Source of the DNA: a phage
DNA length: 64,000 nucleotides
Assembly: GCA_027262695.1 (NCBI GenBank)
Contig: GCA_027262695.1_4722.1
Strand: one strand, 5' to 3'
Part shown: positions 1 through 64,000 of the stretch, piece after piece
How the letters are laid out: the number at the start of each line of letters is the position of its first letter
Position numbering within the stretch: the first letter of the stretch is position 1
The notes under the pieces: model-generated
What the model was told of the DNA's origin: nothing
The model's input: only the letters and a program-made list of their open reading frames with translations
Database searches by the model: none
Program-made: the position numbers and the translations under genes

Positions 1-2358
1 GTAGTTCGCTTTAAGATGTTCTAATAACGGAGTAAGTCCGCCTAGGTAACTTAGCACAACGCCAACCGGGATACGTACGCCCATGAACTCAAGGTCAGCG
101 GCTTCGATAGGCATCTTCGCGGCATTGATACCGAAGAAATCAGGGAACGTTCCAACCGGCGTTGGGGTTTGATTCGGTTCGTAAACGTACAACTGATTCT
201 GATTATCCACCGCCAGGAATTCACCGTTGGTGTTTTTGGCGAACGTTAAGAATCCACCCGCCAGCTGTTCGGTGAACAAATCTGCGCCGATATGTTCTGG
301 CAACGTTTTGATATCGAGGCGTATGTCCCAATCCGCAAATTGAATTTGGGTGTAGTTACGCGCAAGCACAGCGAAGTAATACGGAACTTTGACAGCCGGA
401 TCAAAGACGTTACCACGTTTTAAGGTGGTTAGCGGGGAGGTTTTATCGTAATACATCGCTGTGAGTTGACGTGTTAACCAACGACCAGCATTATTCACGA
501 CACGCTCTGAACGTTTAACAAACACCTTACCGTAGGCGGTACTCAACGCAACTTCGGATGATGATACCTTTCTGATAGGTTTATCAACACGTTGTTTACG
601 CATCCGGTATTTAATACCGTTAACGACATAAATACCGTCCTTACGAACCTTCGGTAACATCACCGGGAACGTCGTTGGAACACCACCCACCGGAGCCAGC
701 TTGATCGTGATGACCTGGTAATCACCCATCACGTCAACAACATCTTCAACTTTATATCCGGTAACAGGATAGCCTGCTTGTTGCACTGCCACAACGGCCG
801 CTGCGATGTCCTTTTGCATCACGTGTTCAACGTAATGTTTATCCCACACCGCAAGCGTCGATTTACATAGGCTCTTATCGACGATAACATCCGCTTCCGG
901 CATAACCTTTGCTGGCGCTAATTTCGCGGCTTTTGGTTTAACCTCAACGTATTCAGCAAGCGTTAGTCCAGAACCGTCAGGTGCTTCAATTTCATGAATC
1001 GCGTCAGCGTTACGCATCGCGGCTTTATATTGAACGCCGCTTAATTGACCCGCATCCGCGAGGTCGCTCGCACGTACCAACACCGCATCGGATAACGACT
1101 GAATATATTCACCGTGCGTTTTCGGCAACGTTGCCGCATCGAAGACATCATCTTTTTCTTCCGGCACGTCGTCGTTGACGACCTCAAAGAGATCATCGGT
1201 GATGTCTTGATCTTCGTCCGGTTGAAAATCGGGCTGAACTTCAACGCCCGGGACTTCACGAACATCTTCGAACGCACGCTCAACAACCGCGTTCCATGCT
1301 TCAGCGTCGTCATCCTCATCCGATCCTCCGATCAACTCGCTTTCCAGTTCATCGGGGTCAAGAACGGTATCGAGATCCTCACCGTTAGGAAGCACGACAT
1401 CACGTTCATCGTACTCCGCATCGGGACTGTCTGCGAGAATATCACGCTCCTGACGAAGAACCTGCTCCTCTTCTTGTTTCTGTTCTTCTTCGTTGGCGCT
1501 CTGCGACCACAGACGGGTTACCGCCATCATCCAACGACGCTGGAATGTTTCAAGCGTTGTCTTATCAAGTTCCTCGCCTTCCTTCGCCAAACCCGAACGC
1601 CATTCTTCCATTAAACCAAGATTCAGGGTAAAGAAATAGACGCCGTCCGTAAATACAACGTTAAGCTTATCCAGCGAAGCACGATCCAATGACGCCATCG
1701 TACTGTTCTCACGATCGACACCTAACCAGCGGAAGAAGTCAAAGAACGACAGCTCCTCTGAGGTGGCAAAATTCATGAGGTTATTACGGGTTGGGGCTTG
1801 TTGTGTCGTACGCATCAACGATATCTTCGGTAACGTCGACGGGATACGGAATAACAAGAACTGCTGACGGTCGCTTTGCTTGGCGATCTCGTTTGCTTGC
1901 GTCCAAATCGTTTTACGCACGTTGAACCACTCATCATACCAACGTGTTAGCGTCGGACGATAGATGTACATGTGGTTAAGATGCGCATAGTTAGCCACGA
2001 TCTGGGCGTTGATGTTCTTCTCAACCTTGCTAAGATCGGTGACCAAACGAAAACGACGATGCGATGCACGGTAATCCAGTTTCGCACGCGGTAGCTGAAA
2101 TCGCTGATCGCGTCGAGGCGCGCCTTGCTTGGTTGCGAGGTCATCCGCGAACGATATCCAAAGCTGTGCACTTTCTTTGCTCAGCATGTATTCGTTTTCA
2201 GGAGGACCTATTAACGAAGGATCGGTTGCTGTGTAATGATAAACAGCATAACGCGGCAGCTGCAAAAGCTGCACCAAACGCAATCTAGGTGATAATAACT
2301 CTTGATAACGTCGTACACCGAATTGTCTGTAGTAATCAAGGTATTTAAGTTTTGCCAT
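1..2358 (-). CDS. large hypothetical protein, 5' part only (>785 aa, runs off window start); contains long acidic low-complexity stretch
   Basis: Uninterrupted minus-strand reading frame from ATG at 2358-2356 to position 1 (manually translated, MAKLKYLDYYRQFGVRRYQELL...); GGAG 8 nt upstream of ATG; not in ORF track because no stop in window. May alternatively be the 3' exon of the intron-containing gene upstream. Confidence 0.6.
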   Translation of the reverse strand, partial: MAKLKYLDYYRQFGVRRYQELLSPRLRLVQLLQLPRYAVYHYTATDPSLIGPPENEYMLSKESAQLWISFADDLATKQGAPRRDQRFQLPRAKLDYRASHRRFRLVTDLSKVEKNINAQIVANYAHLNHMYIYRPTLTRWYDEWFNVRKTIWTQANEIAKQSDRQQFLLFRIPSTLPKISLMRTTQQAPTRNNLMNFATSEELSFFDFFRWLGVDRENSTMASLDRASLDKLNVVFTDGVYFFTLNLGLMEEWRSGLAKEGEELDKTTLETFQRRWMMAVTRLWSQSANEEEQKQEEEQVLRQERDILADSPDAEYDERDVVLPNGEDLDTVLDPDELESELIGGSDEDDDAEAWNAVVERAFEDVREVPGVEVQPDFQPDEDQDITDDLFEVVNDDVPEEKDDVFDAATLPKTHGEYIQSLSDAVLVRASDLADAGQLSGVQYKAAMRNADAIHEIEAPDGSGLTLAEYVEVKPKAAKLAPAKVMPEADVIVDKSLCKSTLAVWDKHYVEHVMQKDIAAAVVAVQQAGYPVTGYKVEDVVDVMGDYQVITIKLAPVGGVPTTFPVMLPKVRKDGIYVVNGIKYRMRKQRVDKPIRKVSSSEVALSTAYGKVFVKRSERVVNNAGRWLTRQLTAMYYDKTSPLTTLKRGNVFDPAVKVPYYFAVLARNYTQIQFADWDIRLDIKTLPEHIGADLFTEQLAGGFLTFAKNTNGEFLAVDNQNQLYVYEPNQTPTPVGTFPDFFGINAAKMPIEAADLEFMGVRIPVGVVLSYLGGLTPLLEHLKANY

Positions 2359-2562
2359 GGGTTAGGCTCCACGAGGTCCCGTTAAGTTGCGTAATAGGAA
2401 CGCAACCGTATCGTAACCAATATCAATGTTGAATTTATTTTTACCGCTTACCCAGAAAGCACGCTTCTTGTGCGAGTTGGTAATTTCGTCGATGGCTTCC
2501 ATGGAATAAAGAACGTTAACCGAGACCGTATCACCGTCGAACCTTGTCTTCGCCTCAGTTCG

Positions 2563-3060
2563 CTACGCTGAGACCGCCTGCATGGATACGTACATGACAG
2601 GCTGCTTGCACTTTCATGCAAGAGGAGACTATATCAAACCGGCAGCTTCACCTTCTCGATCGTATCGAGAATGCGGTGCTGAAGTATTCTTCAGCAGCAC
2701 CTGCTACGGTAACCTACACTTCGAAGACGCTTGTCCTCTACAGGGTGGTAAATCCCTTAGTCGTTGAACCTGCGTTGTTTCCCATTCTTGGTTGCAAGAA
2801 TGCCGTATTACTACGCAACAACCAGGCTGCTGATTGCCCATTGTCTCGCACCTTAGCACCGCTTACGCGGCTTTTCTTTCAGCCTAAGCCTCTTACGGAG
2901 GTAGTGCATCTCAACTGTTGTTTCTGCCTTTCGGCACCCCATGGGTCGTTGAGCTTTAGGGGTTCCCAGCAATTCGTAGGTTTTTCAAGCACTCCCTTTC
3001 GGGAATACCGGACAACTTCCCTTGAAAAAAGTCTTTATTTTTCAAGGACTTATCCCCGCC
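2563..3060 (-). ncRNA. candidate group I self-splicing intron (boundaries approximate)
   Basis: Minus-strand core elements in canonical order: P AATTGCTGGGAA (2974-2963), Q AATCAGCAGCC (2835-2825), R GTTCAACGACTAAGGG (2769-2754), S GATATAGTCTCC (2635-2624); R GACTA pairs with S TAGTC (P7). No ORF >60 aa on this strand across ~600 bp between two long same-frame ORFs. Confidence 0.6.
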
Positions 3061-4518
3061 GAGTCCCTGGAGGTACGGGCTCGGAATGCAAACCGTTTCT
3101 ACGAACGATGCTTTTTGTTTCCAATCAGGGTATTCCCATGCGATATATCGTTCGTCAGTAATCGGTTCCCAATTACTATCAAGTTCTGTCTTGGGAGAAG
3201 CGTTAACGGTTGTACGCGCATAACAGGTTAACGGAATGACTGACTGCATGCCCGATACCGGATAACGTGTTACCATCGCAGCCAGGTTGTTCCAGTATTT
3301 ATATCCTGCGATATAGATAAGCTCAGTATAAGTAATGGGGTGAACATCCGCACCAGGTTTGTTAAGCATCTCTGGCGGTATTTCACTCATACCGCGGAAA
3401 AGTCGGAATGAATCGTTGTTTACATAAACCAAACAGAGATAACGACCATTCACCATGATAGGTTCGTTACGTACGCCTGGATCGCTTAGCGTGTTCAATA
3501 AACGTTCGATACCATCCCAAGTAGTAAAGTCATCGATGGTGTCAGGATCAAGTACGACTCGTTCACGTTCCATCGTTTCGGTATCGATAAGCTCAACCTC
3601 GGTAACATCACGGACGAAGATCTCTTGCAAAATACCAGTACGTAATGCGTGTTGCGTTATCGGAAGGGCTGCTTTGCTCATCTGGTATAGACCAAGCTGT
3701 ACAGATGTACATGACGTTTGGTTTGGAGAACCGAGAACCTCCGTTGTGGGGTTAATTGCCGAAATAACGTTACGGGTTGAGTTCCAAACACGACGTGAAC
3801 CGAACTTACCTTGGAAGATCCCTTTCTTACCCTGGAACATATCCAACAGCAATGCGTAGATATCATTGAAGGTTCTTTGCAGGCTCCAGCGCTGTCCGTC
3901 GTAGACAGGATCGTTGTAGTCCTTTAATCCATCGGGAACGGTATTGGAGATAGCAAGGAAACGACGGTAGAGCTCCGTGATTTCTTGTTCGCTTTCATAC
4001 CCGCCTTCCTTTACTTCTATTTCACGAAGACCAGCAGGTAACACCAATAAATGACGGGTCATCGCTTTGAACATGTTTTCTTCGACAACTTTAATACGCA
4101 GTTCTCGTTGCGCTGAACCTGTTGAAACGAACTTGATCTCCGCAACGTGTTGTGCGAAGAAACCGTAGCCGGTTTGTCCCGTTAATGCGTCAGCAGCAAC
4201 GAAATCACGCTGTTCTGGATCCCATCGTGCATAAGCTTTACCGGACATGATATCGCCATAAAGGTGTTTCAATCGAATAAGGCGATCGTAAATGACCGGA
4301 TGCAAGATTTCCACTTTACACTCGATGACCGCAAAGCGGCGATCACGATCTTCACTACCCGCACTCCCAAAGATGGTGTATGAATAAAAACCATCATCAT
4401 GGAAATTACCCGTACTCGGGTCACGGATACTCATGCTGGTAATCTTAGGAAGGAAACGCAACTGCTGCTTATCAAGATGCAGTATACTGATATTGAACGG
4501 CTCTCTGACTTTAGCCAT
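2956..4518 (-). CDS. hypothetical protein, putative 5' exon of intron-interrupted gene (last ~30-45 codons before the stop at 2956 are probably intron read-through)
   Basis: ORF track 2956..4551; start moved to ATG 4518 (MAKVREPF) preceded by AAGGAG with 7-nt spacer. ORF continues through the intron P element into a stop. Confidence 0.55.
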   Translation of the reverse strand: MAKVREPFNISILHLDKQQLRFLPKITSMSIRDPSTGNFHDDGFYSYTIFGSAGSEDRDRRFAVIECKVEILHPVIYDRLIRLKHLYGDIMSGKAYARWDPEQRDFVAADALTGQTGYGFFAQHVAEIKFVSTGSAQRELRIKVVEENMFKAMTRHLLVLPAGLREIEVKEGGYESEQEITELYRRFLAISNTVPDGLKDYNDPVYDGQRWSLQRTFNDIYALLLDMFQGKKGIFQGKFGSRRVWNSTRNVISAINPTTEVLGSPNQTSCTSVQLGLYQMSKAALPITQHALRTGILQEIFVRDVTEVELIDTETMERERVVLDPDTIDDFTTWDGIERLLNTLSDPGVRNEPIMVNGRYLCLVYVNNDSFRLFRGMSEIPPEMLNKPGADVHPITYTELIYIAGYKYWNNLAAMVTRYPVSGMQSVIPLTCYARTTVNASPKTELDSNWEPITDERYIAWEYPDWKQKASFVETVCIPSPYLQGLGGDKSLKNKDFFQGKLSGIPERECLKNLRIAGNP

Positions 4519-4691
4519 GGATGCACTCCTTAAATAAGGCGGCGGTATCATCTGAACACATGAGAGACGTAATGGGTGAAGCCATCACCCATCGCTTCCC
4601 TGCTTGATGCGAGGAAGGTATTAAATTACGTACCTGTCCGATGGCCTCGAACAGGCGATGTATGAAGCTATGCTTCAATTTGGAGGTATAC

Positions 4692-7600
4692 ATGGTAGAT
4701 AAAACCCGTGTTGAGGGTGATGATAATTGGGATAACTGGGATGAGGACTTCTCCCTGGATCTCGATTTTGATGAACCCAAAGACGACCGTAAGCCCATAA
4801 CCCGTTATGCAATAGGTGTCGCCAAAGGGGCTGCTGAAGATCTTACTTCCTACGAAAGAATGAAGGAGATCGCCAGAAACGCATTACCTAAGGGTTATAG
4901 CGACGGTATGGATCTTATCGATTCCGCCGTCGGATCCACGAAGGAACTATACAATGAAGCCGTTCGTGACATTCTTCCGAAGGTACAAAGCTCAAAACGG
5001 TTAGCCGCACAACTGACGAAAAAATACCGTGCGAGCATGCCCGATTTCTCGAAGAAAATTATCGAGCGTTGGGAGCAAGAAGCCAAGGAAGAAGACGAAC
5101 GTAAACAGGCGGAAGCCGATCTTAAACAACGCATGGCGAATGCAGGTGATGAAGAAATCGCTCGCAAGGTCGCTGAGGCGTTAGGAGAAGCGGCTAACCA
5201 GAACGCGGATCAGTTTGCAGAACAACAAGCAAAAGAAAGTATCCGTGACGATATTGCTGATAAACGTTATAATGTCACCAACAAACAGATGAGCGCGATG
5301 CAGGAAGGCATCGCCAAGATGGTTGGTTTCAATAACGAATTCGCCGCACGCTATATGCGTAAAAGCCTGGAACTAAAATACCGTTCTTTGGCGATACAAC
5401 GCGCGAGTTTCGATCAGCATAAAAAGTTAGCCGAAGTCTATATCGGTTTATTACAGAACATCCAAAAGAACACGGCTTTACCGGATGCGGCTAAAGCAAA
5501 AATGTCGGAAGAATTTCGTCGCACAGCGTACCAACGTTTCTTTGGTAACGCATTGAATGCGATGAGTTCTTTCGAGAACCGTTTCTTTGCTGATGTTAAG
5601 AAAAACCTTGCAACCAATGCGTTGGGTGCGTTGAAAGGTGTTGTGTCTGGCGCACACGACGCCCTCTCCGGTTTAAACGAAGCACGCGACTCGATGTCCA
5701 TGATGGACGGTATGGGGTCAGAAGGCGATATTAAGGAAATGCAAGGGAAGATGCTGGGTCAGTTGATCGGCTCAACCGTTGCACCATGGATGGCGAATAA
5801 AGGCATGACGGCATTGCGGGATTTAGCAAAACGTCATCCTAACGCTAAATTCGCCAACGCGTTAAAAGCGGTCGATCAAGGCGGTGAAGCTGCTGCTTAT
5901 ACAACGCGTAACGTTGGGAAACTGCTGCAAGAAGATCTTCGTAAAAACGAATTCAACCTCAGCGATCCCTTCTACAAACAGTTCCTGCGTGGGGCTGGAC
6001 GTTGGGCCTTCAATCTGGACGGTGGTCGTAACTTCCGTGTGATGAACGACACCGCGGAGACGTTAGCTGAACAAACATCTTTCGATGGTTTAACCTATCG
6101 TAGCATCAACGAGGTCATTCCCGGATTTCTTGCTCGTATACTGAAAAGCACTGAAGGTATCCGTACCGGTGAAAATGATCCTGATTACGAGGTCTATGAT
6201 GGCATCAGCGGGCAATTCGTTGCTCAACGTACCCGCGAACAAGGTGTAACCGACACCCTCTTTAACAAACGTTCGTTCGGTTATTACGCCGGTCGTTTTA
6301 ATGAAGTTATCTCGGTTATCGATCCCGATAAACAGCTGTCAGAAAAGGCAAGGAAAGCCTTGGCTAAACAGTTAGCACGCGACAGCGATGCGAACATGGC
6401 TTTCGATCCTGCTCGATATACCGACGAAAGTAACTTTGATCGCAGCATCGATAGAGACGCCATTAAAGAACTTTCTGCGTATTTCAAAGATCGTTACGGC
6501 ATTCGTGACGATGTTGATGATGAAGGTAACCGTCAACAGGTTATTGAAAACCGTGGGCAGTACTACACGGAACGTAACCGCGCTGATCTGCGGTACGGTA
6601 ATCTGAAATCCTTGCAGCCGGATATCCAACGCAACCTTAACCTTCTGAAACGTACCGGTGATGTTCAATACCTGGAACGCATCGGGATCGTAACAAGAAA
6701 CAGCGATGGCAGTTATTCGGTTAATCACGATCGTTACTTCTCTGAAATCGATCAATACATCGACCGACCGGAATACGCTGACCGTGGTGATGTTAACACG
6801 CGACTCAGTGCCCAACAGACCAGGGCGTTGGCGTTAGGCTATCGTGACGACGTTGCGTCAAACGCTGACGTACAAAATCGTGCGTTACCAAACCTCGATC
6901 GAACAACGGTCGGAACGGTAAACATCGATGAGAACATCGGATACGAGAAATGGTGGAACGATGCGGGTGTTATCACCACATCGCTTGAAGACCAAAATCG
7001 AGCATGGCAAGAACTCTATCTTGAAGCGCTTCAGGAAGCTTCGCATCAACGTGAAACGATGCTGGAACTTCTGAAAGCGATCTCAGAAAAAGAATGGGGT
7101 GGTAGCGGCGTTGGCCGCCAGGGCGAACCTGGCGGTGAAGAAAGTGATGATCGCTCTATGTTAGGTCGGATCTCCGACCTAACACTAGGTAAAGCCGGTA
7201 GCTATGCCTGGAAAGGTGCAAAAGGAGCTGCCAAGTTCGGATGGAAATGGGGTCGAAAAGCGGCGACATGGGGCGCAAAACGTACGTGGGGAAGCTTCGT
7301 AAACTCAGCGCGTCGAATTATCAACTTCAACCGTTTTGTGTTCGGTGCGTTATCCAAGGTCGATCAAGTTCCGTTTGACATTTACGTTAAAGGTGAAGAT
7401 CGTCCACGTATCTTAGCTGCAAAACTTCGTCAAGGTCTGTATTTCGATGAAGCCACCGGCAAAGCCGTCAAACGGATGAAGGATATTAAAGGTCCGTTAG
7501 TTGATGCTGACGGCAACATCGTCATCAGCGCTGAAGATATCGAGAAGGGATTGATTACGCGCGCTGGACGTGCCTTCGAAAACTCCGGTTTGAAAGCATG

Positions 7601-10600
7601 GGCACGTGAAGGTATCAACGGCATCACCACGGTATTAAGTTTACCAAGACTTTTAAAACGCGGTGCTACGGAGCTTTACAAGCATTTCGATAAAACACCT
7701 GACGTATACGTGACTGGTGAATCCACTCCACGTCTGCTTTCTCTGGTGATGGCGGCAGGCGGTTATTTCCGTAAGTCCGATGGGAAAGTCATCAAGCATC
7801 TGGAAGACATCGACGGTGATGTGGTTGACGCACAAGGAAACGTCATCCTGACCCACGCTGATATGCAGAAAGGGTTGGTCGATAAATACGGTAAGAAGAT
7901 ACGTCGCCTGAAAGAAAAGCTGATCAACTTCGGTGTGAAAGCTTTCACCTTACCGTTAACCTTATTGCGTAAGACAAAAGACATCCTGAAGAATCTCCCC
8001 ACGAAAGCCATGAACGGGTTGCGTCGTATGGGCCTGAACTTCCGTTTACCGGAAGAGGTGCTTATCGGTACAACCGCAGGCATGGTGGATCGTCTCGACG
8101 CTATTTATCAGCTTCTTGATAAACGCATGCCAGGTGGGGATAAGGATTATCGTGATTGGAACGGTGATGGTGTTCGTGAAGGATCGCTTGAAGATCTGAA
8201 ACGTAAACGCGCTGAGAAAGAAGGAGAAAAAGGAGAAGGTACAGGTAAAGGATCCGGGAAAGGAGAAGAGAAGGAGAAGAAAAAAGGAATTCTTGGGAGC
8301 CTTTTCGACATGCTTGGTGACACCGCACTTGGTAAACGTTTAATGGCGAGTCCGCTTGGAAAGATTCTGGGTGGCCTTGGATCCATTCTCAGCGGTGGTG
8401 CATCATTAACGGGGTTACTTGGGAAAGGTTTGCTTAAAGGCTCAGGCGCACTCCTCAGAGGGGGTTTAAGTGCTGCGGGTTGGTTAGGACGTGGTGCCCT
8501 GATGGCAGGCGGTGCTGCGCTTAATGCGGTAGGAGGATTATCCGGGCTTGGTGCTGCGCTTATCTCCCCGGTTGGGTTAGCGATTGCGGGCGGCGCATTA
8601 GCTGCCTATGCGGGTTGGAAAATCTATCAACATTTCGCTGATAAGCCTGACCCGATGCAGAAACTTCGTCTTATTGCATACGGTGCAAAAGGGGATGATA
8701 AGGACTTCAACAAGAAGTTATTGCAAACCGAAACCTACCTTACCGACCATGTGGTCATGACGGGAGATACCATCGGATTCAATCCAAAAGCAGATTCTGA
8801 AAAGATTCTTGAAATCTGGGAACTGTCATTGGAAGATACTGACCGGATGAATGAATGGAAGCGCTGGTATCTACATCGCTTTATCCCCGTTTTCGCTCGT
8901 GCGTTTAAACTCTGGAAAGAGCACATGCCGGACGAGAAGAAGTTCATGGAGATGGACGACTACCCCAACGGTGAGAACAAAGTCAAATGGTCAGAAGCCT
9001 TCATCTGGCCATCGGATAGTCCAGACAGCCCGTACTATGTTGAAGCTAACCCGTTAGGTTCGGCTGGCGCAACGTTATACATCGCGGGACAGGATGTTAA
9101 AAAGCTCATGGAAAGCCAGCTGGAAGTCATCAGGAAGGAATATCAAAACCAGATCAAGAAATACACGCACGATGAAGCGATTAAAGACTGGTCGAAGCTG
9201 TCTGACGCCCAACGTAAGTCCGTTGCGCCTAACGCGTTACGTGGACAGAAAGCCTCTTTACGTTTCAGCGATAACAAGTATAACAGTGCGGGTGTTAAAG
9301 GTCGTCAGAAACTGGACGCTACTGCGGTTGTTGAAAGCGTGGATCGTCGCGGTAAGAAATGGATGGCCGGTGGGTACATCGATGAACTTACCAGTTTACG
9401 TATCCGCGCCTACGGGTTAGAGGTTCCGCTGTTAAGCCAAATCAAGGTATTGATGGAACTGGAAGACGCGGTTGAACCTGGCGTTGTTGCTGAAGGTAAA
9501 GGCGTCAAATACGGCGGTAATCTCGCGGAGCTGTATAAGAAGTTCGCATCGAAATTCGGTCGGGATGTCAACGGCAAACAAGACCAGAACATCTGGTTTG
9601 CCTGGATGAACAACCGTTTCTTGCCGGTCTTCTTAACGTACTATCAGCAAGTTGGCGAGATGGGCGGACAAGGGCTGTTATCAGATGTTGTACAGAATCT
9701 GAAAGACAGCCAGCGTTGGGAAATCGGTGAGGCGTTGGTTGCTGCGCAATACAAGGATGAGAAGGGTGCGCTACAGCCGGTATGGTCGTGGAACAGTTGT
9801 GGTTTCTCTGGCACCAAAGCAAACATGTCCAGCAGTTCAACCAAGAGCCAACTCGATCTGTTAAAAGAATACGCAGATAAAGAGAAGGTTCGTGAGAAGA
9901 ACGCTGAAGCATCGCAGGAGGATGAAGATAAATTATCGAAAATCCAAGAGCAGTTGATGAAGCAAGCGGGATATGAGAAGAAGGACGGTGTTTGGCAGAA
10001 GAAATCACGTATCACGGGTGGGATGAGCAACGCGGAGGCGAACTACAATCCGAACCGTAACGAGGTTGGCAGAAGTAGCTTTACTGCTTCAGCAACCTCC
10101 AGCGCAGGTTTGGGTAGTGGTGGACCGGATATCACCGGGTTACCGAACATGGGACTGAAGAAACCCGCATCAGGTCCTGGTCCAGAAGCGGGTCGTCGTG
10201 CGGCAATTAAATCAGCGGTGAAGCACGGTATTACCGATCCGATGGAAATGGCGATGTTCTTATCGAACCTCGAACATGAATCCGGTAACTACAGGTATGT
10301 CCGCGAACTTAACTACACAAAACCCGACAGTCTGAAGAAAGCGTTCAGTCGTAAATTCAGGGATGAGCAGGACGCTGCCCAGACCATCAGCATGGGTCCA
10401 GAGGCGGTATTCGAACGTGTGTATGGAATGCGTAAGGATCTGGGAAATACCCAGAAAGGTGACGGAGCGAAATATCTGGGGCGTGGTTATATCCAGGTTA
10501 CAGGTAAAGCCAACTACGCACGATTGTCGAAGATCCTGAATAAAGATCTGGTTAGCGATCCATCGTATTTGGAAACCCCAGAAGGTGCAGCCGAAGGGAG

Positions 10601-11363
10601 TGTTGCGTGGTGGCTTAACAGGGGTAACGTATTACGCGATCCCGCAAAGCGTGGCGATGTTCGCCAGGTTCGTTACCTGGTTAACGGGGGGTATAACGGG
10701 CTACGCGATGTTGAGCAACGTTCAGCGTATTGGATTCAAGCTGCTAAAAGCGGTACATTGAAGAAAATGATGGATGAGGTTGCAGGTTCAACCTCAGACG
10801 ATCAAGCTGAAGGTCCGTCTACCGCCAGCCAAGTGAAGAACGAGGAGGCGCAAGAAACCAACAGCACACCAACATCAAGCAACGATCCGCAAGCACCGTC
10901 GGCAACCGCGACGCCTGAAGTCAAACCGTCAGCGGCCTCCGGTACCGCACCGGCACCCGGAACGGCAACACCGACACCAGGAAGTTTCGATACCGCAAAA
11001 GCTGCTGCTGGACAACCAGCGTCAACACCAGCGCCTAGCGAATTACCGTCAAACCCTGGTGCAAATCGAGGAATTTCAGTTCCAAATACACCTGCACAGG
11101 TTGCGCAGTCCGCAACACAAACATCGGCAGCAAGTGAAAACTTCTACGGTAGTGCAGGTGAGATTCTTCGTCAGCAGTTGACCGTGCAACAAAACATCGA
11201 GAAGAACACCGGTAAGACCAACGAACTGATCTCAGAATTGATCCAGGCTGTTAAAGGATCAACGATCGGTAAAGGTTCGACAGGATCTTCTCAACAACAG
11301 ACGATGTCGCTACCTAATCGTCCGCAAGGAATCTCTCCAACACGGACAAGGTACGCGCAGTAG
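4692..11363 (+). CDS. giant virion-associated protein (tape-measure-like) with GH19-family lysozyme/chitinase-like domain
   Basis: 2240-aa ORF; start set at ATG 4692 (GGAGG 5 nt upstream), giving 2223 aa. GH19-like motifs LEHESGN and KYLGRGYIQVTGKANY...SVAWWLNRG (about 10200-10750); Gly/Ala/Leu-rich hydrophobic segment about 8287-8630; Pro/Thr/Ser/Ala-rich tail about 10840-11140. Confidence 0.6.
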   Translation: MVDKTRVEGDDNWDNWDEDFSLDLDFDEPKDDRKPITRYAIGVAKGAAEDLTSYERMKEIARNALPKGYSDGMDLIDSAVGSTKELYNEAVRDILPKVQSSKRLAAQLTKKYRASMPDFSKKIIERWEQEAKEEDERKQAEADLKQRMANAGDEEIARKVAEALGEAANQNADQFAEQQAKESIRDDIADKRYNVTNKQMSAMQEGIAKMVGFNNEFAARYMRKSLELKYRSLAIQRASFDQHKKLAEVYIGLLQNIQKNTALPDAAKAKMSEEFRRTAYQRFFGNALNAMSSFENRFFADVKKNLATNALGALKGVVSGAHDALSGLNEARDSMSMMDGMGSEGDIKEMQGKMLGQLIGSTVAPWMANKGMTALRDLAKRHPNAKFANALKAVDQGGEAAAYTTRNVGKLLQEDLRKNEFNLSDPFYKQFLRGAGRWAFNLDGGRNFRVMNDTAETLAEQTSFDGLTYRSINEVIPGFLARILKSTEGIRTGENDPDYEVYDGISGQFVAQRTREQGVTDTLFNKRSFGYYAGRFNEVISVIDPDKQLSEKARKALAKQLARDSDANMAFDPARYTDESNFDRSIDRDAIKELSAYFKDRYGIRDDVDDEGNRQQVIENRGQYYTERNRADLRYGNLKSLQPDIQRNLNLLKRTGDVQYLERIGIVTRNSDGSYSVNHDRYFSEIDQYIDRPEYADRGDVNTRLSAQQTRALALGYRDDVASNADVQNRALPNLDRTTVGTVNIDENIGYEKWWNDAGVITTSLEDQNRAWQELYLEALQEASHQRETMLELLKAISEKEWGGSGVGRQGEPGGEESDDRSMLGRISDLTLGKAGSYAWKGAKGAAKFGWKWGRKAATWGAKRTWGSFVNSARRIINFNRFVFGALSKVDQVPFDIYVKGEDRPRILAAKLRQGLYFDEATGKAVKRMKDIKGPLVDADGNIVISAEDIEKGLITRAGRAFENSGLKAWAREGINGITTVLSLPRLLKRGATELYKHFDKTPDVYVTGESTPRLLSLVMAAGGYFRKSDGKVIKHLEDIDGDVVDAQGNVILTHADMQKGLVDKYGKKIRRLKEKLINFGVKAFTLPLTLLRKTKDILKNLPTKAMNGLRRMGLNFRLPEEVLIGTTAGMVDRLDAIYQLLDKRMPGGDKDYRDWNGDGVREGSLEDLKRKRAEKEGEKGEGTGKGSGKGEEKEKKKGILGSLFDMLGDTALGKRLMASPLGKILGGLGSILSGGASLTGLLGKGLLKGSGALLRGGLSAAGWLGRGALMAGGAALNAVGGLSGLGAALISPVGLAIAGGALAAYAGWKIYQHFADKPDPMQKLRLIAYGAKGDDKDFNKKLLQTETYLTDHVVMTGDTIGFNPKADSEKILEIWELSLEDTDRMNEWKRWYLHRFIPVFARAFKLWKEHMPDEKKFMEMDDYPNGENKVKWSEAFIWPSDSPDSPYYVEANPLGSAGATLYIAGQDVKKLMESQLEVIRKEYQNQIKKYTHDEAIKDWSKLSDAQRKSVAPNALRGQKASLRFSDNKYNSAGVKGRQKLDATAVVESVDRRGKKWMAGGYIDELTSLRIRAYGLEVPLLSQIKVLMELEDAVEPGVVAEGKGVKYGGNLAELYKKFASKFGRDVNGKQDQNIWFAWMNNRFLPVFLTYYQQVGEMGGQGLLSDVVQNLKDSQRWEIGEALVAAQYKDEKGALQPVWSWNSCGFSGTKANMSSSSTKSQLDLLKEYADKEKVREKNAEASQEDEDKLSKIQEQLMKQAGYEKKDGVWQKKSRITGGMSNAEANYNPNRNEVGRSSFTASATSSAGLGSGGPDITGLPNMGLKKPASGPGPEAGRRAAIKSAVKHGITDPMEMAMFLSNLEHESGNYRYVRELNYTKPDSLKKAFSRKFRDEQDAAQTISMGPEAVFERVYGMRKDLGNTQKGDGAKYLGRGYIQVTGKANYARLSKILNKDLVSDPSYLETPEGAAEGSVAWWLNRGNVLRDPAKRGDVRQVRYLVNGGYNGLRDVEQRSAYWIQAAKSGTLKKMMDEVAGSTSDDQAEGPSTASQVKNEEAQETNSTPTSSNDPQAPSATATPEVKPSAASGTAPAPGTATPTPGSFDTAKAAAGQPASTPAPSELPSNPGANRGISVPNTPAQVAQSATQTSAASENFYGSAGEILRQQLTVQQNIEKNTGKTNELISELIQAVKGSTIGKGSTGSSQQQTMSLPNRPQGISPTRTRYAQ

Positions 11364-11373
11364 TCATTAGTTC

Positions 11374-11395
11374 GGGGTGGGGAATCCCCACCCCC
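11374..11395 (+). terminator. GC-rich hairpin between the two large plus-strand genes
   Basis: GGGGTGGGGA-atc-CCCACCCC stem-loop immediately after stop of 4692..11363. Confidence 0.4.
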
Positions 11396-11412
11396 TTCTT
11401 GAGGAATGGTAC

Positions 11413-13554
11413 ATGGGTATTCTTGTTCAAAACGCCCTCATCACAAAACAAGCCTTTTTATTACCCGGTGACAGCAGCACGCTTAGTGCTGACATGATTA
11501 AAGCGAGACATACACCCTATTCCTACGATAACGTCGATGATACAACACTGGGTGGTAACTGGGTACTTAACCCGCCACCGCAATATACGAAATTTGCTGA
11601 TATCAAAGAACGACGACGTGCGGTTATGCCTGGATCAACGGGCATGGGTCGAGGCTATAGTGAAAGCATCAACAGCTTTAAAGAAGTTGTTACCTTACGA
11701 TTCGGTAAACCGCGCTTTACCGGCGCAGCTATCTTCTTTACTGACTTCTACGACGCGGATGTTGCGGTTACCGTGAAAACCGGTCGCGATCCCGGTATTC
11801 TTTATTACGCCGCCAAAGCGTATACCACCGTGCTTTCTTACCTCACACCGTTACCCTATATCTACATGCTGGGTCGTATCGGTCGATACTTCATGGGCAA
11901 ACCGACCAGCCAGTATTATTATCAAGTACCGACCATGCACGTTTATTGGTCTTCGTTCCAGACGTTGGTCAACCAAGCAGCAATAAACATGGGTATTGTT
12001 GCAGGGATGGGTAAGGACAAAGGGTACGTTGAGGAAGGCGGTACTGTACTCCACCAATTCTCGATTGGTGGTCAGGATGTTGAAGAATTCATCAACTACG
12101 CTTCTAAAACGCTCCCAGGCATTTACAAGAAAGGCGGTGGGATCGATATCTATCAAATTGCAACACGTCGTCAGCGTATACAGAACGCATGGGTTCGACG
12201 TATTCAATCCATGATGGAAAACGATTACGCGTCTTACGAGGAATTCTGGAACGATCTTGATAAACGACTTGATAGCGGCGCGTTTCCATCGGACGTTACC
12301 GGTCGTACGCTAACACAATACCTTGCTGATACACAGAAGTCTGCTGTTTACAGTGCAGCAGCAGGTGATAACAAACAGACGATGGACGACCTGTTATTCG
12401 GAAGGGCTTCCTACAGCAACAAAGATGCTGATGCTAACTTCAATGTCTCTGCTGCCACCTCCGACGGCGGTACGTCAACACATAGTCAAGGTACGACAGC
12501 CAACGTCGGTAATTCAACATCAGGGACCACACAGGCTTCAACTACAGCATCAACGGCTGGAGGTGCGAACGTACAGAGCAAAGGCATCGGGCAAACGAAT
12601 GCGGCTGAAGAAGCGACGTTCCTTGATCTGATGGATGCTGAACTGGCCGATGGTGCTCAGTTTATCAGTTTTCGAGTCGATTCCGTAACCAGTGTAACCG
12701 AAACATTCTCAAACAGTGCATCGGAAAGTTCAATCGCTCAGACGATGAACAGCAAAGCGCAAGCGAACATCGAACGGCGCTTTACGTTGTCAGGTGGTCA
12801 AACCGGTTGGGGTACGCTGGACGCGGCGATAAAGGGTGTGTCGGATACCATCAACGGTGCTATTTCAGGAATGGGTTTGGATGGTATCTTTGGTGCCTTC
12901 ATGGGTTCTGGCTTCGCAGACATTCCAAAGTTCTATTCTGGGTCATCGGTAAGCCTTCCACGTGCAGATCTGACAATGGAATTACGTTCCTGGAGTGGAG
13001 ATCGTTGGTCGATCTTTACGAACCTCATGGTACCGCTTTTAGCGATCCTTGCAGGCGGTTTACCGCAGTCTACCGGTAAATCGTCTTACGGGATGCCATT
13101 CATGTGCGAGTGTTATATTCCTGGTAAGGTCCAGATTAAAATGGGTCTTATTGATAATATCACAGTTACACGCCATGTCGGGAACGTGCCGTCAACACGT
13201 GAACGCTTACCGTTAGGTATTGATGTCAGTTTCAGTGTGTATGACCTGTCGTCGATCGTTGCAATGCCGATCACCACCACAGCAGCATCATTAGCAAAAT
13301 TGGATCCTCGTGGCTTCTTAAGTGATCTTCTTGCTGATGATACGCCGCTGAACAACTATCTTGCTGTGTTATCGGCGTTGACGCTTACCGAACAGGTTTA
13401 CATGGTCCCGGATTTAAGTCGTCGTATGCATAAGACCATGGCTGATATCGATAGTTTCTGGAGCAAAGGTAATTTTGCTAACTGGTTATCGGACACCATG
13501 CCTGGCAGGATAGCATCAGGGCTGTTATGGAAACGTACCGAACGACCGTTCTGA
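11413..13554 (+). CDS. hypothetical virion protein (follows giant protein; Thr/Ser-rich central linker)
   Basis: ORF track 11377..13554; start moved to ATG 11413 (GAGGAA upstream). 713 aa. No recognised catalytic motif. Confidence 0.55.
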   Translation: MGILVQNALITKQAFLLPGDSSTLSADMIKARHTPYSYDNVDDTTLGGNWVLNPPPQYTKFADIKERRRAVMPGSTGMGRGYSESINSFKEVVTLRFGKPRFTGAAIFFTDFYDADVAVTVKTGRDPGILYYAAKAYTTVLSYLTPLPYIYMLGRIGRYFMGKPTSQYYYQVPTMHVYWSSFQTLVNQAAINMGIVAGMGKDKGYVEEGGTVLHQFSIGGQDVEEFINYASKTLPGIYKKGGGIDIYQIATRRQRIQNAWVRRIQSMMENDYASYEEFWNDLDKRLDSGAFPSDVTGRTLTQYLADTQKSAVYSAAAGDNKQTMDDLLFGRASYSNKDADANFNVSAATSDGGTSTHSQGTTANVGNSTSGTTQASTTASTAGGANVQSKGIGQTNAAEEATFLDLMDAELADGAQFISFRVDSVTSVTETFSNSASESSIAQTMNSKAQANIERRFTLSGGQTGWGTLDAAIKGVSDTINGAISGMGLDGIFGAFMGSGFADIPKFYSGSSVSLPRADLTMELRSWSGDRWSIFTNLMVPLLAILAGGLPQSTGKSSYGMPFMCECYIPGKVQIKMGLIDNITVTRHVGNVPSTRERLPLGIDVSFSVYDLSSIVAMPITTTAASLAKLDPRGFLSDLLADDTPLNNYLAVLSALTLTEQVYMVPDLSRRMHKTMADIDSFWSKGNFANWLSDTMPGRIASGLLWKRTERPF

Positions 13555-13570
13555 TATTCGCCGCATAGAA

Positions 13571-13602
13571 CCCTCCTCCAACCCGTAAGGGAAGGAGGAG
13601 GG
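13571..13602. terminator. bidirectional hairpin CCCTCCTCC-AACCCGTAAGGGAA-GGAGGAGGG
   Basis: Perfect 9-bp outer stem with inner CCC/GGG and GTAA loop between convergent genes. Confidence 0.6.
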
Positions 13603-13608
13603 TTTATG

Positions 13609-14676
13609 TTAACCTAACGTCACTGTCGGTAAATCAGAATAAAGTTTCTTCAATCCTGCCATCGTGGTCGTCGTTGTGTAATTCTTACCCACCACAGCAA
13701 GCGATGCGTATTTCTTACTGCGTGAGAAAAGAGAATAAAACCCACTGGAGGTTTCCATCCACATCGTGAGGCGTTCTGCATCCTTACCGTGGTAATTCGT
13801 TTTACCCCATCCTGGTTTAAACGCATCAGCAAAATCAATTAAACGTGACGCTTCAGCGTCGTATTCTTTAAGGGTGATGTACGACGGTATACGGTAATTA
13901 CGAAACAGCAAAGTAATCAGTTCAGGAACCACGCTACGTGCGCGTTCAGCCGTAATAAGTTCGGTGATAACAGCAGCTGTACGGAAATCGCCGTTCTGTC
14001 CAACGCTACTTAATGACTCTGCTAAAGTGGTTGCCATCGCCACTTTATCTTCCGCTGATCCTGAATCATACAAACTACGCACGTCGATATAGTTGCCCGC
14101 TAATGCAGCTTGACGAATCAACGACGTAACAACAGTTTGGTTCGTCTTGTAGTCGTTATAGCTGAACGACGTACGTTCCTTTCCTTGATCAGAAAGATAC
14201 TGATCAACGATCGTAGACAGTTTGTAATACTCATCGCCAGACATCAGACTGTCGAGAAGTTTTACATTACCCTCTTTATCGATAAGCTTCCCTAGCGCAC
14301 CATTAGACTGTTGGTTGATGGTGCTGTAAATCTGATCTTTGACTTGCGATAAGATGTTATCCGTTGATGTGATATTCAAGCCGGTAACATCTTTGATCTT
14401 ATTCATTAACGCGTTTTCATTCAGCGAGATTTTACCGCCGCTGATGTCGATGAAAGAGTTAAGATCACTGATGGAAATCAGGTTTCCTGTTAACGCTGAT
14501 AATGTACTGTTGATGCTGTTCGTAATACTGCTACGAAAACTGGTTAACGCGTCTGCTGCTGAAACAGCGGTACCGCTAACCGCTTTAAGGAGCGTGTCAC
14601 GCCCGGTTGAAAAATCGCTGGTGATAGTTTTGATCTTGGACGTATCTATACTCGGCAGTTTGTCGTAAAGACTCAT
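13609..14676 (-). CDS. hypothetical protein
   Basis: ORF track 13609..14727; start moved to ATG 14676 (MSLYDKLPSI) with AGGAGGA 4 nt upstream. Confidence 0.6.
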   Translation of the reverse strand: MSLYDKLPSIDTSKIKTITSDFSTGRDTLLKAVSGTAVSAADALTSFRSSITNSINSTLSALTGNLISISDLNSFIDISGGKISLNENALMNKIKDVTGLNITSTDNILSQVKDQIYSTINQQSNGALGKLIDKEGNVKLLDSLMSGDEYYKLSTIVDQYLSDQGKERTSFSYNDYKTNQTVVTSLIRQAALAGNYIDVRSLYDSGSAEDKVAMATTLAESLSSVGQNGDFRTAAVITELITAERARSVVPELITLLFRNYRIPSYITLKEYDAEASRLIDFADAFKPGWGKTNYHGKDAERLTMWMETSSGFYSLFSRSKKYASLAVVGKNYTTTTTMAGLKKLYSDLPTVTLG

Positions 14677-14715
14677 CACGTCCTCCTGAAAAAGAAAAAA
14701 GAAATACGGCATAAA

Positions 14716-14741
14716 GCCTACCCACACAATGGTGGGTAGGC
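14716..14741 (-). terminator. hairpin GCCTACCCAC-acaat-GTGGGTAGGC followed on the minus strand by TTTATGCCGT
   Basis: Stem-loop after stop of 14759..15271; motif at 14706-14715. Confidence 0.55.
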
Positions 14742-14758
14742 TAAGATCAACATCGATG

Positions 14759-15271
14759 TTAAACTTCTTCGTTTTCTGAACCTAATGATTCAGCATCTGG
14801 ATCGTCAACAGGAACGGTTGCATCAAAATACCGCTTCGTATGCGTGGTTGTGTACCCTACGCTATCCGTAATGGAAATCGTAAACGTCACTTCCCTTGCA
14901 CGTATTAAACGCAACTTGTTCATGAAGTTCCGAAAAGGCATGGATCCACGATTCAACTCCTTGATGACGTTTCCTCGAATGCTGGAAATGTCTTTATTCG
15001 TTTTATCGGGATGCCGTTTCTTCACGTCACGCATATGTCGGGTGATATACGAATTGAGCTGATTTGCGCCGATCCCTCTCTCCGTATAAATCTGCAACAA
15101 GAACTCCGTCAGGAAATCCTGTCTACCCGTAGGCGTCCAGAAGTTGTTACCGTGGTTATAGTTAGTCGCTCGTCCTCGATTACTTTGAGGATTTTCATCA
15201 TCGCTTTCGTCACGACGCTTAAGCGGATTAATGCGTGCGCGAAAAGAGACTTCGTTATATTTATCTATCAT
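14759..15271 (-). CDS. hypothetical basic protein
   Basis: ORF track 14759..15316; ATG 15271 overlaps stop of upstream gene in ATGA arrangement. Confidence 0.5.
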   Translation of the reverse strand: MIDKYNEVSFRARINPLKRRDESDDENPQSNRGRATNYNHGNNFWTPTGRQDFLTEFLLQIYTERGIGANQLNSYITRHMRDVKKRHPDKTNKDISSIRGNVIKELNRGSMPFRNFMNKLRLIRAREVTFTISITDSVGYTTTHTKRYFDATVPVDDPDAESLGSENEEV

Positions 15272-15783
15272 AGTACACCAGTGTATTGACTGAGTGCGAA
15301 GGTTAGGAGTTCGCAACAGTCTCTCGCTAGTTTCCTTGTTTTGCGTAATCCATAAGCCGCATCCAAATCGTCACGTTCCGCCAGCGCGTCTAACCACGTC
15401 GCAAGTATGCGTCCATACTCGATAACGTCACGCATGAGAACGTCGAACTGGATAACACGACCATCGGCATCAGCAAGCCAACGATTGAATGTAATTTGTG
15501 GTGCTAATATTGCATAGGTTCTCTCCTCTAATGTTATTATGTTTATGTTGCCTTCGTTATCGAACGCTTGATGCCAACGGCGTAGGTCAAGCATCAACGA
15601 CTCAGCATCCATATACCACAACGGTAAATACGTTTTACGTGCAACACGTATATCGTAGATGTTGTGAACCCAGGACGTTGTTTTATAGAGCAACAAGAGT
15701 TCGTTTAACCGTTGCCTATCATCTTGAAACGTCTTCCTTTTATAACGTTGGAAAGCACGCCTCAAGAAAAAGCGATGTAACAT
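15268..15783 (-). CDS. hypothetical protein
   Basis: 171-aa ORF, first gene of a minus-strand operon. Confidence 0.55.
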   Translation of the reverse strand: MLHRFFLRRAFQRYKRKTFQDDRQRLNELLLLYKTTSWVHNIYDIRVARKTYLPLWYMDAESLMLDLRRWHQAFDNEGNINIITLEERTYAILAPQITFNRWLADADGRVIQFDVLMRDVIEYGRILATWLDALAERDDLDAAYGLRKTRKLARDCCELLTFALSQYTGVL

Positions 15784-15851
15784 GGCATCACCTATGTATC
15801 ATTCTTGCAGGTATCAATGATACCGTCACAAGAAGGTAACGTTTTACGTCG

Positions 15852-15875
15852 CCTCCATGACTGTTATCATGGAGG
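15852..15875. promoter_or_regulatory. inverted repeat CCTCCATGA-n6-TCATGGAGG in divergent promoter region
   Basis: Perfect 9-bp arms between minus gene start (15783) and plus gene start (15918); followed by GGTAATATAG. Confidence 0.35.
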
Positions 15876-15917
15876 TAATATAGTCCTGATATTTTTTTCA
15901 ATACGGAGAATAGAATA

Positions 15918-16532
15918 ATGAGCGAATACGGTGTTGTCCCCGTAGATGATGAACCGCAAGAGGCACCCGATAAATTCGAGGTCCGTCTCGATGAAACTCG
16001 TAACATCCGTCAACGATTTATTCAGCGTCTTGAAATGCTGTTAGATAGCGAATTCAAGGAATTTGAGCATAATCCCGGTGCGGATAATAAAGCCATCGTT
16101 GACGTAGAAAACGTCGACCGAATCGGGAAACTATTGCTGAAATCGTTGGGTGATAATGATAAAGTCGACTTAACGCTGAAACGTATTAGTGCTGACCAGG
16201 CCATGAACGACAGCGCATTGAAAACAGCGCAGGCCCTAACCGAAACCATGCTGCGCCGCTTAGGTCAGATGGATCAACATCCTCTCGCAGCAGGGGCTGT
16301 TTATGATGGCGAAGTCGTGCAACCGGTTACACCGGAAGAGCGCGATCGTCGACTTGGTTTTGCGTCGTTGGAAGAATTCGACAGCAAAGAGTTTTCACCG
16401 GGTATTCTCATCCAGGGACGTGTTGAAGAAACCAGCGATGCTTTTTACGCTAGAATGGCTCAACTGACGGCGTCGGTTCGTGAAGAGGTGTCTCAGCAGA
16501 TGACTGCTGAGGACGCACGCGAGGGGGAATAA
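15918..16532 (+). CDS. hypothetical acidic protein
   Basis: 204-aa ORF; AT-rich upstream region with GGAG. Confidence 0.55.
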   Translation: MSEYGVVPVDDEPQEAPDKFEVRLDETRNIRQRFIQRLEMLLDSEFKEFEHNPGADNKAIVDVENVDRIGKLLLKSLGDNDKVDLTLKRISADQAMNDSALKTAQALTETMLRRLGQMDQHPLAAGAVYDGEVVQPVTPEERDRRLGFASLEEFDSKEFSPGILIQGRVEETSDAFYARMAQLTASVREEVSQQMTAEDAREGE

Positions 16533-17229
16533 AATAACTGAACCATTTTATTCCAAAGAACCGCATGAACATCACGGGTGCGTTAGAAAGTTCAATCGCT
16601 TCGTAAAGTTGATCGTAAGCCAGATCGGAGTCAGGAATGGTTTCGCTGATCCGTCTGGCTACCACCAATACGTTACAAATCGGATTATCTTCCAACAGCA
16701 TTTGATTCGGGAGATGCCAACGTTTGAAATCGTAAAAGAACATCGCGTTATACGTTTTACGGATTTCTGCGGGATGCATCGTCGCCGGATGACGGTAGAT
16801 AATCTCGACGATATCTTGCGCACCGAGATACTGTTGAATACCCTCTTTTAACGCAACAGCTGCATCACCGACAAACTCAAACGGGTATGTGTTGACATGA
16901 ACCGAAAAATCCGGCGATGCGATACCGGTTAATCGATCCTTCATGTAATCCGCAACCACATAACACAACCGCCACATTAACTCCGTAGGAATGCATTTAT
17001 CGAGAATGGTTTCGTCAATATTTGCTAACGCGTTCTTAAACTCCTCGTAGGTGTAGTTTACTCCCGCCTGTTTCTCAGGTTCCAGGTTATAGGGCCTGTA
17101 ATGCCATTTCTTTCCCCACTTCCTGATCGCTTCTGGATCCAACGTTGTCGCTACTGCCATCTCAATGTCGAGCAGCGCTTCGAGTTCGACATAAACCGTA
17201 ACATACGCTGCGCTTTCAATCATCATCAC
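16450..17229 (-). CDS. hypothetical protein
   Basis: 259-aa ORF; 3' end overlaps convergent gene 15918..16532 by 83 nt; 5' end overlaps upstream gene by 4 nt. Confidence 0.5.
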   Translation of the reverse strand: MMMIESAAYVTVYVELEALLDIEMAVATTLDPEAIRKWGKKWHYRPYNLEPEKQAGVNYTYEEFKNALANIDETILDKCIPTELMWRLCYVVADYMKDRLTGIASPDFSVHVNTYPFEFVGDAAVALKEGIQQYLGAQDIVEIIYRHPATMHPAEIRKTYNAMFFYDFKRWHLPNQMLLEDNPICNVLVVARRISETIPDSDLAYDQLYEAIELSNAPVMFMRFFGIKWFSYFIPPRVRPQQSSAETPLHEPTPSVEPF

Positions 17230-17927
17230 TCTCCAGTATTACCCGTTAGCATCTGCGCGTCAGGCGACGTTGCCATTTTCTTCTCGTACTCTTTGGTTTG
17301 TTTGAAGACCAACTCACCGATTTCTTCCAGTTCTTCAACGGTGACGGTATGCAAATAGAGTAGCGGAATAATCCAGGTGTTCGCATTAAGCATGTCGCGG
17401 ATATCATCAACGGATGGGAGTTCGGTAAAGAACTGTTCATCAACTGCGAATAAATCCCGTGCGATGCCGTCAACGAGTTTGTGATTGCTTTCATGGATCC
17501 ATGCGAAACTTTCAGCAAGATGTTCCACGAGCATTTTAATATCATCGTCCGTTGAGAACACCGTACGACGAACATGCGTTGTAAGATCCATCGTGAATCC
17601 CATCAGCGAAGGGGTATCCTCAGAACGGAGTTCGCGCCACAAACGAAGCATGTTTTCAGGGATAAACAAATCATGGATAAAGGTGACACTGAACTTCGTC
17701 ACCCAATCTCGAATCGTCGCGCCTTTCGAATACTGTTGCGGCGGGGAATACAAATACACCCAGCGTTTTGTATACGCGATGACTTCCTTTCGCATCATCG
17801 CATCTAAAACAAGCACATAACGATCGGAAGCAAGTTCTTCCAATAAAAGCTCGAACGCCGTATCGCTTTCTGGAGAGAACGATCGTTTGATCTCTGCAAT
17901 ACGTCGTGATAACGAACTACGTAGCAT
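17226..17927 (-). CDS. hypothetical protein
   Basis: 233-aa ORF in operon. Confidence 0.55.
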   Translation of the reverse strand: MLRSSLSRRIAEIKRSFSPESDTAFELLLEELASDRYVLVLDAMMRKEVIAYTKRWVYLYSPPQQYSKGATIRDWVTKFSVTFIHDLFIPENMLRLWRELRSEDTPSLMGFTMDLTTHVRRTVFSTDDDIKMLVEHLAESFAWIHESNHKLVDGIARDLFAVDEQFFTELPSVDDIRDMLNANTWIIPLLYLHTVTVEELEEIGELVFKQTKEYEKKMATSPDAQMLTGNTGE

Positions 17928-17929
17928 GA

Positions 17930-18604
17930 TTAACCCTCGTCGAGATTATTCTGGAGATGCATTGCGGTGAGAATAACGCCAACTGCTGAAACCGATTTTG
18001 CTTTACTGTCTTCCGGAAGCTGTTCCAGACTTACCGTACCGGTTTCTAACAACATGCGGTTCATCGCGTTGAACTTCTTATCGTCACCACCACGCGCCTG
18101 CATCAACTCTCGGTTTACGTTCGGCATCGACCGTCCTAACGTCGCCTGCATTTCTGGCTGGCTCCACGTTGAGCCTTTACTGCCACCCGTCGGCTGGTTG
18201 GTCAACTGGTCTTTGGTGTTGTTGTTTTTCGGGATCGATATTTTAGCACTCAACGTTTCGGCTTGTCGGCGGTTTGGAATCAGGTACAATCTGGTTGGGC
18301 GGTCACGAAGCACCAATTGCCCTGTTTTCTGGTCGGTGAGATAAATGCGCTGGAAGAAGGGGAAACCGTATTTCTTACCAACTTCCAACGCACGTTTTAT
18401 CGTCACCTCGTTTTTGTTCATGTTGGGTACCCAGATGGGTAGAATCTCTTTCTTATCCCGACATAAACGCATATAGGCATCAAACGTCTCATCATCGATT
18501 TCAGCAAAACGTTTTTTGTAAATAGCGTAAGTCGGGCTAGATTCACCCACCAGGTCTTTGATATACCCAAGAATGAATTTTTCTGCTGCAGCGCGGTTGG
18601 ACAT
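17930..18604 (-). CDS. hypothetical protein
   Basis: 224-aa ORF in operon. Confidence 0.55.
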   Translation of the reverse strand: MSNRAAAEKFILGYIKDLVGESSPTYAIYKKRFAEIDDETFDAYMRLCRDKKEILPIWVPNMNKNEVTIKRALEVGKKYGFPFFQRIYLTDQKTGQLVLRDRPTRLYLIPNRRQAETLSAKISIPKNNNTKDQLTNQPTGGSKGSTWSQPEMQATLGRSMPNVNRELMQARGGDDKKFNAMNRMLLETGTVSLEQLPEDSKAKSVSAVGVILTAMHLQNNLDEG

Positions 18605-18613
18605 AAACGTCTC

Positions 18614-18955
18614 CTATTGTCGTGTCTGTTGCGGAAATACCCGAAACACCTGGACAATGATGTTCTTGTCCTCGCGGTTGGCGATGTCGATCATGTGTTT
18701 TGTTCCAGGACTTTTGAAATCCCAGAACGCAATTAGATGCGTAATGACATCACCCATCCACTCATTGCGTCTGAATCCAGCACCTTTACGATAAGGACCA
18801 TCCCAATCGGCAGGAAACGTGGTGTATTTAAACCCGTAATCCTTCGCGTAGCGGCGCACATGCAAATCAGCACCTGAATGCGCACCGCCAGCAATGAGAT
18901 GAACTTTGTCGTGAGGAAGGTTGTGTAACATCTGGTTCATACGCTTTTCGAACAA
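18614..18955 (-). CDS. DUF2493-like (SLOG/DprA-like Rossmann-fold) protein
   Basis: Motifs HLIAGGAHSGAD, FPADWD, KGAGFRRNEWM, AFWDFKSPGTKHMIDIA match the pattern I recall for DUF2493 proteins. Confidence 0.5.
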   Translation of the reverse strand: MFEKRMNQMLHNLPHDKVHLIAGGAHSGADLHVRRYAKDYGFKYTTFPADWDGPYRKGAGFRRNEWMGDVITHLIAFWDFKSPGTKHMIDIANREDKNIIVQVFRVFPQQTRQ

Positions 18956-19008
18956 GGGATAATCATCCCAGTAGCGTGATCCCGATACCCCTACACGATA
19001 GGGTTCGC

Positions 19009-19329
19009 TTATCTTCCACCGCGCAATGACTTTACGTTGCGTGCAATAAACGGTGCAACGTAGTCGCGGAAATTATGGATCCATCCTTTAATGGGTTGGT
19101 TGTCGAGCAAACATTCTCGTACTGAGAATGTGCTGACTTCTAATACGCCAAACTGCAATCGCCAATAACGGTTAATTTCAGCTTGGGTATGTTCTAATGT
19201 CATGTACTCAGGAACACGAGCCAGCAGGTCGTGTTTAAATTGCTCAGCAATCGCTGGTTGATGTGACGCAATTGTCTGCGTGATAACATCAATCAGTTCA
19301 TGCGCGTGCTTGATAGCAGGTGCTGTCAT
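19009..19329 (-). CDS. hypothetical protein
   Basis: 106-aa ORF in operon. Confidence 0.5.
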   Translation of the reverse strand: MTAPAIKHAHELIDVITQTIASHQPAIAEQFKHDLLARVPEYMTLEHTQAEINRYWRLQFGVLEVSTFSVRECLLDNQPIKGWIHNFRDYVAPFIARNVKSLRGGR

Positions 19330-19341
19330 TTATTTAGCCTT

Positions 19342-20832
19342 TTATTTTTTACTCGGACGATTCAGCGCAGGCACCGGATTTTTCGGTTGCTTTGTTTTTT
19401 CATCCATCCAGTACGGGAAGTATTCACCTGTACGCATGCGCAGTAAGTCCATGGTGGAAAGGAACGGAAGCGGATTTGGGTCGTCCAGATACGTCCAATA
19501 ACCACGTGTGTTTAACAGTACATCCCAGTCGAAACCTTTTGCTTTAAGATCGTCGTACAGTTCCTGTGGGGTGCAATAGAGCTGTGGGTTCTCGTAAACT
19601 TCTTGACGCCAGAGATTATGCATCTGGCACAACTCCGAGGTAATCTCCAGAGCGCGTTGCAGATACTCATCTTCTTCACAGAGAGAACGAATGGTTGTAC
19701 GCTGTAGTGCAACATCCGGATAAATATCCAAATACACCGTAGAAGCACCCTCAGCAGGTTTACCACCGGATGCATGCATACCCCAACCACGCATCCATTC
19801 TTTATCGCGTAGGTAATGGTATTCTGTTAACGACGGTTTAACGCCTTCGCTCTGACTGACGACAATCGGAAACGGTAAACCTGTCGGTCCGTTTTTAGCA
19901 CGCATGTTGAAAACCTGAATCAACTGCAGATCGGTATCACCAATAAGGTTATCACCAGGTCCACGAGGATACAACACACGTTTATCGGCGTTCTGAAGAA
20001 TCGTCAGTTTATCGATTTTCCAGAGGTTGTTAGTATAAAACGTAAAACGTTCAGGGACGTTCTTAAACTTCTCGTCACCTTTAAACCCTTTCAGTTTTCG
20101 TACCGGTTGCTGGCCTGGCATACCGCCAACGTTGACACCATCACCAAGGTGGGCCGTCATGGTGATATAAATGCCTGCTGACGCGGTGAGTACCGGCATC
20201 TGGGATAAAATCTGGCTTTTTGCTGCTGCTGAACGCATGGCTTCAGCATTTAGCTTTGCACCACCTGCGGTTTCTTTATCGAACAATGCATCAACAGCAT
20301 CGATTGGTAATCCAGAGAAACTGTCAATGAGGACAACGGTTGGTAACCACCAGGTGTAGTTCTCGCCGTGTTTGTTAATAAATGGAACGGCTTTGCGTTG
20401 TGACTTGTCTTTAACTTTGTCGTCACGGAATTTCTTGATTGCGTCGAACCAGATGTTACCACTCATCTGAACAGCGTCGGTGATAAACACACGTTCTTCT
20501 TCGAACAGGTCAACACCCGCGATATTAGACATGTTCATCGCAAGCGTTAAGATACGTGTTGTCGTTAACGACATTTCTGTGTCGTAAACGCTACTATTGC
20601 TGTTCGCGTAACGATCGATAACACGTAACAAGCGAAACATTATGAACGTGGTTTTGTTCATGTTGCCGCGAGCGCCTGCGCCCTCAACAAGCATCATACC
20701 GCCGTTACAAATGCTTTCACCGTGTTTACCGACGTAGTACCGACCACCAGATGTGGGAATATCCATTAAGCAACCAATGTTGAGATTAAAACGCATCTCT
20801 TCACCGGGAGAAAGGTACTTATTAAGATTCAT
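19342..20832 (-). CDS. RecA-superfamily ATPase (UvsX/RecA-like recombinase or DnaB-like helicase core)
   Basis: P-loop-like GAGARGNMNKTTF near N-terminus; TVVLIDSFSGL and AEAMRSAAAKSQILSQMPVLTASAG resemble RecA/UvsX Walker B and downstream region. Confidence 0.5.
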   Translation of the reverse strand: MNLNKYLSPGEEMRFNLNIGCLMDIPTSGGRYYVGKHGESICNGGMMLVEGAGARGNMNKTTFIMFRLLRVIDRYANSNSSVYDTEMSLTTTRILTLAMNMSNIAGVDLFEEERVFITDAVQMSGNIWFDAIKKFRDDKVKDKSQRKAVPFINKHGENYTWWLPTVVLIDSFSGLPIDAVDALFDKETAGGAKLNAEAMRSAAAKSQILSQMPVLTASAGIYITMTAHLGDGVNVGGMPGQQPVRKLKGFKGDEKFKNVPERFTFYTNNLWKIDKLTILQNADKRVLYPRGPGDNLIGDTDLQLIQVFNMRAKNGPTGLPFPIVVSQSEGVKPSLTEYHYLRDKEWMRGWGMHASGGKPAEGASTVYLDIYPDVALQRTTIRSLCEEDEYLQRALEITSELCQMHNLWRQEVYENPQLYCTPQELYDDLKAKGFDWDVLLNTRGYWTYLDDPNPLPFLSTMDLLRMRTGEYFPYWMDEKTKQPKNPVPALNRPSKK

Positions 20833-20930
20833 TGGGTAAAAACTCCTTCGATTCTTCGACTAATTCTTAGTGTTCAGAGAATAACTATTTTTAGTTAAGA
20901 CTGACAACCGCTATTTCCACGAGGACAATC

Positions 20931-21773
20931 ATGCATAAATTTACCATTCCTGAAGACCCGATTACACTGCAGACCCTTTGGGATTCACATCGTGCTCTAT
21001 CAATGGAAGGCTTTGCACAAGACTTCGCTTCACTTACTGCAGTAACGAATCTTCGTAGTATGTTTACTAACGGTAAGAAGTTCGTTACCGATTGGCTTAA
21101 AAAACGTGATGTGACGGTTTATCCTAAAGTCTCCGATGACCTCGATACCATCTTTAGCAACAACGCTTACAGCGATCTCATTGGGTATCGTGCTTTTATT
21201 CCGAATGGTTTAAATGCGCCGATGTCAGATTATGTTGTTGCTTTAACCCAGAGCCTGGATAGCGTAATTGGTACCATCTTGCCCGATTTGGATAAGTTGA
21301 CCGTAACGTGCGCTAAAGCCGTCAACGACGTTAACTTCCGTCGTAGTAGTGGTATGGCTCAAACACTACCTAAAAACGACCCAGAGAACGTTTTAGAGAC
21401 GTTACGTGCGATGTTCAAACGTGGGACGGTAACACAGACCACTGTAGGTCGTGCATATAAGAACGAAGACGATATCCGTCAGATCGGAAAAGATCTGGAT
21501 GTTTCCCGTACCCGTGCGCTCGACGTTAATCCTAAAGACGTGAAGAAAGCAATCGAACGTTTCATGGAGGTGGCTGACCGCTTAACCGAAATCCTGGTTC
21601 AAGATTACAATGAGGGTGCGGTGAGCAACGCAATGATTCGTGATATTAGCGACGCTATCTACCAAACAGCCAAGCAGGCTGAACTGTATGCGTTTCTCGT
21701 GAACGCTTTGGCTGAAGCGATCATCGCATATAACGACACATGGGACGCCGTTAAAAAGAACGCGAAAAAATAA
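20931..21773 (+). CDS. hypothetical protein
   Basis: 280-aa ORF bounded by divergent promoter region and terminator hairpin. Confidence 0.55.
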   Translation: MHKFTIPEDPITLQTLWDSHRALSMEGFAQDFASLTAVTNLRSMFTNGKKFVTDWLKKRDVTVYPKVSDDLDTIFSNNAYSDLIGYRAFIPNGLNAPMSDYVVALTQSLDSVIGTILPDLDKLTVTCAKAVNDVNFRRSSGMAQTLPKNDPENVLETLRAMFKRGTVTQTTVGRAYKNEDDIRQIGKDLDVSRTRALDVNPKDVKKAIERFMEVADRLTEILVQDYNEGAVSNAMIRDISDAIYQTAKQAELYAFLVNALAEAIIAYNDTWDAVKKNAKK

Positions 21774-21781
21774 CATAATAA

Positions 21782-21817
21782 CCCACCCTACTACCCCGTT
21801 AAGGGCGGTAGGGTGGG
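21782..21817. terminator. bidirectional hairpin CCCACCCTAC...GTAGGGTGGG
   Basis: 10-bp stem between convergent genes. Confidence 0.55.
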
Positions 21818-21824
21818 ATAAGGT

Positions 21825-22256
21825 TTATTTGCTGTATAGCTGTACCACTCGTTGTGTCGTAGGAACGCAGACTCTTACCAGAAGCTTTTTAATCTCCTGA
21901 CGAATCGTTGCTTTATCATCATAATAAAGCCATGGTGGAACGCGTTGCATTATGCGCTGCACGGCTTCATCGTAGTTCGTCGTCTCATTGAGTAACGTCT
22001 CACTATCCAGATCTTTCCATGCAGTAATACCAAGCCGCGCAGCAAACATCAGCGCTGAAACTGACTCCGCTATCTCCAGTCGCTCATTCATATCCGCAAG
22101 ACCTTTTAGCATGATGTAATTATCATCGTGCCGATGTAAGGTACCAAACAAACTTCCAAAGAGGAGGATGCGTTTGGCTTTTGCGGTTAAGAGGAACGAC
22201 AGGAGAGCGTGTTTCAACGGTTGTTTCTCACGTTCTACCTGTTCGACCATCTCCAT
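21825..22256 (-). CDS. hypothetical protein
   Basis: 143-aa ORF downstream of RNase H fusion gene. Confidence 0.5.
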   Translation of the reverse strand: MEMVEQVEREKQPLKHALLSFLLTAKAKRILLFGSLFGTLHRHDDNYIMLKGLADMNERLEIAESVSALMFAARLGITAWKDLDSETLLNETTNYDEAVQRIMQRVPPWLYYDDKATIRQEIKKLLVRVCVPTTQRVVQLYSK

Positions 22257-22259
22257 TGA

Positions 22260-23786
22260 TTACTCCAACACATAACGTGGGTTACTGTATATGTTAGCCC
22301 ATATCCCCACATCGTTACCTGATTCAATAATCACAGCAAAACGAAACGCAATATCAGACTCACGATAGGTTACTGCATACGCTTTCGTTTCGGGCGATGC
22401 TAAATAGCTCAAGTTCAGACGTTGAGGCAGGTCTAACCCCAAGGACATGGTACATGACGTAACACCTTGTTTATCAGGGTTCAGTCTGTAGTTCATGTCC
22501 ACTTTTAGGCTTTTCGTCACCTGCGTAATCGCACTATGCACTTTGGTAACCGTTTTGCCTTTCTTATCCTTTTCTGTTTCGAAAAGAACGTCGGTAATTT
22601 CGGTTACGACCAGACGCGGTGTGGATTCACGGTTATTGTCCAGCCATTCATCCAGTAACGTCTTCAAGAAGTTCAAGGAATCAATCGCACGCCAAGCAAG
22701 GTTCGGCGGATTACATGCTTCCATGAGAATCGCGGTGTTCGATCCACCCAACGGAAGATGCACGCTCTTACCGAGGCCCGTTGGACGCATGGTAAGATCG
22801 CACTCGCCCTCAAGAATATCGCGATGGTATTGACGATGATGAAGGTTATCGATGTATGCAATATACACTGATTCCGTTGTCCCATGCTCTAATACCCGAG
22901 ATGCATGCATACGCATAATCTCGACAGCATCATCTGGTTTGCTTAGATAGACAACGCTATACGCACTATCGCTGATTCTTTTCCCTAATTCAAGACGTCC
23001 TTTATTATCTTTATCGGTGTTACCACCGAAGTAGATATAGCGACCATCTTTCGCACGTTCTTGCTGCTGGTTGGTGGTGAAGTAACAGCGCGAGAACGTA
23101 AAGAACGGGCTTATTTCCGGCTCGGGGTTCCAATAACCTTTCGCTGGAAGCTCTCGGCGTATTTGGGTTCGTACAGCCCAGTCCTGGTTTTGTGACAGAT
23201 ACGTTCCACGCGTCGCCAGCATATCGGCACGCTCGTTACCGATATTGCCCTCGTGTCCAGGAACGTATCGCAGCGAAATATCGATAGCGTCGCGCTTTGC
23301 ATCCCTGATTGCACTATCGAGTTTTCGCCACCGTTCAGCATTCAACAACGGTTTATTATCGGATTTCACCCAGTTGTTTTCTCGCCAGTTAGCAAGATGG
23401 TTGGTGGTACCTACAACAACATATTGGCTATCCGACAATAGCTGAATCCGTTTTGCCCCCTTCGCTTTTCCAAGTTCAATCGCACGAATCGCTGCGTCCA
23501 ACTCCGCCTGATTGTTCGTCACGTTGAAACCTAACGCTTCTAACTCATCCACGTACTCTTTGGGTTCGACCAGCACAGCGTCTTTAGGAAAGTCGAGTTT
23601 AGGATCGACGTAACCGTATTGCGTCGGTTTGGGCTTTCCACTTTTTGAAGGTTCCAAGGTGCCTTTCACTTCTTTCATCAAATCGTAGGTGTAGCCATGT
23701 ACACCATAGCCACCGTACCCACTTGACGTTGGACGGGATCCCCCGTCACAATAGAAAACGGCACCAAGCTCGTTATTTCCTGCCAT
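22260..23786 (-). CDS. RNase H1-like domain fused to ~320-aa C-terminal domain of unknown function
   Basis: ORF track 22260..23798; start moved to ATG 23786 (MAGNNE, GAGG upstream). RNase H motifs: YCDGG, TNNQAELDAAIRA, SDSQYVV, GNERADMLA. Confidence 0.7.
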   Translation of the reverse strand: MAGNNELGAVFYCDGGSRPTSSGYGGYGVHGYTYDLMKEVKGTLEPSKSGKPKPTQYGYVDPKLDFPKDAVLVEPKEYVDELEALGFNVTNNQAELDAAIRAIELGKAKGAKRIQLLSDSQYVVVGTTNHLANWRENNWVKSDNKPLLNAERWRKLDSAIRDAKRDAIDISLRYVPGHEGNIGNERADMLATRGTYLSQNQDWAVRTQIRRELPAKGYWNPEPEISPFFTFSRCYFTTNQQQERAKDGRYIYFGGNTDKDNKGRLELGKRISDSAYSVVYLSKPDDAVEIMRMHASRVLEHGTTESVYIAYIDNLHHRQYHRDILEGECDLTMRPTGLGKSVHLPLGGSNTAILMEACNPPNLAWRAIDSLNFLKTLLDEWLDNNRESTPRLVVTEITDVLFETEKDKKGKTVTKVHSAITQVTKSLKVDMNYRLNPDKQGVTSCTMSLGLDLPQRLNLSYLASPETKAYAVTYRESDIAFRFAVIIESGNDVGIWANIYSNPRYVLE

Positions 23787-23836
23787 TGTAAACCTCATTA
23801 ATCATTGTCCGTATGATAGCCCAAAGTTGTACGGTA

Positions 23837-24388
23837 TTACCGATTCTGTTCTGTTGATGTCGATTGATTGCGATTGACCTTCATTGACCTTAATTTTCCT
23901 CCGTTAATCACGCATTGATCGCGTTGTTCGACAGTAGTGAGGCTATTGCAGACGTAGTAAGTATCAATGAAACGATCCACGCGTTCTTGAAACTTCCTTT
24001 CATCAGCTTGTTCTCGTTCGTAAGTTCGTAACGCACGATCAACTTCACCCTGCAGGATCCGGTTCTGTTCAACCATACTGTCGATTAAACGGCCTCTTAC
24101 TTCGTTCGATGTGTAGAGTTGACGAATCAGTTCTCGGTTGGTATCACGCGCATAACGCAATGTTGCATTCTCCTGACGTAAGCTATTAACATCAGCCATC
24201 AGGGTAATGATTTTTTCGCCAGCAAATAACGTCACGATACCCAATACGATGAAAAAACCCGTAATCAAGAATATCGAGGACTGCCGAGCTCCATCTCGAC
24301 GAGAACGTGCAGGCGGTCGCTTACTTCGCCGAAACAGCTCGCGAAGAAAAGGGAAAAGCCAGGGCAACGCCTTGAGTGTAGTAAACAT
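23837..24388 (-). CDS. membrane-anchored coiled-coil protein (single TM, Rz/i-spanin-like topology)
   Basis: ORF track 23837..24532; start moved to ATG 24388 (AAGGA upstream). Basic N-terminus, TM SSIFLITGFFIVLGIVTLFAG, then heptad-rich region. Confidence 0.4.
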   Translation of the reverse strand: MFTTLKALPWLFPFLRELFRRSKRPPARSRRDGARQSSIFLITGFFIVLGIVTLFAGEKIITLMADVNSLRQENATLRYARDTNRELIRQLYTSNEVRGRLIDSMVEQNRILQGEVDRALRTYEREQADERKFQERVDRFIDTYYVCNSLTTVEQRDQCVINGGKLRSMKVNRNQSTSTEQNR

Positions 24389-24442
24389 GCGTGTGTCCTT
24401 GATAGTATGAAATTTCCAATACAACTTAACCGAGGACGTCGA

Positions 24443-25783
24443 ATGATTAATATTTTTGGTTTTTATACGTACAAAGGGTACGCTAATAACCACCCAAAAA
24501 CCACGGCGAAATTCGGTGAGTTCAGTCAGCACAGTGCTACGTTCAGTCGCGAGATCGGCATCTATACCAACACGGCGTACGCACGTACGACCTTATTAGT
24601 GTTGAATGCAGAAAACGAAGCTGGTGAGGCACAAACGCTGGATGACGACACCGCAGGCCGCATTCTTCAGGTTGGTCAATGGTTGCTGGAAAAAGCCTCA
24701 TCGGGCGAAATCCAGGAAGACAGAGACCAAGTTATCAGCTACCTAAAAGACGACTTCACAACGTATCTTGATTCTATCGACATCCCAACACCCACCACCG
24801 ATGGGAAAGTCTATCTACCGGCGTGGATCAGTTTCAAGATAACAGCCACCGGCGATGTTGTCAAGATTTGGTTGTCTGATAGCGTATTCCAAAGTCAATA
24901 TCCAAAATACGAATATGAAGTCGTTCCTCCTGTTCCTAAGGATCAGTTAGATACCTTCTTCGAAGATCTGGCAACATTGAAGAAACTGGTTGACAGTCGA
25001 AGCAGCGAGAAACTGACCGAAGAAATCAACGAGGTGCGCGACCAATTCCCAGACACACAATTGTGGACGAAAACCTATAAAGCGTACGATTACACCGACG
25101 ATTCGAAATACATTAATACCGATTGGACGGTGATCATCTACGGTGCGGCAGGTAACAACATTGATAATATCAAGGAGTTCCTGCAAAACTGGGTTCTTAG
25201 CAACAGCACGCACGGACGTCCAGACTGGGAAATCGTTCTGCCGGATCTTTTTATTCCGACGGAACACATCTTCATCCCAATCTGGAACCGCCACAGCGCC
25301 CCGGAAATGACCAATCAGGCACGTATCTATAGTCCTATCTTCGATGATTCGTTGATGGATACCTACCTGAAAAACTTTGCTGATGGTTACGGTGAAACCA
25401 CCGAAGTCCGTAAATCGCTTCAAGCTGTGCCGACGTTGTGGCGCTCGATCGGTTTCTTAAGCGTTGGTAACTCACGTAACCGTGACGGTAAGCTTAAGTT
25501 CTACGATCGCTGGCCGCAATACGCACTTATCAGCACAACCAGTATCGACATTAACCGTATCGACGATGCGACACGTGAATTCATCACCTTCACTTACGAA
25601 ATGCTGAAACTGGCAGAATCGCTCACCGAAGACGATCCAGTACCGTTGGGCTATAGTCGTGTTACGCGTGGCAGCAATAGCTTCTTAGCGAAAAGCCACA
25701 ACGATGTTCAGTATCTCTTCTTAACAAAAGAAGCGTTCCTGAAGAAAATGCCGGATGAAGCCGACACACCTGTTGGAGGTTGA
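24443..25783 (+). CDS. hypothetical protein
   Basis: ORF track 24407..25783; start moved to ATG 24443 (GAGGA 6 nt upstream). Confidence 0.55.
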   Translation: MINIFGFYTYKGYANNHPKTTAKFGEFSQHSATFSREIGIYTNTAYARTTLLVLNAENEAGEAQTLDDDTAGRILQVGQWLLEKASSGEIQEDRDQVISYLKDDFTTYLDSIDIPTPTTDGKVYLPAWISFKITATGDVVKIWLSDSVFQSQYPKYEYEVVPPVPKDQLDTFFEDLATLKKLVDSRSSEKLTEEINEVRDQFPDTQLWTKTYKAYDYTDDSKYINTDWTVIIYGAAGNNIDNIKEFLQNWVLSNSTHGRPDWEIVLPDLFIPTEHIFIPIWNRHSAPEMTNQARIYSPIFDDSLMDTYLKNFADGYGETTEVRKSLQAVPTLWRSIGFLSVGNSRNRDGKLKFYDRWPQYALISTTSIDINRIDDATREFITFTYEMLKLAESLTEDDPVPLGYSRVTRGSNSFLAKSHNDVQYLFLTKEAFLKKMPDEADTPVGG

Positions 25784-25785
25784 TT

Positions 25786-26412
25786 ATGGCTGTAACACGC
25801 ATGACGCCAAGTCCCGGTGCGGTCGGGGTATTCACAGTATCAGCGCCGTTCTCCGTTGGTGCATCGACGTTATATACCGTTACAGCGTTGCGAAGATTCA
25901 GCGAAGTCATCGGTAGTGGAATCGATCTATTTACGGAACTATACGAACCGTTATCGATAGACAAATCCACTTTCGAAGCGCATCTTGAAGCAAATGCTTA
26001 TCTCGTCACGTTACAGCCGGATTATGGTGCGCCAGTACTGGTACCAGATACGTATATCACGTCGTACCCAAAGAACGATTCCTTACGGTATCGCCGCATT
26101 ATTCTGGGTATTGATTTCGGGCCTCTTCCTCCCGGTCTTGACCTTTCGTATTTAACAACGATATTGAAAGGTAAAGCCAGTGATATTCTTGGTGTCGAAC
26201 CTGAAGTTAAAACGATGGAAATCACTCTCGATGATACCGTTACTCAGGAACAACATCAGATAAACGAAGCCCGTCGTCAGGCTGCGATAAAAGAGCGAGA
26301 TACCATTTACGCACGCTGTGAAACACAAGAGAAGCAGATAACGGCTTTACTTGCAACCCAAAAGCAACTTATCAAATTGCTTCAAGACGCCGGAATCAAT
26401 CCGACACCTTAA
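25786..26412 (+). CDS. hypothetical protein with C-terminal coiled coil
   Basis: ATG 25786 with GGAGG 6 nt upstream, 3 nt after stop of previous gene. Confidence 0.55.
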   Translation: MAVTRMTPSPGAVGVFTVSAPFSVGASTLYTVTALRRFSEVIGSGIDLFTELYEPLSIDKSTFEAHLEANAYLVTLQPDYGAPVLVPDTYITSYPKNDSLRYRRIILGIDFGPLPPGLDLSYLTTILKGKASDILGVEPEVKTMEITLDDTVTQEQHQINEARRQAAIKERDTIYARCETQEKQITALLATQKQLIKLLQDAGINPTP

Positions 26413-26418
26413 CATATT

Positions 26419-26450
26419 CCCTCCTCCAACCCGTAAGGGAAGGAGGAGGG
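26419..26450. terminator. hairpin CCCTCCTCC-AACCCGTAAGGGAA-GGAGGAGGG followed by TATGCCGT and A12
   Basis: Same hairpin family as 13571; motif at 26452-26459. Confidence 0.6.
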
Positions 26451-26521
26451 CTATGCCGTAAAGCAAAAAAAAAAAATGATAGTCACGAGCCCTCCAATGA
26501 AGGAGAGCCGTGACCGTCAGT

Positions 26522-27223
26522 TTAGGATGCGGATAATCTAGCGTACTTTTGTCGAATATGGTTCTTACGGCGAACTTCGTCATCCTCGTCGCGCCATTCG
26601 AGGTAAGCTACGAATCGCCGTAACTGCGCTGCAGTCATTGTTGCTGACAGATCTTCTATTTCTAAAACAACATAGTGAACTTCGCCGACACCATCGCAGT
26701 CAGTATAACGGAATACCAAAAGATCCTTATCATATTCCGTGATAATAACCTTGAATCGTTTCTCGAACAAATAAAACAGTTCCGATTCGATAATCATCGG
26801 GATAACACAATTATCGTCACGTTCAATGATTTTCATCATCACACGTAACGCACGAAGCGCGTGATGGGCGAACGAACCATTAAATCGTTGATTCATTGCT
26901 TGTCCCACATCAACGATCTTTGTTCCTGGCCAGGGACGGATTACTGATTTCGGTGGTGTAAGACGGCAGCGGTACGCTTGTATAAACAACAGAATATCGG
27001 CGACATTAGGAAATTCTTCCTGGTCTTTGTACAGCTTACGGATAATATCCGGGATCGTAGTCAACAAATATTTCCTATCGCCTCCTACTTTCTCGAGATT
27101 AGCGATATGCCCTTCTACCACTGGCTGGTAAACGAAATTATACCAGTGGTGGTATTTTGCAACGTGTTGGTATTTCGGGATGAAATTAAGAACAGCGTTC
27201 ACTGCGCGTTTTAATGGGTTCAT
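26522..27223 (-). CDS. hypothetical protein
   Basis: 233-aa ORF. Confidence 0.55.
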   Translation of the reverse strand: MNPLKRAVNAVLNFIPKYQHVAKYHHWYNFVYQPVVEGHIANLEKVGGDRKYLLTTIPDIIRKLYKDQEEFPNVADILLFIQAYRCRLTPPKSVIRPWPGTKIVDVGQAMNQRFNGSFAHHALRALRVMMKIIERDDNCVIPMIIESELFYLFEKRFKVIITEYDKDLLVFRYTDCDGVGEVHYVVLEIEDLSATMTAAQLRRFVAYLEWRDEDDEVRRKNHIRQKYARLSAS

Positions 27224-27237
27224 CAGAAGAATCCTTC

Positions 27238-27672
27238 TTATGTTTTAATATGCACATCGTCAATCCCCTCGGTAATCCAGCCGATGGGAAGGACAATCGT
27301 TGTTATCGTGTTATGGGTGTAAGGATTAAGAAAATGGAAATAGTAATTTGTGTTAGATTGTTCGATGCGTAGGTCGAGCTGTGCGTCTTCAGGTAACCGT
27401 AACCAGGCACCGTACAGTTCATTAAACTTACGCTGAATTTTACCTGGGTTCATTGGAACCCCACGACCACGTTGATGTAGCTGACGTAATGATTCAATCA
27501 AACACTCAGAGATACCCGTTGTCGTTCCGTTATCGCTTGTATCGACAACGATGAACTCTCGTGACCCACGACCAAGATAAAAACCAGCAACAAAAGCTGC
27601 AGCAACAAAAAATATCGTACCGATACCAATATACCAATAGTAAGTATCCATAACGGCCTCACTTATACCCAA
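27238..27672 (-). CDS. small membrane protein (N-terminal TM)
   Basis: TM YYWYIGIGTIFFVAAAFVAGFYLG near N-terminus. Confidence 0.5.
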   Translation of the reverse strand: MGISEAVMDTYYWYIGIGTIFFVAAAFVAGFYLGRGSREFIVVDTSDNGTTTGISECLIESLRQLHQRGRGVPMNPGKIQRKFNELYGAWLRLPEDAQLDLRIEQSNTNYYFHFLNPYTHNTITTIVLPIGWITEGIDDVHIKT

Positions 27673-28238
27673 TAGTCGGCAAGCGGTTTCACCTTATTAA
27701 CGGGTAATTGTACTTTACCGATATTCTCTACATCTGCATCCGCGTAGAGAACAATTTTATCATTGTCTCTTTCCCAACGAATAATAAATCGACCAGGAAG
27801 AAGATTACCCTGTTCAAGAGACGCAGTAACCTGCTGCGTTAACACCGACAACCAAGCAGGCATCAGTGTTGCAATATCTAAGTCATTTGACCATTCAGCA
27901 CGTTGCTCCACAGGGCGTAACATCCGTTGGATGGTGCGTTGAACCGTCGCAGTGATATAGCCTTTATCTTCATCACTGATCGGATCCGGACGAGACACAA
28001 AACGTTCAGTAGGCTTGTGGGTAATATGTTCATGCAATTCGATGAGTGGTGTTGTCATAGTACTCGCTCCGTCAGAATGTAATTGGGTAACCCGCAGGGT
28101 TGTCTGCATGGTATTCAGAAGCGCAAAAGCGCCATAAACAACAACGACACTAAGTACAACCAAAACAGAAATCATTAACGTATATTGCATTGATATCTCC
28201 TCTTCATACGCATCTTGAAGATTAGTTAAAATCAACAA
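27663..28238 (-). CDS. small membrane protein (N-terminal TM)
   Basis: TM LMISVLVVLSVVVVYGAFALL near N-terminus; GAGGAGAT upstream. Confidence 0.5.
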   Translation of the reverse strand: MLILTNLQDAYEEEISMQYTLMISVLVVLSVVVVYGAFALLNTMQTTLRVTQLHSDGASTMTTPLIELHEHITHKPTERFVSRPDPISDEDKGYITATVQRTIQRMLRPVEQRAEWSNDLDIATLMPAWLSVLTQQVTASLEQGNLLPGRFIIRWERDNDKIVLYADADVENIGKVQLPVNKVKPLADYWV

Positions 28239-28258
28239 AAGAAAAAACGATATAAAGC

Positions 28259-28284
28259 AAGGTCCTCTGATATCAGAGGACCTT
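28259..28284 (-). terminator. intrinsic terminator: 26-bp perfect palindrome followed by T-rich run on minus strand
   Basis: AAGGTCCTCTGA-TA-TCAGAGGACCTT, then TTTATATCGTTTTTTCTTTTG on the transcribed strand. Confidence 0.65.
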
Positions 28285-28291
28285 GGATCAA

Positions 28292-28948
28292 TTAGCTTGC
28301 AGCTTCTTCATTTGTTTCAGGTTTGCTTCCCCCTAACAAACCGTCGAACAGACCCGTATGTTTCAGGTAGAAGAGAGCGATAGCGCCCATTGCTGCTGCG
28401 CTCGTCGCCGTTAATGCAACCCCTGCACGATACTGCCATTTACGGTCAGGCTTTTGATCAAGCGCCATACGACGCATGTATTCAGCCTCTGCTTCATTCC
28501 GATGAATTTCGGATTCGGCCAAGCGGGCTAAGGTATCGCGGTCAAGGTTATCATAACGTGCGTTCATGGTGGTTTCCTCTTGTTTGGAAGTTGATTGCTT
28601 GGTAGATTCTTGGTCAACAGTCGTTTCGGTTGGTTCAAACGGCTGGTTGTTCATTTTCTGATCTTTATTGGACATGATAGGCTCCTTCGATTTTTGAGAC
28701 GAAATTGATTTAAACCATCGTGGATGGCGGTATTCGGTTTTACATGTGCAGTTAAGTTTCTCGTGCAGGAAAGCGTAAAAACGTTTTGCGCCTACACGTA
28801 AGGCTTTCAGCATTACCCATCCACGAGCACTCAAACGGTGTAGCTGTTGCGGTATGTCGAGTTTCCTAGCCAAGCGAAAGTATCTTTCAATCACTTCGAT
28901 AGGAAACCATTGTTGTTCCACATCGGTGAGACTGAAAGTCTTATCCAT
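28292..28948 (-). CDS. hypothetical protein with C-terminal TM segment
   Basis: 218-aa ORF; hydrophobic GVALTATSAAAMGAIALFYL near C-terminus. Confidence 0.5.
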   Translation of the reverse strand: MDKTFSLTDVEQQWFPIEVIERYFRLARKLDIPQQLHRLSARGWVMLKALRVGAKRFYAFLHEKLNCTCKTEYRHPRWFKSISSQKSKEPIMSNKDQKMNNQPFEPTETTVDQESTKQSTSKQEETTMNARYDNLDRDTLARLAESEIHRNEAEAEYMRRMALDQKPDRKWQYRAGVALTATSAAAMGAIALFYLKHTGLFDGLLGGSKPETNEEAAS

Positions 28949-28979
28949 GATTGAAATCTCGCTGGCTTACTTCACTTAA

Positions 28980-28996
28980 GTAATATAGCCGTGAAA
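28980..28996 (+). promoter_or_regulatory. conserved 17-mer GTAATATAGCCGTGAAA (candidate promoter element)
   Basis: Identical 17-mer recurs at 43715-43731; the 9-nt core GTAATATAG recurs at 15875-15883. Confidence 0.35.
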
Positions 28997-29098
28997 AATG
29001 TTGGATTAAGTTAAATACCGCAACCGCAGCTAATTTTATAGGCTTTTAGCCTAAACCAATCATCTTCGGAATCATCATCTTTGAAACAGGAATCTATC

Positions 29099-29920
29099 AT
29101 GGAAAAAGTATTTGTTTGTAAGTTGTTTACCAACGGCAATAGCCAACCAATGTATCTGACCGATCCTGTTCTAGGTAATCGGAACAGTACCGTATTCAAA
29201 GAGGCTTTCGAATACGCTAAAAATAAAGCCGTGAGAACACTGACGTCTGATGACTGTATCGACGGTATCACGTGGGCAGAGTTAATCGGTGATGCCGTTC
29301 GACACTTCGTTCGGGATGCGAGAAAACGGGAAATCTGTCTCACGACTATTGTTGTGCGTGAAAACGCAGAAATTTTATCAAACGTTTTGGTTGATTTTAA
29401 TGACGTTTGCGTGTTTAATCCAGAGAACACGTTTGAACAATACCTTACTGCCCTGAACAACCAGCTCGGTAAAGATATTCATCCCGAATTCGCCAAGTTA
29501 ACGTATCAAGTGCTTTTTAACGACGTCGATCCAAACACAAAGATCAACACCAGCTTATCGCCCCTGGTAAAGAAATACGGATCGGTTCTTGCTACGGCAA
29601 CACCCACCACCGATGGCGGTTATGATATCGAATTGGATGGTCCATTAAAAGAACAAGAACCTACTGGGATTCGGGCGGTACATCACAACCTCGTCGTTAA
29701 ATCTGATGGATGCGATGAACATTACGCTATGATAAACGATGAAAACAATTACCGTTTAAGTCAAGCGATTGGTGTTCTACGCTATACCGAACCCACTGTT
29801 GTAGACGATTATACATCGACAACAACACACACCACGTGTTTCATTTTCATCTATCCCAATGAAAGTGTATACATTACCGACTGCTATGGCAATACCGTAG
29901 ATAGCTTACGTCGTTATTAA
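29099..29920 (+). CDS. hypothetical protein
   Basis: ORF track 29081..29920 (TTG); ATG 29099 preferred. Confidence 0.5.
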   Translation: MEKVFVCKLFTNGNSQPMYLTDPVLGNRNSTVFKEAFEYAKNKAVRTLTSDDCIDGITWAELIGDAVRHFVRDARKREICLTTIVVRENAEILSNVLVDFNDVCVFNPENTFEQYLTALNNQLGKDIHPEFAKLTYQVLFNDVDPNTKINTSLSPLVKKYGSVLATATPTTDGGYDIELDGPLKEQEPTGIRAVHHNLVVKSDGCDEHYAMINDENNYRLSQAIGVLRYTEPTVVDDYTSTTTHTTCFIFIYPNESVYITDCYGNTVDSLRRY

Positions 29921-29926
29921 TCATCA

Positions 29927-29948
29927 AGCCTGTCCTTCGGGGCAGGCT
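29927..29948 (+). terminator. hairpin AGCCTGTCC-ttcg-GGGCAGGCT followed by TTTTATGCCGTTAAA
   Basis: Stem-loop 6 nt after stop of 29099..29920; T-run then TATGCCGT motif. Confidence 0.6.
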
Positions 29949-30022
29949 TTTATGCCGTTAAATAACTGGAATAAGAATTAACAAAATAGGAAAATGGTGT
30001 GAATATAACACAAAGGAGGGAG

Positions 30023-30145
30023 ATGATTATGTTACTCATTCTAATGGAGAGAGCATTGCTGGCGGGTATCTGCGCATTCTCTGTTAAACACGCTGTTACT
30101 ATCATGACTGAAGAAAGGCGTAATACGCATAATGTATTACGCTGA
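30023..30145 (+). CDS. small hydrophobic peptide (40 aa), not in ORF track
   Basis: AAGGAGGGAG immediately upstream of ATG 30023; MIMLLILMERALLAGICAFSVKHAVTIMTEERRNTHNVLR; stop TGA 5 nt before ATG of next gene. Confidence 0.45.
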   Translation: MIMLLILMERALLAGICAFSVKHAVTIMTEERRNTHNVLR

Positions 30146-30150
30146 AAACA

Positions 30151-30564
30151 ATGTCTGCATTAGTGTATGACGAGAAATCGTCGAGGCCCCCGTCTTCACG
30201 AGGGCCAACACCTATGCATGATTATTCATCGTCTGTTAAACAAAAGGTTATAAACATGAGCAATTTGAACGTTGAATTTACTTCAACAACGCCTGTCATG
30301 AATGGTGTTGGCACTGAAACCAAAATCGTATTAGAACCCATTCCAGGGTTACGCGATCTCGGTGATTTTTATCAACTGATGCCGCGTATACGGAAGGCCT
30401 TAAACAGTATCGATCTTGATTCTAATAAAGATTTCCAACACGATACAGAAAATACCGATCATGTATTGCTGCCATCAGGGATCGCAAAATTCACCTACAC
30501 GCAAACATTGAAAGCCTCCGATGGTGAAATCCGTCGTTTTATCGTTGAAGTAGAAAGCGCATAA
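30151..30564 (+). CDS. hypothetical protein
   Basis: 137-aa ORF; no SD at 30151 but possible coupling to upstream small ORF; alternative start ATG 30256. Confidence 0.45.
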   Translation: MSALVYDEKSSRPPSSRGPTPMHDYSSSVKQKVINMSNLNVEFTSTTPVMNGVGTETKIVLEPIPGLRDLGDFYQLMPRIRKALNSIDLDSNKDFQHDTENTDHVLLPSGIAKFTYTQTLKASDGEIRRFIVEVESA

Positions 30565-30568
30565 AAAC

Positions 30569-30600
30569 CATCCTCCCGACCCGTAAGGGAAGGGAGGATG
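30569..30600. terminator. hairpin CATCCTCCC-GACCCGTAAGGGAA-GGGAGGATG followed by TATGCCGTTAAA
   Basis: Same family as 13571/26419; motif at 30604-30611. Confidence 0.6.
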
Positions 30601-30617
30601 AAATATGCCGTTAAACG

Positions 30618-31259
30618 TTATTCAACAAACCCTGCATTCAACAGATTGTCGTAAACACGATTAGCGACATCAACAGGAGAATGTGTGTTACTGGTATCTA
30701 TACGCAGCGTTTTCGCGTCGCCGAGATAGTCCATAAAATCCATGTAACGATAACGTCGTTTATTGAATGTCGCTTCATCGATGTTATCAAACATCTGATG
30801 TTTAGCGTGACGAACACGGAACCGCCTTAAATACGTAGGATAGTCGATATCCAGATAAACATAGTAAGACGGCATGATAATCGACGGTAGGTTCGGCAAC
30901 AATGCGTCAAACAACTTAACGTTGGCATCATTAACCTGATAAACATACGTCGAAGCAATCGAACGATCGCTAAGCACAGTCTTCCCTTCGTTAAGGGCTG
31001 GATGAATCACCTTGTTGAAGAGATGATTACGTTGCGACATCATCGCCAATAGTTCAGTTTCTGGATCGAATCTGTTCGTTGGTGTCTGATCTTCCAGGAT
31101 AAGTTTACGAATGGCTTCTCCGTAGAGCGTACCACCGGGTTCACGTACGACACAGACGTTGTTTAAACGACTGTGTAAAGACGAGATAACCGAACTCTTT
31201 CCTGAATAATCCAGACCTTCAATAACGATATATTTATTACGAGACATTCCCCGCTCCAA
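30618..31259 (-). CDS. tmk: thymidylate kinase (dTMP kinase)
   Basis: KYIVIEGLDYSGKSS P-loop and REPGGT motif match the Tmk pattern; 213 aa. Confidence 0.85.
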   Translation of the reverse strand: MERGMSRNKYIVIEGLDYSGKSSVISSLHSRLNNVCVVREPGGTLYGEAIRKLILEDQTPTNRFDPETELLAMMSQRNHLFNKVIHPALNEGKTVLSDRSIASTYVYQVNDANVKLFDALLPNLPSIIMPSYYVYLDIDYPTYLRRFRVRHAKHQMFDNIDEATFNKRRYRYMDFMDYLGDAKTLRIDTSNTHSPVDVANRVYDNLLNAGFVE

Positions 31260-31263
31260 TTAA

Positions 31264-32490
31264 CTACTTCGTTTTCGCCGTTATCGGCTGCGATACTGTA
31301 ATCTCGACCCGATCGACATCGGTACGTTTAACGATGATAAGGCTGCGTTCATCACCGAATGGTTCTGAGATCTTACAAGCCTCTTTAAGATTTTCGAGAA
31401 TCGTGCCATGGGGTTCAAACACCGCAAAACCGGAACTAGCGTCGATTCTTATTAAATATACACGCACATTGTTTACGGTAATGGTGTCATCCGTCTTGAA
31501 CCCACAGCAGGAGGGTAGACAGAACTGACCATTAACGCAATTAGCTAAGTATGCCTCACCACCGAACATTTCTATTAACGTCACCGGTTTAAATGTTTTC
31601 TCTGGGAAAGCATTATTAAGAATATCGTTTCCATTCACAAACCAGATCGTTACTTTATCTTCGGAATACGCTAGTCTGTATGGTTGGGTTGCGGACGCCT
31701 GCGCTTTATGCTGGTTAAATAACTTTGATTTTGTCGCAATCACAGCACGACCTTGGGCGTCAAAGTACAGAACTTCATACCCAACACATCCGATAAACAC
31801 GCGACGGTTATTAAGTTCCGGAATTCTGACTACTAACGCATTACCATCTTCCGTCGGTGTAATACCACGTAGGATGATAGATTCGTTGTTCAATGTTGAG
31901 TTGCTCACGATGACGCTTCGCATTACCGCTGGCGACACTATTTCATCTGCTGCAGGTTCAAGTTGCTCAGCTGTTACAGTCACGGATCTGTCTTCCTTTT
32001 CAACTGGCCAGTTGAAAAGGATTGTTTTATTAAGACAAACAATTGGGGTAATTTCGCCGATACTCCGTATCTTGACTGAGGGGCAATTGCACACATACGG
32101 AACAAAAACATCAATATCGTTGGTCGCTTCTTCAAGCATGCTAGCATACGCCATTGCTTCGGGACGATCGGTGAGATGAATAACAGCATAGACGATATCG
32201 TCTTTTAACCACGCACGTTTCACTCGTCCTATAACACGATTGATGTCTACAATAACTCTCTGAGCTTTCATCTCCCATTTTACTGCATCAGTACCACCCG
32301 CAACCACGTTCGGTTTATCCGTGTTTACACGATGAAGGAAACTATTGATTATTTCCTCATCGATCTGGATATCCTTTCTCGCAAAATTCAACAACGGAAT
32401 AACGAACTCATTGTTACCGCACTTCTCTGCTCCGCGAATGATAGGAGTACACTTCTTGTTCTCATCTGATCCCCAGATAACTTTAGTCAT
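31264..32490 (-). CDS. hypothetical protein
   Basis: ORF track 31264..32517 (GTG); ATG 32490 with AAGGA upstream preferred. Confidence 0.5.
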   Translation of the reverse strand: MTKVIWGSDENKKCTPIIRGAEKCGNNEFVIPLLNFARKDIQIDEEIINSFLHRVNTDKPNVVAGGTDAVKWEMKAQRVIVDINRVIGRVKRAWLKDDIVYAVIHLTDRPEAMAYASMLEEATNDIDVFVPYVCNCPSVKIRSIGEITPIVCLNKTILFNWPVEKEDRSVTVTAEQLEPAADEIVSPAVMRSVIVSNSTLNNESIILRGITPTEDGNALVVRIPELNNRRVFIGCVGYEVLYFDAQGRAVIATKSKLFNQHKAQASATQPYRLAYSEDKVTIWFVNGNDILNNAFPEKTFKPVTLIEMFGGEAYLANCVNGQFCLPSCCGFKTDDTITVNNVRVYLIRIDASSGFAVFEPHGTILENLKEACKISEPFGDERSLIIVKRTDVDRVEITVSQPITAKTK

Positions 32491-32523
32491 TTTCTGTTTC
32501 CTTCTTGGGTTTTGCACAAGTTT

Positions 32524-33138
32524 CTAACGGCGTTTTGTACCGACCTTCCCATTTCGATGGTCATCAAGAATACGCCATTCTTCGAACAGGAGTTCGGCTG
32601 CGAAATAACCTACAGCGATGCTGTCTATCGCATGCTCATCAAGATTCGCTAACACAACACCGTTTCTGGGTGTGATGTTCATGAGGTTCAACACTTTCTG
32701 GCGAACATCGTCCTTACCAACACGGGACGTCATAATCCCAACAGCGCGTTTTGCGCTTCGGTTATCAACCCCTAAGAAAGACACCGTAGGGTCAAAATCG
32801 ATAACCGTTGTCTGAATCGCTGAAAACAGCTCGCTGAGCGCCATACCGCTTTGCTTGAAACGACCGATGAATGGCGTCTCACAAGCGACCGCTTGCGGCT
32901 GGTACTCTTGCAATAACGTTGTCAGCGAACGACGGTGTTCTTGGATACGTGCGGCACGATTACCGTATCCAAGCGCAATATCGCCATCGGGATCATATCG
33001 ACGTGAAGCGTGCCATGTCCCTGCATACAGCAGTTCAATATCTTCGACACGCACGTCCAAACGTAGTAACGACGCACCGAGTGTATCGGTGCCAGGGTCG
33101 ATTGCCAGAATATCGTAAGCGTATTCTGGTGGGATCAT
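32524..33138 (-). CDS. RuvC-like Holliday junction resolvase
   Basis: ILAIDPGTDTLG (RuvC motif ILGIDPG), ACETPF, C-terminal DEHAIDSIAVG; ATG 33138 overlaps upstream stop (ATGA). Confidence 0.7.
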   Translation of the reverse strand: MIPPEYAYDILAIDPGTDTLGASLLRLDVRVEDIELLYAGTWHASRRYDPDGDIALGYGNRAARIQEHRRSLTTLLQEYQPQAVACETPFIGRFKQSGMALSELFSAIQTTVIDFDPTVSFLGVDNRSAKRAVGIMTSRVGKDDVRQKVLNLMNITPRNGVVLANLDEHAIDSIAVGYFAAELLFEEWRILDDHRNGKVGTKRR

Positions 33139-33950
33139 GGTGTTACAACAGCCTCTACTGACCATGGGAAGGTTTTCGCAACAACACCTTCCAGGAAGCG
33201 TTCAACTTCCGATTGCTCATACACCGAAAGCTTTTCGAACGGCGTTTGGTCTTCGGTTAAACCTACCGCATGAATAGGACCCAGGTCTTTAACCAGAGTG
33301 ACTTCGCCTTTAACGCCTTCGCGTTTAACGATGATCGCATGATCATTAACCTTGGGATCATACAGCACGCGCATCATGGTTACCGCGTCATCCGGTTCAT
33401 GACCGAAATCGATGGCAACACGAGCATTCGTCCCTTCATCATCCAGAAGCTTGCTCAGCGCTTTACAACGGTCTTCAATCCAATCCAACGCAACCACGGT
33501 TTCTTGGCGTAGCTGAACCTCAACTTCTTTTCCTTGTTCGTCGATACGTTTCACAGTAACAAAATCGTGTAATAGGCGGTCAGGAAGGAGGGAAGCAATA
33601 AGCTCAATGTTGGGTTCAGGTTTTTCGTTTTCCAGAATGATGGTCGCTTGTGCGTCCAGATGTTCTTTAAAACGGATGTAGCGCGTTAATCGCAGAACCT
33701 CGTCTTGGGATTTTGCGTCTTCGGGAATAATCTCCGTCATGACGTTATAAATCTTTTCAGCGAACGTCGGAATTACGGTGATTGTAATTCGTGCTGGTGT
33801 ACCGCGCTCCTGATACTCATCGGCTAACTTCTTGGCCATCCCGTTAAAATAGGTCTGGAGAAACGGTTGTTGTGTTAAAAACATTTTCTCCAGATCGGAA
33901 TAGCGATGCTTGCGTGCATGGCCTAGCTTCTTCATAGGCTTTTTCATCAA
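33135..33950 (-). CDS. hypothetical protein
   Basis: 271-aa ORF between Rad50-like and RuvC-like genes; no Mre11 phosphoesterase motifs seen. Confidence 0.5.
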   Translation of the reverse strand: MMKKPMKKLGHARKHRYSDLEKMFLTQQPFLQTYFNGMAKKLADEYQERGTPARITITVIPTFAEKIYNVMTEIIPEDAKSQDEVLRLTRYIRFKEHLDAQATIILENEKPEPNIELIASLLPDRLLHDFVTVKRIDEQGKEVEVQLRQETVVALDWIEDRCKALSKLLDDEGTNARVAIDFGHEPDDAVTMMRVLYDPKVNDHAIIVKREGVKGEVTLVKDLGPIHAVGLTEDQTPFEKLSVYEQSEVERFLEGVVAKTFPWSVEAVVTP

Positions 33951-33968
33951 CAGAAATCCTTATTTGTC

Positions 33969-36425
33969 TTAAATTATCGTGACATGTTCGTTATACGTTT
34001 CGGGGAGAATGATGTTCGTTTTATCAAGAACCATACACTCGGCTTTACGGAATGATGCATGGTTAATAACATAGTGGCTGATGAACCACACTTGGCTTAC
34101 GCGGTGACCATCAACCAAACGACGAACAAAATCCATGGCATTAGATTGGTGCTGCGGATCAAATGTTGATGCGAATTCATCTAACATCAACGGATAATCC
34201 GTGAACCCTTTGTAATGCATCATCGCGATGATGAACGCGATATTGATAATTTCCTTTTGTCCCTTACTCCCATAAACAATATCTTTTCGCGGTGTCGGAT
34301 ACTTCTCGGTTAAAAGTGGAAAACGATAGTTCAATCCTTGCGCATCGATAGCACATGGGAGTATCTGAAGTTGGTATTCCCAAATACTCGCAATGATACC
34401 GTTCATGTACTCAACGAACGCGTTGATTGGACCAGCGATTGTTTCGGCAATCAGTCCGTTAGATGGACTTAACTCATCCAGAACAAGTTGTGCGTAACTG
34501 AGCTGTTCTTCCACCTCTTTTTGTGTCGTTTCCAACTGAACCAGAAGCTGCTGGTCGGTTTTAGCTTCCTGTAGTTGCTGTTCGACATGACTTATTCGGC
34601 GAACTGTATCAGACATCGCAGCACGTAACGATTTCGTGTAGAGGTGTTGCAGATACTCTAACCACAGTTGCGTTAACGCTTTATCGCTGTTATCAGAACG
34701 TACCTGATCTTCCATAATCGACGTAATGGTTTCCAATCTACCTTCCGTAGCTGTGATGGCTTGTGTTAACCGCTCAACGGTTGTTAACAACTCTGTCCTG
34801 TTCTTATAAAGCAATTCTCGACGTTGCTGTAACGGTTCAACATCAACCGCTTGTACCCGTTCGAGCATACCTTGAAGATGCTTCCGTTCCTGTTCGGCTT
34901 GTGTGTAACGCGCAAGTTTCTCAAACGCAAGCAACCAATCGTTAATGATTCCAATGCTGCGGAATCCTAAACCGTTTTTACGTCCTTCTTCCAACAGATT
35001 ATCCCACATGGGTTTAATGGCGTAATAATCCTTCGTCCAACGCGTTAACTGACGATGTTGTTCCATCCAAAGCGTATAGCGCTGCACCTTCTCATTAAGT
35101 TCGGCTAACGATTTCTCCTGTTCTTCAACCCAAGCACGACCCTTCTGAATACGTTGTTCAATACCCGCTTTGCTGGTCTTTTCTGTCTCACCAACATGAA
35201 AGCGATAATTGCATTTTGGACAGCTGGTCTGGGGTTGATGGTTAAGGTGGTCGAGGTGCGCTTCTAAATCGGCTAACGCATGTTTCGCGTTACGCAAACG
35301 CATTCTTGCTGCCTCTTCCTCCTTGATGTAAGCTTCAGCGTCGTAAACATGATAGGTGTTGTCGGTATCAATCCATTCTTGGAGTAATTCCGTTAACGGA
35401 GCCTGAACTTGTGTGAGCTGTTGTAAACAAACCGCGGCGTCCAGATTCATTGTTAAAAGCTCACCTGGATGATCTTGCTGAAGTTGTTCATCCAAACAGG
35501 CAAGGCGGGCTTTAATCTGATCGATATCGCCTTCTCCAGACTGTTTCAACTGGTCAAGGATATTATCGATACCCAACAGCTCGTCAACCTGACTTTCGAG
35601 TTTCGCATTCGCATTCGCGAGTTGCTCTCTTAGTTCAGCCAGATTCTGCTGTTCTTGTTGCGATGTTCCTCCTTGGTAACGAACAACCGCGCGAAGAAGT
35701 TCGCGATTAAAATGATGGGCACGTTGTGCGGATTCCAGAAGCTGTCGTTGATCAACGTCGCTATCGAATAACGGCAATCCCATCATCGCTTCGAGCGCTG
35801 AGCGTTGCTGCTTTAACTCTGCTTCCAATCCCTGGTGGTCGGTTCCGGTGTATTTCGCTTCAATACGCTGTGATGTTTCAACCAACTTATTCAGTGTATG
35901 CTCATTCACCGCTTTCAGTGAACGTACTTGTTGCTTAACAACCTGAAACAACTCGAGCGCATAATCGACGTTAACCGGACATATCTGTGTTAATCGTTCG
36001 CGGCGTTTCATCGGTCCCATTTCGGTGAACTGATAAGCCGTTTCGTAACCTAGCAACAAACGAATGGTGTCATCATTAAGTTCGAAATGTTCTTCAATCA
36101 GTTTCCATTGGGCCGGTTGTGTACCACCACCGTTCAGGTTCTCGCTGTCGTTAACGTAGAACTCATGCTTAAACCCTTTTTCTAAACGACTGATAAGACG
36201 GTATTGCTTATTACGGTGTTCGCAGCGGTACTCGTAATACCCGTCTTTATCAAAATCAGCACGCTCAGGAACGGTCGGATACAGCAAAGGCAATAGACTA
36301 CTCTTACCGGAACCATTACTGCCTAAAATGAGTTGTACGGGATTATCTGGCCGGATGACCAGCTCCCGAATCATCCCGGTATCAAAACGATTGAATCCAC
36401 GTAAGTGGAGATAGGTGCATCGCAT
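33969..36425 (-). CDS. Rad50/SbcC-like SMC-family ATPase with coiled coil and CxxC zinc-hook
   Basis: Walker A LILGSNGSGKSSLL; central CPKC (about 35215-35226) inside long coiled coil; C-terminal signature-like GSKGQKE and Walker B PLMLDEF. Start set at ATG 36425. Confidence 0.7.
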   Translation of the reverse strand: MRCTYLHLRGFNRFDTGMIRELVIRPDNPVQLILGSNGSGKSSLLPLLYPTVPERADFDKDGYYEYRCEHRNKQYRLISRLEKGFKHEFYVNDSENLNGGGTQPAQWKLIEEHFELNDDTIRLLLGYETAYQFTEMGPMKRRERLTQICPVNVDYALELFQVVKQQVRSLKAVNEHTLNKLVETSQRIEAKYTGTDHQGLEAELKQQRSALEAMMGLPLFDSDVDQRQLLESAQRAHHFNRELLRAVVRYQGGTSQQEQQNLAELREQLANANAKLESQVDELLGIDNILDQLKQSGEGDIDQIKARLACLDEQLQQDHPGELLTMNLDAAVCLQQLTQVQAPLTELLQEWIDTDNTYHVYDAEAYIKEEEAARMRLRNAKHALADLEAHLDHLNHQPQTSCPKCNYRFHVGETEKTSKAGIEQRIQKGRAWVEEQEKSLAELNEKVQRYTLWMEQHRQLTRWTKDYYAIKPMWDNLLEEGRKNGLGFRSIGIINDWLLAFEKLARYTQAEQERKHLQGMLERVQAVDVEPLQQRRELLYKNRTELLTTVERLTQAITATEGRLETITSIMEDQVRSDNSDKALTQLWLEYLQHLYTKSLRAAMSDTVRRISHVEQQLQEAKTDQQLLVQLETTQKEVEEQLSYAQLVLDELSPSNGLIAETIAGPINAFVEYMNGIIASIWEYQLQILPCAIDAQGLNYRFPLLTEKYPTPRKDIVYGSKGQKEIINIAFIIAMMHYKGFTDYPLMLDEFASTFDPQHQSNAMDFVRRLVDGHRVSQVWFISHYVINHASFRKAECMVLDKTNIILPETYNEHVTII

Positions 36426-36450
36426 GCTATGATAATCCTTCTTCGATACC

Positions 36451-36496
36451 TTCTGAACCACGGGTTCAGAATGCGAAGCTGAAGCCATACTTCAGC
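36451..36496. promoter_or_regulatory. two adjacent inverted repeats in divergent promoter region
   Basis: TTCTGAACC-acg-GGTTCAGAA (36451-36471) and GCTGAAG-ccata-CTTCAGC (36478-36496). Confidence 0.35.
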
Positions 36497-36539
36497 GTTA
36501 TTTTCTATATCGTTATTTAAATCAGTAGGAGATTACAGC

Positions 36540-37628
36540 ATGAGCGACCTGGCAACAGACAATCGCACAAAAGGGAGTCAGCTAGCTCCAGACAACAACG
36601 TAAGCGTTTTCCGTATCTATGCCTTGGGTACTGTTGCTGCCGACTTTTCCAATAAAAGTCTGGAGGAAGATCCTAACCAAACGCTGGAGGTCTTTCTTGA
36701 TGAGATGATGTCAGGCGCTGATGGGAAAGTTGAAGCGGCGGGAAGCGTTAAAGAAGTCAGTGCAACAGACGCTCAAGGGAACAGTTATACGGCGAAAGCG
36801 GCAACAACAACCAGCGTACAGTGTTACTGGTTACCTTTCGGTAGTAACCGGATGACAGCACCTAACTTGAGGAAAGGTCAGCGTGTGGTGGTCTGGCGTA
36901 CTGCTGATGAAGAACAACTCTATTGGCAGCCCAAAGGAGGGGATAGTGAGCTGATGACCATGGAATCGGTTATCCTCACCGTCAGCGCACGTCCTAGCGC
37001 TAAGAAGGACCGTAAATCGATTTCAACGGAAGACTGCTATTACCTAATGGTTGATACCTTTCTTAAGAAAGCGGTTATCGGTACAAGCGCACAGCTTGGT
37101 GAAGTTACCCAAGTCTACATGGAACTTAATCTGGACGAGGGTTACCTACAGGTTGCGGACAGCGTCCATCAAAATCTGCTGTTACTCCATTTCGTTGAAC
37201 ATATGCTGCGTTATCAAAACCAGGACGACAGCATCATCGACGTGACAAAAAAGAACATCACATTCCAGTGCGAGGATACGCTCAAAGCCATCGCTAAGAA
37301 CGATATCCGAATGAAAGCAAAAAACATTTATACCGAATGTGAGAACTTCGAGCGTACCAGCAAAACAGAAAGCGTTACGAGTCAGAATGTTTCTTTGAAG
37401 TGTGACCGCTACACCGCGCAAGTATCAGGACAAACCACGTTCAAATGTCCTAATACGGTATTCACCGGAGCTGTAAGCTTCACAGGTGAGGACGGAAACA
37501 CGATGACGTTGAATGGGAACTTCGTACATGTTGCGGGCTCTTGGCGTTCACCAACCGGAACAAACGTATACACCCACGATCATGGTGGTGTAGATCGTGG
37601 TAGCGGTCGTACAGACCCGTTCCAATAA
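36540..37628 (+). CDS. hypothetical protein
   Basis: 362-aa ORF, AGGAGA upstream; isolated plus-strand gene with hairpin 37651-37684 downstream. Confidence 0.55.
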   Translation: MSDLATDNRTKGSQLAPDNNVSVFRIYALGTVAADFSNKSLEEDPNQTLEVFLDEMMSGADGKVEAAGSVKEVSATDAQGNSYTAKAATTTSVQCYWLPFGSNRMTAPNLRKGQRVVVWRTADEEQLYWQPKGGDSELMTMESVILTVSARPSAKKDRKSISTEDCYYLMVDTFLKKAVIGTSAQLGEVTQVYMELNLDEGYLQVADSVHQNLLLLHFVEHMLRYQNQDDSIIDVTKKNITFQCEDTLKAIAKNDIRMKAKNIYTECENFERTSKTESVTSQNVSLKCDRYTAQVSGQTTFKCPNTVFTGAVSFTGEDGNTMTLNGNFVHVAGSWRSPTGTNVYTHDHGGVDRGSGRTDPFQ

Positions 37629-37650
37629 ACAAAAAAGAAATGCAACACAA

Positions 37651-37684
37651 CCTCCTTCCCCGGCCTGATGGCTAGGGAAGGAGG
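37651..37684. terminator. bidirectional hairpin CCTCCTTCCC...GGGAAGGAGG
   Basis: 10-bp stem between convergent genes. Confidence 0.55.
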
Positions 37685-37699
37685 ATTATGGTTTATTTA

Positions 37700-38089
37700 T
37701 TAACGGATTGCGTTTTGGATGATTTCTTTTCCGATCGTAATCAAAGCAGGTATCTGTACTGCGGTTGCGCCTTGATGACGAAACGCGGTCGTTAATGCGG
37801 TATCGATGCTCACAGCACGTCCGTGAAGACGATCGAAATAGACTTGAGTGATAGCAGCGGCATACTCTTTTCGCTGTTTCTTGGTTTGGTTTACCATCGT
37901 CGCACTACTACCGACGATGAAATAAGCGATTAAGAAGAATGCGGCTGACCGTGAGCCGGGTAGAAAGCCTTGGCGTTTAGGAAGCATTTCACAATCACGA
38001 ACAGTAATACTGTTCGTGAGCTTTTCCATGTCGACATGGCATAATTTTGCATAGGTGTGAAGATGATGGGTAAAAGTTGAATTTAACAT
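37700..38089 (-). CDS. small membrane protein
   Basis: Central TM AAFFLIAYFIVGSSATMV; GAGGAAAG upstream. Confidence 0.5.
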   Translation of the reverse strand: MLNSTFTHHLHTYAKLCHVDMEKLTNSITVRDCEMLPKRQGFLPGSRSAAFFLIAYFIVGSSATMVNQTKKQRKEYAAAITQVYFDRLHGRAVSIDTALTTAFRHQGATAVQIPALITIGKEIIQNAIR

Positions 38090-38193
38090 TTCTTTCCTCG
38101 GTTACAATGAGTTCAATGTATGGCGTAAACGTCACAGAACGACGTATAACAGTTTGTTTTGATTTCTAAGGTGTTTCCCTATCTAAGAGTGAA

Positions 38194-38556
38194 TTAAAGC
38201 GTTCTGAAGAGTTCTGTGGCGTTCTCAGCACGTAAACATGCTTCGTTCAACAACTCCGCTAACAACTTCGATCTAACTTCAACGAATGTCCTGGTACGAT
38301 GCTCCCAGTCTAAACGGATGGTGTAAGTATCATCCATGTTTCTGTGGTCAACAACAGATGTTGAACAACGTGTTTCTTGTTTATTCACAGCACTCCAGAC
38401 ATCACGGATAATCGTCATGCCTTTCTTGGTGCACGTAAACGTCAAGATACAACGATTATTCGCTGCTTCTTCACAAACGTGAATAAATTCGCTTCGTAGC
38501 GATGAGGTCTTGGTCAATCGATCGATAGCAAGCGATAACCCAATACGTTGTTGCAT
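38194..38556 (-). CDS. small hypothetical protein (tandem family, possible third member)
   Basis: 120 aa; ILTFTCTKKGMTIIRDVW resembles the core of the two upstream genes. Confidence 0.45.
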   Translation of the reverse strand: MQQRIGLSLAIDRLTKTSSLRSEFIHVCEEAANNRCILTFTCTKKGMTIIRDVWSAVNKQETRCSTSVVDHRNMDDTYTIRLDWEHRTRTFVEVRSKLLAELLNEACLRAENATELFRTL

Positions 38557-38557
38557 A

Positions 38558-38971
38558 TCAAATTCCTTCTTTCAAAATCTCATTAAGGCCGTCTGCAACC
38601 GCGTCCAAATGGGCATCCATATCCGTTACGGTGTCAGCGGTAACTGTCCAGACGTGCTGTATTAATGTCTCACCATTCGTACATTTTACCATTTCCATCG
38701 CCAACTTTGTTTGTCCTGACGATGGTGAGATCTCATTGCTCCGCCAAAACGCAGCCTCGAGTAATGTTTTACCTAACGCTGTACACACAAAAGTAAATTC
38801 TACTTGACCAATACCTACCACCGAAGCGGATAACGGTTGGATATGTTCGCGCAGCTTATCATCTTCACGTAGGAGCAGCAGTGTACGATGTAAGTGTGTA
38901 CGGTGGGTAACAATAGCGTCGTAATGACCGATGCGTACATCGGCTACTGATTCAGGCCAGTTAATTTTCAT
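38558..38971 (-). CDS. small hypothetical protein (tandem paralog)
   Basis: 137 aa; VEFTFVCTALGKTLLEAAFW aligns with LGFVFSQTGKDVLENIFW of 38987..39430. Confidence 0.5.
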   Translation of the reverse strand: MKINWPESVADVRIGHYDAIVTHRTHLHRTLLLLREDDKLREHIQPLSASVVGIGQVEFTFVCTALGKTLLEAAFWRSNEISPSSGQTKLAMEMVKCTNGETLIQHVWTVTADTVTDMDAHLDAVADGLNEILKEGI

Positions 38972-38986
38972 GTTCGATTCCTCGTA

Positions 38987-39430
38987 TTAACACTGTGTTC
39001 CATTCGATAAGCGGGTGGTATCAAAACGATCCAGTTGGTGTACAATGCTATTAGCAACACGATGCAAATAGTGTATTTTGTCCATTCGTGAAATCGCAGA
39101 AATCGTCCAGCAAGCCTCTGACGTCCAATAGGTGCCGTCTTCACTAAGGCTAACGTTATAAACTAACTTCGTCATCACATTTCTCGCCTTATGCTCAGCA
39201 GACCAGAATATGTTTTCTAACACATCCTTCCCCGTTTGTGAAAACACGAACCCAAGCTTCACGTCGAGGTCGGATGCTTCAAGATTAACGAAGTGAAGAT
39301 GATTCTCCAAAGGCGCAAAAGAGGCTAAACGTTCCAGCGCGTTTTGCAGCGTGGGATGATCGAGCTTTTCGAGATCATCCACAGGTTGTTCAGGTACAAT
39401 CGCGATCGATTTACAGAATTTAATTTCCAT
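38987..39430 (-). CDS. small hypothetical protein (tandem paralog)
   Basis: 147 aa; shared core motif with 38558..38971. Confidence 0.5.
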   Translation of the reverse strand: MEIKFCKSIAIVPEQPVDDLEKLDHPTLQNALERLASFAPLENHLHFVNLEASDLDVKLGFVFSQTGKDVLENIFWSAEHKARNVMTKLVYNVSLSEDGTYWTSEACWTISAISRMDKIHYLHRVANSIVHQLDRFDTTRLSNGTQC

Positions 39431-39459
39431 GGTAGGTTCCTCTTGATAGATGGTAGTAA

Positions 39460-39479
39460 CGGGGATACCGCGGTATCCC
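39460..39479 (-). terminator. intra-operon hairpin GGGGATACCGCGGTATCCCC
   Basis: Perfect 20-bp palindrome between two minus genes. Confidence 0.4.
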
Positions 39480-39487
39480 CTAAGTCT

Positions 39488-39958
39488 TTATAACACGCCC
39501 CAAGCCATATTGGGTACAGGCTCGTTACGTTCGATGTAATACATCAAGCGTTCTTTAAGTTTGGTTAACGCCTCAGCAACGATGTTCTCCATGGCAATCA
39601 CCTTTCCAATGTAATCCATGGTATCCTGCCACGTAAACCATTCGACGGTATTGACGATGTAAAGGGTTTCATCGTCGTCGGTCATGACCTTGGCATTTTC
39701 ACGATGATCGCGGGTCGCGTATAACGGTGTTTTTAGATTCGCTCTGATACGTACCCAGAGCTTCTCCAGGAAATCGCTCGGTTGACTATCTGTCGTGATG
39801 ATAAGTTCACTCCGTACTGAACGCTCTCCACGCTTTTCAATAACAAGTAAACCATCGTAAGTGATGTTCATCAAGTTACGAAGGTCATCATTGCTATTCC
39901 AGTCTTTTACAACAGCAGGAAGTTGGCTATTGTACTCTTCAGGTAATCTCTTAAGCAT
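39488..39958 (-). CDS. hypothetical protein
   Basis: 156-aa ORF. Confidence 0.5.
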   Translation of the reverse strand: MLKRLPEEYNSQLPAVVKDWNSNDDLRNLMNITYDGLLVIEKRGERSVRSELIITTDSQPSDFLEKLWVRIRANLKTPLYATRDHRENAKVMTDDDETLYIVNTVEWFTWQDTMDYIGKVIAMENIVAEALTKLKERLMYYIERNEPVPNMAWGVL

Positions 39959-40403
39959 CGGTTTCTGCTCCTATATCACGTTTGAGTTCGGCGACCAGTT
40001 TGTCGTAATGGTCTTTTATCACATTCGCCATAACGAATTGCGCTTTTCTCACTAGCTGCTCATTGGCATCACTGAATGTAAAATACTCTCGCACTTCAAC
40101 CGGATGTGATACGCCACCGATATCGTAGGCTTTATTCGATGTGCGTTGAGCGATCACTGGGAGCGGTTTCGCGGCGTTCAGCGCAGTACAGATTTCCGTA
40201 ACGAGTTCTTGAATTTGGCTTTTCCCTTCGATGATAACGCTGCAACGATAAACATCCACCTCGTTAAGTTGTTCAACAACATCCGCCTTGATTTTGAATT
40301 GACCTACAAGCGCGCTTACTAAAGTGCGGTGCCAATTGTTCACCACTCCAACCAGCAATGGATGATTCTCAAGATCTCTTCTGTTCATTTCTGAGCTCCT
40401 CAA
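39951..40403 (-). CDS. hypothetical protein
   Basis: 150-aa ORF overlapping downstream gene by 8 nt. Confidence 0.5.
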   Translation of the reverse strand: MRSSEMNRRDLENHPLLVGVVNNWHRTLVSALVGQFKIKADVVEQLNEVDVYRCSVIIEGKSQIQELVTEICTALNAAKPLPVIAQRTSNKAYDIGGVSHPVEVREYFTFSDANEQLVRKAQFVMANVIKDHYDKLVAELKRDIGAETDA

Positions 40404-40425
40404 TCGCTCTATAACAAACTTTTAG

Positions 40426-40450
40426 AGGAAGGGAAACATATTCCCTTCCT
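40426..40450 (-). terminator. hairpin GGAAGGGAA-acata-TTCCCTTCC
   Basis: 9-bp stem between 40468..40743 and 39951..40403. Confidence 0.4.
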
Positions 40451-40467
40451 TGAGTTAGTTTATTGCG

Positions 40468-40743
40468 TTATACGTCTTTTCTGTGCGCGTAGAACGCCTT
40501 CGTTCCGTTGTTGATCGCCTCAACCACATCCGGGGTTAACACAACGGCGATATCGCTTCGAGATGACGGTGCGTAATACCCTTCACCGTTCTCGGTAATC
40601 AGGCGATAACGGACTAAGCCTATGTTCGGTTCAACGCGTACCACTCTTTCGAGTTTGTACTTGATGATCTTCGTCAGGCCGATAGTCTCTGATGCGTAGA
40701 TGGCTTTATAAACTTTGTTCTTTGCTGTCGTTTTCATCAACAT
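40468..40743 (-). CDS. small hypothetical protein interleaved in paralog cluster
   Basis: ORF track 40468..40812; internal ATG 40743 chosen to limit overlap with paralog 1 (still 38 nt). Confidence 0.4.
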   Translation of the reverse strand: MLMKTTAKNKVYKAIYASETIGLTKIIKYKLERVVRVEPNIGLVRYRLITENGEGYYAPSSRSDIAVVLTPDVVEAINNGTKAFYAHRKDV

Positions 40744-41599
40744 GGTTTCTGTTTTCCTTGGTTTGTTGTGGTCCCAGGTCGGAGATATCCCAACGGATAT
40801 AACCAACATCACGGATTCGCTCGGCTGTTTCTTCGGATTGTGGATTACGACTGATAACCGGTAGCCATTCCCCTTCTCGGGTTATCTTAACTTCGGTGAT
40901 CTGTAAGCTCATGTTCCAACGAACGTCATAAACCAGCGCGTAACCAAGAGGATGAACAAGCCCATCTTGGTTATACATCTTCAAAAGACCTCTTACATCT
41001 TCGCTACGAAGTGATTTCATGGCTGGACGTACGCGTTGAAGTCTCTTTGTGATATCGTATCCCAACTTAATATCCTTCCAACCCGTCATGACGTAAGGAA
41101 CAACGTTGCGGCGACGGAGTTGATGGTTGTGAGTGGTTTCTTCGGCGGTAAGATGTACCCAACCGAGATCGCTGTACGCCACGAACCGCGCTCCTTCTCC
41201 ATCGAGCACTGTGTGCTCATCTAACGCTGCTGCAACACCATGGCCTGCGTAATACGACGGAAGAACGTTCAGCATTTTAATACGGCTTTCTTGACCGGTA
41301 TGGTCAGGGTCGATATGCGCGTAGTAATAATTACGGCTTACCGGACGACCTTCCGCCATACATCCACGGAAGACAGGGTCCTGCATTCCAAGCGGATGGT
41401 AATACGCGAGCTGTTGCTCGTCACCTTCCCCGATGACCAACAAACGATCTTCACGACTTGGTGTGCTAGGATCTTTCACCGTGATGTAGGTAACAATCAC
41501 TTTCAGATTGTCTAAAATGTCCTGTGGAAGTTTCTCTAAATCCCGTGCGTCGTAAATACGATTAACAACAACGTTTGCAATGTGTTTTGGTAAGCTCAT
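40706..41599 (-). CDS. member 1 of triplicated ~270-aa paralog family (unknown function)
   Basis: Shared motifs LAYYHPLGMQ, SDLGWVHL, HPLGYALVYDVRWN, GYIRWDISDL; unique C-terminal extension. Confidence 0.6.
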   Translation of the reverse strand: MSLPKHIANVVVNRIYDARDLEKLPQDILDNLKVIVTYITVKDPSTPSREDRLLVIGEGDEQQLAYYHPLGMQDPVFRGCMAEGRPVSRNYYYAHIDPDHTGQESRIKMLNVLPSYYAGHGVAAALDEHTVLDGEGARFVAYSDLGWVHLTAEETTHNHQLRRRNVVPYVMTGWKDIKLGYDITKRLQRVRPAMKSLRSEDVRGLLKMYNQDGLVHPLGYALVYDVRWNMSLQITEVKITREGEWLPVISRNPQSEETAERIRDVGYIRWDISDLGPQQTKENRNHVDENDSKEQSL

Positions 41600-41644
41600 T
41601 TTAGATCTCTCTTTGTTATCGGTAAAATAAATAACGGCATAAAT

Positions 41645-41660
41645 GGGACATAACTGTCCC
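41645..41660 (-). terminator. hairpin GGGACA-taac-TGTCCC followed on minus strand by TTTATGCCGTTATTTATTTT
   Basis: Between paralog 2 stop and paralog 1 start; motif at 41633-41642. Confidence 0.45.
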
Positions 41661-41679
41661 CGTGTTAAATATCAACTGT

Positions 41680-42522
41680 TCACGCTTTCAAGTCTGAAAT
41701 ATCCCAACGTACGTAACCTGTACGCTCAATGTCGTCAACCAGTCGCTCGGTTTGATTTTCAACGCCAACGACGGGCACCCAATTTAAACGCCAGCGTCCA
41801 CCGACATTAACCTCAACACGCTGCAGATCTTCATTCCAACAAACCCCATTCGGTCTCAAAAAGCCCATCGGATGGATGTAGTCCTCATCGTAATCTTTCA
41901 ATAGCGCGAGAATATCGCTTCGGCTATAAGTCTTCACGCTTGCTAGATGTACGCTTTGTAGCTTATCACGCAGACCCCAACCGTACTCACTATCACGCCA
42001 TTCAGGCATGACAACCGGCAGTACATTCCGATGACGGATGTATTTTGCCGCTTCAGCAATATCAGCTGGGAGATGTATCCAACCTAAATCGCTGTTAGCG
42101 ACAAAATCAGGACTATCCATTTCATGGATGTAACGATCGTAAAGCGTAGCAGCGAGTCCTTCAGCAAGCACGTTTGTTGGAAGGAGGCAGTTGGCGCTTA
42201 TCTTGAAATCGAATACATCGGCATCAGGATCCACGTATGCGTAAAACCCGCGCGCAAAAGCACCGCCATGCTCTTTGAAGTAGTATTGGAACACAGCGTT
42301 TTGCATTCCGATGGGGTGGTAGTAAGCCAACACACGTTGTTCGCCGTCCGTGATTTCAATGAGCCGATCTTTCGGCTTCGGCCAGGTGATCTTCTCAACA
42401 TCGCAAACGCTGACGATCTTTCGTAGATTCACCTTGATATGTTCCGGGAGATGCCCGATTTCATTTTCATGATAAACACGGGTGATGACGTGATGAATAA
42501 CAGATTGTGGTTTAGCTGTCAT
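41680..42522 (-). CDS. member 2 of triplicated paralog family
   Basis: LAYYHPIGMQ, SDLGWIHL, HPMGFLRPNGVCWN, GYVRWDISDL. Confidence 0.6.
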   Translation of the reverse strand: MTAKPQSVIHHVITRVYHENEIGHLPEHIKVNLRKIVSVCDVEKITWPKPKDRLIEITDGEQRVLAYYHPIGMQNAVFQYYFKEHGGAFARGFYAYVDPDADVFDFKISANCLLPTNVLAEGLAATLYDRYIHEMDSPDFVANSDLGWIHLPADIAEAAKYIRHRNVLPVVMPEWRDSEYGWGLRDKLQSVHLASVKTYSRSDILALLKDYDEDYIHPMGFLRPNGVCWNEDLQRVEVNVGGRWRLNWVPVVGVENQTERLVDDIERTGYVRWDISDLKA

Positions 42523-42554
42523 TTGACGTCTCCTTTTCGTTTGTTGGTGATGGT

Positions 42555-42854
42555 TTAGGGTTTAGGTTCCGTTTTGTATTGTGCGAGTAATGCGTTGATC
42601 TGCTCCCGTTGTTCTTTTAAGCATGTGGGAAGCTGGTCTTCCCGTACCGTTCCGATTTCCAACGTGATGTACCAACGTTGTTCGGAAGCCTGCCATTGAA
42701 AACTGCTCTGTAACCGAAGGATGTTGGGATCGCGTACCTTGCTTGCGCTGTAGCGATCGAACCAATCCAGATAAGCGGCTTTTCCTTCCTCGTCGGCAAC
42801 GTAACGCTGCACGCTGTTCTTGCCTTTGTTCTCGTATCCCGTGATGCGGATCAT
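42555..42854 (-). CDS. small hypothetical protein interleaved in paralog cluster
   Basis: ORF track 42555..42908; ATG 42854 overlaps stop of paralog 3 in ATGA arrangement. Confidence 0.45.
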   Translation of the reverse strand: MIRITGYENKGKNSVQRYVADEEGKAAYLDWFDRYSASKVRDPNILRLQSSFQWQASEQRWYITLEIGTVREDQLPTCLKEQREQINALLAQYKTEPKP

Positions 42855-43627
42855 GCGAACGTTTCTCCTGTAACGTGTTGCGGATAGCGTAGCATGGTAA
42901 CATCCCATTGTACGAATCCCTGCTGTTGGAGTTGTTGCATAACCGCTTCAACGTCTTGTCCTGGATGCGCAACCGGCAACCAACGTGTATCCAGCACCTT
43001 CGCTTCAAGGCGGGCTTTGCGCTTGTTCCAACGTACCTCGCTGATCCATGCGAAGCCAAGCGGATGCACCACCTGCGGGTAATGCACGCGCAGCAGGTTC
43101 TTCATCCGGCGAAGGATTGCAAGCCTGGCGTCAAGCGCGTATGGTTTCACCTGGTTAAGCTTGCGGGTGTAATACGTTCCCACGGTTTGGTTCGCCCAAC
43201 CAGGAAGCGCATGATGGGACCCAGCCTGCAATGTATTGTCCCCGTTCGTCTTCAACCAACCGTATTGCCCTGCCGCACGTCCTTTCTCATGTTCAACTTG
43301 TACCAGCTGATCGATGAACGAAGCATCAACGATACCGTGATCCACCTCATCCAACGCATAGCGCACCACCAACCCGCTCGCGCTCATCCGTGCGGGATGC
43401 TGGCTCCGATGCGCGTACCAAACCCTATTAACATGCAGCCGAGAAGGATACGTGTGTGCGCCACGCCAAAACACTTTTCCGAGAACACGTTCTCCACAGT
43501 ACACCATCACCCCTTTGTGATCGATTAGGTAATCCAACACCTTCATGCATTCCGCTTTGATGCTATCCGGTAATGCTAAGTATTCCTCTTCGGTGAACAC
43601 GGTATCAAAAATGATTTCATCGCTCAT
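42851..43627 (-). CDS. member 3 of triplicated paralog family (most divergent)
   Basis: HPLGFAWISEVRWN and GFVQWDVTML align with members 1 and 2. Confidence 0.55.
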   Translation of the reverse strand: MSDEIIFDTVFTEEEYLALPDSIKAECMKVLDYLIDHKGVMVYCGERVLGKVFWRGAHTYPSRLHVNRVWYAHRSQHPARMSASGLVVRYALDEVDHGIVDASFIDQLVQVEHEKGRAAGQYGWLKTNGDNTLQAGSHHALPGWANQTVGTYYTRKLNQVKPYALDARLAILRRMKNLLRVHYPQVVHPLGFAWISEVRWNKRKARLEAKVLDTRWLPVAHPGQDVEAVMQQLQQQGFVQWDVTMLRYPQHVTGETFA

Positions 43628-43639
43628 GGATAAAGTTCC

Positions 43640-44075
43640 TTGTTTTCACGTTGTTTGATTAACGTATTGATTTCTGATGATGATAACATCGATATGTTTG
43701 CTGTTATCAAGAAGGTAATATAGCCGTGAAAGGATTTGTATTACAGAAAGGATATTTGTTTTTAAGAAGGGACGATGGTTATCAGGAAGGAGGTTATCGG
43801 TAGGTGTAGGAGAGGGGATTTCAAGGAAGGTTTAAGAGGATAGTTATGTTGTTTAGTTGAGAGTTTGCTAAAATAGCTTTATCGTTATCTTAGTTTATCT
43901 GTGTATTCGTTAGGTATCTTGATTTATCTTCTTAATGATCTTTTCAAAAGTGTTATCATGGTTATCTTAGGTTATGTCTTAATTGTTTTATCTTGGTATG
44001 TTTAAGTTGTTTTAAGTTATCTGTTTATCTATCTTGTTATCTTGTTTAAGTTGTTAATGGCTTATCTTCAAAACA
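43640..44075. repeat. AT-rich non-coding region with purine-rich (A/G)GAAGG repeats (about 43700-43850) and at least 8 TATCTT iterons (about 43880-44070)
   Basis: No credible ORF; copies such as GTTATCTTAG, GGTATCTTGA, TTTATCTTCT, GGTTATCTTAGG, TTTATCTTGG, GCTTATCTTC; TGTTTAAGTTGTT twice. Confidence 0.6.
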
Positions 44076-44085
44076 ATGGATAACA

Positions 44086-44131
44086 TGTGTTTACTACGCT
44101 CGTTGAGTTATAACTCAACGGTAACACATGT
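44086..44131. promoter_or_regulatory. composite palindrome: perfect 20-bp CGTTGAGTTATAACTCAACG flanked by inverted ACATGTGTT / AACACATGT
   Basis: 44101-44120 is its own reverse complement; flanking arms extend the dyad imperfectly. Confidence 0.45.
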
Positions 44132-44535
44132 CATCTGTGCATTACACTACGTTACATGCTTATCAACGTTTTGTGAAGACAAAACGTTCAACTCTAAAAA
44201 ACCATTTGTGATACTCTTCTTCACGTTGTTCATCAGAGTATCTCGTCTATCCTCACTGCGTTCGCATACGACATCACCGTTATACGCTAACGCTACGCTT
44301 ATAGCTTATAACTCTAAGGATAAAAACATAAACTCGCTTCGCTCGTTTAGTTTTTCTTTTTCTTAGAGTTATCATGTTGCTCGTCTCTAAAGGACTTCGC
44401 TCCTCCCCCGTCCCCCGAAGGGGCCGAGGTCGTGGAAATTTTACTTTCCAAATACATTTACAACGTCTGTAAACTTTTACCGACACATACCTAATCTTAT
44501 ATTTAAAATTAGAAAAAGAGAAAATACGAACATAA

Positions 44536-44566
44536 CCCTCCTCCAACCCGGAAGGGAAGGAGGAGG
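44536..44566 (-). terminator. hairpin CCCTCCTCC-AACCCGGAAGGGAA-GGAGGAGG
   Basis: Same family as 13571; after stop of 44585..45478; followed on minus strand by TTATGTTCGTATTTT. Confidence 0.6.
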
Positions 44567-44584
44567 TGATAACAGTCTATTTAA

Positions 44585-45478
44585 TTAATCGGAAGTGTTA
44601 TAACCGAATACTGCTTTACCGTAGGTGTGAGTACCATCACTGAGTGACAATACTAATACGTGGTTATACGCATCGTTAACACCCTTGTCGGTAGAATCGG
44701 TGGTAACACCGTTGTAGACAAAGGTAGCTGATTGCAGATTGGTTTTCAGTTCATTGATGATATCATCACTTACACCAGTCTGCTCTTTAATCAGAGTAGT
44801 CAGGTTACCTGCTAAGCTTGCGTCGAGATTTACTTCGTTGCCAGTAATAGCTTGTAAACCTGAAGCGTAAGTACTGAAGTCTAACGGATAGGTTAACAGA
44901 CGTGCTGACGTTTTGGTACCATTGCCTTCATCAACGTAGGTTAAGTTACCCAGGTTGGTAACCTTGATAATGTTAGACAGATCCAGCGTTGTGTTATAAA
45001 CTTTAACTTGAACAGAACCATACCAAGCCAACGAATCTTCTTTGGCTTCCAGGGTAACGGTTTGGATACCTGACTGATCAAAGGTAACGGGATTAGATAA
45101 CGTTTCAGCTTTGATGTCTTTTGTTTTATCCAGGAACTTCTCGCCGGAAGGCGTAACCATACCGTAGCGTTGAGCTACGAGGTCGACCACGTCACCGATG
45201 GTGGTGTTTGCTTCAACACTAACGCGCACCGCGATCTTCTGGAACCATTTAGCCAGATCCAGACGATGATAGGTGACATCGCGGGTATTGAAGTACGGTG
45301 TACCATCACCCGGACTGAGTGTTAATGTTGCTGCACTATCAGAATCGCTTTTGGATTTAAGAACGTATTTGAGATCAGTGTATTTGAAACTGGCTCCCGT
45401 ATCGGCGTTAAGCTGGTTGATCTCATCAACGATAAGTTGCCACGGTGTTTTCAAAGTAAGTGATACTCGACTTGACAT
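44585..45478 (-). CDS. structural-region paralog family member A (YYDR-YG-LAWTGSV family)
   Basis: VTYHRLDL, LVAQRYGMV, LAWYGSVQV. Confidence 0.55.
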   Translation of the reverse strand: MSSRVSLTLKTPWQLIVDEINQLNADTGASFKYTDLKYVLKSKSDSDSAATLTLSPGDGTPYFNTRDVTYHRLDLAKWFQKIAVRVSVEANTTIGDVVDLVAQRYGMVTPSGEKFLDKTKDIKAETLSNPVTFDQSGIQTVTLEAKEDSLAWYGSVQVKVYNTTLDLSNIIKVTNLGNLTYVDEGNGTKTSARLLTYPLDFSTYASGLQAITGNEVNLDASLAGNLTTLIKEQTGVSDDIINELKTNLQSATFVYNGVTTDSTDKGVNDAYNHVLVLSLSDGTHTYGKAVFGYNTSD

Positions 45479-45514
45479 TTTTTTACCTCGATGGTTGTTA
45501 CATCACTCTCAAAA

Positions 45515-45562
45515 GATGTAAATGTTTACAGAAAATAATATATTTTATATTTAATGTAAATG
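45515..45562. promoter_or_regulatory. direct repeats ATGTAAATG (x2) with TGTAAA-tg-TTTACA inverted repeat in AT-rich divergent promoter
   Basis: 45515-45523 and 45554-45562; inverted repeat 45517-45530. Confidence 0.35.
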
Positions 45563-45620
45563 ATATGGAGAACGACTCCGAATCTCCTTTTCGACCATCA
45601 AAATCAGAGGACACACAGTC

Positions 45621-46163
45621 ATGGCCTTAGACTTTAACAAAGCAGCGAAATCCCTTCTGCTCGATCTTATCAACACCAAAGCAACTCGCACACTGACCGA
45701 AGAAGAACTGCAGTTCGGTACTCCGGGGGCATCTTCCGAACATTCTAAGAACACCGTTATTCAGCTGGATGCTGCGGATGAAGCAGAAAACCTGCAGGGT
45801 ACTCAGCAGTTCTACTACGATCGTCTGGCTCTATCTGACGTTTTCGCTGATGTAACCGGCGATGTTACTTTCGAACTGCCGCACGGTACTGAAAGCATCC
45901 AGGCTTCCGAGCTGGTAAGCAAGCTGGTCACCAAATTCGGCCTGGCTTCCCTGACCGGTGAAATCAAAGAAGAAACCTTCCAGCTGTCTGCAGGTACTGT
46001 TGGTCAGGTAACTCTGAGCGCGATCGAGAACGGTCTGGTATATACCGGCACTCTGCAGGTTGCTCTGACCTATGCAGCAGCACCGAAAGACGAACTGGCA
46101 ACCGTTCTGGCGAATAACGTAGCTGAAGGTTTCGTGAAACCTGAAGTAGCTGTCGTTGGCTAA
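45621..46163 (+). CDS. paralog family member B; strongly codon-optimised, probably very abundant virion protein
   Basis: FYYDRLAL, LVTKFGLA, LVYTGTLQV; near-exclusive CTG/GGT/CGT/ACC/TTC codon use unlike neighbours. Confidence 0.65.
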   Translation: MALDFNKAAKSLLLDLINTKATRTLTEEELQFGTPGASSEHSKNTVIQLDAADEAENLQGTQQFYYDRLALSDVFADVTGDVTFELPHGTESIQASELVSKLVTKFGLASLTGEIKEETFQLSAGTVGQVTLSAIENGLVYTGTLQVALTYAAAPKDELATVLANNVAEGFVKPEVAVVG

Positions 46164-46172
46164 TAAGCACGT

Positions 46173-46213
46173 AGAGCAATAGTATGGGTTTTGTACAGCT
46201 CGGCTATTGCTCT
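46173..46213 (+). terminator. stem-loop AGAGCAATAG-n21-CTATTGCTCT directly after stop of 45621..46163
   Basis: 10-bp perfect stem; further hairpins downstream in a ~290-nt 3' region. Confidence 0.4.
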
Positions 46214-46362
46214 TCTACAATTTGGTTGTAACAATCTGCGTGGTTGCACGCTTATCTTTCTCATTGAACGCTTCGTATGATGCGTGGTGTTGAAAGGGTT
46301 GTGGATCTCCTCAAGCGGCCAGGGACCCAGACCAACCTGAATAAACACAAACACATGTTAAG

Positions 46363-46394
46363 CCCCTCCTCATCCGTTATTGGGTGGGGAGGGG
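46363..46394. terminator. bidirectional hairpin CCCCTCCTCATCC...GGGTGGGGAGGGG
   Basis: Between convergent genes 45621..46163 and 46458..47093. Confidence 0.5.
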
Positions 46395-46457
46395 TCTTAT
46401 ACGTCTTTATGCGTTCCGTTCGTTCTGGAGCGTTTTAGAACGGTTTACGACAGGGTT

Positions 46458-47093
46458 TTATTCAGCACTGAAACCGTTCAAACGGATAGCTTCGTAACGT
46501 TTACGTTCACGACGTTTACGCGCCTGCCAACCGTAAATGAACTTCTCGTCTTTCTCACGACGTTCAGCTAATTCGATGTAATACATGCTCTGCATATCCA
46601 GCATCGCGTCGATAAGGTAATCTTTACCTTGCTCGCCACGTTTTGCGATATAAGCGTCCAACGCACCTAAGGTTTTAGGTCCCATCCCACCATCAGCGTC
46701 AATATCTTTCCAGTAAGTTTGACGGTTGTTCATGACGTTGAGGTAACGCTGGAGGTTCTTAACGGCAACGGATTTGCCTGCATTGATACCCAGATCAAAG
46801 AGACGGTCAGCTAAGAACACGGAACGCTTCATGACGTCATCAAGCTTCATCTTATCCCAGAAGTGGGTTTTGTAGATGAAGAACGCCATGTCGTAGGTCA
46901 GATTGCGCATATTACCATTCCAACCGAATTTCGTTTTCAGCGTGGTTTTGTATTGATCGGCGAGCGCTTTCGTAATTCCCATCATGGTTTCATTACCGCT
47001 GTCATCTGGGTCGTTGACGTATCCCGCCTCGATGTTGGTTTTATCACGAATGATGAATTCGCAGGTAAAATCTTTTTCAGTAATCTTGGTCAT
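46458..47093 (-). CDS. endolysin, GH108-like muramidase with PG_binding_3-like C-terminal domain
   Basis: EAGYVNDPDDSGNETMMGIT matches the GH108 motif (EGGYVNDP.D.GG.T.GIT); DADGGMGPKTLGAL matches the peptidoglycan-binding motif. Confidence 0.8.
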   Translation of the reverse strand: MTKITEKDFTCEFIIRDKTNIEAGYVNDPDDSGNETMMGITKALADQYKTTLKTKFGWNGNMRNLTYDMAFFIYKTHFWDKMKLDDVMKRSVFLADRLFDLGINAGKSVAVKNLQRYLNVMNNRQTYWKDIDADGGMGPKTLGALDAYIAKRGEQGKDYLIDAMLDMQSMYYIELAERREKDEKFIYGWQARKRRERKRYEAIRLNGFSAE

Positions 47094-47185
47094 TAGAACT
47101 CCTCGTTTAGATAACGATTTAGAGGAACAGGAAGGCCCTAGAACGCGATAAACGATTTAAACCAGGCAAACCCTAGATTAAACTT

Positions 47186-47199
47186 TTCGAAGCGTTAGA
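47186..47199. promoter_or_regulatory. perfect palindrome TAGAACGCGTTCTA upstream of endolysin gene
   Basis: Related TAGAACG / CGTTCT words also at about 47138, 46411-46432. Confidence 0.35.
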
Positions 47200-47219
47200 A
47201 CGCGTTCTAGAGCGTGAAA

Positions 47220-49268
47220 TTAAATACCCTTGGTTCCTTTCACGCGGTGCGCAATTTCTTCAACCATTGCACGCAAGGCACGAAGCTGTTGGTCGTGTTC
47301 GTACCAACCGCCTAACAGAACCCCGCTATACACCATGGTGTCCAGACTTAACAGTCCTTTATCTGATACGTTGATCATTTCAGGGAACTGTTCTTGTACA
47401 CGTTGTGCGATAACACCGATCTTCTCAACATCAGGATCGTAGTCGTGACGGAAACGGGCAAGCCCGGTGTATGCCATTTCACGTAAACGATCACTGAAAG
47501 ATTCTGGATGGTCTTTCAGATAACGGATGTCGTGTTTACTACGCTCATCTGAACGGATGTATGCGTTAGGAACATCGATGTTGCTGTTGAAGTACAACGC
47601 GCTACCACCACCTGCAGAGTTACCCCAATAGAAGCTAGTAAGAATGCTACCGCCATTACCTGTAACATGCACGGTGCTTCCCACCCTCGTTCCACCGCTA
47701 CCATCAACGAAGACCAGTTTGTTTCCGCTGTAAGAACCCCAGAACAGACGACTATCGATGATGTTGGTTGCGGCGAGGCGGGCGTTACGTGGTGTAGAAT
47801 AGACGGTGTTGATATCTTGCTGCGCCTGTGCGTCAGAAGCGATACCGTAGTTCTGCACATTACCTAAACCTACTTGGGCTTTTGTAACAGCGTGAGGGTT
47901 GTCTCGACGGTTAGCGTGATTGTTAACCAGATCGCCCGCCAATTTCTGAATTGCCCAGTTGGTAGACTGTGGCGTCATGTAACGGTTAGTTGCAGAACCA
48001 CCTTGCGCCTCAGCTTGGTTAGCGGTTGGGTAGTTCTCAACGCTTCCTAACCCTACTTGTGCCTTAGACACTTGGTGCGGGTTATTCTTGTCGGCAATAT
48101 GTGCATTAAGCGGAACTAACGCGAAGGTCTCGATGGACGCTTTGGTTGTGTTCGGTGCCATTAATCGGTTAGCTGCAACCCCAGCACGTGCTTCATCCTC
48201 CGAAGCCATCGGATAGTCTTGCACATTACCTAATCCTACCTGCGCTTTGGTCACCTTGTGCGGGTTGTTGTAATCGGTTTTATGTGCGTTAAGCGGAATC
48301 AATGCGAATTGTTCAATCGCTGCAACGGTACGTAGCGGCGTCATGAATCGGTTATTCGCTGTTCCGTCCTTCGCCTCGCTATCCGAAGCGGTCGGGAAGT
48401 TATCAACGTTCCCAAGGTTAACCTGTGCTTTGGTAACGCTATGTGGGTTATCTTTACGATTAGCGTGAGCGTCGACTAGATCCCCACCCAGTTTAGCAAT
48501 CGCCCATCCAACCGTTTGTGCGGTCATGTATCGGTCAGGTGCTGTACCGGCTTCTGCCTCCGCCTTGTTTGCGGTAGGATAGTTCTGTACATTACCTAAA
48601 CCTACTTGGGCTTTTGTGGTTTCGTGCGGGTTATCGGTACGGTTAGCATGCGCGTAATGCAGATCGGTAAGGTCTTTATCCGCCGCTTGCATGTCTTTAC
48701 GTAGCTGATCGATTGCCGCCCAGAGACGGTTATCGGACGCAGCATCACCGATAAGTATTGCGGCTTTCAGCGAATAGATCGCTAAGCAAAGATGTTCGGT
48801 ACCGTAGATAGCACTAACATGGTGGATGTGTGGTTCAGGCGGATAAAGTTCCGGTTTGTTCTTGATGTCGTCCCAGTTGATCGGACGATCGTCAAGTTTG
48901 AGTTCTTCGATAGCCTGATATAACGCGTCAATAAGACTTACGTAAACACCACCGATGATACGATAGTCGTTAATTAACGTCCCCTCGATATCATCGTTGA
49001 TGATGGCGATCGCCGCACAGATTTCTTTACCTGCGTAAAGCGTCGCATCCTGATACAAGAAGATGGGTTTATAATCCACGCCTCGTACCAGTGTCTTACC
49101 GGTAAGCTTTTCAGTGATGACCAGACTTTCGGTAAAGAACGGTCCGCCATCAAGGGCGTAACATTTATTCTCGGTTCGTGGAACGGTATGCTCTTCACCA
49201 ACGATGTGGTTGCTGGCGAGTGTACCGGTCCAGTCCTCGGGGTACTTCAGGGTAATTGGTGTCGACAT
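47220..49268 (-). CDS. tail fibre protein with five NPH..TKAQVGLGNV repeats and C-terminal S74-type intramolecular chaperone domain
   Basis: Repeats about 47846-48656; C-terminal SDERSKHDIRYL...GVIAQRVQE (about 47220-47590) matches the autoproteolytic chaperone motif of endosialidase/T5 pb1-type fibres. Confidence 0.75.
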   Translation of the reverse strand: MSTPITLKYPEDWTGTLASNHIVGEEHTVPRTENKCYALDGGPFFTESLVITEKLTGKTLVRGVDYKPIFLYQDATLYAGKEICAAIAIINDDIEGTLINDYRIIGGVYVSLIDALYQAIEELKLDDRPINWDDIKNKPELYPPEPHIHHVSAIYGTEHLCLAIYSLKAAILIGDAASDNRLWAAIDQLRKDMQAADKDLTDLHYAHANRTDNPHETTKAQVGLGNVQNYPTANKAEAEAGTAPDRYMTAQTVGWAIAKLGGDLVDAHANRKDNPHSVTKAQVNLGNVDNFPTASDSEAKDGTANNRFMTPLRTVAAIEQFALIPLNAHKTDYNNPHKVTKAQVGLGNVQDYPMASEDEARAGVAANRLMAPNTTKASIETFALVPLNAHIADKNNPHQVSKAQVGLGSVENYPTANQAEAQGGSATNRYMTPQSTNWAIQKLAGDLVNNHANRRDNPHAVTKAQVGLGNVQNYGIASDAQAQQDINTVYSTPRNARLAATNIIDSRLFWGSYSGNKLVFVDGSGGTRVGSTVHVTGNGGSILTSFYWGNSAGGGSALYFNSNIDVPNAYIRSDERSKHDIRYLKDHPESFSDRLREMAYTGLARFRHDYDPDVEKIGVIAQRVQEQFPEMINVSDKGLLSLDTMVYSGVLLGGWYEHDQQLRALRAMVEEIAHRVKGTKGI

Positions 49269-49281
49269 AACCTGGAGGTCC

Positions 49282-51879
49282 TTATAACGTGACTGTACCT
49301 AATTTGGTTGTCTTATTGAGATTAATGACAGAGATCTGGGTATCGCTGGTCGTAATCGTTCCGATATTAACGCGCTGTCCTTTATCATCTTCTTGCTTGT
49401 AGATGGTTAACTCCAGTTCTAACTGGTCGCCATTAGGAACAACGGAAACGTACCATGTTTTATTACCTGGTGAACTATTATAGTCTTTTAGGTTATAATG
49501 GCCTTTAGGTAAGGTCATGGCCTTACCGGCAAACAAACATGAAATGTCCTCGTTGATATAAACGTCGAAACCGGAAGAAGCGATGACTGTTGAGGCCATT
49601 ATTCGAGACGCGACGATACCACGATTATAGTCGTCGATTGTGGTACCTATGACATTGAATACTTGCCCCCCGTTACCCATAATGGTCGATTCGCTAGTGT
49701 TTACGTAGCCGATACCCCAAGTCGGATGAATGTTCCAGCGGTACCCACTGTTTTGTAAATATGTATACATGTCCTCATAGGCCGCATTCACCCAACTACC
49801 ATCACTTTTTCGTCCAGCCCTAAATTGGAATGTGTTGCTATTTCCAGATGTCCCTCGGCCAAGCGGGACATGTCCCGCTACTAACCAACCATCCGTACTT
49901 TGCATATATGCGAACGAACCGTACGCTCTGTTATCAGCCCAAATATTCACGGTATCAACACGCTCAACGTAGGCGATTACCTTTTGTACGCCAGTTATAG
50001 CGATTGAACCCTTGCGTGCCGACAAATTAACTTCTGCGATTACAACACCCATTTTACGCTGGCTGCCACTAAACCCCAATACAACCATTAAACACGGTGC
50101 GTTTGTTGCTTCAGGAGGGATTGTTATCGATTGTTTCCAGTCGGTGATTCCGTTGAGTTTTGTTCCAGTGTATGCGTTCCAGACGGTTTGTCCAGCCGAT
50201 TTCAGATTCTGTTCAGAAATAGAAATGCTATCGCCCTCAGGGATTAACGTGTCGTAATTAAGACCGATGTTACTGGATAGACGATTGTCATTTAAGTAAG
50301 ATCCACTGAGTGTGACGTTATTGTTACGATATATTGTCAAGAATGGCGCAGCCAGAGCGTCTAATACCGTAAAGTTACTTGATGGCATGAAACCATAGAC
50401 ATCGATACCATTACCGTGGTAATGGTAGTTTGTCCAACTACCTTGATAACTTACGGTACGCCCATCGTAGTGACCTTGTTCACCGCCACTGCTAGACAAC
50501 GTGTATATCTTGGTTGCTGATAGAAATGCGAGATACCCATGAGCCGCCAAAGCTCCAACAACCCTGTCTTTTATCTTTAACCAATCTGAAGTATATAACG
50601 TACTGTCGGGATTCATTTTGGCTATTTCATCGTAAGCTGTGCCTGCGAAGTTTCCGATAGTGTACGTACGTATATCCGGCTGTCCGTTATTGTCGTTCTG
50701 TACAGCAATTACTTGCCCAGAATCATTGATATCGATATTACCGATACAGTTGTGAGGCCCCCACACCCAATATCCATCTTTATAATTGGATTCTCCTTGT
50801 GTGAATGTTGATGGTCCTCGCCACGCGATGCCGTTCGATTCGGCGTAGTAGGTCGCTTGCCCCGATCCGGGATTCATGGCGTATTTGTTATTGGTTGGGT
50901 CAAAATCGATGTAAAAATGATGCATTCCTTGACGTTGATGATTGTTCTGATCATTTGTCCACCACGATGAACCGACCAGAATTCGCGCTTTACCATTTTT
51001 TACAGTGGACCATAAACGTATTGCAGCGCGCCAGATGATTTGACCGATCCCGTTAGACGGGAAACTATTCGCACTTATACGGTTACAGACTATGAGTTCG
51101 CTGCTATTGTTTACTTGAGTCCCTTCAATTGTGACACCGTTTATGTTAGTGATCAGTGTTGCCGATACACTACCCCCTGTAGGGGCGATAGAGGAACGTT
51201 GAACGGTGTAAATTTTTAGTGATAATTTATAGCCGTCCCTAACAGCAATCCCAATGTAAATAGTCCCGTTAATTTCCCAACAACAAACATCGGGCATCGT
51301 TTCTTTGAAATCGGATAAAGCACCATCGATATACATTGCAACGTGTTTACTGGCATCGAATGTACCATCCGTTAACGCGATGAACATTTTGGCGTTATTA
51401 CCGTTGATATCAGCCGCTAATCCGAGTAGTATGTTGTTCTGATGACAGTAGATGGCTTTAGGTGCTAGATCCAACATAGCCGGTTGGTACTGTCGGCTTG
51501 TCGGTATTACGCTAGTAACTGCACCATTTTGATCCGTTTTACAAATAACGTAATATACGCCATGTATGATGCTGTTTGTCGCCGACCTTAGTAGGACAAT
51601 CGTCCCGTCAGATTCACGACATATACCGTAATGACGATAGTCGGTGATTAAGCCGATAGCACCATCAGCAGAGCCTTCAATTGCCAGAGGAAAATAACTT
51701 TGGTCCCCAACCTGTTCGATATCGGTTGCGCCAATATCGATGTATTTTTCCATCTCAGTGTTGAACTCAGCGGTACTGTAGGCACCGAGATCGCTCGCCT
51801 TTAGTCCCGTTGGGTTGTCGCGACTGGCGATACGCGTAGTAACGCTACTCACCAGTTCGCTGAACTTTTTCATTGCCAT
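49282..51879 (-). CDS. large tail fibre / receptor-binding protein candidate
   Basis: 865-aa ORF immediately upstream of and co-oriented with the fibre genes; no repeats or catalytic motif recognised. Confidence 0.45.
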   Translation of the reverse strand: MAMKKFSELVSSVTTRIASRDNPTGLKASDLGAYSTAEFNTEMEKYIDIGATDIEQVGDQSYFPLAIEGSADGAIGLITDYRHYGICRESDGTIVLLRSATNSIIHGVYYVICKTDQNGAVTSVIPTSRQYQPAMLDLAPKAIYCHQNNILLGLAADINGNNAKMFIALTDGTFDASKHVAMYIDGALSDFKETMPDVCCWEINGTIYIGIAVRDGYKLSLKIYTVQRSSIAPTGGSVSATLITNINGVTIEGTQVNNSSELIVCNRISANSFPSNGIGQIIWRAAIRLWSTVKNGKARILVGSSWWTNDQNNHQRQGMHHFYIDFDPTNNKYAMNPGSGQATYYAESNGIAWRGPSTFTQGESNYKDGYWVWGPHNCIGNIDINDSGQVIAVQNDNNGQPDIRTYTIGNFAGTAYDEIAKMNPDSTLYTSDWLKIKDRVVGALAAHGYLAFLSATKIYTLSSSGGEQGHYDGRTVSYQGSWTNYHYHGNGIDVYGFMPSSNFTVLDALAAPFLTIYRNNNVTLSGSYLNDNRLSSNIGLNYDTLIPEGDSISISEQNLKSAGQTVWNAYTGTKLNGITDWKQSITIPPEATNAPCLMVVLGFSGSQRKMGVVIAEVNLSARKGSIAITGVQKVIAYVERVDTVNIWADNRAYGSFAYMQSTDGWLVAGHVPLGRGTSGNSNTFQFRAGRKSDGSWVNAAYEDMYTYLQNSGYRWNIHPTWGIGYVNTSESTIMGNGGQVFNVIGTTIDDYNRGIVASRIMASTVIASSGFDVYINEDISCLFAGKAMTLPKGHYNLKDYNSSPGNKTWYVSVVPNGDQLELELTIYKQEDDKGQRVNIGTITTSDTQISVINLNKTTKLGTVTL

Positions 51880-51891
51880 TATTCACCTCGA

Positions 51892-52377
51892 TTAAATAGG
51901 CGAGTCGGGTAGCTGACCATCATCGATCTCGATGGTGGCCACCTTACGTGTTGCAGCAAGATGTGATGTACCCTGGATTTTGTTCCAGGTGCCGATACGC
52001 ATGGCGTTTTTGTAGCTGCTATCGCTATCGTTCAGCGTGTAAACAAAACCGCTATCGGTTACGGCAAGATAGATCCAGCCTACAGACTCACTGATGCCTG
52101 ACACGTCCAAAGTTGCTGCTGGCACCGTCCCTACCACCGTGTTGTATTCCGCTGTACCTTGACCAATGCTGATCCGTCCGTTGCTGTAACTGGCTGCTGG
52201 AAGCGTTTTATTTCGACTGAAGAAAAGAAACGGAAGGTAACGCTGGGTAACAAGCGGTGCAAGTTTAGGAGCCACTTCGGTCTTAACGTAGACATCTGTT
52301 TGTGCTGGCGTTACCTCGTGAGGGTTCTTTTGGGTAAGATACGTCCCCCATTCAGAAAGCAGTGTTGATAGCTTCAT
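51892..52377 (-). CDS. small fibre-associated protein with N-terminal NPH-type motif
   Basis: KNPHEVTPAQTDVY near N-terminus; paralog of 52382..52897. Confidence 0.5.
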   Translation of the reverse strand: MKLSTLLSEWGTYLTQKNPHEVTPAQTDVYVKTEVAPKLAPLVTQRYLPFLFFSRNKTLPAASYSNGRISIGQGTAEYNTVVGTVPAATLDVSGISESVGWIYLAVTDSGFVYTLNDSDSSYKNAMRIGTWNKIQGTSHLAATRKVATIEIDDGQLPDSPI

Positions 52378-52381
52378 GCGG

Positions 52382-52897
52382 TTACCCCATGTAACGTTTT
52401 TGGCCGAGGATGAAGACTTTGTTAAATACCACCGAAGTGATTCCTGTTGCGTTACAGCTCACCTGCCCGACGCGAATTGCTGTTGACGTATCGACCCCAG
52501 CACTACTCTGCCAGATCCAATCGATCGATCCGTCTTTCTGACGAATGAAAAGATAACCGGTTTTGTTCGCCCAGTCGGAAGTAAGTTTTTTGATGTCTAG
52601 CGTTCCCTTCGCCAGAATATAGTCGGTACCGGCGATCATGACGGGTATTTCAGGATACGAGATTACCGTACCGCTGGCAGTAACGTTGCTGATGCGTTCG
52701 CTACGAATATCGGTACAGTCACCGAAATACGCTACGGGGAGTATCCCCTTAGGGAGCTTTTTGCCGATTCTCGTATCGATCGTGTTTTTATCGGGTGCGT
52801 CGATTTGCGCTGCGGTGACTTGGTTAGGGTTATCCTTCCTTGCGTACCATGTCGTCATGCGAGCACCCAATTCACTCATTTTTGTGCCCATTTTCAC
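52382..52897 (-). CDS. small fibre-associated protein with N-terminal NPN-type motif
   Basis: KDNPNQVTAAQIDAP near N-terminus; paralog of 51892..52377. Confidence 0.5.
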   Translation of the reverse strand: MKMGTKMSELGARMTTWYARKDNPNQVTAAQIDAPDKNTIDTRIGKKLPKGILPVAYFGDCTDIRSERISNVTASGTVISYPEIPVMIAGTDYILAKGTLDIKKLTSDWANKTGYLFIRQKDGSIDWIWQSSAGVDTSTAIRVGQVSCNATGITSVVFNKVFILGQKRYMG

Positions 52898-52936
52898 ATC
52901 CTATCGAAAAATAAAAAGAAGGAAAGGTGGGTAGAA

Positions 52937-52954
52937 CCCACCCATCCGTTATAA
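52937..52954 (-). terminator. hairpin GGTGGGT-aga-ACCCACC followed by T-rich run on minus strand
   Basis: Overlaps stop of fibre gene 52949..55102; TTCCTTTCCTTCTTTTTATTTTT follows on transcribed strand. Confidence 0.55.
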
Positions 52955-55102
52955 CGTTTCGAAGTCGGTTGCTTTGATAACCGCGTTGAAGTTGGCAAGG
53001 AATTCCTTAAGCAACGCTTGGAAGACATCACGGAACGCCGTGTTCGTCTTCAAACTGGTTAAATAATCGTTCTTAAGGTAATCGCTCAGCTTACCGATCT
53101 TCTGCATCTTCTCGCCGTCTTCGTTCTCTCCAGGTTCTTGGCTGTTGATGTTAACCCATTTGATCCCTTCGAGATCGCCATCGGCAAGGAAGTTAGCGGG
53201 CGTCTCATCGTCGTTCAGGATTTTAATTGTGTCGCTGGATTCAATGCCACCGTAAGCTTCCAGAAGCTGGTTGACTGTTAGCGTGTTGGTGTTGATTGAA
53301 CCATTGACACCATCAATACCGATGCCTGCACCTGTGATGGATGTCGCCGAAAGATCGATCGGCCCGGTTAACTTACCACCGTTGATCGGTAACGCACCAA
53401 CTTGCTCTGCGGTGTGTGTGTGGTTGGCTAACGCCGCAAACGCCGCGATAGACTTATATGTCGAATACGGCGTCATGTACGCTGATTGGTTGGTGTTGTC
53501 AGCGGCTTCAGTATCGGTAGCGACATTAAAGTTCTGCACGTTGCTGAGACCGACCTGCGCCTTCGTTACTTCATGCGGGTTGCTCTTATCGACAACGTGT
53601 GCTGCAAAACCGTCACCGGCTAAAGCGGTGATTGCTGCTTTTGTCGCAGCCGGTGTCATATAGCGGTTGGTTGCTTCACCTGCCTGTGCTTCCGCATCAG
53701 AAGCAACAGGATAGTTCTCAACGCTCCCCAAACCGACCTGAGATTTTGTTACTTGGTGTGGGTTTTCGGTATTCGCGATATGGCTACTGAATCCTTGACC
53801 AGCCAGTTGCTCGATTGCGTAACGAACAAGTATTGGCGTCATGTACTTGTTGTTAACCTGACCATCGATGGCTTCTTGGGTGGTGGCAACCCCGAAGTTT
53901 TGCACGCTCCCCAACCCAACTTGCGCTTTCGTAACAGCGTGGGGGTTATTGGTGTTACCGATGTGATCGGTAACCGTTGGGGTGATTAATCCTGCGATAG
54001 CGGCTGCCGTGGTCGCAGGGGTCATGTATTTATCGTTAGCAACACCCGCAGCAGCTTCTACGTTAGATGCTACACCGTAGTTCAATACATTTCCTAACCC
54101 AACCTGCGCCTTGGTTACCCCGTGGGGGTTGTTCTTGTCTCCGGTATGGGTTGTCAACGTAGCGTTAACGTTATCGATACGCGTGCTTAAGCTATCAGTG
54201 ATTGCTTTGATTGCGGCTCGTACACCCGCTGGTGTTGTGTACAGATCTGTGGCCGTACCGGTAATGGTTGTATTACTATCGGCTACACCGTAGTTCTCAA
54301 CGTTTCCGAGTCCCACCTGGGCTTTCGTTACCTTGTGTGGGTTGTTGTAGTTGCTGATGTGCGCAGCAGCACTATCACCACTCAGGTTAGCGATCATCTT
54401 ACGCGTCATCGCCAACGTCATGTACAGATTTTCACCGATGGTTTCCAGATCGCTCTCGGTCGCCGTTGTGAAGTTCTGCACATTCCCCAATCCAACTTGA
54501 GCCTTGGTTACCCCATGGGGATTATCGCGACGATTCTCGTGCTGCAGCAATGCGGTCATTGCTTTATTGAACCCTTCTTCAAGCGGTTCTTTCAATGATT
54601 CGATTGCAGCCACCACATCGTCCCACGTCATTGTGTCGGTTTCGACATTATGCTGGTGGTTGATTGGCGGGAATACGGAAGGAACGTCGGCAACCTTTTC
54701 CCAGAACGTAACGCGGGGATCGTAAAGGTTGTTGGCTAAAACGTTAAGAATTTGTTGTTGATCAAGTGTAAACTCACCCCCCAGTGAATAGTAGTTCAGT
54801 TGCAACTGTCCACTGAATGCGGTGTCCAACAGCATGATGGAACCGTATAATTCCAGGCCGGTCAGCGCAGCCATGGCACGGAAGGGGTGAGTGCATAAAA
54901 AGTCAACGCCTTCTTCCAGATACGCGTTTGTTTCCGGGTTGTAGATCTTTAATCCATTACGAAAATATGGCGCGTATTTAGGAACGAGAAAGTTAAATCC
55001 GGTCCCCGTGGAAGGACGGACAGTGACGAGTTCTTCTGGAACCCATGCGCCATCCAAATTCCCCTGCGGGTTATACGGAAGGCGTTTAATTTCATCTGTC
55101 AT
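52949..55102 (-). CDS. tail fibre protein with six NPH..TKAQVGLGNV repeats
   Basis: Repeats about 53530-54541, e.g. NRRDNPHGVTKAQVGLGNVQNF, NNPHKVTKAQVGLGNVENY. Confidence 0.7.
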   Translation of the reverse strand: MTDEIKRLPYNPQGNLDGAWVPEELVTVRPSTGTGFNFLVPKYAPYFRNGLKIYNPETNAYLEEGVDFLCTHPFRAMAALTGLELYGSIMLLDTAFSGQLQLNYYSLGGEFTLDQQQILNVLANNLYDPRVTFWEKVADVPSVFPPINHQHNVETDTMTWDDVVAAIESLKEPLEEGFNKAMTALLQHENRRDNPHGVTKAQVGLGNVQNFTTATESDLETIGENLYMTLAMTRKMIANLSGDSAAAHISNYNNPHKVTKAQVGLGNVENYGVADSNTTITGTATDLYTTPAGVRAAIKAITDSLSTRIDNVNATLTTHTGDKNNPHGVTKAQVGLGNVLNYGVASNVEAAAGVANDKYMTPATTAAAIAGLITPTVTDHIGNTNNPHAVTKAQVGLGSVQNFGVATTQEAIDGQVNNKYMTPILVRYAIEQLAGQGFSSHIANTENPHQVTKSQVGLGSVENYPVASDAEAQAGEATNRYMTPAATKAAITALAGDGFAAHVVDKSNPHEVTKAQVGLSNVQNFNVATDTEAADNTNQSAYMTPYSTYKSIAAFAALANHTHTAEQVGALPINGGKLTGPIDLSATSITGAGIGIDGVNGSINTNTLTVNQLLEAYGGIESSDTIKILNDDETPANFLADGDLEGIKWVNINSQEPGENEDGEKMQKIGKLSDYLKNDYLTSLKTNTAFRDVFQALLKEFLANFNAVIKATDFETL

Positions 55103-55133
55103 GATGCGCCCTTTACAAGTTGTTAGTAAGTGT

Positions 55134-55152
55134 GGGATACCCTGGGGTATCC
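55134..55152. promoter_or_regulatory. hairpin GGGATACC-ctg-GGTATCC in divergent promoter region
   Basis: Between minus start 55102 and plus start 55207. Confidence 0.3.
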
Positions 55153-55206
55153 TGTGTTAACAGCGGTAAAATATTACTGTAACTATAAAATAAGGGGGCC
55201 TCTCCC

Positions 55207-56484
55207 ATGTATACATTGGTAAAAACTTACGGATTACCCGTAGGTTCCGGCACGGCCTGGACAGCACTTGAAGCGGGTGAAAGCGTCCTGAGCACGTTGT
55301 TCGCAACGTATCAAAAACTCAATATCCAGGTCCATGAAAGTTATACTGACCAGCAGCAGGTTATCGATCTTTATACGTTTCAATCCGAGCTTCAAAACAG
55401 CAGCGATACGCTTAATGCTTGGCTGAAGGCGAAGTCGGATGCCCACACCAACCTTCGTGGTCAACCGGGTGAACTCTCGATTAAAGCCCACAAGCTCTAT
55501 TGTCACGACGTTATCACGGTAGGCTTTCTTCCTAAAGTCGGTAATAGTGGATATCATCCAAGCAACGCGATTCCTGAATCGGAACGTACCGATATTCTCC
55601 TAACAAAAGCGAACACGAATTACGAGAACATCGGCAAGCACTGCTTGTTCACGGTAGGGGGTTACGTACACCCTCACGTTTACGGTAAGGATGTTGGTGT
55701 TTATATCCAGGGTGGATTCAAGACAGCCCAACGCAGCCAGGAAAACGATATCGGGATGATCGATTTCAGCTGTATCGGAAGTTTGGAGATTCATGCGATC
55801 ACAGAAGACATGATTGCGGATTCCACGAAGCTTTTACCGTACAAAGATGAGATGTATCTGCGCTTACCCCGTAAAGTCGCGGAAGATGAAACGGTCGCAT
55901 TAGTGTTCGGAGGTTACTTACATCTCCTCGATGACTGTTACACGATCGTTAGTGATACGACAGCAAAAATAAACTGCATTAACATGTTCTTGTACGAAAG
56001 GTATTTTCGTTCTCGTGAATATCTTGACTTAACCTCCCTCGGTATTCTCTTGGACGAAGAAAACCCACAATCGGATATTGTTGCGAACCGTTTGCTGTCC
56101 GATAAAGCCTTGAAAGCTTGGGTGACCCATCCATGCAGCTTTTGGGTTTATATCAAAGCAACCTCGATTCAAGTTACGCAAGAACCGCTACCGCGCAGTG
56201 GTGTGCCAGGACAGTATTTCTTAGGCAAGAAACCGGAAGGATTAATTCGCGCGGATCTTGGAGAACTACCTGCGTACGTACAGACTTACGAGAAACCACT
56301 GTGGGTACTTCATTCACGATGGGGACTTCGTAAGAACATGCTGTTTGAAAACACGTTATACAAACACACACGTGTTAAACGCCTCAATGATACACCGTAT
56401 CTCCATCAGGTATGGTTGGAAACGCATGCGACGTTACAAACCGTACACAAGCTGGAACTGATCGATTCCAGTCAGAAAAAATAA
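55207..56484 (+). CDS. hypothetical protein (structural region)
   Basis: 425-aa ORF. Confidence 0.55.
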   Translation: MYTLVKTYGLPVGSGTAWTALEAGESVLSTLFATYQKLNIQVHESYTDQQQVIDLYTFQSELQNSSDTLNAWLKAKSDAHTNLRGQPGELSIKAHKLYCHDVITVGFLPKVGNSGYHPSNAIPESERTDILLTKANTNYENIGKHCLFTVGGYVHPHVYGKDVGVYIQGGFKTAQRSQENDIGMIDFSCIGSLEIHAITEDMIADSTKLLPYKDEMYLRLPRKVAEDETVALVFGGYLHLLDDCYTIVSDTTAKINCINMFLYERYFRSREYLDLTSLGILLDEENPQSDIVANRLLSDKALKAWVTHPCSFWVYIKATSIQVTQEPLPRSGVPGQYFLGKKPEGLIRADLGELPAYVQTYEKPLWVLHSRWGLRKNMLFENTLYKHTRVKRLNDTPYLHQVWLETHATLQTVHKLELIDSSQKK

Positions 56485-56499
56485 ACACGGCAAACATAA

Positions 56500-56531
56500 C
56501 CCTCCTCCAACCCATCAGGGAAGGAGGAGGG
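56500..56531. terminator. hairpin CCCTCCTCC-AACCCATCAGGGAA-GGAGGAGGG followed by TATGCCGT
   Basis: Same family; motif at 56534-56541. Confidence 0.6.
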
Positions 56532-56540
56532 CATATGCCG

Positions 56541-57446
56541 TCAGGCTACGTATAACGTTAGATAACCTTCAATGAGGGTGTTCATTACACTGAGTTGGAG
56601 AACGACAGCTTTACTAACATCCGTACGCACCCCGAACGGTAGCGTTTTGAAGTGCTCTGGATCCGTAATAACTTTCGCGTTTTGTAGGTTAAGCGATCCT
56701 GGTATCGCTGACAATACCCAACGATCGTTAACCGTCAGACCAACGATCTCTTCAGAAAGTCCTAACTTCAGAGTGTTCATTTCTGCAATCAGGGCTTCTG
56801 AATGCGCATCGCCCGATGTTAACGTGTAACCATCGGTTAACGCCGTCAACACCGCATCCGATACGAACCAGTTGTACGATACGATCGCACCTGGTAGCTT
56901 ATCGCTATCCCGATCGATGATGTAGTTAAGACCAGCTAACATGTTGTTACGGATGAGGTTGTTCAGGTCGTTATGACCTGATGTCAACTCAACAAGCAGT
57001 TGACCGACCCAGACTTGGTTACCGGGTTTCGGTGTTATTACAACCTGTATCGGCTGTCGGGATTTGTCCAGATCAGCATCAACGATTTCGGTTTTATTCA
57101 GCAGGATACCGTACGTTGAGGCTAAGACAGGCAATACCTCAGAAACCTTGGTCAGTGTATCTAAGGTTTCGATTTCTATCGGCCAACGATGTTGCCCACC
57201 AGACCAAATACCGAGTTTGCTAAGATCGATACGGTTGTAATAGATGTCGACGGAGTTCACGAGCCCGGAACCCGGTTGTGGGTGCACGGTCAACATACTG
57301 TTGCGTTTGTATCCCGTGCTTTCAGAAGCCTCACCGATAACCAGCTTATCCAGCGTCACACCCCGAGCATCGAAATCGCTATGTTTTCGAATCAGTCGGA
57401 AGAGAATTTCCTTTGATTCTAGCCCCAGGATTTCACTGTACTCCAT
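56541..57446 (-). CDS. structural-region paralog family member C
   Basis: DIYYNRIDL, LASTYGILL, QVWVGQLLV. Confidence 0.55.
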   Translation of the reverse strand: MEYSEILGLESKEILFRLIRKHSDFDARGVTLDKLVIGEASESTGYKRNSMLTVHPQPGSGLVNSVDIYYNRIDLSKLGIWSGGQHRWPIEIETLDTLTKVSEVLPVLASTYGILLNKTEIVDADLDKSRQPIQVVITPKPGNQVWVGQLLVELTSGHNDLNNLIRNNMLAGLNYIIDRDSDKLPGAIVSYNWFVSDAVLTALTDGYTLTSGDAHSEALIAEMNTLKLGLSEEIVGLTVNDRWVLSAIPGSLNLQNAKVITDPEHFKTLPFGVRTDVSKAVVLQLSVMNTLIEGYLTLYVA

Positions 57447-57461
57447 TTAACACCCCTTAGG

Positions 57462-58346
57462 TTACGGTAGGATTTCTGCACCGGTTGGACCTGCCTTACG
57501 GGCTTCCAACGCACCAAGGTCGTATTTCAACGTTAACGTATCGTTGGTGGTGTAGAGGTTGTGGTACGTTGAAATCAGGTCGGTAACTTGAGCTCCTACG
57601 ATTTCGTTCATATCGAAGTTGGAACCTTGACCGTCATCAGCACGAACGATTTTATCGCCCGCAGAGACTATTCCAATTTCAGAAATAACCGCGTACTCTT
57701 CACCACCCTCGGTGAGCTTAGCCACATTGCGGTATTCGTTAATATCCCACGGTGTCCAAACCAGAGACACCTTGCAGCTGTAATCGTAATACTCACCTGT
57801 CGCCACTAAAATTCCGGTGGTCGGAATATCCGGTCGTGGCGGGTTGAGGTTCACATCGGTGGGATGCCATTCGATGGTCTGAGCAACACCATCAATGTAT
57901 TTGGTATAACGCATGGAGCGGACAACGTTATCGAAATCGATGCGGCGACCGTAATAACAGATGTACTTTTTACCGCTTTCCAGCGTCTCGATACGCCGTA
58001 ACCCAAATTTAGCACGTTCGTCCGTGGTTAAATCGTTACCCACTTCACGCATTACAAATGGCTTGATCTTCCACGGTGAAAGATTGCTTGCTTCATGGGC
58101 GATCGGCATCGAGGAAGGGATACCGTTCGCATTACGGATGAATTCATGACCCAGGTTACCGATACAGAAGTAACGTACGGCAGGATTACCTTCAGGGTAG
58201 ATCTTCGCTTGGATCTGAAGTTTTTCGTTCAGGGTGCTATGTTCTTCCCACGCGTGAGGAAGTCCCAACGTCAGGTTGGTTTGTACTTGACCACCGATAA
58301 TCGTACGAACGATACGATCGGTAGCACGGATTTGTGTAGAAGCCAT
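57462..58346 (-). CDS. hypothetical structural protein, possible divergent member of the same family
   Basis: YICYYGRRIDF and VSLVWTPW loosely match family motifs. Confidence 0.45.
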   Translation of the reverse strand: MASTQIRATDRIVRTIIGGQVQTNLTLGLPHAWEEHSTLNEKLQIQAKIYPEGNPAVRYFCIGNLGHEFIRNANGIPSSMPIAHEASNLSPWKIKPFVMREVGNDLTTDERAKFGLRRIETLESGKKYICYYGRRIDFDNVVRSMRYTKYIDGVAQTIEWHPTDVNLNPPRPDIPTTGILVATGEYYDYSCKVSLVWTPWDINEYRNVAKLTEGGEEYAVISEIGIVSAGDKIVRADDGQGSNFDMNEIVGAQVTDLISTYHNLYTTNDTLTLKYDLGALEARKAGPTGAEILP

Positions 58347-58362
58347 GTCTTTTCCTATTTAA

Positions 58363-59214
58363 TCAGTTATATTGCATCAACAGGATACCGCCGTAGTTCG
58401 TGCAGTAATCTTGACTTAGTGTAACGATAACCGCATTAGCGAATGCTGGGTTAACCGGATAGCCCTGGGCGATAAGGTCGGTTGTTTTACCTGTTGCGAG
58501 CACGGTTGCCCCATACAGGTTGTTTTCGTCCTCACGACCGTTATAAACCCAAGGGGTTGGTGCAACGTTGTTGAATAAACTCACCAGTGCGCTTAAGTTA
58601 CTACCAACCTTTAATCCAGCAAGATCGGAACGGATGGCTGTACAATCAATAGCGTAACTGTAAACCAATGCCTGGATACGATTTGCGGTGTAGTACGGGA
58701 AATTGAGGCCGGTCATCACCGTGGTCTTCATCATCCCTGCAATATCGCGTGCGCTATCGAGAAGATAAAATTTAACACTCCCTGTCCAGGCTAATCCGGT
58801 TGTTTTCAATTCTACGACATGAGGGAACGGATATTCATCACCTCGAACAATCGGAGAATCAACGCAGCTTTCCTGATCGATAACGATTCCGTACGTTGAT
58901 TGGATCAGCGGGATAAGATCGTGCGTGGTTTTAACACCGGCATCGATTGCAAGCTTCGGCTCCATTCCCAAGAAGAAATCCTGGATTGGAATACGATCGT
59001 ACCATACGTAGCTGCTTTCACGGTACTGCGCTGGTGTTACGGTTGCCGAAGGCGATACTTTAGCGCGGGTATTTCGATTATACGCGTGGTTTCCGTTTTC
59101 AGCAACATCCGTGATATCAAGTGCATCGAAGTTAAAGTCGAAGTCAGGATTGGCTACCTGAATAAGTTCGGCGACCAGTACTTTAGGACTTTTGTTTAAC
59201 AATTTCTGACTCAT
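58363..59214 (-). CDS. structural-region paralog family member E
   Basis: YVWYDRIPI, LIQSTYGIVI, LAWTGSVKF. Confidence 0.55.
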   Translation of the reverse strand: MSQKLLNKSPKVLVAELIQVANPDFDFNFDALDITDVAENGNHAYNRNTRAKVSPSATVTPAQYRESSYVWYDRIPIQDFFLGMEPKLAIDAGVKTTHDLIPLIQSTYGIVIDQESCVDSPIVRGDEYPFPHVVELKTTGLAWTGSVKFYLLDSARDIAGMMKTTVMTGLNFPYYTANRIQALVYSYAIDCTAIRSDLAGLKVGSNLSALVSLFNNVAPTPWVYNGREDENNLYGATVLATGKTTDLIAQGYPVNPAFANAVIVTLSQDYCTNYGGILLMQYN

Positions 59215-59224
59215 TGTTTATTCC

Positions 59225-60160
59225 TTAGCCTTGTTCTTTCGGGGAACGGCCCTGAAGGCTTGCGGTATGCCCGTCGACATTATAATAGAAAATCAACGGA
59301 CCGCCAACAGCAGTACAGTAGTTTTCATCCAGACTGATTTCGATGCCGTATTGGTAACCTGCGCGAGCCGGGATACGTTCGCCTAACTCACCGTTGAAAT
59401 CCACCTTCGCGTTATACAGGTTGTATGGCGCTGTGTTATCGGTTAATACCCAACGATCGGTGGTCATTTCAGCCAGAAGGTCAGCAACCATCACATCGCT
59501 AACAACGGTACCTGTTACCAGCGAAGCCAAAAGCTCACCGTACTCAGACGTATCGCGACTGTAACTGTAGATTTCACCGCTTGCACGTACACCCTGTCCA
59601 AAGAACTTAAGACCGTCCAGCTCTTTGATCGCGATGATATCATCAAGATTCGGTACACGCGATTTCATCAGGATACGAACGCTCCCCGTCCAAGCCAGGC
59701 AACTAGATACGACGCGAAGCAACTGTCCGTTAACGGTATCCCAGTTAAGTTCATCGTTGACGATTTCTTCAGCTGTAAGGCCAAGACCGAAACGTTCCTT
59801 GATGATAGGCCAGATATCACGCATCTTGGTGGCGTCTGGCGCATCAATAAGAATAGGCGCTACGTTACGCAGATACGCGCCGATATTAATACGATCGTAA
59901 TACAGCGTCGTCGAACCTTCATAATCGTCTAACTCAGTAAGCTTAGCGGTTGCCGTTGCCGTAATCTGGGTGTCGCGCTCGTAGGCGCTTTGGTTAGTGG
60001 TTGGTGTTCCTAAAACCAATAATTCAGGTGTCAGGACGTGTTCTCCGTTCTGAGGTGGGTTATCGTGGTTGATAAGACCGTACACGAGATCGGATGAAGG
60101 TAAAGAGACGTCAACCGGGTAAAGTTCGGTGCCGTCAGTAGTTGTTACCGTATCACTCAC
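59225..60160 (-). CDS. structural-region paralog family member F
   Basis: TLYYDRINI, IIKERFGLGL, LAWTGSVRI. Confidence 0.55.
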   Translation of the reverse strand: MSDTVTTTDGTELYPVDVSLPSSDLVYGLINHDNPPQNGEHVLTPELLVLGTPTTNQSAYERDTQITATATAKLTELDDYEGSTTLYYDRINIGAYLRNVAPILIDAPDATKMRDIWPIIKERFGLGLTAEEIVNDELNWDTVNGQLLRVVSSCLAWTGSVRILMKSRVPNLDDIIAIKELDGLKFFGQGVRASGEIYSYSRDTSEYGELLASLVTGTVVSDVMVADLLAEMTTDRWVLTDNTAPYNLYNAKVDFNGELGERIPARAGYQYGIEISLDENYCTAVGGPLIFYYNVDGHTASLQGRSPKEQG

Positions 60161-60219
60161 GGTGGCCTCCTCGCCAGAAATTAGTTAAAAAAGAGTTTGC
60201 GATATGCTGCGCTATCACG

Positions 60220-62631
60220 TTAAGCATCCTCGGTAGGTAATGGTTTCACAATCAAACGATTGAGCGGATTCGATAGGCGCATACTGATAGGCTTATACGC
60301 AGCATGATTCGTTTCGCTCAATACAGCGGATCGGAAGCGACCTTCAACACGTTTATAGATTGGGTTTATCCAAAGACCCTGAAGACCCGGTTGACGGAAA
60401 CGTTGTTCGATAGGTTTAATCGGTTTCACGGTCAAACCACGTACCGCTTCTGACGGTATACGTTCGCTGATGTCGCGAGGCGCTCGACCTGGGAATGGAG
60501 CCAACCAGAGACCATCCAGCGGGTTCTTACGGAAACGCAACGAGATAGGATCGCTGATAACCTGCGCCCAGTATTGCGTGCTGAACCGTACCGTCTGGGT
60601 ATTCTCGTAACCGCTGCAATCGCACCAGGTGGGTTTCGGCGGGGCTTCTAAGCTCTCAACCGCGGATTCACGCCAGTTCGTCATTGGATTGTTATCATGG
60701 ACGAATTTGATAACTTCCGTAGCCTGGTTATCCGTATCGTGAACGTTTGCTTGTGCCCAGTCCTCCCACAGTTCTTCACTGCCGCTTACCAAACTTGAAC
60801 CGAGTCGAACGGCAATTTTGTTCAGTGGTTTGATCGGATCACTGTTGATTGTCTGGATAAAATGGATGGTGTAACTGCTCAGTGTCTTAAGCAGCTGTAG
60901 CATCCCGTATTGAATATCCTTAAGACTGGTAACGTCTTCCAAGTCTTGACCGGTGGCCTTCGTGAAGATATCGAGAGCCAGAATCCCTGCTTCTTCTTGA
61001 CTGATTGCGTCAAGTTCCCAATCCATCGCTAAGAACCATTCCTTGTAAAGCTGTCCAATACCGAAATCAACCCCAACGTCCATGTAGAAGTTTTCAACGA
61101 TCGCTTCAGCCATACCTCGAGCCTGGTAATGCTCCTGGAGCTGATACATGAACTGATGACGACGCCAACCCTGGTAAATTTCGGTAACGATGTTAAGAAA
61201 TTCCTCAGTACTGACGATAGGACGTAATGTCACCTGTTTATCTAAACACCACCAGATCAGTTTGTCAGGAATGATAACCGGATCGGTAATGCTACGAAGA
61301 TGCTCGAATGTCGGTAACGTTAAAACGCGGACGTGGTTAGCATGGATCTTAGGCACTTCAATCAGCGTCATACCCATCGAATAGTTCAGCAAATACAAGA
61401 ATAGCTTGTAGGCATCTTTCATCGACATGGTCATGGTATCACCCGTCACCGGGTTGGTGGTGGTTAACCGTGACTGATACATGCCGATGGAACTCAGATG
61501 GATCCATTCGTTGAGCAAGAAATCGTATTTCGGGTATAACTCACTGTCGGTAAGATCTTCCGCTTCACTTTCCAATACCTTGGTTGTTAAGGTATTATTG
61601 TCATGCATCGACATCTTCTCTATTGTGCGGTTAAGCTCGGTATAATACTCCGCTTCGTTATCCCGCGCTAGAGGGAACTGTTGTTGCATTACGGTGGTGA
61701 CCTTACGACGTACCGTCCCGTTACCAACGATCTCTTGAAGGTTAAGCGGTTTACGTTCCATGTAAACAGTGGGTTTTAACGTCTGAGGTATTTCGGAAGC
61801 GTCTTGTTTGATCGAAAACGCACCGATTGGAATGCCACGATCGGTTAATACCTTTTGAATGAGCTTATCGTAGTTTTCCGTTCTACCCATGTTCCTTTCG
61901 ACGTAAGCGATGTTACGATAGAACCAGAGCATTTGGGATTCTGTCATGTATCGCTTGAATCGATCAAGACCTTGATGGCTTGCCAGATAACTCCAGATAT
62001 GGAAGCTATGGGCATAATGGGTATGACAGTTTTCCCAACGAATACCTTTTATCATCTCAGGTATTTGTGTGAATAGAATAGCATATAACGCAGGCCAATG
62101 AAGCATATCGACGCTTTCATATGCCGGATGTTCCCAGCGTCTGAAGTAGTCGTCGATTTCTTGCTGTAATCGTGGAATAAGGTTGGCTTCGCGTGATTCA
62201 ACCTCACGGGTATCGTACCAGAGAATCTCGTGATTGCGTGCAGCAATGGCTTTCTCGATATCGATGGGGTTAAGGATACCCAAGATCAACATACGTTGTT
62301 CCGGGTACCGTGCAATTAGACGATTGAAATAATCTCCGCCGTACGCGTATTCCCTTGCGGTCATGCGGTGCCGTAGCATGTTTTCCTTGGTGAACTCGAT
62401 CTCTTCGAGCGTATCCAGGGAATTGACGGTCATCATTGTCTGACAAGGATGATACTCGCCAGCGAGATTCATGTAGTATAACCACGTGCGTGGGTCGTCC
62501 CCGACGGCCATCTGGTAGACTTCGGAAACCTTGAGGTTTAACCGTTCTGCCGTGATGTCGCTTTTAATAATCAGGGTGTCCGTTAGACGCTGCACGCTTT
62601 CCGAATAAAGCTGATAGTCAGTGTTGGACAC
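60220..62631 (-). CDS. large hypothetical protein (about 803 aa)
   Basis: ORF track 60220..62700 begins at TTG; GTG 62631 with GGAGGA 6 nt upstream preferred. Confidence 0.5.
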   Translation of the reverse strand: MSNTDYQLYSESVQRLTDTLIIKSDITAERLNLKVSEVYQMAVGDDPRTWLYYMNLAGEYHPCQTMMTVNSLDTLEEIEFTKENMLRHRMTAREYAYGGDYFNRLIARYPEQRMLILGILNPIDIEKAIAARNHEILWYDTREVESREANLIPRLQQEIDDYFRRWEHPAYESVDMLHWPALYAILFTQIPEMIKGIRWENCHTHYAHSFHIWSYLASHQGLDRFKRYMTESQMLWFYRNIAYVERNMGRTENYDKLIQKVLTDRGIPIGAFSIKQDASEIPQTLKPTVYMERKPLNLQEIVGNGTVRRKVTTVMQQQFPLARDNEAEYYTELNRTIEKMSMHDNNTLTTKVLESEAEDLTDSELYPKYDFLLNEWIHLSSIGMYQSRLTTTNPVTGDTMTMSMKDAYKLFLYLLNYSMGMTLIEVPKIHANHVRVLTLPTFEHLRSITDPVIIPDKLIWWCLDKQVTLRPIVSTEEFLNIVTEIYQGWRRHQFMYQLQEHYQARGMAEAIVENFYMDVGVDFGIGQLYKEWFLAMDWELDAISQEEAGILALDIFTKATGQDLEDVTSLKDIQYGMLQLLKTLSSYTIHFIQTINSDPIKPLNKIAVRLGSSLVSGSEELWEDWAQANVHDTDNQATEVIKFVHDNNPMTNWRESAVESLEAPPKPTWCDCSGYENTQTVRFSTQYWAQVISDPISLRFRKNPLDGLWLAPFPGRAPRDISERIPSEAVRGLTVKPIKPIEQRFRQPGLQGLWINPIYKRVEGRFRSAVLSETNHAAYKPISMRLSNPLNRLIVKPLPTEDA

Positions 62632-62700
62632 GATCGGTCCTCCAAGGAGCCAGTGTAAATGAACGATATAAATAAAGGGCGCGTCGCCCTCGAACGTCAA

Positions 62701-64000
62701 ATGAGCAATAATGACGTTGCGAAGGCACTCATGAACAAATTTGTCGCTCCTGCTCCGCAGTCACGTCTTTATAACACACGTGAAGCGGAAGGAGCGAGCG
62801 GTCGTTTCGGGTTAGTTGTTCCCGACCAGATGACGATGAACACGGTGACGCGTGCGACCGCAACAAACGTCGAGGATAATAAAAACATCCTCGAGTTGTT
62901 CCCTGAACTTAAACGCGTGATGCAGATCTATGTTGCCGCGTTGACGAACCCTAACGATCTTAAGACGGTCGAGATGTTCATCGACAGCGAAGATTTCCCC
63001 GGCAGAGTCGCAGAAATCGTTCAGCCGATGATCGATACCATCGACACGCATTTTAAGAATATCTATAAAATAAAGACGCTTATCCCTCGTATCATCGAAG
63101 ATGTCTTCTTTATCAAGGGCAGCTATAACTTCGTTGTTCTGCCTGAAAGCACGCTCGATCGTGCTATTAACGGCAACGGCCAACTGAAACTCGAAGAATA
63201 CGGATTTAAAAACAATCATTTCGCCAGCTGGGGGCTGCTGGGGAATGACAGCCGTATACGCAGTCAACATCAGTTACCGACAACGGTTTCGATGGAAGAT
63301 TATTTTTCAGGCGTTAACGAAACCATCCCGTACGATCCGGTTGTCCGTATCGATAGCATCAAGTTTACCAACACGATGCTCCGTGATAAAGACGGTAAAT
63401 TCATTGAAGCGAAGGTCGATATTCCGGATATGGTTACGGTTGTTGATAACCCAGACATCCTTCGCATGCCGATTTTACACCAACGTCGTGCGTCAACAGC
63501 CGTGCAACGTGCATTACGTGCAAACACCTTAGGCGGTAACGGCCTGGTGACGTTATCAGGCGATCCGACGCAAACCGCGAATCGACGTGAGCTGACACAA
63601 GAGCAAGTTAATGAGATCTGGAATAAACTAAACATCCAACGTCATACCAAGGTATCGCCTGTGTACGCACTAGCAACCCCGGATACCCTTGACCGTCAAA
63701 GTGTCGGTCATCCTGGTGTGATGCACGTACCACCTGAGTCATTAGAACCGGTTCATGCGCCTGGCGATCCAGAGAACCATATCGGTTATCTCGTCCAGCT
63801 GGATGAATTCGGTTACCCAGTACGTTTGGTTGAAGATGCTGCGTATTACAAACAGCTGGAAGGTCGACTGTCGAAGATCACGGCGGATATTGCCGGTACA
63901 TCAAGCAACGGAATGGCGAGTGAGATGATCGGGGCAGCGAAGAACATGGTTCAAGGTACGTCGTGTAACCAAGTCGATATGTCAGCGTTTGTCTCGTCGT
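62701..64000 (+). CDS. hypothetical protein, 5' part only (>430 aa, runs off window end)
   Basis: Frame from ATG 62701 (or ATG 62731 with GAAGG upstream) is open to position 64000 (checked codon by codon); not in ORF track because no stop in window. Confidence 0.6.
   Translation, partial: MSNNDVAKALMNKFVAPAPQSRLYNTREAEGASGRFGLVVPDQMTMNTVTRATATNVEDNKNILELFPELKRVMQIYVAALTNPNDLKTVEMFIDSEDFPGRVAEIVQPMIDTIDTHFKNIYKIKTLIPRIIEDVFFIKGSYNFVVLPESTLDRAINGNGQLKLEEYGFKNNHFASWGLLGNDSRIRSQHQLPTTVSMEDYFSGVNETIPYDPVVRIDSIKFTNTMLRDKDGKFIEAKVDIPDMVTVVDNPDILRMPILHQRRASTAVQRALRANTLGGNGLVTLSGDPTQTANRRELTQEQVNEIWNKLNIQRHTKVSPVYALATPDTLDRQSVGHPGVMHVPPESLEPVHAPGDPENHIGYLVQLDEFGYPVRLVEDAAYYKQLEGRLSKITADIAGTSSNGMASEMIGAAKNMVQGTSCNQVDMSAFVSS

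Follow-up and report, generated by a model that had tools for sequence, protein, structure and literature searches.

For the Escherichia phage Goslar, a cryo-EM and mass-spectrometry preprint from 2026 proposes that a head-to-tail 'fibre cloud' serves host recognition, with estimated copy numbers per virion of ~8 for gp31, ~27 for gp34, ~112 for gp33, ~577 for gp22 and ~2144 for gp23 (10.64898/2026.04.21.720040). That gp22 forms filaments in vitro is established by negative-stain EM, and AlphaFold 3 predicts head-to-tail dimers for it; three further proteins, gp86, gp92 and gp161, carry DUF7941 fused to carbohydrate-binding, glycosidase and LRR domains (10.64898/2026.04.21.720040). The cryo-EM of the Goslar baseplate contains no density for any DUF7941 protein, and none is among the 28 modelled capsid, neck and tail proteins (10.64898/2026.04.21.720040).

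A position for one member of this family is established in phiKZ. The published role of gp139 (DUF7208) is to form the spokes, homodimer filaments running from the wedge to the peripheral baseplate; in phiKZ the gp139 dimer band begins at wedge protein gp128 and 'terminates at gp127', a DUF7941 protein that caps the outer spoke end with its N-terminal domain. In SPN3US, a 'paralog family B' comprising gp83, gp138-154, gp161 and gp237 was described in 2016-2017; the first study assigned 20 members to the head and the second counted 21 Paralog B proteins, with gp237 later re-assigned from head to tail (PMC5105663, PMC5694885, PMC10052503). The Goslar preprint (10.64898/2026.04.21.720040) does not mention the SPN3US work.

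We analysed a 64,000-nucleotide stretch of phage DNA, here called the window, which stems from a close relative of Goslar, with ~90% identity at the DNA level. A preliminary description made from the sequence had proposed five to six paralogs sharing three colinear motifs, dispersed in a fibre and structural block on both sides of the endolysin and tail-fibre genes. The family does lie amid baseplate, fibre and endolysin genes, and all six open reading frames were confirmed with their coordinates and strands. The features are as follows.

44585..45478, minus strand: protein A, 297 aa, full-length DUF7941 (PF25613, E 2.3e-51; ortholog of Goslar gp22)
45479..45620, no strand: AT-rich spacer of 142 bp between the divergent genes A (minus) and B (plus), from sequence and gene orientations
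45621..46163, plus strand: protein B, 180 aa, short-form DUF7941 (PF25613, E 1.2e-20; ortholog of Goslar gp23)
56541..57446, minus strand: protein C, 301 aa, full-length DUF7941 (PF25613, E 1.1e-54; ortholog of Goslar gp31)
57462..58346, minus strand: protein D, 294 aa, DUF7208 baseplate spoke protein (PF23838, E 7.1e-94; ortholog of Goslar gp32 and phiKZ gp139)
58363..59214, minus strand: protein E, 283 aa, full-length DUF7941 (PF25613, E 4e-47; ortholog of Goslar gp33)
59225..60160, minus strand: protein F, 311 aa, GTG start, full-length DUF7941 (PF25613, E 7.7e-63; ortholog of Goslar gp34)
59273..59557, minus strand: C-terminal domain of F, aa 202-296, moderate pLDDT, absent from B
59558..59662, minus strand: linker of F, aa 167-201, low pLDDT in the monomer model, conserved sequence
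59663..60121, minus strand: globular N-terminal domain of F, aa 14-166, carrying all three motifs (AlphaFold2 model)
60220..62700, minus strand: baseplate wedge protein (Goslar gp35, phiKZ gp128), open reading frame as listed; the spoke attaches here

Judged by their sequences, A, B, C, E and F are true paralogs, ancient and diverged, and belong to DUF7941, a known chimallivirus family whose proteins are abundant in the virions of nucleus-forming jumbo phages. Each matches phrog_1037 and/or phrog_2935 ('virion structural protein') in addition to PF25613 (E 1.2e-20 to 7.7e-63), and Smith-Waterman scores against shuffles gave z values of 3.8-30.8 in nine of the ten pairs; for the remaining pair, B and E, z is only 1.1 and the connection runs via other family members. 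The motifs are (F/L/I/V/T)(Y/W)Y(D/N/H)R, starting at aa 64-86, (Y/F)G(I/L/M) at aa 105-124 and an LAWTGSV-like motif at aa 139-155, with gaps of 36-44 aa and 31-45 aa between them; protein A has the variant TYHRLDL at the first motif. They coincide with the best-conserved columns of the family (Y88, R90, G125, W157 and G159 in F numbering), and the similarity reaches far outside them. Run against the 311 six-frame open reading frames of the window, a composite regular expression of the three motifs matched family members and nothing else, and it had no match in 200 residue shuffles of these frames. No additional member came up in any window frame when a profile HMM of the five proteins was used.

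The colinear order and conserved spacing thus stand for five of the open reading frames and fail for the suggested sixth, protein D. It sits between family members and contains YYGRRIDF and VSLVWTPW, which could invite a six-member reading. As a candidate paralog it had to be rejected: z against the five is 0-1.7, hhalign against the family profile gives a probability of 0.09%, its FGL (aa 114) precedes CYYGRR (aa 130), its LVWTPW lacks the conserved G and the linker motif described below is absent. D has no DUF7941 match in Pfam, belonging instead to another Pfam family (E 7e-94), and it matches Goslar gp32 (PDB 11lx_Aa, E 1.8e-196) and PHIKZ139 (9xpg and 9xqd, E 1.2e-41). One PDB entry contains both its solved homolog gp139 and gp127, and our DUF7941 models did not match gp139. 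A six-member family has therefore next to no chance of being right, and the same applies to a chance recurrence of short motifs, which is excluded for the other five by the Pfam matches, the alignment scores and the motif shuffles. Since five open reading frames belong to the known DUF7941 family and the sixth is an unrelated spoke protein, the observation is real but already described, and its mechanism is settled only in part. D is likely a docking partner of a DUF7941 protein.

Orthology with Goslar is direct and established. Gene order, orientation and lengths of the five are identical, the only difference being sequence drift (84.8-96.8% amino acid identity), and mass spectrometry of purified Goslar virions picked up all five orthologs (10.64898/2026.04.21.720040, Table S4). 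This check, suggested beforehand, and the significance of the alignments both come out in favour of the proposed family. All five genes are under purifying selection (dN/dS 0.04-0.29), though not evenly: the abundant A and B have drifted further (84.8%, roughly 85%, to gp22 with dN/dS 0.18, and 91.1% to gp23 with dN/dS 0.29) than C, E and F (92-97%; 91.7% to gp31, 96.8% to gp33 and 96.1% to gp34, each with dN/dS 0.04). The higher dN/dS of the two abundant members is new here. Their divergent promoters presumably lie in the spacer 45479..45620. Sigma-70-like sites are not enriched around it (20 found vs 30 expected), which is expected because the phage uses its own RNA polymerases.

The other three genes lie in a baseplate block. 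The wedge open reading frame is 96.7% identical to Goslar gp35, whose annotated N-terminus is 23 codons shorter, and 35% identical to phiKZ gp128 (E 2e-119). F lies directly downstream of it, as do phiKZ gp127 and gp8 of Erwinia phage RAY. In RAY (gp7-gp11) the order wedge-DUF7941-DUF7941-DUF7208-DUF7941 is conserved; F and gp8 (126 bits) as well as E and gp9 are reciprocal best matches, and C is the positional counterpart of gp11. One metagenomic contig carries DUF7941, DUF7208 and a GH108 endolysin together.

The domain layout, exemplified by F, is established and consists of an N-terminal domain, a linker and a C-terminal domain. In the AlphaFold2 model the first is mixed alpha/beta, with a pLDDT of 62-88 per 10-residue block, mostly 70-88; the suggestion that structure prediction might reveal an Ig-like or beta-sandwich fold was thus not borne out. 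It contains the motif sites YYDR (aa 86-90), FGL (aa 124-126) and LAWTGSV (aa 155-161), and its conserved columns are N63, T64, G82, Y88, R90, D115, N121, G125, D132, W157 and G159. The linker has a pLDDT of ~30 in the monomer model, a low value that may partly stem from the 5-sequence alignment. Yet residues of this 'disordered' segment (L172, L181, G183, Y186, P187, A195, Y198 and Y200) are conserved family-wide, some of them among the most strongly of all, and the conservation of the linker is established: the motif reads DLSNIIKVTNLGNL in A (at aa 166, behind the three motifs at aa 69, 105 and 150) and ELATVLANNVAEGF in B (at aa 158). The small C-terminal domain (conserved residues W237, N247, L248, A251, G257, G287 and Y293) is missing from B, which consists of N-terminal domain and linker and covers profile positions 4-173 of 276 in PF25613 (phrog_2935, E 3e-21).

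Among 186 family representatives we found natural fusions of the types N-N (11), N-N-N (about 6) and NC-C (6), the last showing that the C-terminal domain has been duplicated independently. The AlphaFold2 model of the N-N fusion P0067 has a mean pLDDT of 86.6 and an ordered inter-domain linker (87-94); the tail beyond the last domain is below 50. The linker seems to become ordered only upon binding, and we propose it as the docking segment for the next subunit; head-to-tail docking would then be the mode of assembly suggested by these models. The conserved linker motif, the tandem N-N and N-N-N fusions and the confident tandem model with its ordered linker are new here.

The phiKZ family resembles that of the window in several ways. 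Both gp126 and gp127 match PF25613 (E 4e-9 and 1e-27), the gene for gp127 adjoins the wedge gene, and the spoke capped by gp127 is made of the homolog of D. The N-terminal domain fold is common to both: the F model retrieves the gp127 N-terminal domain (9xqd_0, Foldseek E 8.5e-7), which has no companion among PDB structural neighbours of the DUF7941 N-terminal domain, and the profile of the five proteins matches PDB 9xqd chain 0 (PHIKZ127) over its full length (E 2e-18). However, identity is ~20%, there are just 2-3 members, the spoke gene is not beside the DUF7941 genes, and gp143 scores 18 bits, under the Pfam cut-off, with no BLAST similarity to B. Sequence orthology to gp127 is ambiguous because its best window match is A and not the syntenic F.

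Our HMM and Pfam also match SPN3US gp138-145, 148, 151, 155, 160 and 237 (gp141 with E 1.3e-84, the tail-assigned gp237 with E 1e-26). As in the window, an abundant full-length protein of ~32 kDa (gp141, 32.6 kDa, the closest SPN3US match of A) is paired with an abundant short one of ~18 kDa (gp160, 18.5 kDa) encoded near the endolysin. SPN3US differs in having a tandem array of ~20 copies, which except for gp237 were assigned to the head from proteomes of tailless mutants. In other members the N-terminal module of DUF7941 is fused to Laminin_G_3 (a ConA-like lectin) or He_PIG, and in SPN3US gp155 to a gp38 tail-fibre adhesin domain; these lectin and adhesin fusions are likewise new here. The idea of an adhesin, decoration or fibre-adaptor set comes close to the current proposal as far as adaptors and adhesins are concerned, given the lectin, Ig-like and gp38-adhesin fusions and the spoke-tip position of gp127. 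For the five window proteins themselves the adhesin part does not apply: none has a recognisable adhesin domain, and they resemble subunits of a polymer, or adaptors, more than adhesins. A decoration role is possible, since the SPN3US data put most family members with tailless heads.

The best explanation in our view, to which we assign a probability of about 60%, is a DUF7941 polymer with a baseplate anchor and host-facing members. The SPN3US data do not fit a polymer anchored exclusively at the baseplate, unless free filaments co-purify with heads, a conflict that has been overlooked so far. They could instead mean that most members, including those of the gp22 (A) and gp23 (B) types, sit on the capsid surface or are packaged inside as ejection proteins, with one or a few at the baseplate. 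SPN3US paralog family B is the DUF7941 family by HMM and Pfam, and tailless particles of two mutants contained it: those of 64_112(am27), and those of 255(am107), which after dual CsCl purification had lost the tube, the tape measure and fibre family C but kept paralog family B at normalised levels at least those of the wild type. Two abundant members, gp141 and gp160, carry the label 'Head ejection?', the PHROGs category of the family is 'head and packaging', and the Goslar maps lack DUF7941 density at the baseplate. We nevertheless regard a head location as unlikely. The gp127 N-terminal domain was modelled in the outer baseplate, the modelled Goslar capsid and neck proteins include no DUF7941 protein either, and the fused lectin, Ig-like and gp38-adhesin domains would have no sensible use within the capsid. 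In addition, 'head' labels from preparations of this kind are demonstrably leaky in phiKZ: two proteins that lie in the baseplate, gp128 and gp157, bear the annotation 'structural head protein'. Since gp22 polymerises alone in vitro, free filaments could co-purify with heads.

It might also be that the proteins are static structural parts of the peripheral baseplate, capping or bracing the tips of the spokes without any part in host recognition, the filaments and high copy numbers being self-association by-products of over-expression or purification. The sole directly seen position is indeed that in phiKZ, where each star lobe has a single gp127 N-terminal domain, the filament evidence consists of in vitro data and prediction, and C, E and F are low-copy, encoded in the baseplate block and highly constrained. 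But ~2100 copies of gp23 and ~580 of gp22 per CsCl-purified virion are difficult to reconcile with purely static pieces, SPN3US independently shows the same abundance pattern for gp160 and gp141, N-N-N tandems as well as fusions with adhesins or lectins occur widely, and some genomes expand the family to ~20 copies. This makes a purely static role quite improbable.

A functional analogy to the polymer with baseplate anchor and host-facing members might be the chaperone-usher pilus with its donor-strand complementation: here, too, paralogous subunits would polymerise via an extension that completes or binds the next subunit, low-copy adaptors accompany an abundant major subunit, and specialised members carry the adhesin domains. 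There is no sequence or fold similarity, the DUF7941 fold is not Ig-like, and neither chaperone nor usher takes part.

No adsorption phenotype has been reported, and both a role of the DUF7941 proteins in adsorption and which paralog sits where are what we infer from the data above. Each full-length subunit consists of a globular alpha/beta N-terminal domain followed by the conserved linker and the small C-terminal domain that B lacks. At least one of the low-copy C, E and F, encoded beside spoke protein D and the wedge protein, would cap the outer spoke end in the peripheral baseplate like phiKZ gp127 and act as anchor or adaptor. That the abundant members have such a baseplate anchor is suggested by analogy to one phiKZ subunit present in 6 copies. 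The abundant A and B, divergently transcribed next to the endolysin gene, may form the bulk of the polymer, and members encoded outside the window with lectin, glycosidase and adhesin domains would supply host binding.

The five genes that the preliminary description had grouped by three shared motifs are real paralogs: Pfam, shuffle-tested alignments and colinear motifs agree, and the coordinates and translations of the ORFs are as described there. The gene that it had proposed as a sixth member (D) encodes a different protein.

Genes of the paralog region and their orthologs in Escherichia phage vB_EcoM_Goslar (amino acid identity by tblastn)
A, 44585-45478, minus strand: DUF7941 protein, ortholog of Goslar gp22, 84.8% identity
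B, 45621-46163, plus strand: DUF7941 protein, ortholog of Goslar gp23, 91.1% identity
C, 56541-57446, minus strand: DUF7941 protein, ortholog of Goslar gp31, 91.7% identity
D, 57462-58346, minus strand: proposed sixth member, ortholog of Goslar gp32, 96.6% identity
E, 58363-59214, minus strand: DUF7941 protein, ortholog of Goslar gp33, 96.8% identity
F, 59225-60160, minus strand: DUF7941 protein, ortholog of Goslar gp34, 96.1% identity

All five proteins matched Pfam PF25613 (DUF7941) with E values from 1e-20 to 8e-63 and bit scores (A 175, B 75, C 186, E 161, F 213) above the curated cut-off of 27 bits, as well as PHROG families 1037 and/or 2935 ('virion structural protein'). The motifs of the YYDR, FGL and LAWTGSV type (motifs 1 to 3) are colinear at near-constant spacing in A, B, C, E and F, and a regular expression combining them, run on the 311 six-frame ORFs of the window, matched nothing outside the family; 200 residue shuffles gave no match. 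Local alignment scores lay above the shuffled controls for nine of the ten pairs (z = 3.8-30.8), B and E being connected only transitively, and BLASTP among the five gave bit scores of up to 80. Pairwise identity is only 22-25%, and F and E are closer to proteins of Erwinia phage RAY (33% and 26% identity, reciprocal best matches) than to their paralogs in the window, so the duplications behind the five genes are old. An HMM built from the five revealed no additional member among all six-frame ORFs of the window with at least 60 amino acids, and a sigma-70 promoter scan showed no enrichment.

D failed every test of membership, from motif order to alignment, profile, HMM and Pfam. The motif-like stretches of D do not follow the order seen in the family, and D lacks both the glycine of motif 3 and the linker motif. 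Against the five, the Smith-Waterman shuffle z was only 0-1.7 and the hhalign profile-profile probability 0.09%; the HMM of the five did not find D, and PF25613 gave no match at E<=1. Instead, D matches Pfam PF23838 (DUF7208; E 7.1e-94) and the solved chains of Goslar gp32 (PDB 11lx_Aa, E 1.8e-196) and PHIKZ139 (E 1.2e-41). Judged by these matches, D is a DUF7208 spoke protein of the Goslar gp32/phiKZ gp139 type. Published cryo-EM shows that DUF7208 homodimers build six spokes, which start at the wedge protein (Goslar gp35, phiKZ gp128) and reach the peripheral baseplate, and in the phiKZ atlas each band of five gp139 dimers ends in one gp127 (PMC13250141). The wedge protein is encoded here by an 826-aa ORF beside F, with 96.7% identity to gp35 and 35% to gp128 (E 2e-119).

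Goslar was the only megablast match for window 44000-62700 (90% identity, 92% of the query), and its genes gp22-gp35 have the same order and orientation as the region of the paralogs. The window is thus from a close but distinct relative of Goslar, which belongs to the nucleus-forming jumbo phages (chimalliviruses). Coverage by Goslar becomes patchy upstream of 44061, at 59% of 20000-44100, and window position ~26400 matches base ~17 of the Goslar GenBank record, so that the window spans the arbitrary ends of that record. The dN/dS values against the Goslar orthologs (0.04 for C, E and F, 0.18 for A, 0.29 for B) indicate that all five paralogs are functional genes and that the abundant members A and B are under weaker constraint than C, E and F.

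Some neighbouring genes differ more from Goslar. The 865-aa protein encoded at 49282-51879 on the minus strand is the ortholog of Goslar gp26 at only 65% identity, whereas every neighbour has 91-99%; the locus is a local mosaic or a hot-spot of divergence within the fibre block and a candidate host-range determinant. No Pfam domain was found in it; Goslar gp26 was estimated at about 13 copies per virion (10.64898/2026.04.21.720040). Two paralogous fibre proteins, encoded on the minus strand at 47220-49268 (682 aa) and 52949-55102 (717 aa), are 37-49% identical over their repeats, contain multiple repeats of the type 'NPH.VTKAQVGLGNV.NY', and the former terminates in a Peptidase_S74 intramolecular chaperone domain. 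Another set of paralogs, unrelated to the five, consists of three minus-strand genes at 40706-41599, 41680-42522 and 42851-43627 (297, 280 and 258 aa); its members have the motifs YYHP(L/I)GMQ, SDLGW(V/I)HL, HP(L/M)GF and RWD(I/V)S in common and no Pfam match. A clear Goslar ortholog (gp21, 61% identity) exists only for the third. Since the first also matches the gp21 region (34.5% over 110 aa), three copies of this gene appear to be present in the window versus one in Goslar.

There are three earlier descriptions of the family itself: SPN3US paralog family B, Pfam DUF7941 and a 2026 preprint on Goslar with cryo-EM and mass spectrometry. Family B has 20 members (gp83, gp138-154, gp161 and gp237), and SPN3US gp141 (32.6 kDa) and gp160 (18.5 kDa) are highly abundant (PMC5105663, PMC5694885). 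Our window HMM and Pfam matched SPN3US gp138-145, 148, 151, 155, 160 and 237 (gp141 with E 1.3e-84; the RefSeq tag number is 266 minus the original gene number), confirming at the sequence level that family B and DUF7941 are the same family. The Goslar preprint lists gp22, 23, 31, 33, 34, 86, 91, 92, 93 and 161 as DUF7941 proteins and estimates about 2144 copies per virion for gp23, 577 for gp22, 112 for gp33, 27 for gp34 and 8 for gp31 (10.64898/2026.04.21.720040, Table S4). Presence in the virion has been observed by mass spectrometry for the Goslar orthologs (10.64898/2026.04.21.720040) and also for the SPN3US relatives. Purified gp22 formed filaments in negative-stain EM, AlphaFold 3 predicted head-to-tail dimers and oligomers with the linker and C-terminal domain docked on the next N-terminal domain, and a baseplate-anchored 'fibre cloud' for host recognition was proposed (10.64898/2026.04.21.720040). 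That preprint presents DUF7941 as a newly identified, baseplate-anchored family (10.64898/2026.04.21.720040) and does not mention the work on family B (PMC5105663, PMC5694885, PMC10052503). The five-gene feature is already known at the level of these very orthologs; the window adds one more set of close orthologs and nothing else new by itself.

The AlphaFold2 model of F (311 aa) has a reasonably confident alpha/beta N-terminal domain (aa 14-166), a linker of low confidence (aa 167-201) and a C-terminal domain of moderate confidence (aa 202-296). The C-terminal domain is present in A, C, E and F; B ends after the linker. The N-terminal domain has the same fold as that of phiKZ gp127 in the outer peripheral baseplate (PDB 9xqd), the sole significant structural neighbour of the model in the PDB (Foldseek E 8.5e-7). 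The sequence profile of the five aligned full-length gp127 (E 2e-18), and this profile was required, since single-sequence PDB searches found nothing for F and only a partial gp127 match for A. The model contains no all-beta sandwich and gave no matches to Ig, FN3 or BIG domains, and the Ig-like or beta-sandwich fold looked for in the preliminary description is not present. Its suggestion of a modular set of fibre or adaptor proteins was roughly right in spirit, though wrong on the fold and on the membership of D. None of the five has a receptor-binding, carbohydrate-binding or fibre-repeat domain recognised by Pfam; receptor-type domains (Laminin_G_3, He_PIG, GP38) are confined to other members of the family.

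In an alignment of 120 non-redundant relatives (F numbering), the most conserved columns coincide with the three motifs (Y88, R90, G125, W157, G159), together with an 'NT' pair at 63-64 and D132. Conserved positions in the C-terminal domain are W237, N247, L248, G257, G287 and Y293. A further conserved run lies within the supposedly disordered linker (L172, L181, G183, Y186, P187, A195, Y198, Y200), where a motif of the type L-x8-L-x-G-[LF]-x-Y-P is found 16-19 aa beyond motif 3 in all five proteins. Strong sequence conservation in a linker that the monomer model leaves unstructured is the pattern expected of a segment that would fold upon binding of a partner.

An exhaustive profile search found 2309 clusters (50% identity level) at E<=1e-3; it was required, since a word-indexed homolog search gave only 39 close relatives. 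Among 186 representatives, with Pfam used for confirmation, the following architectures were counted.

Domain architectures among 186 representatives (N, N-terminal domain; C, C-terminal domain)
NC: 109
N only: 38
N-N: 11
N-N-N: about 6
NC-C: 6
With a long C-terminal extension: about a dozen

Two or three N-terminal modules in tandem, with the conserved linker between them, occur in the metagenomic relatives P0046, P0049, P0067, P0070, P0078, P0096 and P0149, some of them with Ig-like and lectin-like C-terminal parts. Such covalent arrays, in which the modules are naturally joined through the same linker, provide Rosetta-stone support for a polymer that may be built like beads on a string. The N-N fusion P0067 gave a confident AlphaFold2 model (mean pLDDT 86.6) with pLDDT 87-94 in the inter-domain linker and <50 in the tail beyond the last domain, which fits an ordering of the linker by the neighbouring N-terminal domain. 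On its 33-kb contig there are also genes for another DUF7941 protein (715 aa), a DUF7208 protein and a GH108 endolysin. The C-terminal extensions include ConA-like lectin (Laminin_G_3) and He_PIG Ig-like domains. SPN3US gp155 (ACQ60_gp111, 725 aa; 1170-3347 of SPN3US sequence L007) joins an N-terminal DUF7941 module (E 1.9e-23) to a T-even gp38 tail-fibre adhesin domain (PF05268, E 7e-18), and its gene has the family B array on one side and the endolysin gene on the other. Lectin and adhesin extensions argue for an external role of the family, facing the host.

By tblastn the family was found in 123 phage records, in as many as 9 places per genome, and every phage record among the matches listed is a jumbo phage of 197-322 kb; there are 82 BFVD models of the family, and all named ones are from jumbo phages. 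One paper reports InterPro DUF7941 matches in Spiroplasma Spaid-like proteins (PMC13375240), in conflict with the statement that the family is 'found exclusively in chimalliviruses'. Weak cross-matches to Spiralin (PF05215) on SPN3US gp160 (6240-6767 of SPN3US sequence L007) and on cluster P0037 suggest that the Spiroplasma matches may be a compositional or partial-profile artefact.

Gene order is partly kept between genomes. The block of wedge, DUF7941, DUF7941, DUF7208 and DUF7941 genes is retained in Erwinia phage RAY (gp7-gp11), and in phiKZ gp126-gp127 stay beside the wedge gene gp128. F could not be assigned as the gp127 ortholog by sequence, A scoring higher against gp127, and the link between F and gp127 is by synteny only. 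A short abundant form lies near the endolysin gene in both Goslar and SPN3US, and phiKZ gp143 (25694-26227 of phiKZ sequence L003), named as a DUF7941 protein in the Goslar preprint (10.64898/2026.04.21.720040), adjoins the endolysin gene gp144. SPN3US gp160 scores 42.6 bits against Pfam DUF7941 and gp143 18.3 bits, under the cut-off of 27, and pairwise BLAST of B with either protein was insignificant. Thus, size, abundance and a location adjoining the endolysin gene are the grounds for pairing the short forms as one-to-one orthologs, and gp143 is placed in the family by structure prediction and by its place beside the endolysin gene.

The best explanation of these data, to which we assign a probability of about 0.6, is an external filament that would be built head-to-tail, with the low-copy members acting as adaptors on the baseplate. 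The main rival, that the bulk of the family is associated with the head, is in our opinion rather unlikely. Tailless heads purified from two independent SPN3US mutants contained family B proteins (PMC5105663, PMC5694885, PMC10052503), and in the second mutant, which had lost tube, tape-measure and fibre proteins, the normalised levels of family B were at least those of the wild type. Because of this retention the proteins were classed with the head, from which gp237 alone was later reassigned to the tail. In addition, no DUF7941 density was seen in the Goslar baseplate (10.64898/2026.04.21.720040). However, the adhesin and lectin fusions disfavour a location inside the head, and phiKZ gp127 was observed in the baseplate (PMC13250141). 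The 'head' labels of phiKZ are leaky, since gp128 and gp157 are annotated as head proteins and both are in the baseplate, and gp22 self-polymerises, so free filaments could co-purify with heads. For these reasons the external filament is kept as the preferred reading. The collar filaments of Goslar, considered as another home of the family, are made of gp126 instead.

It is also conceivable, if doubtful, that the paralogs are not interchangeable and occupy fixed positions in an ordered hetero-polymer, similar to the chaperone-usher pilus with its fixed order of subunits. One of C, E and F would be the initiator on the tip of the gp32 spoke, A and B would be elongators, and tips or branches would be formed by members that have lectin or adhesin domains and whose genes lie elsewhere in the genome. 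The order would be set by paralog-specific matching of linker and N-terminal domain and would be reflected in the stoichiometry gradient of Goslar (~8, 27, 112, 577 and 2144 copies). Heads might be a further attachment site of this polymer, which would then coat the whole virion with fibres and bring the SPN3US results into agreement with those from phiKZ and Goslar.

The most useful outcomes of this analysis are the correction of the sixth member and the linking of the literatures on SPN3US family B, Pfam DUF7941 and Goslar/phiKZ cryo-EM, which cite each other inconsistently. The remaining scientific interest lies in the disputed location and mechanism of the family and not in this window. 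Few virion components of nucleus-forming jumbo phages are as abundant as the DUF7941 proteins, with thousands of copies per particle, and the family has grown to about 20 genes in some genomes. Both its location and its function are still disputed. If the proteins form an extended host-sensing filament cloud, phages would have a new means of widening their capture radius, with consequences for the host-range engineering of therapeutic jumbo phages.

Follow-up and report, generated by a model that had tools for sequence, protein, structure and literature searches.

Why does one short gene in a 64,000-nt stretch of phage DNA (hereafter the window), alone on its strand within a 17.4-kb block, differ so much in codon usage from the genes around it? 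An earlier note on this DNA had proposed that the gene encodes an extremely abundant virion component (a decoration or fibre subunit) or was acquired recently. We conclude, with a probability of roughly 85%, that the gene forms a single-gene, high-output late expression unit for a short DUF7941 protein, the ortholog of gp23 of phage Goslar.

Identity and genomic setting of the gene

The window belongs to a Goslar-like jumbo phage of E. coli (Chimalliviridae). The DNA identity of the region to Goslar was 89%, and the window phage is distinct from Goslar. The encoded protein was 91% identical to Goslar gp23 and equal in length, and its gene occupied the genomic position of gp23, pointing away from gp22 and towards the endolysin gene (Table 1). 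The protein scored 74.6 bits against Pfam PF25613 (cut-off 27), with the match spanning residues 5-174 and model positions 4-173 of 276; all homologs found carried PF25613 as well. The PHROG match was phrog_2935, ‘virion structural protein’. The globular N-terminal domain comprised residues 1-151 and the C-terminal tail residues 152-180.

The gene had been described as the only one on the plus strand of a minus-strand block, and this held over 17.4 kb (37700-55102), where all other credible genes were on the minus strand. The sole other plus-strand open reading frame (ORF) there, at 44076-44366, was unconserved in relatives.

Table 1. Features of the gp23 locus, in window coordinates.
Feature	Coordinates	Strand	Remarks
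gp22 ortholog, full-length DUF7941 paralog, 297 aa	44585..45478	-	PF25613 175 bits
AT-rich spacer, 142 nt, between divergent gp22 (-) and gp23 (+)	45479..45620		GC ~0.35
ATGTAAATG, exact copies	45516-45524 and 45554..45562	+	only two exact copies in the window
Palindrome TGTAAA-TG-TTTACA	45517..45530		conserved core TGTAA-N4-TTACA
TATG, putative phiKZ-type late promoter motif	45564..45567	+	non-virion RNA polymerase
5' mRNA hairpin, GGAGA...UCUCC	45567..45587	+	predicted; very 5' end of the putative mRNA
Ribosome-binding site AGAGGA	45606..45611	+	9-10 nt before ATG; A-rich leader
gp23 ortholog, coding sequence, 180 aa	45621..46163	+	short DUF7941 protein
Most divergent part of gp23 coding sequence, codons 65-150	45813..46070	+	
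Conserved non-coding spacer, 294 nt, between convergent gp23 and gp24	46164..46457	+	
Hairpin H1, 17 pairs	46173..46213	+	-19.7 kcal/mol, z -4.4
Hairpin H2, GCGUG-GUUG-CACGC then TTATCTTTCT	46238..46251	+	-7.9 kcal/mol, z -3.6
Hairpin H3, G+C-rich	46355..46404		-32 kcal/mol on plus strand (z -6.7), -21.9 on minus strand
Endolysin gene, Glyco_hydro_108 + PG_binding_3	46458..47093	-	Pfam and PHROG matches; convergent with gp23

Codon usage and protein abundance

The codon adaptation index (CAI) was computed with weights from 29 E. coli K-12 genes (ribosomal-protein genes, tufA, fusA and rpoA). The strong codon optimisation that had been claimed for the gene was borne out: its CAI was 0.712, against a mean of 0.359 (sd 0.078) for the other 61 ORFs of the window (z 4.5), and lay inside the reference genes' own range of 0.54-0.84. 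The endolysin gene ranked second in the window (0.56) and the gp22 ortholog, which shares its spacer with gp23 and is transcribed divergently, ranked fifth (0.49). The effective number of codons of the gp23 ortholog (Nc = 36.6) was the lowest among credible window genes, and its GC3 of 0.50 was no outlier. CTG made up 18 of the 23 leucine codons (20% in the rest of the window), CAG all nine glutamine codons and GGT or GGC 12 of the 13 glycine codons; threonine was encoded by ACC or ACT in 18 of 19 cases and never by ACG (29% elsewhere in the window).

A short gene of 180 codons on the strand opposite to its neighbours might owe such a pattern to its amino-acid composition, to a mutation bias specific to the strand, or to chance. 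This explanation is refuted. When the same protein was recoded with window-average codons, none of 10,000 versions reached the observed CAI (mean 0.380, maximum 0.495, z 12.1). Other plus-strand genes of the window had ordinary CAI values of 0.29-0.48, so the bias of gp23 is not a strand effect, and the same bias was present in the Goslar ortholog and in all divergent alleles. The codon bias is not due to amino-acid or base composition, and the codon choice resembles that of E. coli ribosomal-protein genes. A tRNA scan of the whole window found no tRNAs; the phage therefore does not supply its own tRNAs here.

As a check, the earlier note had suggested a formal CAI for every gene of the genome. 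Among the 247 genes of Goslar, gp23 ranked fourth. Five Goslar genes had a CAI of at least 0.70, namely gp41 (major capsid protein, 0.80), gp58 (0.79), gp214 (0.72), gp23 (0.72) and the chimallin gene (0.70), while the next gene reached 0.58 and the genome mean was 0.383. All five had spacers of at least 60 nt on both sides, compared with 39 of 247 genes (p 8e-5). CAI correlated with published label-free quantification (LFQ) values on a log scale (Spearman 0.72, n = 47, p 1e-8), showing that codon adaptation across the phage genome follows measured protein abundance.

In LFQ of CsCl-purified Goslar virions, gp23 had an area per mass of 229, the joint highest with gp58, and about 2,140 copies per virion, a value from one label-free measurement on Goslar and not on the window phage (bioRxiv 10.64898/2026.04.21.720040). 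The Goslar ortholog is thus one of the two most abundant virion proteins, and the 91% identity together with the shared codon bias suggests a high virion copy number in the window phage too.

Selection on codon use was also visible among relatives, which carry several allele classes of gp23 (see below). CAI values of 0.58-0.77 were retained in alleles only 44-77% identical. Within allele class A, the synonymous divergence (dS) was 0.19 for gp23 versus 0.40 for gp22 and 0.62 for gp24, so the synonymous sites of gp23 change more slowly than those of its neighbours.

If the gene had instead been acquired recently from another genome, the second possibility raised by the earlier note, donor codon usage rather than selection for expression would explain the bias. 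Its lone orientation in a 17-kb minus-strand block, the plasticity of the region, in which neighbouring genes differ between relatives, and a GC content of 0.51, slightly above the window average of 0.467, would fit such an origin. However, the gene was present in every relative found, placed and oriented alike in all Goslar-like loci and also in the more remote locus L014, and a megablast search against 5,426 complete E. coli genomes gave no match. The family has been reported from chimalliviruses only (bioRxiv 10.64898/2026.04.21.720040). Nor does the gene look like a horizontally acquired island: GC3 is ordinary, the bias fits the highly expressed genes of the host specifically and is common to the capsid, gp58, gp214 and chimallin genes, and the divergent alleles all keep a high CAI. 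Recent acquisition is largely refuted, and we consider it highly improbable.

The upstream spacer

The spacer between gp22 and gp23 probably holds the promoters of both genes. Compared with loci L011 and L012 it was 0.55-0.63 identical, with conserved blocks amid divergence. Conservation in relatives extended to the Shine-Dalgarno site of gp23 as well as to TATG and the 5' hairpin.

TATG was found at the same aligned position in 13 of 14 Goslar-type loci and was slightly displaced in the remaining one (L017). It also occurred 48-67 nt upstream of the ATG of Goslar gp41, gp218, gp214, gp97 and other genes. The motif is essential in phiKZ, where transcription starts at its G (PMC4666361). By analogy, transcription of gp23 would start at G45567, 54 nt upstream of the ATG. 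CTATG was enriched in Goslar upstream spacers (18 found, 4.4 expected). The motif at gp23 reads ATATG or TTATG and not the enriched CTATG; TATG itself is short and frequent. A scan for sigma-70 promoters gave nine hits, near the 7.5 expected by chance.

The hairpin at the 5' end was predicted in the window, Goslar, L011 and L017; in L017 its sequence differed (GGGGAAU...GUUCCCU) while its position was kept. Its energy of -9.0 kcal/mol placed it fourth when 57 TATG sites of Goslar spacers were ranked by hairpin strength. Across the Goslar genome, hairpins directly after TATG were not enriched over coding TATG (p 0.97) or random spacer (p 0.77), which rules out such a hairpin as a rule for Goslar late promoters. 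Downstream of the hairpin, the leader was mostly unpaired in the centroid fold.

The inverted repeat TGTAAA/TTTACA had also been pointed out before, and its core was kept in all 14 Goslar-type loci examined. Both the 237-kb Goslar genome and the window contained a single copy of this core (0.3 expected per genome), and it is a candidate operator or shared promoter element. The direct repeats fared differently: the two exact ATGTAAATG copies are indeed present, but the exact 9-mers were not conserved in relatives, where the second copy was replaced by AATGTAAATA, AATGTGAATA or AATATGAATA. With one mismatch allowed, ATGTAAATG occurred 20 times in the window versus 19.8 expected. The second copy is probably incidental, and ATGTAAATG was rejected as a general promoter word on account of this chance-level count and the unconserved exact copies.

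The 3' spacer

The stem-loops noted earlier downstream of the gene were confirmed (H1 and H3), and a third was found (H2; Table 1). H1 started 10 nt past the gp23 stop codon and was not followed by a T-run. Its variation among 13 distinct relatives consisted of three single-sequence substitutions, one in the loop and two pair-keeping; the distant locus L014 had different hairpins in its place. H1 may act as a 3' end protector or terminator. H2 was the only one of the three to pass a terminator scan, its changes in relatives were located in the loop or kept the pair as G-U, and it resembles an intrinsic terminator. H3 was followed by TCTTATACGTCTTTAT, which is only moderately T-rich and lacks a clear T-run. 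The Goslar annotation lists H3 as a minus-strand terminator, and L014 had in its place a hairpin of other sequence followed by TTTTATGCC. H3 is likely a two-way terminator, serving gp23 on the plus strand and the endolysin gene on the minus strand.

The whole spacer was 0.88-0.97 identical in every pair of relatives, at or above the identity of the flanking coding sequences, and folded better than shuffled sequences on both strands (z -4.1 and -4.8). Two small ORFs within it, a plus-strand one of 53 aa and a minus-strand one of 64 aa, were discarded, both being broken by single-base indels in relatives. Copies of the promoter or of the 3' spacer elsewhere in the window or in Goslar were limited to chance 12-15-mers.

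Such conservation could mean that the spacer is a functional structured RNA with a role beyond termination, for instance as an extended regulatory 3' untranslated region or as a small RNA in its own right. Its identity contrasts with synonymous-site differences of 0.2-0.6 in the neighbours, and its length far exceeds that needed for a two-way terminator. A consensus fold comprised 84 pairs that were 99.5% kept, and twenty pairs varied on one side only via G-U, a pattern specific to the plus-sense RNA. Against this, variation was low and structural covariation weak, with one compensatory double change and a score matched by shuffles in 50 of 500 cases, and the structure was derived from the same sequences that were used for scoring it. 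The loops were conserved as much as the stems, which points to conservation of sequence rather than shape. An Rfam scan of 43500-46600 with E up to 1 returned only a chance-level snoRNA match, L014 retained the end hairpins and not the middle, and frequent recombination through the spacer alone could keep it uniform. We therefore regard a structured RNA as an unlikely explanation of the spacer.

Promoter and terminators were assigned from conserved motifs and by analogy with phiKZ. Combined in an expression unit, these elements would work as follows. The non-virion RNA polymerase of the phage would start at the G of TATG, and the small hairpin at the start of the gp23 mRNA should protect its 5' end. 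Ribosomes would be recruited by the unstructured, A-rich leader with AGAGGA. The three hairpins downstream would end transcription and protect the 3' end, and they would also prevent the strong rightward transcription from continuing into the convergent endolysin gene as antisense.

Fold and proposed role of the protein

The AlphaFold2 model of the gp23 ortholog had a mean pLDDT of 89.7. A Foldseek search of the PDB with this predicted model gave a single significant match, 9xqd_0 (phiKZ gp127; E 1.5e-7, probability 1.00, TM 0.63/0.74), and the runner-up had an E value of 0.11. The match was limited to the N-terminal domain of gp127, a protein of the outer peripheral baseplate. A sequence profile also retrieved phiKZ gp127 from the PDB (E 0.0026), whereas a single-sequence search of solved structures gave no match; both profile and fold searches were needed.

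DUF7941 proteins have been proposed, in a 2026 preprint, to form filaments radiating from the peripheral baseplate, on the basis of AlphaFold 3 dimers and negative-stain images of gp22 (bioRxiv 10.64898/2026.04.21.720040). There are about 580 copies of gp22 per Goslar virion; only gp22 was shown to form filaments in vitro, and the Goslar baseplate map revealed no density for DUF7941 proteins (bioRxiv 10.64898/2026.04.21.720040). In this literature proposal, gp23 would join gp22 and other DUF7941 proteins in head-to-tail polymers, forming flexible filaments that are attached to the peripheral baseplate. The reading of gp23 as an abundant fibre subunit is supported because of its ~2,140 copies and these proposed baseplate filaments. 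The best-conserved parts of gp23 were the N-terminal 30 residues and the C-terminal tail, which would fit conserved subunit contacts. BLASTP of gp22 against gp23, used to look for a docking mode shared by their tails, aligned only residues 61-149 (25%).

Divergent alleles between conserved flanks

The gp23 coding sequence fell into at least six allele classes that were 41-59% identical, except for one pair (P0001/P0022) at 75%. gp23 was 44-56% identical where gp22 was 81-94%, gp24 94-96% and gp25 98% identical. In the most divergent part (Table 1), nucleotide identity between classes was 0.43-0.53, compared with 0.72-0.94 for gp22 and gp24 and 0.88-0.97 for the 3' spacer. The sliding-window minimum (0.34-0.44) lay at 45864-46013, and per-residue conservation was lowest at residues 85-135.

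The allele tree conflicted with the flanks, and one allele class was found in two different backgrounds. Locus L019 carried a class-C gp23 (0.92 to L011) in Goslar-like flanks, and its gp22 was 0.90 identical to Goslar and 0.74 to L011. In L030, a class-A gp23 was followed directly past the stop codon by class-B-like sequence. Conversion from other DUF7941 paralogs was excluded as the origin of the classes: the best match of every class in the Goslar proteome was gp23 (42-73%), and other paralogs reached at most 33%. The coding sequence acts as an exchangeable cassette of alleles, with strongly divergent versions set between conserved non-coding flanks in phages that are otherwise alike.

The classes could have arisen through diversifying or balancing selection acting where the filament is exposed, for example for binding to variable sugars of the host surface or for escape from a recogniser, with alleles shuffled by recombination in the conserved flanks. 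The number and depth of the classes are in line with this, as are the dN of gp23 relative to the window (0.38-0.57; neighbours 0.01-0.14) and its dN/dS (0.35-0.48; neighbours 0.03-0.16). Variation concentrated in residues 85-135 with conserved ends would be expected if subunit contacts must stay compatible, and the conflict of tree and flanks, including the class-A gene with its class-B-like downstream sequence, fits the shuffling. Yet dN/dS was below 1 everywhere, and within class A the dN of gp23 (0.059) was similar to that of gp22 (0.071) and gp24 (0.043). High divergence would also result if a simple, spacer-like subunit were under relaxed constraint. The neighbour gp21 was variable too (0.42-0.80), so the whole region may simply be recombination-prone. 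We rate diversifying selection as a serious candidate, at somewhat under even odds.

A broader picture can be offered somewhat more tentatively still. In it, Goslar-like phages would keep the gene for their most abundant virion protein outside the capsid as deeply divergent alleles, all codon-optimised and swapped between phage backgrounds by recombination in the conserved flanks; diversifying or balancing selection would act on the variable middle as the exposed surface of the proposed filaments (one example being attachment to different host surfaces), and the 3' spacer would double as a recombination anchor and a functional RNA element.

Neither the allele classes nor a 3' spacer more conserved than its flanking genes was found in the two papers mentioning DUF7941. 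The preprint lacks the words codon, divergen-, diversif- and hypervariable, and has transcript and promoter in its reference list only (bioRxiv 10.64898/2026.04.21.720040). It thus seems to be silent on codon use, on the expression unit and on allele diversity.

Significance and comparison with known systems

For an abundant structural protein, host-adapted codons and a dedicated promoter and terminators are to be expected, and the abundance of gp23 in Goslar has already been published. Overall, we consider the gp23 locus an ordinary kind of feature with one moderately interesting and less expected side, namely the very different, interchangeable protein versions between otherwise near-identical phages. 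Sequence alone picked out the handful of most-produced proteins of a nucleus-forming jumbo phage, and the CAI test could flag abundant proteins in uncultured relatives. The locus also gives an evolutionary handle on the DUF7941 filament hypothesis, as the subunit varies in blocks, its ends are conserved and natural alleles exist. The compact conserved control elements (TATG with the 5' hairpin, the genome-unique palindrome and the three-hairpin spacer) are possible strong expression parts for phage engineering.

The closest counterpart is Goslar gp23 itself (YP_009820708.1, HOV27_gp023), a DUF7941 protein encoded in the same slot between gp22 and the endolysin gene. The two proteins have the same domain layout, an N-terminal globular domain and a tail without the C-terminal domain. 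More distantly, the predicted fold is common with the N-terminal domain of phiKZ gp127/gp126 (PDB 9xqd) in the outer peripheral baseplate. The identity of gp127 to the window protein is 16%, and gp127 is the full-length form with 290 aa, like gp22.

The late promoters of phiKZ, used by its non-virion RNA polymerase, have a conserved TATG, an AT-rich spacer and a typical distance to the ATG, as at gp23 (PMC4666361, PMC12809450). The transcription start is known in phiKZ, whereas for Goslar-like phages it is assigned from the motif. The palindrome TGTAA-N4-TTACA, unique in the genome, has no described counterpart.

Codon use adapted to the host is an established feature of phage structural genes, for example of the major capsid genes in phages of fast-growing hosts. 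In such translationally selected genes, host-optimal codons are concentrated in the most abundant virion proteins, as for gp23, and the correlation of CAI with abundance and the reduced synonymous divergence were also seen for gp23 and Goslar. Unlike highly expressed proteins in general, which usually evolve slowly, gp23 is strongly biased and yet diverges more between allele classes than any other protein of its neighbourhood.

T4-type phages offer an analogy for this exchange, in the modular shuffling of small expression cassettes flanked by promoters and stem-loops. As in those cassettes, a variable coding sequence lies between a promoter side and a stem-loop side, and alleles occur in conflicting backgrounds. 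In contrast to them, the flanks of gp23 are unique and not an element repeated at many loci, and what is exchanged are alleles of one essential-looking structural gene rather than accessory genes.

Codon usage and abundance

The earlier note described the target gene as strongly codon-optimised, and its codon table agreed with that description. Codon adaptation index (CAI) weights were derived from the tufA, fusA, rpoA and ribosomal-protein genes of E. coli K-12, 29 genes in all. On these weights the target scored 0.712, against a mean of 0.359 (sd 0.078) for the other 61 ORFs of the window (z 4.5), and its effective number of codons (Nc), 36.6, was the lowest among credible window genes. It used CTG for 18 of 23 leucines, CAG for all nine glutamines and ACC or ACT for 18 of 19 threonines, with no ACG, TTG or AGT; usage in the rest of the window was 22% for TTA, 17% for TTG and 29% for ACG. 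Since its GC3 was ordinary (0.50), the bias reflects synonymous codon choice and not base composition. Nor does strand explain it, as the other plus-strand genes had CAI values of 0.29–0.48. When the protein was recoded 10,000 times with window-average usage, CAI averaged 0.380 and never exceeded 0.495 (z 12.1). A 92-aa ORF of odd composition (GC3 0.76, Nc 38.7, CAI 0.17) is probably no real gene or overlaps another feature.

Features of the window discussed in the text
Feature	Position	Strand	Details
ORF of odd composition	1041–1319	-	92 aa
Three paralogous genes	40706–41599, 41680–42522, 42851–43627	-	297, 280, 258 aa
AT-rich gap	43628–44584		957 nt, GC 0.36, downstream of gp22
Conserved right part of gap	44201–44584		
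Inverted repeat around gp22	44438–44480, 45510–45541		Gap-side copy first
gp022 counterpart	44585–45478	-	Divergent from target
Target	45621–46163	+	Goslar gp023, annotated "virion structural protein"
H1	46173–46213		-19.7 kcal/mol
H2	46238–46251		T-rich tail
H3	46355–46404		-32 kcal/mol plus strand, -21.9 minus strand
Endolysin gene	46458–47093	-	Goslar gp024, convergent with target
Large paralogous genes	47220–49268, 52949–55102	-	Goslar gp25, gp29; 682, 717 aa
Other DUF7941 paralogs	56541–59824		

Escherichia phage vB_EcoM_Goslar, a nucleus-forming jumbo phage (237 kb, Chimalliviridae), aligned with window 45000–47200 over the full length at 89% DNA identity. The formal genome-wide CAI comparison proposed earlier was run on all 247 annotated Goslar genes (mean 0.383, sd 0.088). 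Five genes were set apart: gp41 (major capsid protein, 0.80), gp58 (main PF12699 protein, 0.79), gp214 (unknown product, 0.72), the target's ortholog gp23 (short DUF7941 protein, 0.72) and gp246 (chimallin, the nuclear shell protein, 0.70); the sixth-ranked gene had 0.58. The endolysin gene ranked second in the window (0.56) and its Goslar ortholog seventh of 247 (0.57); its identity between relatives was mosaic, in a pattern unlike that of gp22.

Label-free mass spectrometry (LFQ) of CsCl-purified Goslar virions, reported in a 2026 preprint, gave an area per mass of 229.0 for gp23, 229.7 for gp58 and 110 for the capsid protein, and the authors estimated ~2,140 copies of gp23 and ~580 of gp22 per virion (bioRxiv 10.64898/2026.04.21.720040). 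Table S4 lists 47 proteins on its first page, and among these CAI rose with the logarithm of abundance (Spearman 0.72, p 1e-8). Within class A, the allele class of the target, dS was 0.19 for gp23, half to a third of the values for gp22 (0.40) and gp24 (0.62), which is independent evidence of constrained synonymous sites. Translational selection on a highly abundant product thus accounts for the target's codon bias. Of the two explanations suggested earlier, an abundant virion fibre subunit is supported by the published ortholog data and the genome-wide CAI test, and a recently acquired gene is rejected.

Protein structure and gene family

The target matched the first 173 of 276 positions of the Pfam model DUF7941 (PF25613), which gp22 covers entirely. 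Across 1.84 billion representative proteins searched, the module occurred in 1,025 clusters (E up to 0.001); many were short forms of 150–190 aa, and others reached 2,353 aa with the module N-terminal. A confident AlphaFold2 model built with 20 homologs (mean pLDDT 89.7) had an extended tail (152–180) behind a mixed alpha/beta domain that ends at residue 151. Among solved structures, the sole significant fold match was 9xqd_0 (E 1.5e-7, TM 0.63/0.74; next E 0.11), the N-terminal domain of phiKZ gp127 of the outer peripheral baseplate, which was also retrieved by sequence profile with the target (E 0.0026) and gp22 (8.5e-9). DUF7941 proteins have been proposed to be head-to-tail polymers, forming long flexible filaments anchored at the peripheral baseplate, and filaments of purified gp22 have been shown (bioRxiv 10.64898/2026.04.21.720040). 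By this proposal gp23, as a DUF7941 protein, would also occur in such filaments.

According to the same preprint, gp25 and gp29 are likely components of the peripheral baseplate or the tail fibres (bioRxiv 10.64898/2026.04.21.720040). Their window orthologs were 38–49% identical over repeated segments, and the annotation of Goslar gp25 includes a Peptidase_S74 domain.

Flanking regions and putative control elements

Goslar genes are separated by a median of 34 nt, and only 39 of 247 have spacers of at least 60 nt on both sides. The five genes with the highest CAI are all among these 39 (p 8e-5), so a private unit is a trait common to the highest-output genes.

Fourteen Goslar-type loci kept GATGTAA-N-TTTACA, with the palindromic core TGTAA-N4-TTACA, upstream of the target, and also, in order, an AT-rich stretch, TATG, a hairpin, an A-rich leader and GAGGA. 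Of the upstream repeats noted earlier, the inverted repeat was thus conserved, its palindrome occurring once in the Goslar genome, whereas the exact ATGTAAATG repeat was window-specific. In phiKZ late promoters, read by the non-virion RNA polymerase, TATG is essential and transcription starts at its G (PMC4666361; PMC12809450). CTATG was enriched in Goslar spacers (18 found, 4.4 expected), and several structural genes had TATG 48–67 nt before the ATG; in the related locus L017 the TATG of gp23 was displaced. The hairpin directly after TATG was kept with other sequence in L017 and via a G-U change in L011, and was not found as a general rule across the Goslar genome. E. coli mRNAs are stabilised by a 5'-terminal hairpin, and the gp23 mRNA may be stabilised in the same way.

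Goslar upstream spacers (L004–L008) were also strongly enriched in TATATTAC, which we take to be the phiKZ early-promoter word (8 found, 0.3 expected); it stood upstream of the chimallin gene and of gp214, the latter also with TATG. TTTATGC (12 against 1.1 expected) and TATGCCG (8 against 0.9) were enriched as well and may be terminator tails fused to late promoters. The imperfect inverted repeat bracketing gp22 had 72% complementarity over 32 nt (93% in a 15-nt core). Its gap-side copy carried TTTACA-N5-TGTAAA and had the 9-mers GTTTACAGA and TGTAAATGT in common with the palindrome of the gp22/gp23 spacer.

The predicted 3' stem-loops were confirmed as three hairpins (H1–H3) in a 294-nt spacer, and the distant locus L014 had hairpins at both spacer ends despite other sequences. 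We infer a tandem, partly two-way terminator array, which would keep antisense transcription out of the endolysin gene. Spacer identity was 0.88–0.97 in each pairwise comparison, equal to or above that of the flanking coding sequences. A coding role was rejected, as both small ORFs were broken by single-base insertions or deletions, and Rfam gave no match. The consensus fold kept 99.5% of cells, with 20 one-sided G-U changes and one compensatory pair; its covariation score was equalled by shuffles in 50 of 500 trials. The conservation may reflect a functional RNA, sequence-specific recognition or homogenisation by recombination.

Allele classes of gp23

Metagenome homologs of gp23 fell into at least six classes, mostly 41–59% identical to one another (nearest pair P0001 and P0022, 75%), and neither of the two papers naming DUF7941 was found to mention them. 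The remaining genes of these loci hardly differed. Protein identities to the window for gp22, gp23, gp24 and gp25 were 94, 56, 96 and 98% in L009 and 81, 51–52, 94 and 98% in L011; L012, whose locus does not include gp25, had 87, 47–48 and 96%. Nucleotide identity dipped to 0.34–0.44 at 45864–46013 and recovered at the stop codon. L019 carried a class-C gp23 (0.92 to L011) within Goslar-like flanks (gp22 0.90 to Goslar vs 0.74 to L011), and L018, with similar flanks, carried class A, demonstrating exchange by recombination. In L030, a class-A gp23 gave way to class-B-like sequence just past the stop codon. Conversion from paralogs was ruled out: within the Goslar proteome, each class matched gp23 best, and the classes are therefore alleles. 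CAI was 0.58–0.77 across all of them.

Between classes, gp23 had a dN of 0.38–0.57 (neighbours 0.01–0.14) and a dN/dS of 0.35–0.48 (neighbours 0.03–0.16), while amino-acid divergence within class A was ordinary; the pattern is thus one of deep, maintained classes and not of continuous fast evolution. Conservation was highest in residues 1–30 and the C-terminal tail and lowest in residues 85–135, a pattern that would fit conserved subunit contacts and a variable exposed surface. The allele-cassette behaviour and the conserved 3' spacer are the parts that merit follow-up.

The homologs P0010 and P0015 are filed in NCBI under Escherichia coli, one of them on a contig of 240,846 nt. Some E. coli assemblies therefore contain Goslar-like phage genomes; none was found in the complete E. 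coli genome collection searched.

Comparison of the window with Goslar, L011 and L012 showed no conserved ORF in the AT-rich gap, and in L009 a divergent DNA polymerase gene replaced the gap entirely. Its left two-thirds were variable; its right part was 0.90–1.00 identical in all relatives (adjoining gp22 coding sequence 0.76–0.85), gave much stronger folds than shuffled sequence on either strand (z -5.7 and -5.4) and had no Rfam match. The three paralogous genes beyond the gap, 26–36% identical to one another, had no Pfam or PHROG match. Orthologs of gp21 were only 42–80% identical between relatives, so the whole 40.7–46.2 kb stretch is plastic. Goslar differs here from the window, with different, shorter genes (gp19–gp21) in place of the three paralogs.

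Follow-up and report, generated by a model that had tools for sequence, protein, structure and literature searches.

A predicted RNA hairpin between the tail-fibre and endolysin genes of Goslar-like jumbo phages

The spacer between the tail-fibre and endolysin genes in a 64-kb stretch of phage DNA (the window) specifies an imperfect RNA hairpin of 79 nt, designated HP1, at 47135–47213 on the minus strand. It was identified by folding, with a covariance model and by comparison with relatives. HP1 is structured, strand-specific, present in a single copy and retained across relatives. Intercistronic RNA hairpins are an ordinary kind of element; this one is undescribed, and it may well influence endolysin expression at the RNA level. 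With moderate confidence, we lean towards HP1 being a conserved sense-strand hairpin of a late polycistronic transcript, which would act in cis and uncouple the endolysin from the upstream virion genes.

The first-pass annotation had described the endolysin gene as flanked on both sides by TAGAACG/CGTTCT words in inverted orientation, and had suggested operator sites for lysis timing or footprints of cassette exchange. The symmetric word pair on the two flanks is not a real feature. The upstream words, TAGAACGCG and CGCGTTCT, do belong together, as the arms of the single HP1 hairpin; the match on the downstream side looks like chance.

Position and structure of HP1

The window was 91.6% identical to Escherichia phage vB_EcoM_Goslar across 4 kb. 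Goslar is a nucleus-forming jumbo phage of the Chimalliviridae that infects E. coli. The gene between the word pairs (46458–47093, minus strand) codes for a 211-aa homologue of Goslar gp024, and its Glyco_hydro_108 (GH108) and PG_binding_3 domains identified the protein as an endolysin, in agreement with the first-pass annotation. Upstream of it lies a tail-fibre-like gene (47220–49268, minus strand; 682 aa) with a C-terminal Peptidase_S74 chaperone, homologous to Goslar gp025. Downstream lies a convergent, gp023-like DUF7941 virion gene (45621–46163). Elsewhere in the window, a group I intron at 2605–3037 was the sole Rfam match above the gathering score.

The spacer between the tail-fibre and endolysin genes is 126 nt long and is the only sizeable one in the run of genes from gp028 to gp024. 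This run is bounded by a terminator at about 52,892–52,948 and the next at 46,363–46,394. Lying between these terminators, at about 52.9 kb and 46.4 kb, HP1 is intra-operonic. No promoter was found ahead of the tail-fibre gene, and the spacer preceding that gene is only 13 nt.

HP1 begins 6 nt past the tail-fibre stop codon and ends 41 nt ahead of the endolysin start codon. When the spacer was folded as sense RNA, its 5' arm GCUCUAGAACGCG (47201–47213, minus strand; read from 47213 to 47201) was predicted to pair with the 3' arm CGCGUUCUAGGGC (47135–47147, minus strand; read from 47147 to 47135) across 53 nt, forming a 13-bp base. The general architecture is a basal stem of 11–13 bp, a 4x3 internal loop, an AACG/CGUU helix, an A-rich asymmetric loop, and a distal stem of 11–12 bp with the loop GUUUG. 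This amounts to 26–30 predicted pairs in three helical segments.

The upstream words fell within opposite arms, CGCGTTCT at 47201–47208 and AGAACGCG at 47140–47147. All three strings of the first-pass annotation were present, and the coordinates of two of them were off by 10 bases. The word CTAGAACGCG was found where it had been placed, at 47138–47147, and is included in the 3' arm. The perfect 14-bp palindrome TAGAACGCGTTCTA lies at 47196–47209 (no strand) instead of 47186–47199, and on the plus strand the 5' arm includes its right half. This palindrome arises only because the UUCU of the internal loop succeeds the 5' arm of HP1, and it is not conserved as a palindrome. The downstream string CGTTCTGGAGCGTTTTAGAACGG exists too, at 46421–46443 rather than 46411–46432.

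In its 129-nt context HP1 gave a minimum free energy (MFE) of -41 kcal/mol (z = -5.0), and none of 200 shuffles was as stable. A 90-nt segment over HP1 ranked in the top 0.7% of 12,782 such segments on both strands, despite a GC content of 43%. On the other hand, the antisense of this segment reached only the 30th percentile (-22.1 vs -34.9 kcal/mol for the sense strand). The fold energy was thus well under both the shuffles and the genomic background, and on a single strand, as expected of a structured cis-regulatory RNA element.

The sense RNA was more stable than the antisense by 3–20 kcal/mol in all 11 distinct variants, because each of them contains 3–6 G·U pairs. This consistent asymmetry points to an RNA structure of the coding strand, not to a DNA palindrome.

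The covariance model of HP1 gave a 99.7-bit match, the only copy in the window, and no second copy was found with it in the window or in the 237-kb Goslar genome. In Goslar, HP1 occupies 18377–18455 of NC_048170. The search for an Rfam family gave no relevant match at E <= 1 in 45400–47400.

HP1 in relatives and the variable spacer

Goslar-like loci were gathered from IMG/VR, metagenomes and public assemblies, and 33 of them were examined for HP1. The covariance model found it once in each (33/33), and on folding the relatives' copies took the same architecture (z = -2.3 to -4.5).

The loci fell into three arrangements. In architecture A, to which the window belongs, the order is tail fibre, HP1 and endolysin. 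In architecture B (9 loci), a 165-nt spacer and a 317-aa open reading frame (ORF) follow the tail fibre and precede HP1 and the endolysin. In architecture C (6 loci), an opposite-strand HNH/Stc1 endonuclease gene with its own hairpin sits between HP1 and the endolysin. HP1 was left intact by both insertions, the 317-aa ORF upstream of it and the HNH gene downstream. Across A and B it starts 1–6 nt after the preceding stop codon, whichever gene that codon belongs to.

In the B-type, the interior and 5' two-thirds of HP1 are only about 65% identical, yet its length is exactly equal. The basal stem and the AACG/CGUU helix are kept, and the distal stem is rebuilt from different sequence. At pair 11–69, most A-types have G-C, two have G·U and the B-type has A-U. 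Nine distinct A-type sequences were compared; their internal paired columns contained five substitutions in all, every one a transition that retained the pair via G·U. Unpaired columns varied about twice as often as paired ones (5/23 vs 7/56).

Covariation was scored in a MAFFT alignment that holds only two shallow sequence families, and in it 96.8% of cells were paired, compared with 96.2% in shuffles. One double change and several one-sided changes to G·U were found, and with these two families the score was not above shuffles. The 22 loci added later gave almost no new sequence variants of HP1. Endolysin variants of 87–96% identity numbered more than 55 in the protein search.

A sister lineage, represented by a 259-kb contig, encodes an endolysin that is 70% identical. 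Here the gp026 homologue is followed after 16 nt by the endolysin gene, and both the tail-fibre gene and HP1 are absent. Endolysin expression in general can thus do without HP1. Two additional relatives have spacers of 20–27 nt.

Homologues of HP1 were also sought near more distant endolysins (PaBG, Eowyn, phiEaH2, SPN3US and metagenomic relatives of 58–71% identity), where the spacer was absent or held a canonical terminator. The corresponding spacer ahead of the endolysin homologue in phiEaH2 and SPN3US carries a canonical terminator, a GC-rich hairpin that ends in a U-rich tail. This suggested that a hairpin at that position is a recurring solution.

These comparisons bear on an alternative, that HP1 is a neutral inverted repeat of no function, perhaps a decayed terminator or a junction relic of the insertion of the tail-fibre module, and seems conserved only through the close kinship of the genomes. 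The A-type genomes are about 90% identical overall, the covariation score did not exceed that of shuffles in the two shallow families, and the sister lineage does without HP1. Moreover, the genome is palindrome-rich, and the window has 86 inverted repeats of 11 nt or longer whose copies are no more than 120 nt apart. Nevertheless, we consider a neutral origin rather unlikely. The B-type copy is strongly diverged and yet equal in length and architecture, the internal stem substitutions all preserve pairs, the strand asymmetry holds in 11 of 11 variants, and two independent insertions have avoided HP1.

The same loci were used to evaluate the suggestion that the endolysin is an exchanged cassette with inverted-repeat footprints. 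All loci examined had the endolysin, in synteny with the DUF7941 genes, and the variable segments were all upstream of it. Its position relative to the downstream neighbours was constant in all relatives examined, and the downstream word was not conserved, which spoke against the suggestion. Matching terminal repeats at both ends of the endolysin gene were not conserved across 11 relatives, nor do the flanks in Goslar have a 7-mer in common. In the comparison of related phages, conservation was borne out for the upstream element; it did not extend to the downstream word, and the endolysin showed no presence or absence variation.

The spacer between the tail fibre and the endolysin, on the other hand, is a hot spot of gene gain and loss, involving the 317-aa ORF, the HNH endonuclease gene and the tail-fibre gene itself. 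The words do not act as repeats that mark these junctions. Near 47144, within the 3' arm of HP1, homology between the window and the B-type falls from 94% to about 65%. The variation of the upstream genes and this drop within HP1 led us to regard the spacer as a mosaic boundary and insertion hot spot.

A second alternative follows the same lines. The words would mark a module boundary at which the conserved arms of HP1 serve as short homology for swapping a host-range module, so that the cassette would be the tail-fibre gene, with or without extra ORFs, and not the endolysin. The drop in homology inside the 3' arm, the three architectures that differ exactly in this spacer, and the joint absence of the tail-fibre gene and HP1 in the sister lineage are all consistent with it. 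We still find it very unlikely. No inserted segment has a second HP1-like copy at its other end, the spacer between the tail fibre and the 317-aa ORF in B-types contains none, and the left junction falls inside the end of the tail-fibre gene and not at a repeat. The strand-specific G·U pairs and the rebuilt distal stem would be left unexplained, and the downstream word is not conserved.

A direct repeat around the endolysin gene, CGTTCTAGAGCGT upstream and CGTTCTGGAGCGT downstream, was noticed by eye. The two copies agree at 12 of 13 positions in the window, with fewer agreeing in relatives, and the repeat was treated as chance because it lies at no insertion junction.

Translational control, operators and the flanking words

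In phage T4, a leader hairpin of gene e delays translation of the lysis enzyme; the ribosome-binding site is sequestered by the helix itself, which also contains late promoters (PMC3014915). The present locus is similar in having an RNA structure before an endolysin gene that read-through transcripts would reach as well. It differs in that the strong helix here, HP1, ends 30 nt short of the Shine-Dalgarno sequence, and the hairpin that covers this sequence is no better than chance.

The latter, designated HP2, is a weak candidate at 47099–47124 (minus strand), in which CCUC is paired with the Shine-Dalgarno GAGGAG (47099–47104). Alone it gave an MFE of -6.1 kcal/mol with z = -0.2 (B-type, z = -1.5; Goslar, z = -0.2). 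As a candidate for sequestering the Shine-Dalgarno sequence it was set aside, its stability being no better than that of shuffles. The HNH insertion of relatives falls inside HP2, and the 3' half of HP2 is lost there.

Under control of the T4 gene e type, the Shine-Dalgarno sequence would be paired with the pyrimidine tract behind HP1, as in HP2, and translation of read-through transcripts would stay poor until this structure was removed or a transcript began within it. The T4 lysozyme gene is the precedent (PMC3014915). The CCUC/GAGG pairing was predicted in most variants, the substitutions were mostly in the loop, and the B-type has a longer pairing, UUUAAAAU/AUUUUAAA. Against these stand the low stability of HP2, the loss of its 3' half in the relatives with the HNH insertion, and the lack of a TATG-type late promoter motif inside the 5' arm, so that we judge such control highly improbable. 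In the spacer as a whole, neither TATG nor TTATGCCG was found as a late promoter motif.

Three promoter-like resemblances were followed and discarded. The spacer of the window begins with TTTCACG, like the early promoter TTTCACGGCTATATTAC, and the spacers of relatives do not. A AAATCGTT/TATATCGTT motif, seen by eye ahead of several genes, showed no intergenic enrichment. The likeness of TTTATCGCGTT to TTTATGCCGT concerned a motif that is the tail of the phiKZ-type terminator and not a promoter, and no GC hairpin precedes TTTATCGCGTT.

The frequency of the words themselves was also determined. TAGAACG occurs 7 times in the window, with 8.2 copies expected, and is thus not enriched; across the full Goslar genome, the hexamer pair has a frequency of about one per kb. 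A scan of the window and the full Goslar genome with the 7-mer, the hexamers and both 12-bp palindromes gave no enrichment and no second site. At up to one mismatch, the 12-mers AGAACGCGTTCT and CGTTCTAGAACG were found only at this locus, besides one unrelated one-mismatch match each in the window and in Goslar.

With up to three mismatches, the palindrome was found 6 times in the window against 3.05 expected, a count reached by 8 of 100 shuffles. Perfect palindromes of at least 14 bp numbered 14 in the window, compared with about 4 expected from Markov models. Since the window already has 14, one extra palindrome of this length is unremarkable. Only some variants have the palindrome in perfect form: Goslar, L003, L021 and others have CGTTGT as the half-site, and the B-type has ATTT.

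Sharing of one word as frequent as that between these two endolysin flanks was seen in 0.1–0.7% of dinucleotide shuffles. The same hexamer statistic was attained by 3 of the 21 window genes with two usable flanks, and on the flank-sharing statistic the endolysin of Goslar tied with six of 82 genes, and no 7-mer is common to its two flanks. For local clustering among 2,076 hexamer classes, AGAACG ranked 81 and GTTCTA ranked 12. The word cluster is real and mildly unusual, and is not compelling after the search space of 64 kb is counted.

That the upstream words are duplex-DNA operators, by which a dimeric phage regulator would time lysis, is extremely improbable: a perfect 14-bp palindrome and a third half-site do lie within 70 bp upstream of the lysis gene, but neither the 64-kb window nor the Goslar genome of 237 kb has another copy of the palindrome or the hairpin, leaving a single site per genome, the palindrome is broken in Goslar and many other relatives, palindromes of its length are common in this genome, and the words pair as an RNA stem whose interior hairpin and strand-specific stability are unlike a duplex-DNA operator.

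On the downstream side, the words CGTTCT...TAGAACGG (46421–46443, no strand) lie in the 3' UTR of the endolysin gene. The hairpin proposed for them was predicted as a weak one, with a 6-bp stem and a 16-nt loop. Whether drawn as CGUUCU/AGAACG or as CCGUUC/GAACGG, only 5 of 11 relatives kept its 5' arm, no change was compensating, and the hairpin was rejected as broken in the other six. Among the 11 relatives, TAGAACGG itself is replaced by TAGGACGG or TAGGGCGG in five, and a further one has GAGCCGG. Distant relatives lack such a 3' UTR, and their terminator follows directly after the endolysin stop codon. From the sequence comparison, the downstream TAGAACG/CGTTCT words look like a chance resemblance in a lineage-variable 3' UTR.

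Beyond these words, a bidirectional, GC-rich phiKZ-type hairpin, CCCCTCC...GGGGAGGGG and then TCTTATACG, lies at 46363–46394 (no strand). It was recognized by its fold and by motif comparison, and is an annotated terminator in Goslar. It forms the shared end of the endolysin transcript and the convergent gp023-like transcript. The phiKZ terminator motif consists of a CCYCC...GGRGG stem and then TTATKYYGT, in full 5'-BCCYCCCCHWWDGGGRRGGBYTTATKYYGT-3' (PMC10914365), which this hairpin approximates. The motif and a phiKZ-like early promoter, TATATTAC, were the most enriched intergenic signals in Goslar.

Proposed role of HP1

HP1 resembles the phiKZ-type terminators in being a hairpin just past a stop codon, in a genome that uses many such terminators. 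It differs in being 79 nt long, AU-rich, interrupted and single-copy, whereas the terminators are a repeated motif. The GC-rich stem is absent, and HP1 is succeeded by CUUCCUGUUCCUCU/CUUCCUGUUCC and not by TTAT. Judged by its sequence, HP1 is not a canonical terminator of its phage group.

The R-sites of phage T7 are intercistronic processing hairpins for RNase III. Like these, HP1 is a long irregular hairpin of more than 20 bp with internal loops, in the spacer of a polycistronic phage mRNA and close behind the upstream stop codon; the intercistronic helix is predicted to be at least about two turns long, as is typical of R-sites. Unlike these, it has no sequence similarity to the R-sites, and its cleavage by RNase III is putative. 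The present phage transcribes by its own multisubunit RNA polymerases inside the phage nucleus, and access of host RNase III would need prior export of the mRNA.

Stem-loops are also known at the 3' ends of phage 'morons' and gene modules. HP1 is likewise at the downstream edge of a tail-fibre gene that one lineage has and its sister lacks. It differs in that the tail-fibre gene is without its own promoter, and in that the B-type HP1 follows the 317-aa ORF instead.

We interpret HP1 as a hairpin that would form in the sense RNA of a late polycistronic transcript, provided that transcription runs across the spacer. There it may be a cis-acting mRNA element that causes partial termination or pausing, serves as a processing site of the RNase III type, or stabilizes the 3' end of the tail-fibre message. 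The amount of translatable endolysin message could then be set independently of the abundantly expressed virion genes upstream. No transcript-end map of Goslar was found in the literature searched.

A further-reaching version, which we regard as clearly unlikely, is that HP1 is a dedicated lysis riboregulator of nucleus-forming jumbo phages. As a sense-strand RNA structure, it would be recognized by a phage or host factor (an RNA-binding protein, a nuclease, or the machinery of mRNA export or localization) and would set the timing or amount of translatable endolysin message, and it would in addition be the preferred recombination boundary of a host-range module.

To our knowledge, little is known of lysis-gene control and mRNA processing in chimalliviruses, and nvRNAP promoters are poorly defined. 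HP1 offers a concrete and cheap target for transcript-end mapping and mutagenesis in a model jumbo phage that infects E. coli. The spacer, as a natural insertion site, is useful for engineering and for reading host-range mosaicism.

Mosaic endolysin gene and the sister lineage

The endolysin gene (46458-47093, minus strand) is a mosaic. In two patches, 46606-46705 and 46956-47055, its identity to relatives fell to 58-78%, and the flanks of the gene were 84-100% identical to those of the relatives.

A sister lineage was represented by L050 (a 259-kb contig, GCA_902731065.1), L056 and L057, and its endolysin showed 58-71% identity. L050 lacked both the tail-fibre gene and HP1, the 79-nt RNA hairpin that lies upstream of the endolysin gene in the window. 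There, a spacer of 16 nt separated a homologue of gp026 (32% identity) from the endolysin gene downstream of it, and the terminator came directly 3' of the endolysin stop codon. In L056 and L057, the endolysin gene was preceded by spacers of 20-27 nt.

Genes inserted on either side of HP1

Upstream of HP1, an ORF of 317-318 aa was inserted between the tail-fibre gene and the hairpin in nine loci (L036, at 1743-2861, and L019, L038, L039 and L041-L045), all of which shared an identical endolysin. The spacer preceding this ORF carried runs of 11 and 10 G residues. A PHROG search with the ORF gave no match, and the tblastn matches were all weak; they lay in Salmonella phage SPLA10, in Serratia phage PCH45 and, at about 97.1 kb, in Goslar.

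Downstream of HP1, a gene for an HNH/Stc1-type endonuclease of 363-369 aa was inserted before the endolysin start, on the strand opposite to endolysin (L002, at 2880-3989; also L058-L061 and L063). Its start codon and the endolysin ATG were 11 nt apart, and in these six loci the gene replaced the 3' half of HP2, the weak candidate hairpin at the endolysin Shine-Dalgarno sequence. The product is probably a free-standing homing endonuclease. In the window itself, a group I intron was detected at 2605-3037 on the minus strand (Rfam RF00028, 58.4 bits); one is also annotated in Goslar, adjoining an RNA polymerase subunit gene.

Palindromes, word clusters and transcription signals

Perfect palindromes 14 bp or longer were in approximately threefold excess in the window, with 14 observed where Markov models of order 1-5 predict 3.9-4.7. 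In Goslar, 31 were observed, and equal frequencies of the four bases would give about 14.5. The majority were intragenic.

Two phiKZ-type transcription signals recurred in the window (examples at 13569-13604, 26413-26460, 30565-30617 and 56485-56540) and genome-wide in Goslar. One was a terminator, CCCTCC...GGAGGG followed by TTATGCCGT, which was frequently bidirectional where genes converge. The other was an early-promoter motif, TTTCACGGCTATATTACTTA.

The strongest local word cluster of the window was formed by GATAAC/GTTATC, with 11 copies within 800 nt at 43640-44400 (Poisson 9e-8). It occupied the AT-rich spacer of divergent genes, adjoining an early-promoter-like GGTAATATAGCCGTGAAA, and contained TTATCTTAGGTTATG-like units in tandem. 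The cluster looks like iterons.

Conserved stretch between the gp023-like gene and the terminator

The non-coding stretch from the stop codon of the gp023-like gene to the terminator (46164-46362) was 96-100% identical across 11 Goslar-like contigs, whereas the adjoining genes were 60-95% identical. A 64-aa ORF on the minus strand (46160-46354), with a GTG/TTG start 8 nt downstream of GGAGGGG, was intact in 10 of the 11 contigs and found no match in Pfam or PHROG. The plus-strand fold of the stretch gave a z of -4.9. One possibility for this stretch is a small gene; another is that gp023, a very abundant virion protein, has a structured 3' UTR or an sRNA here.
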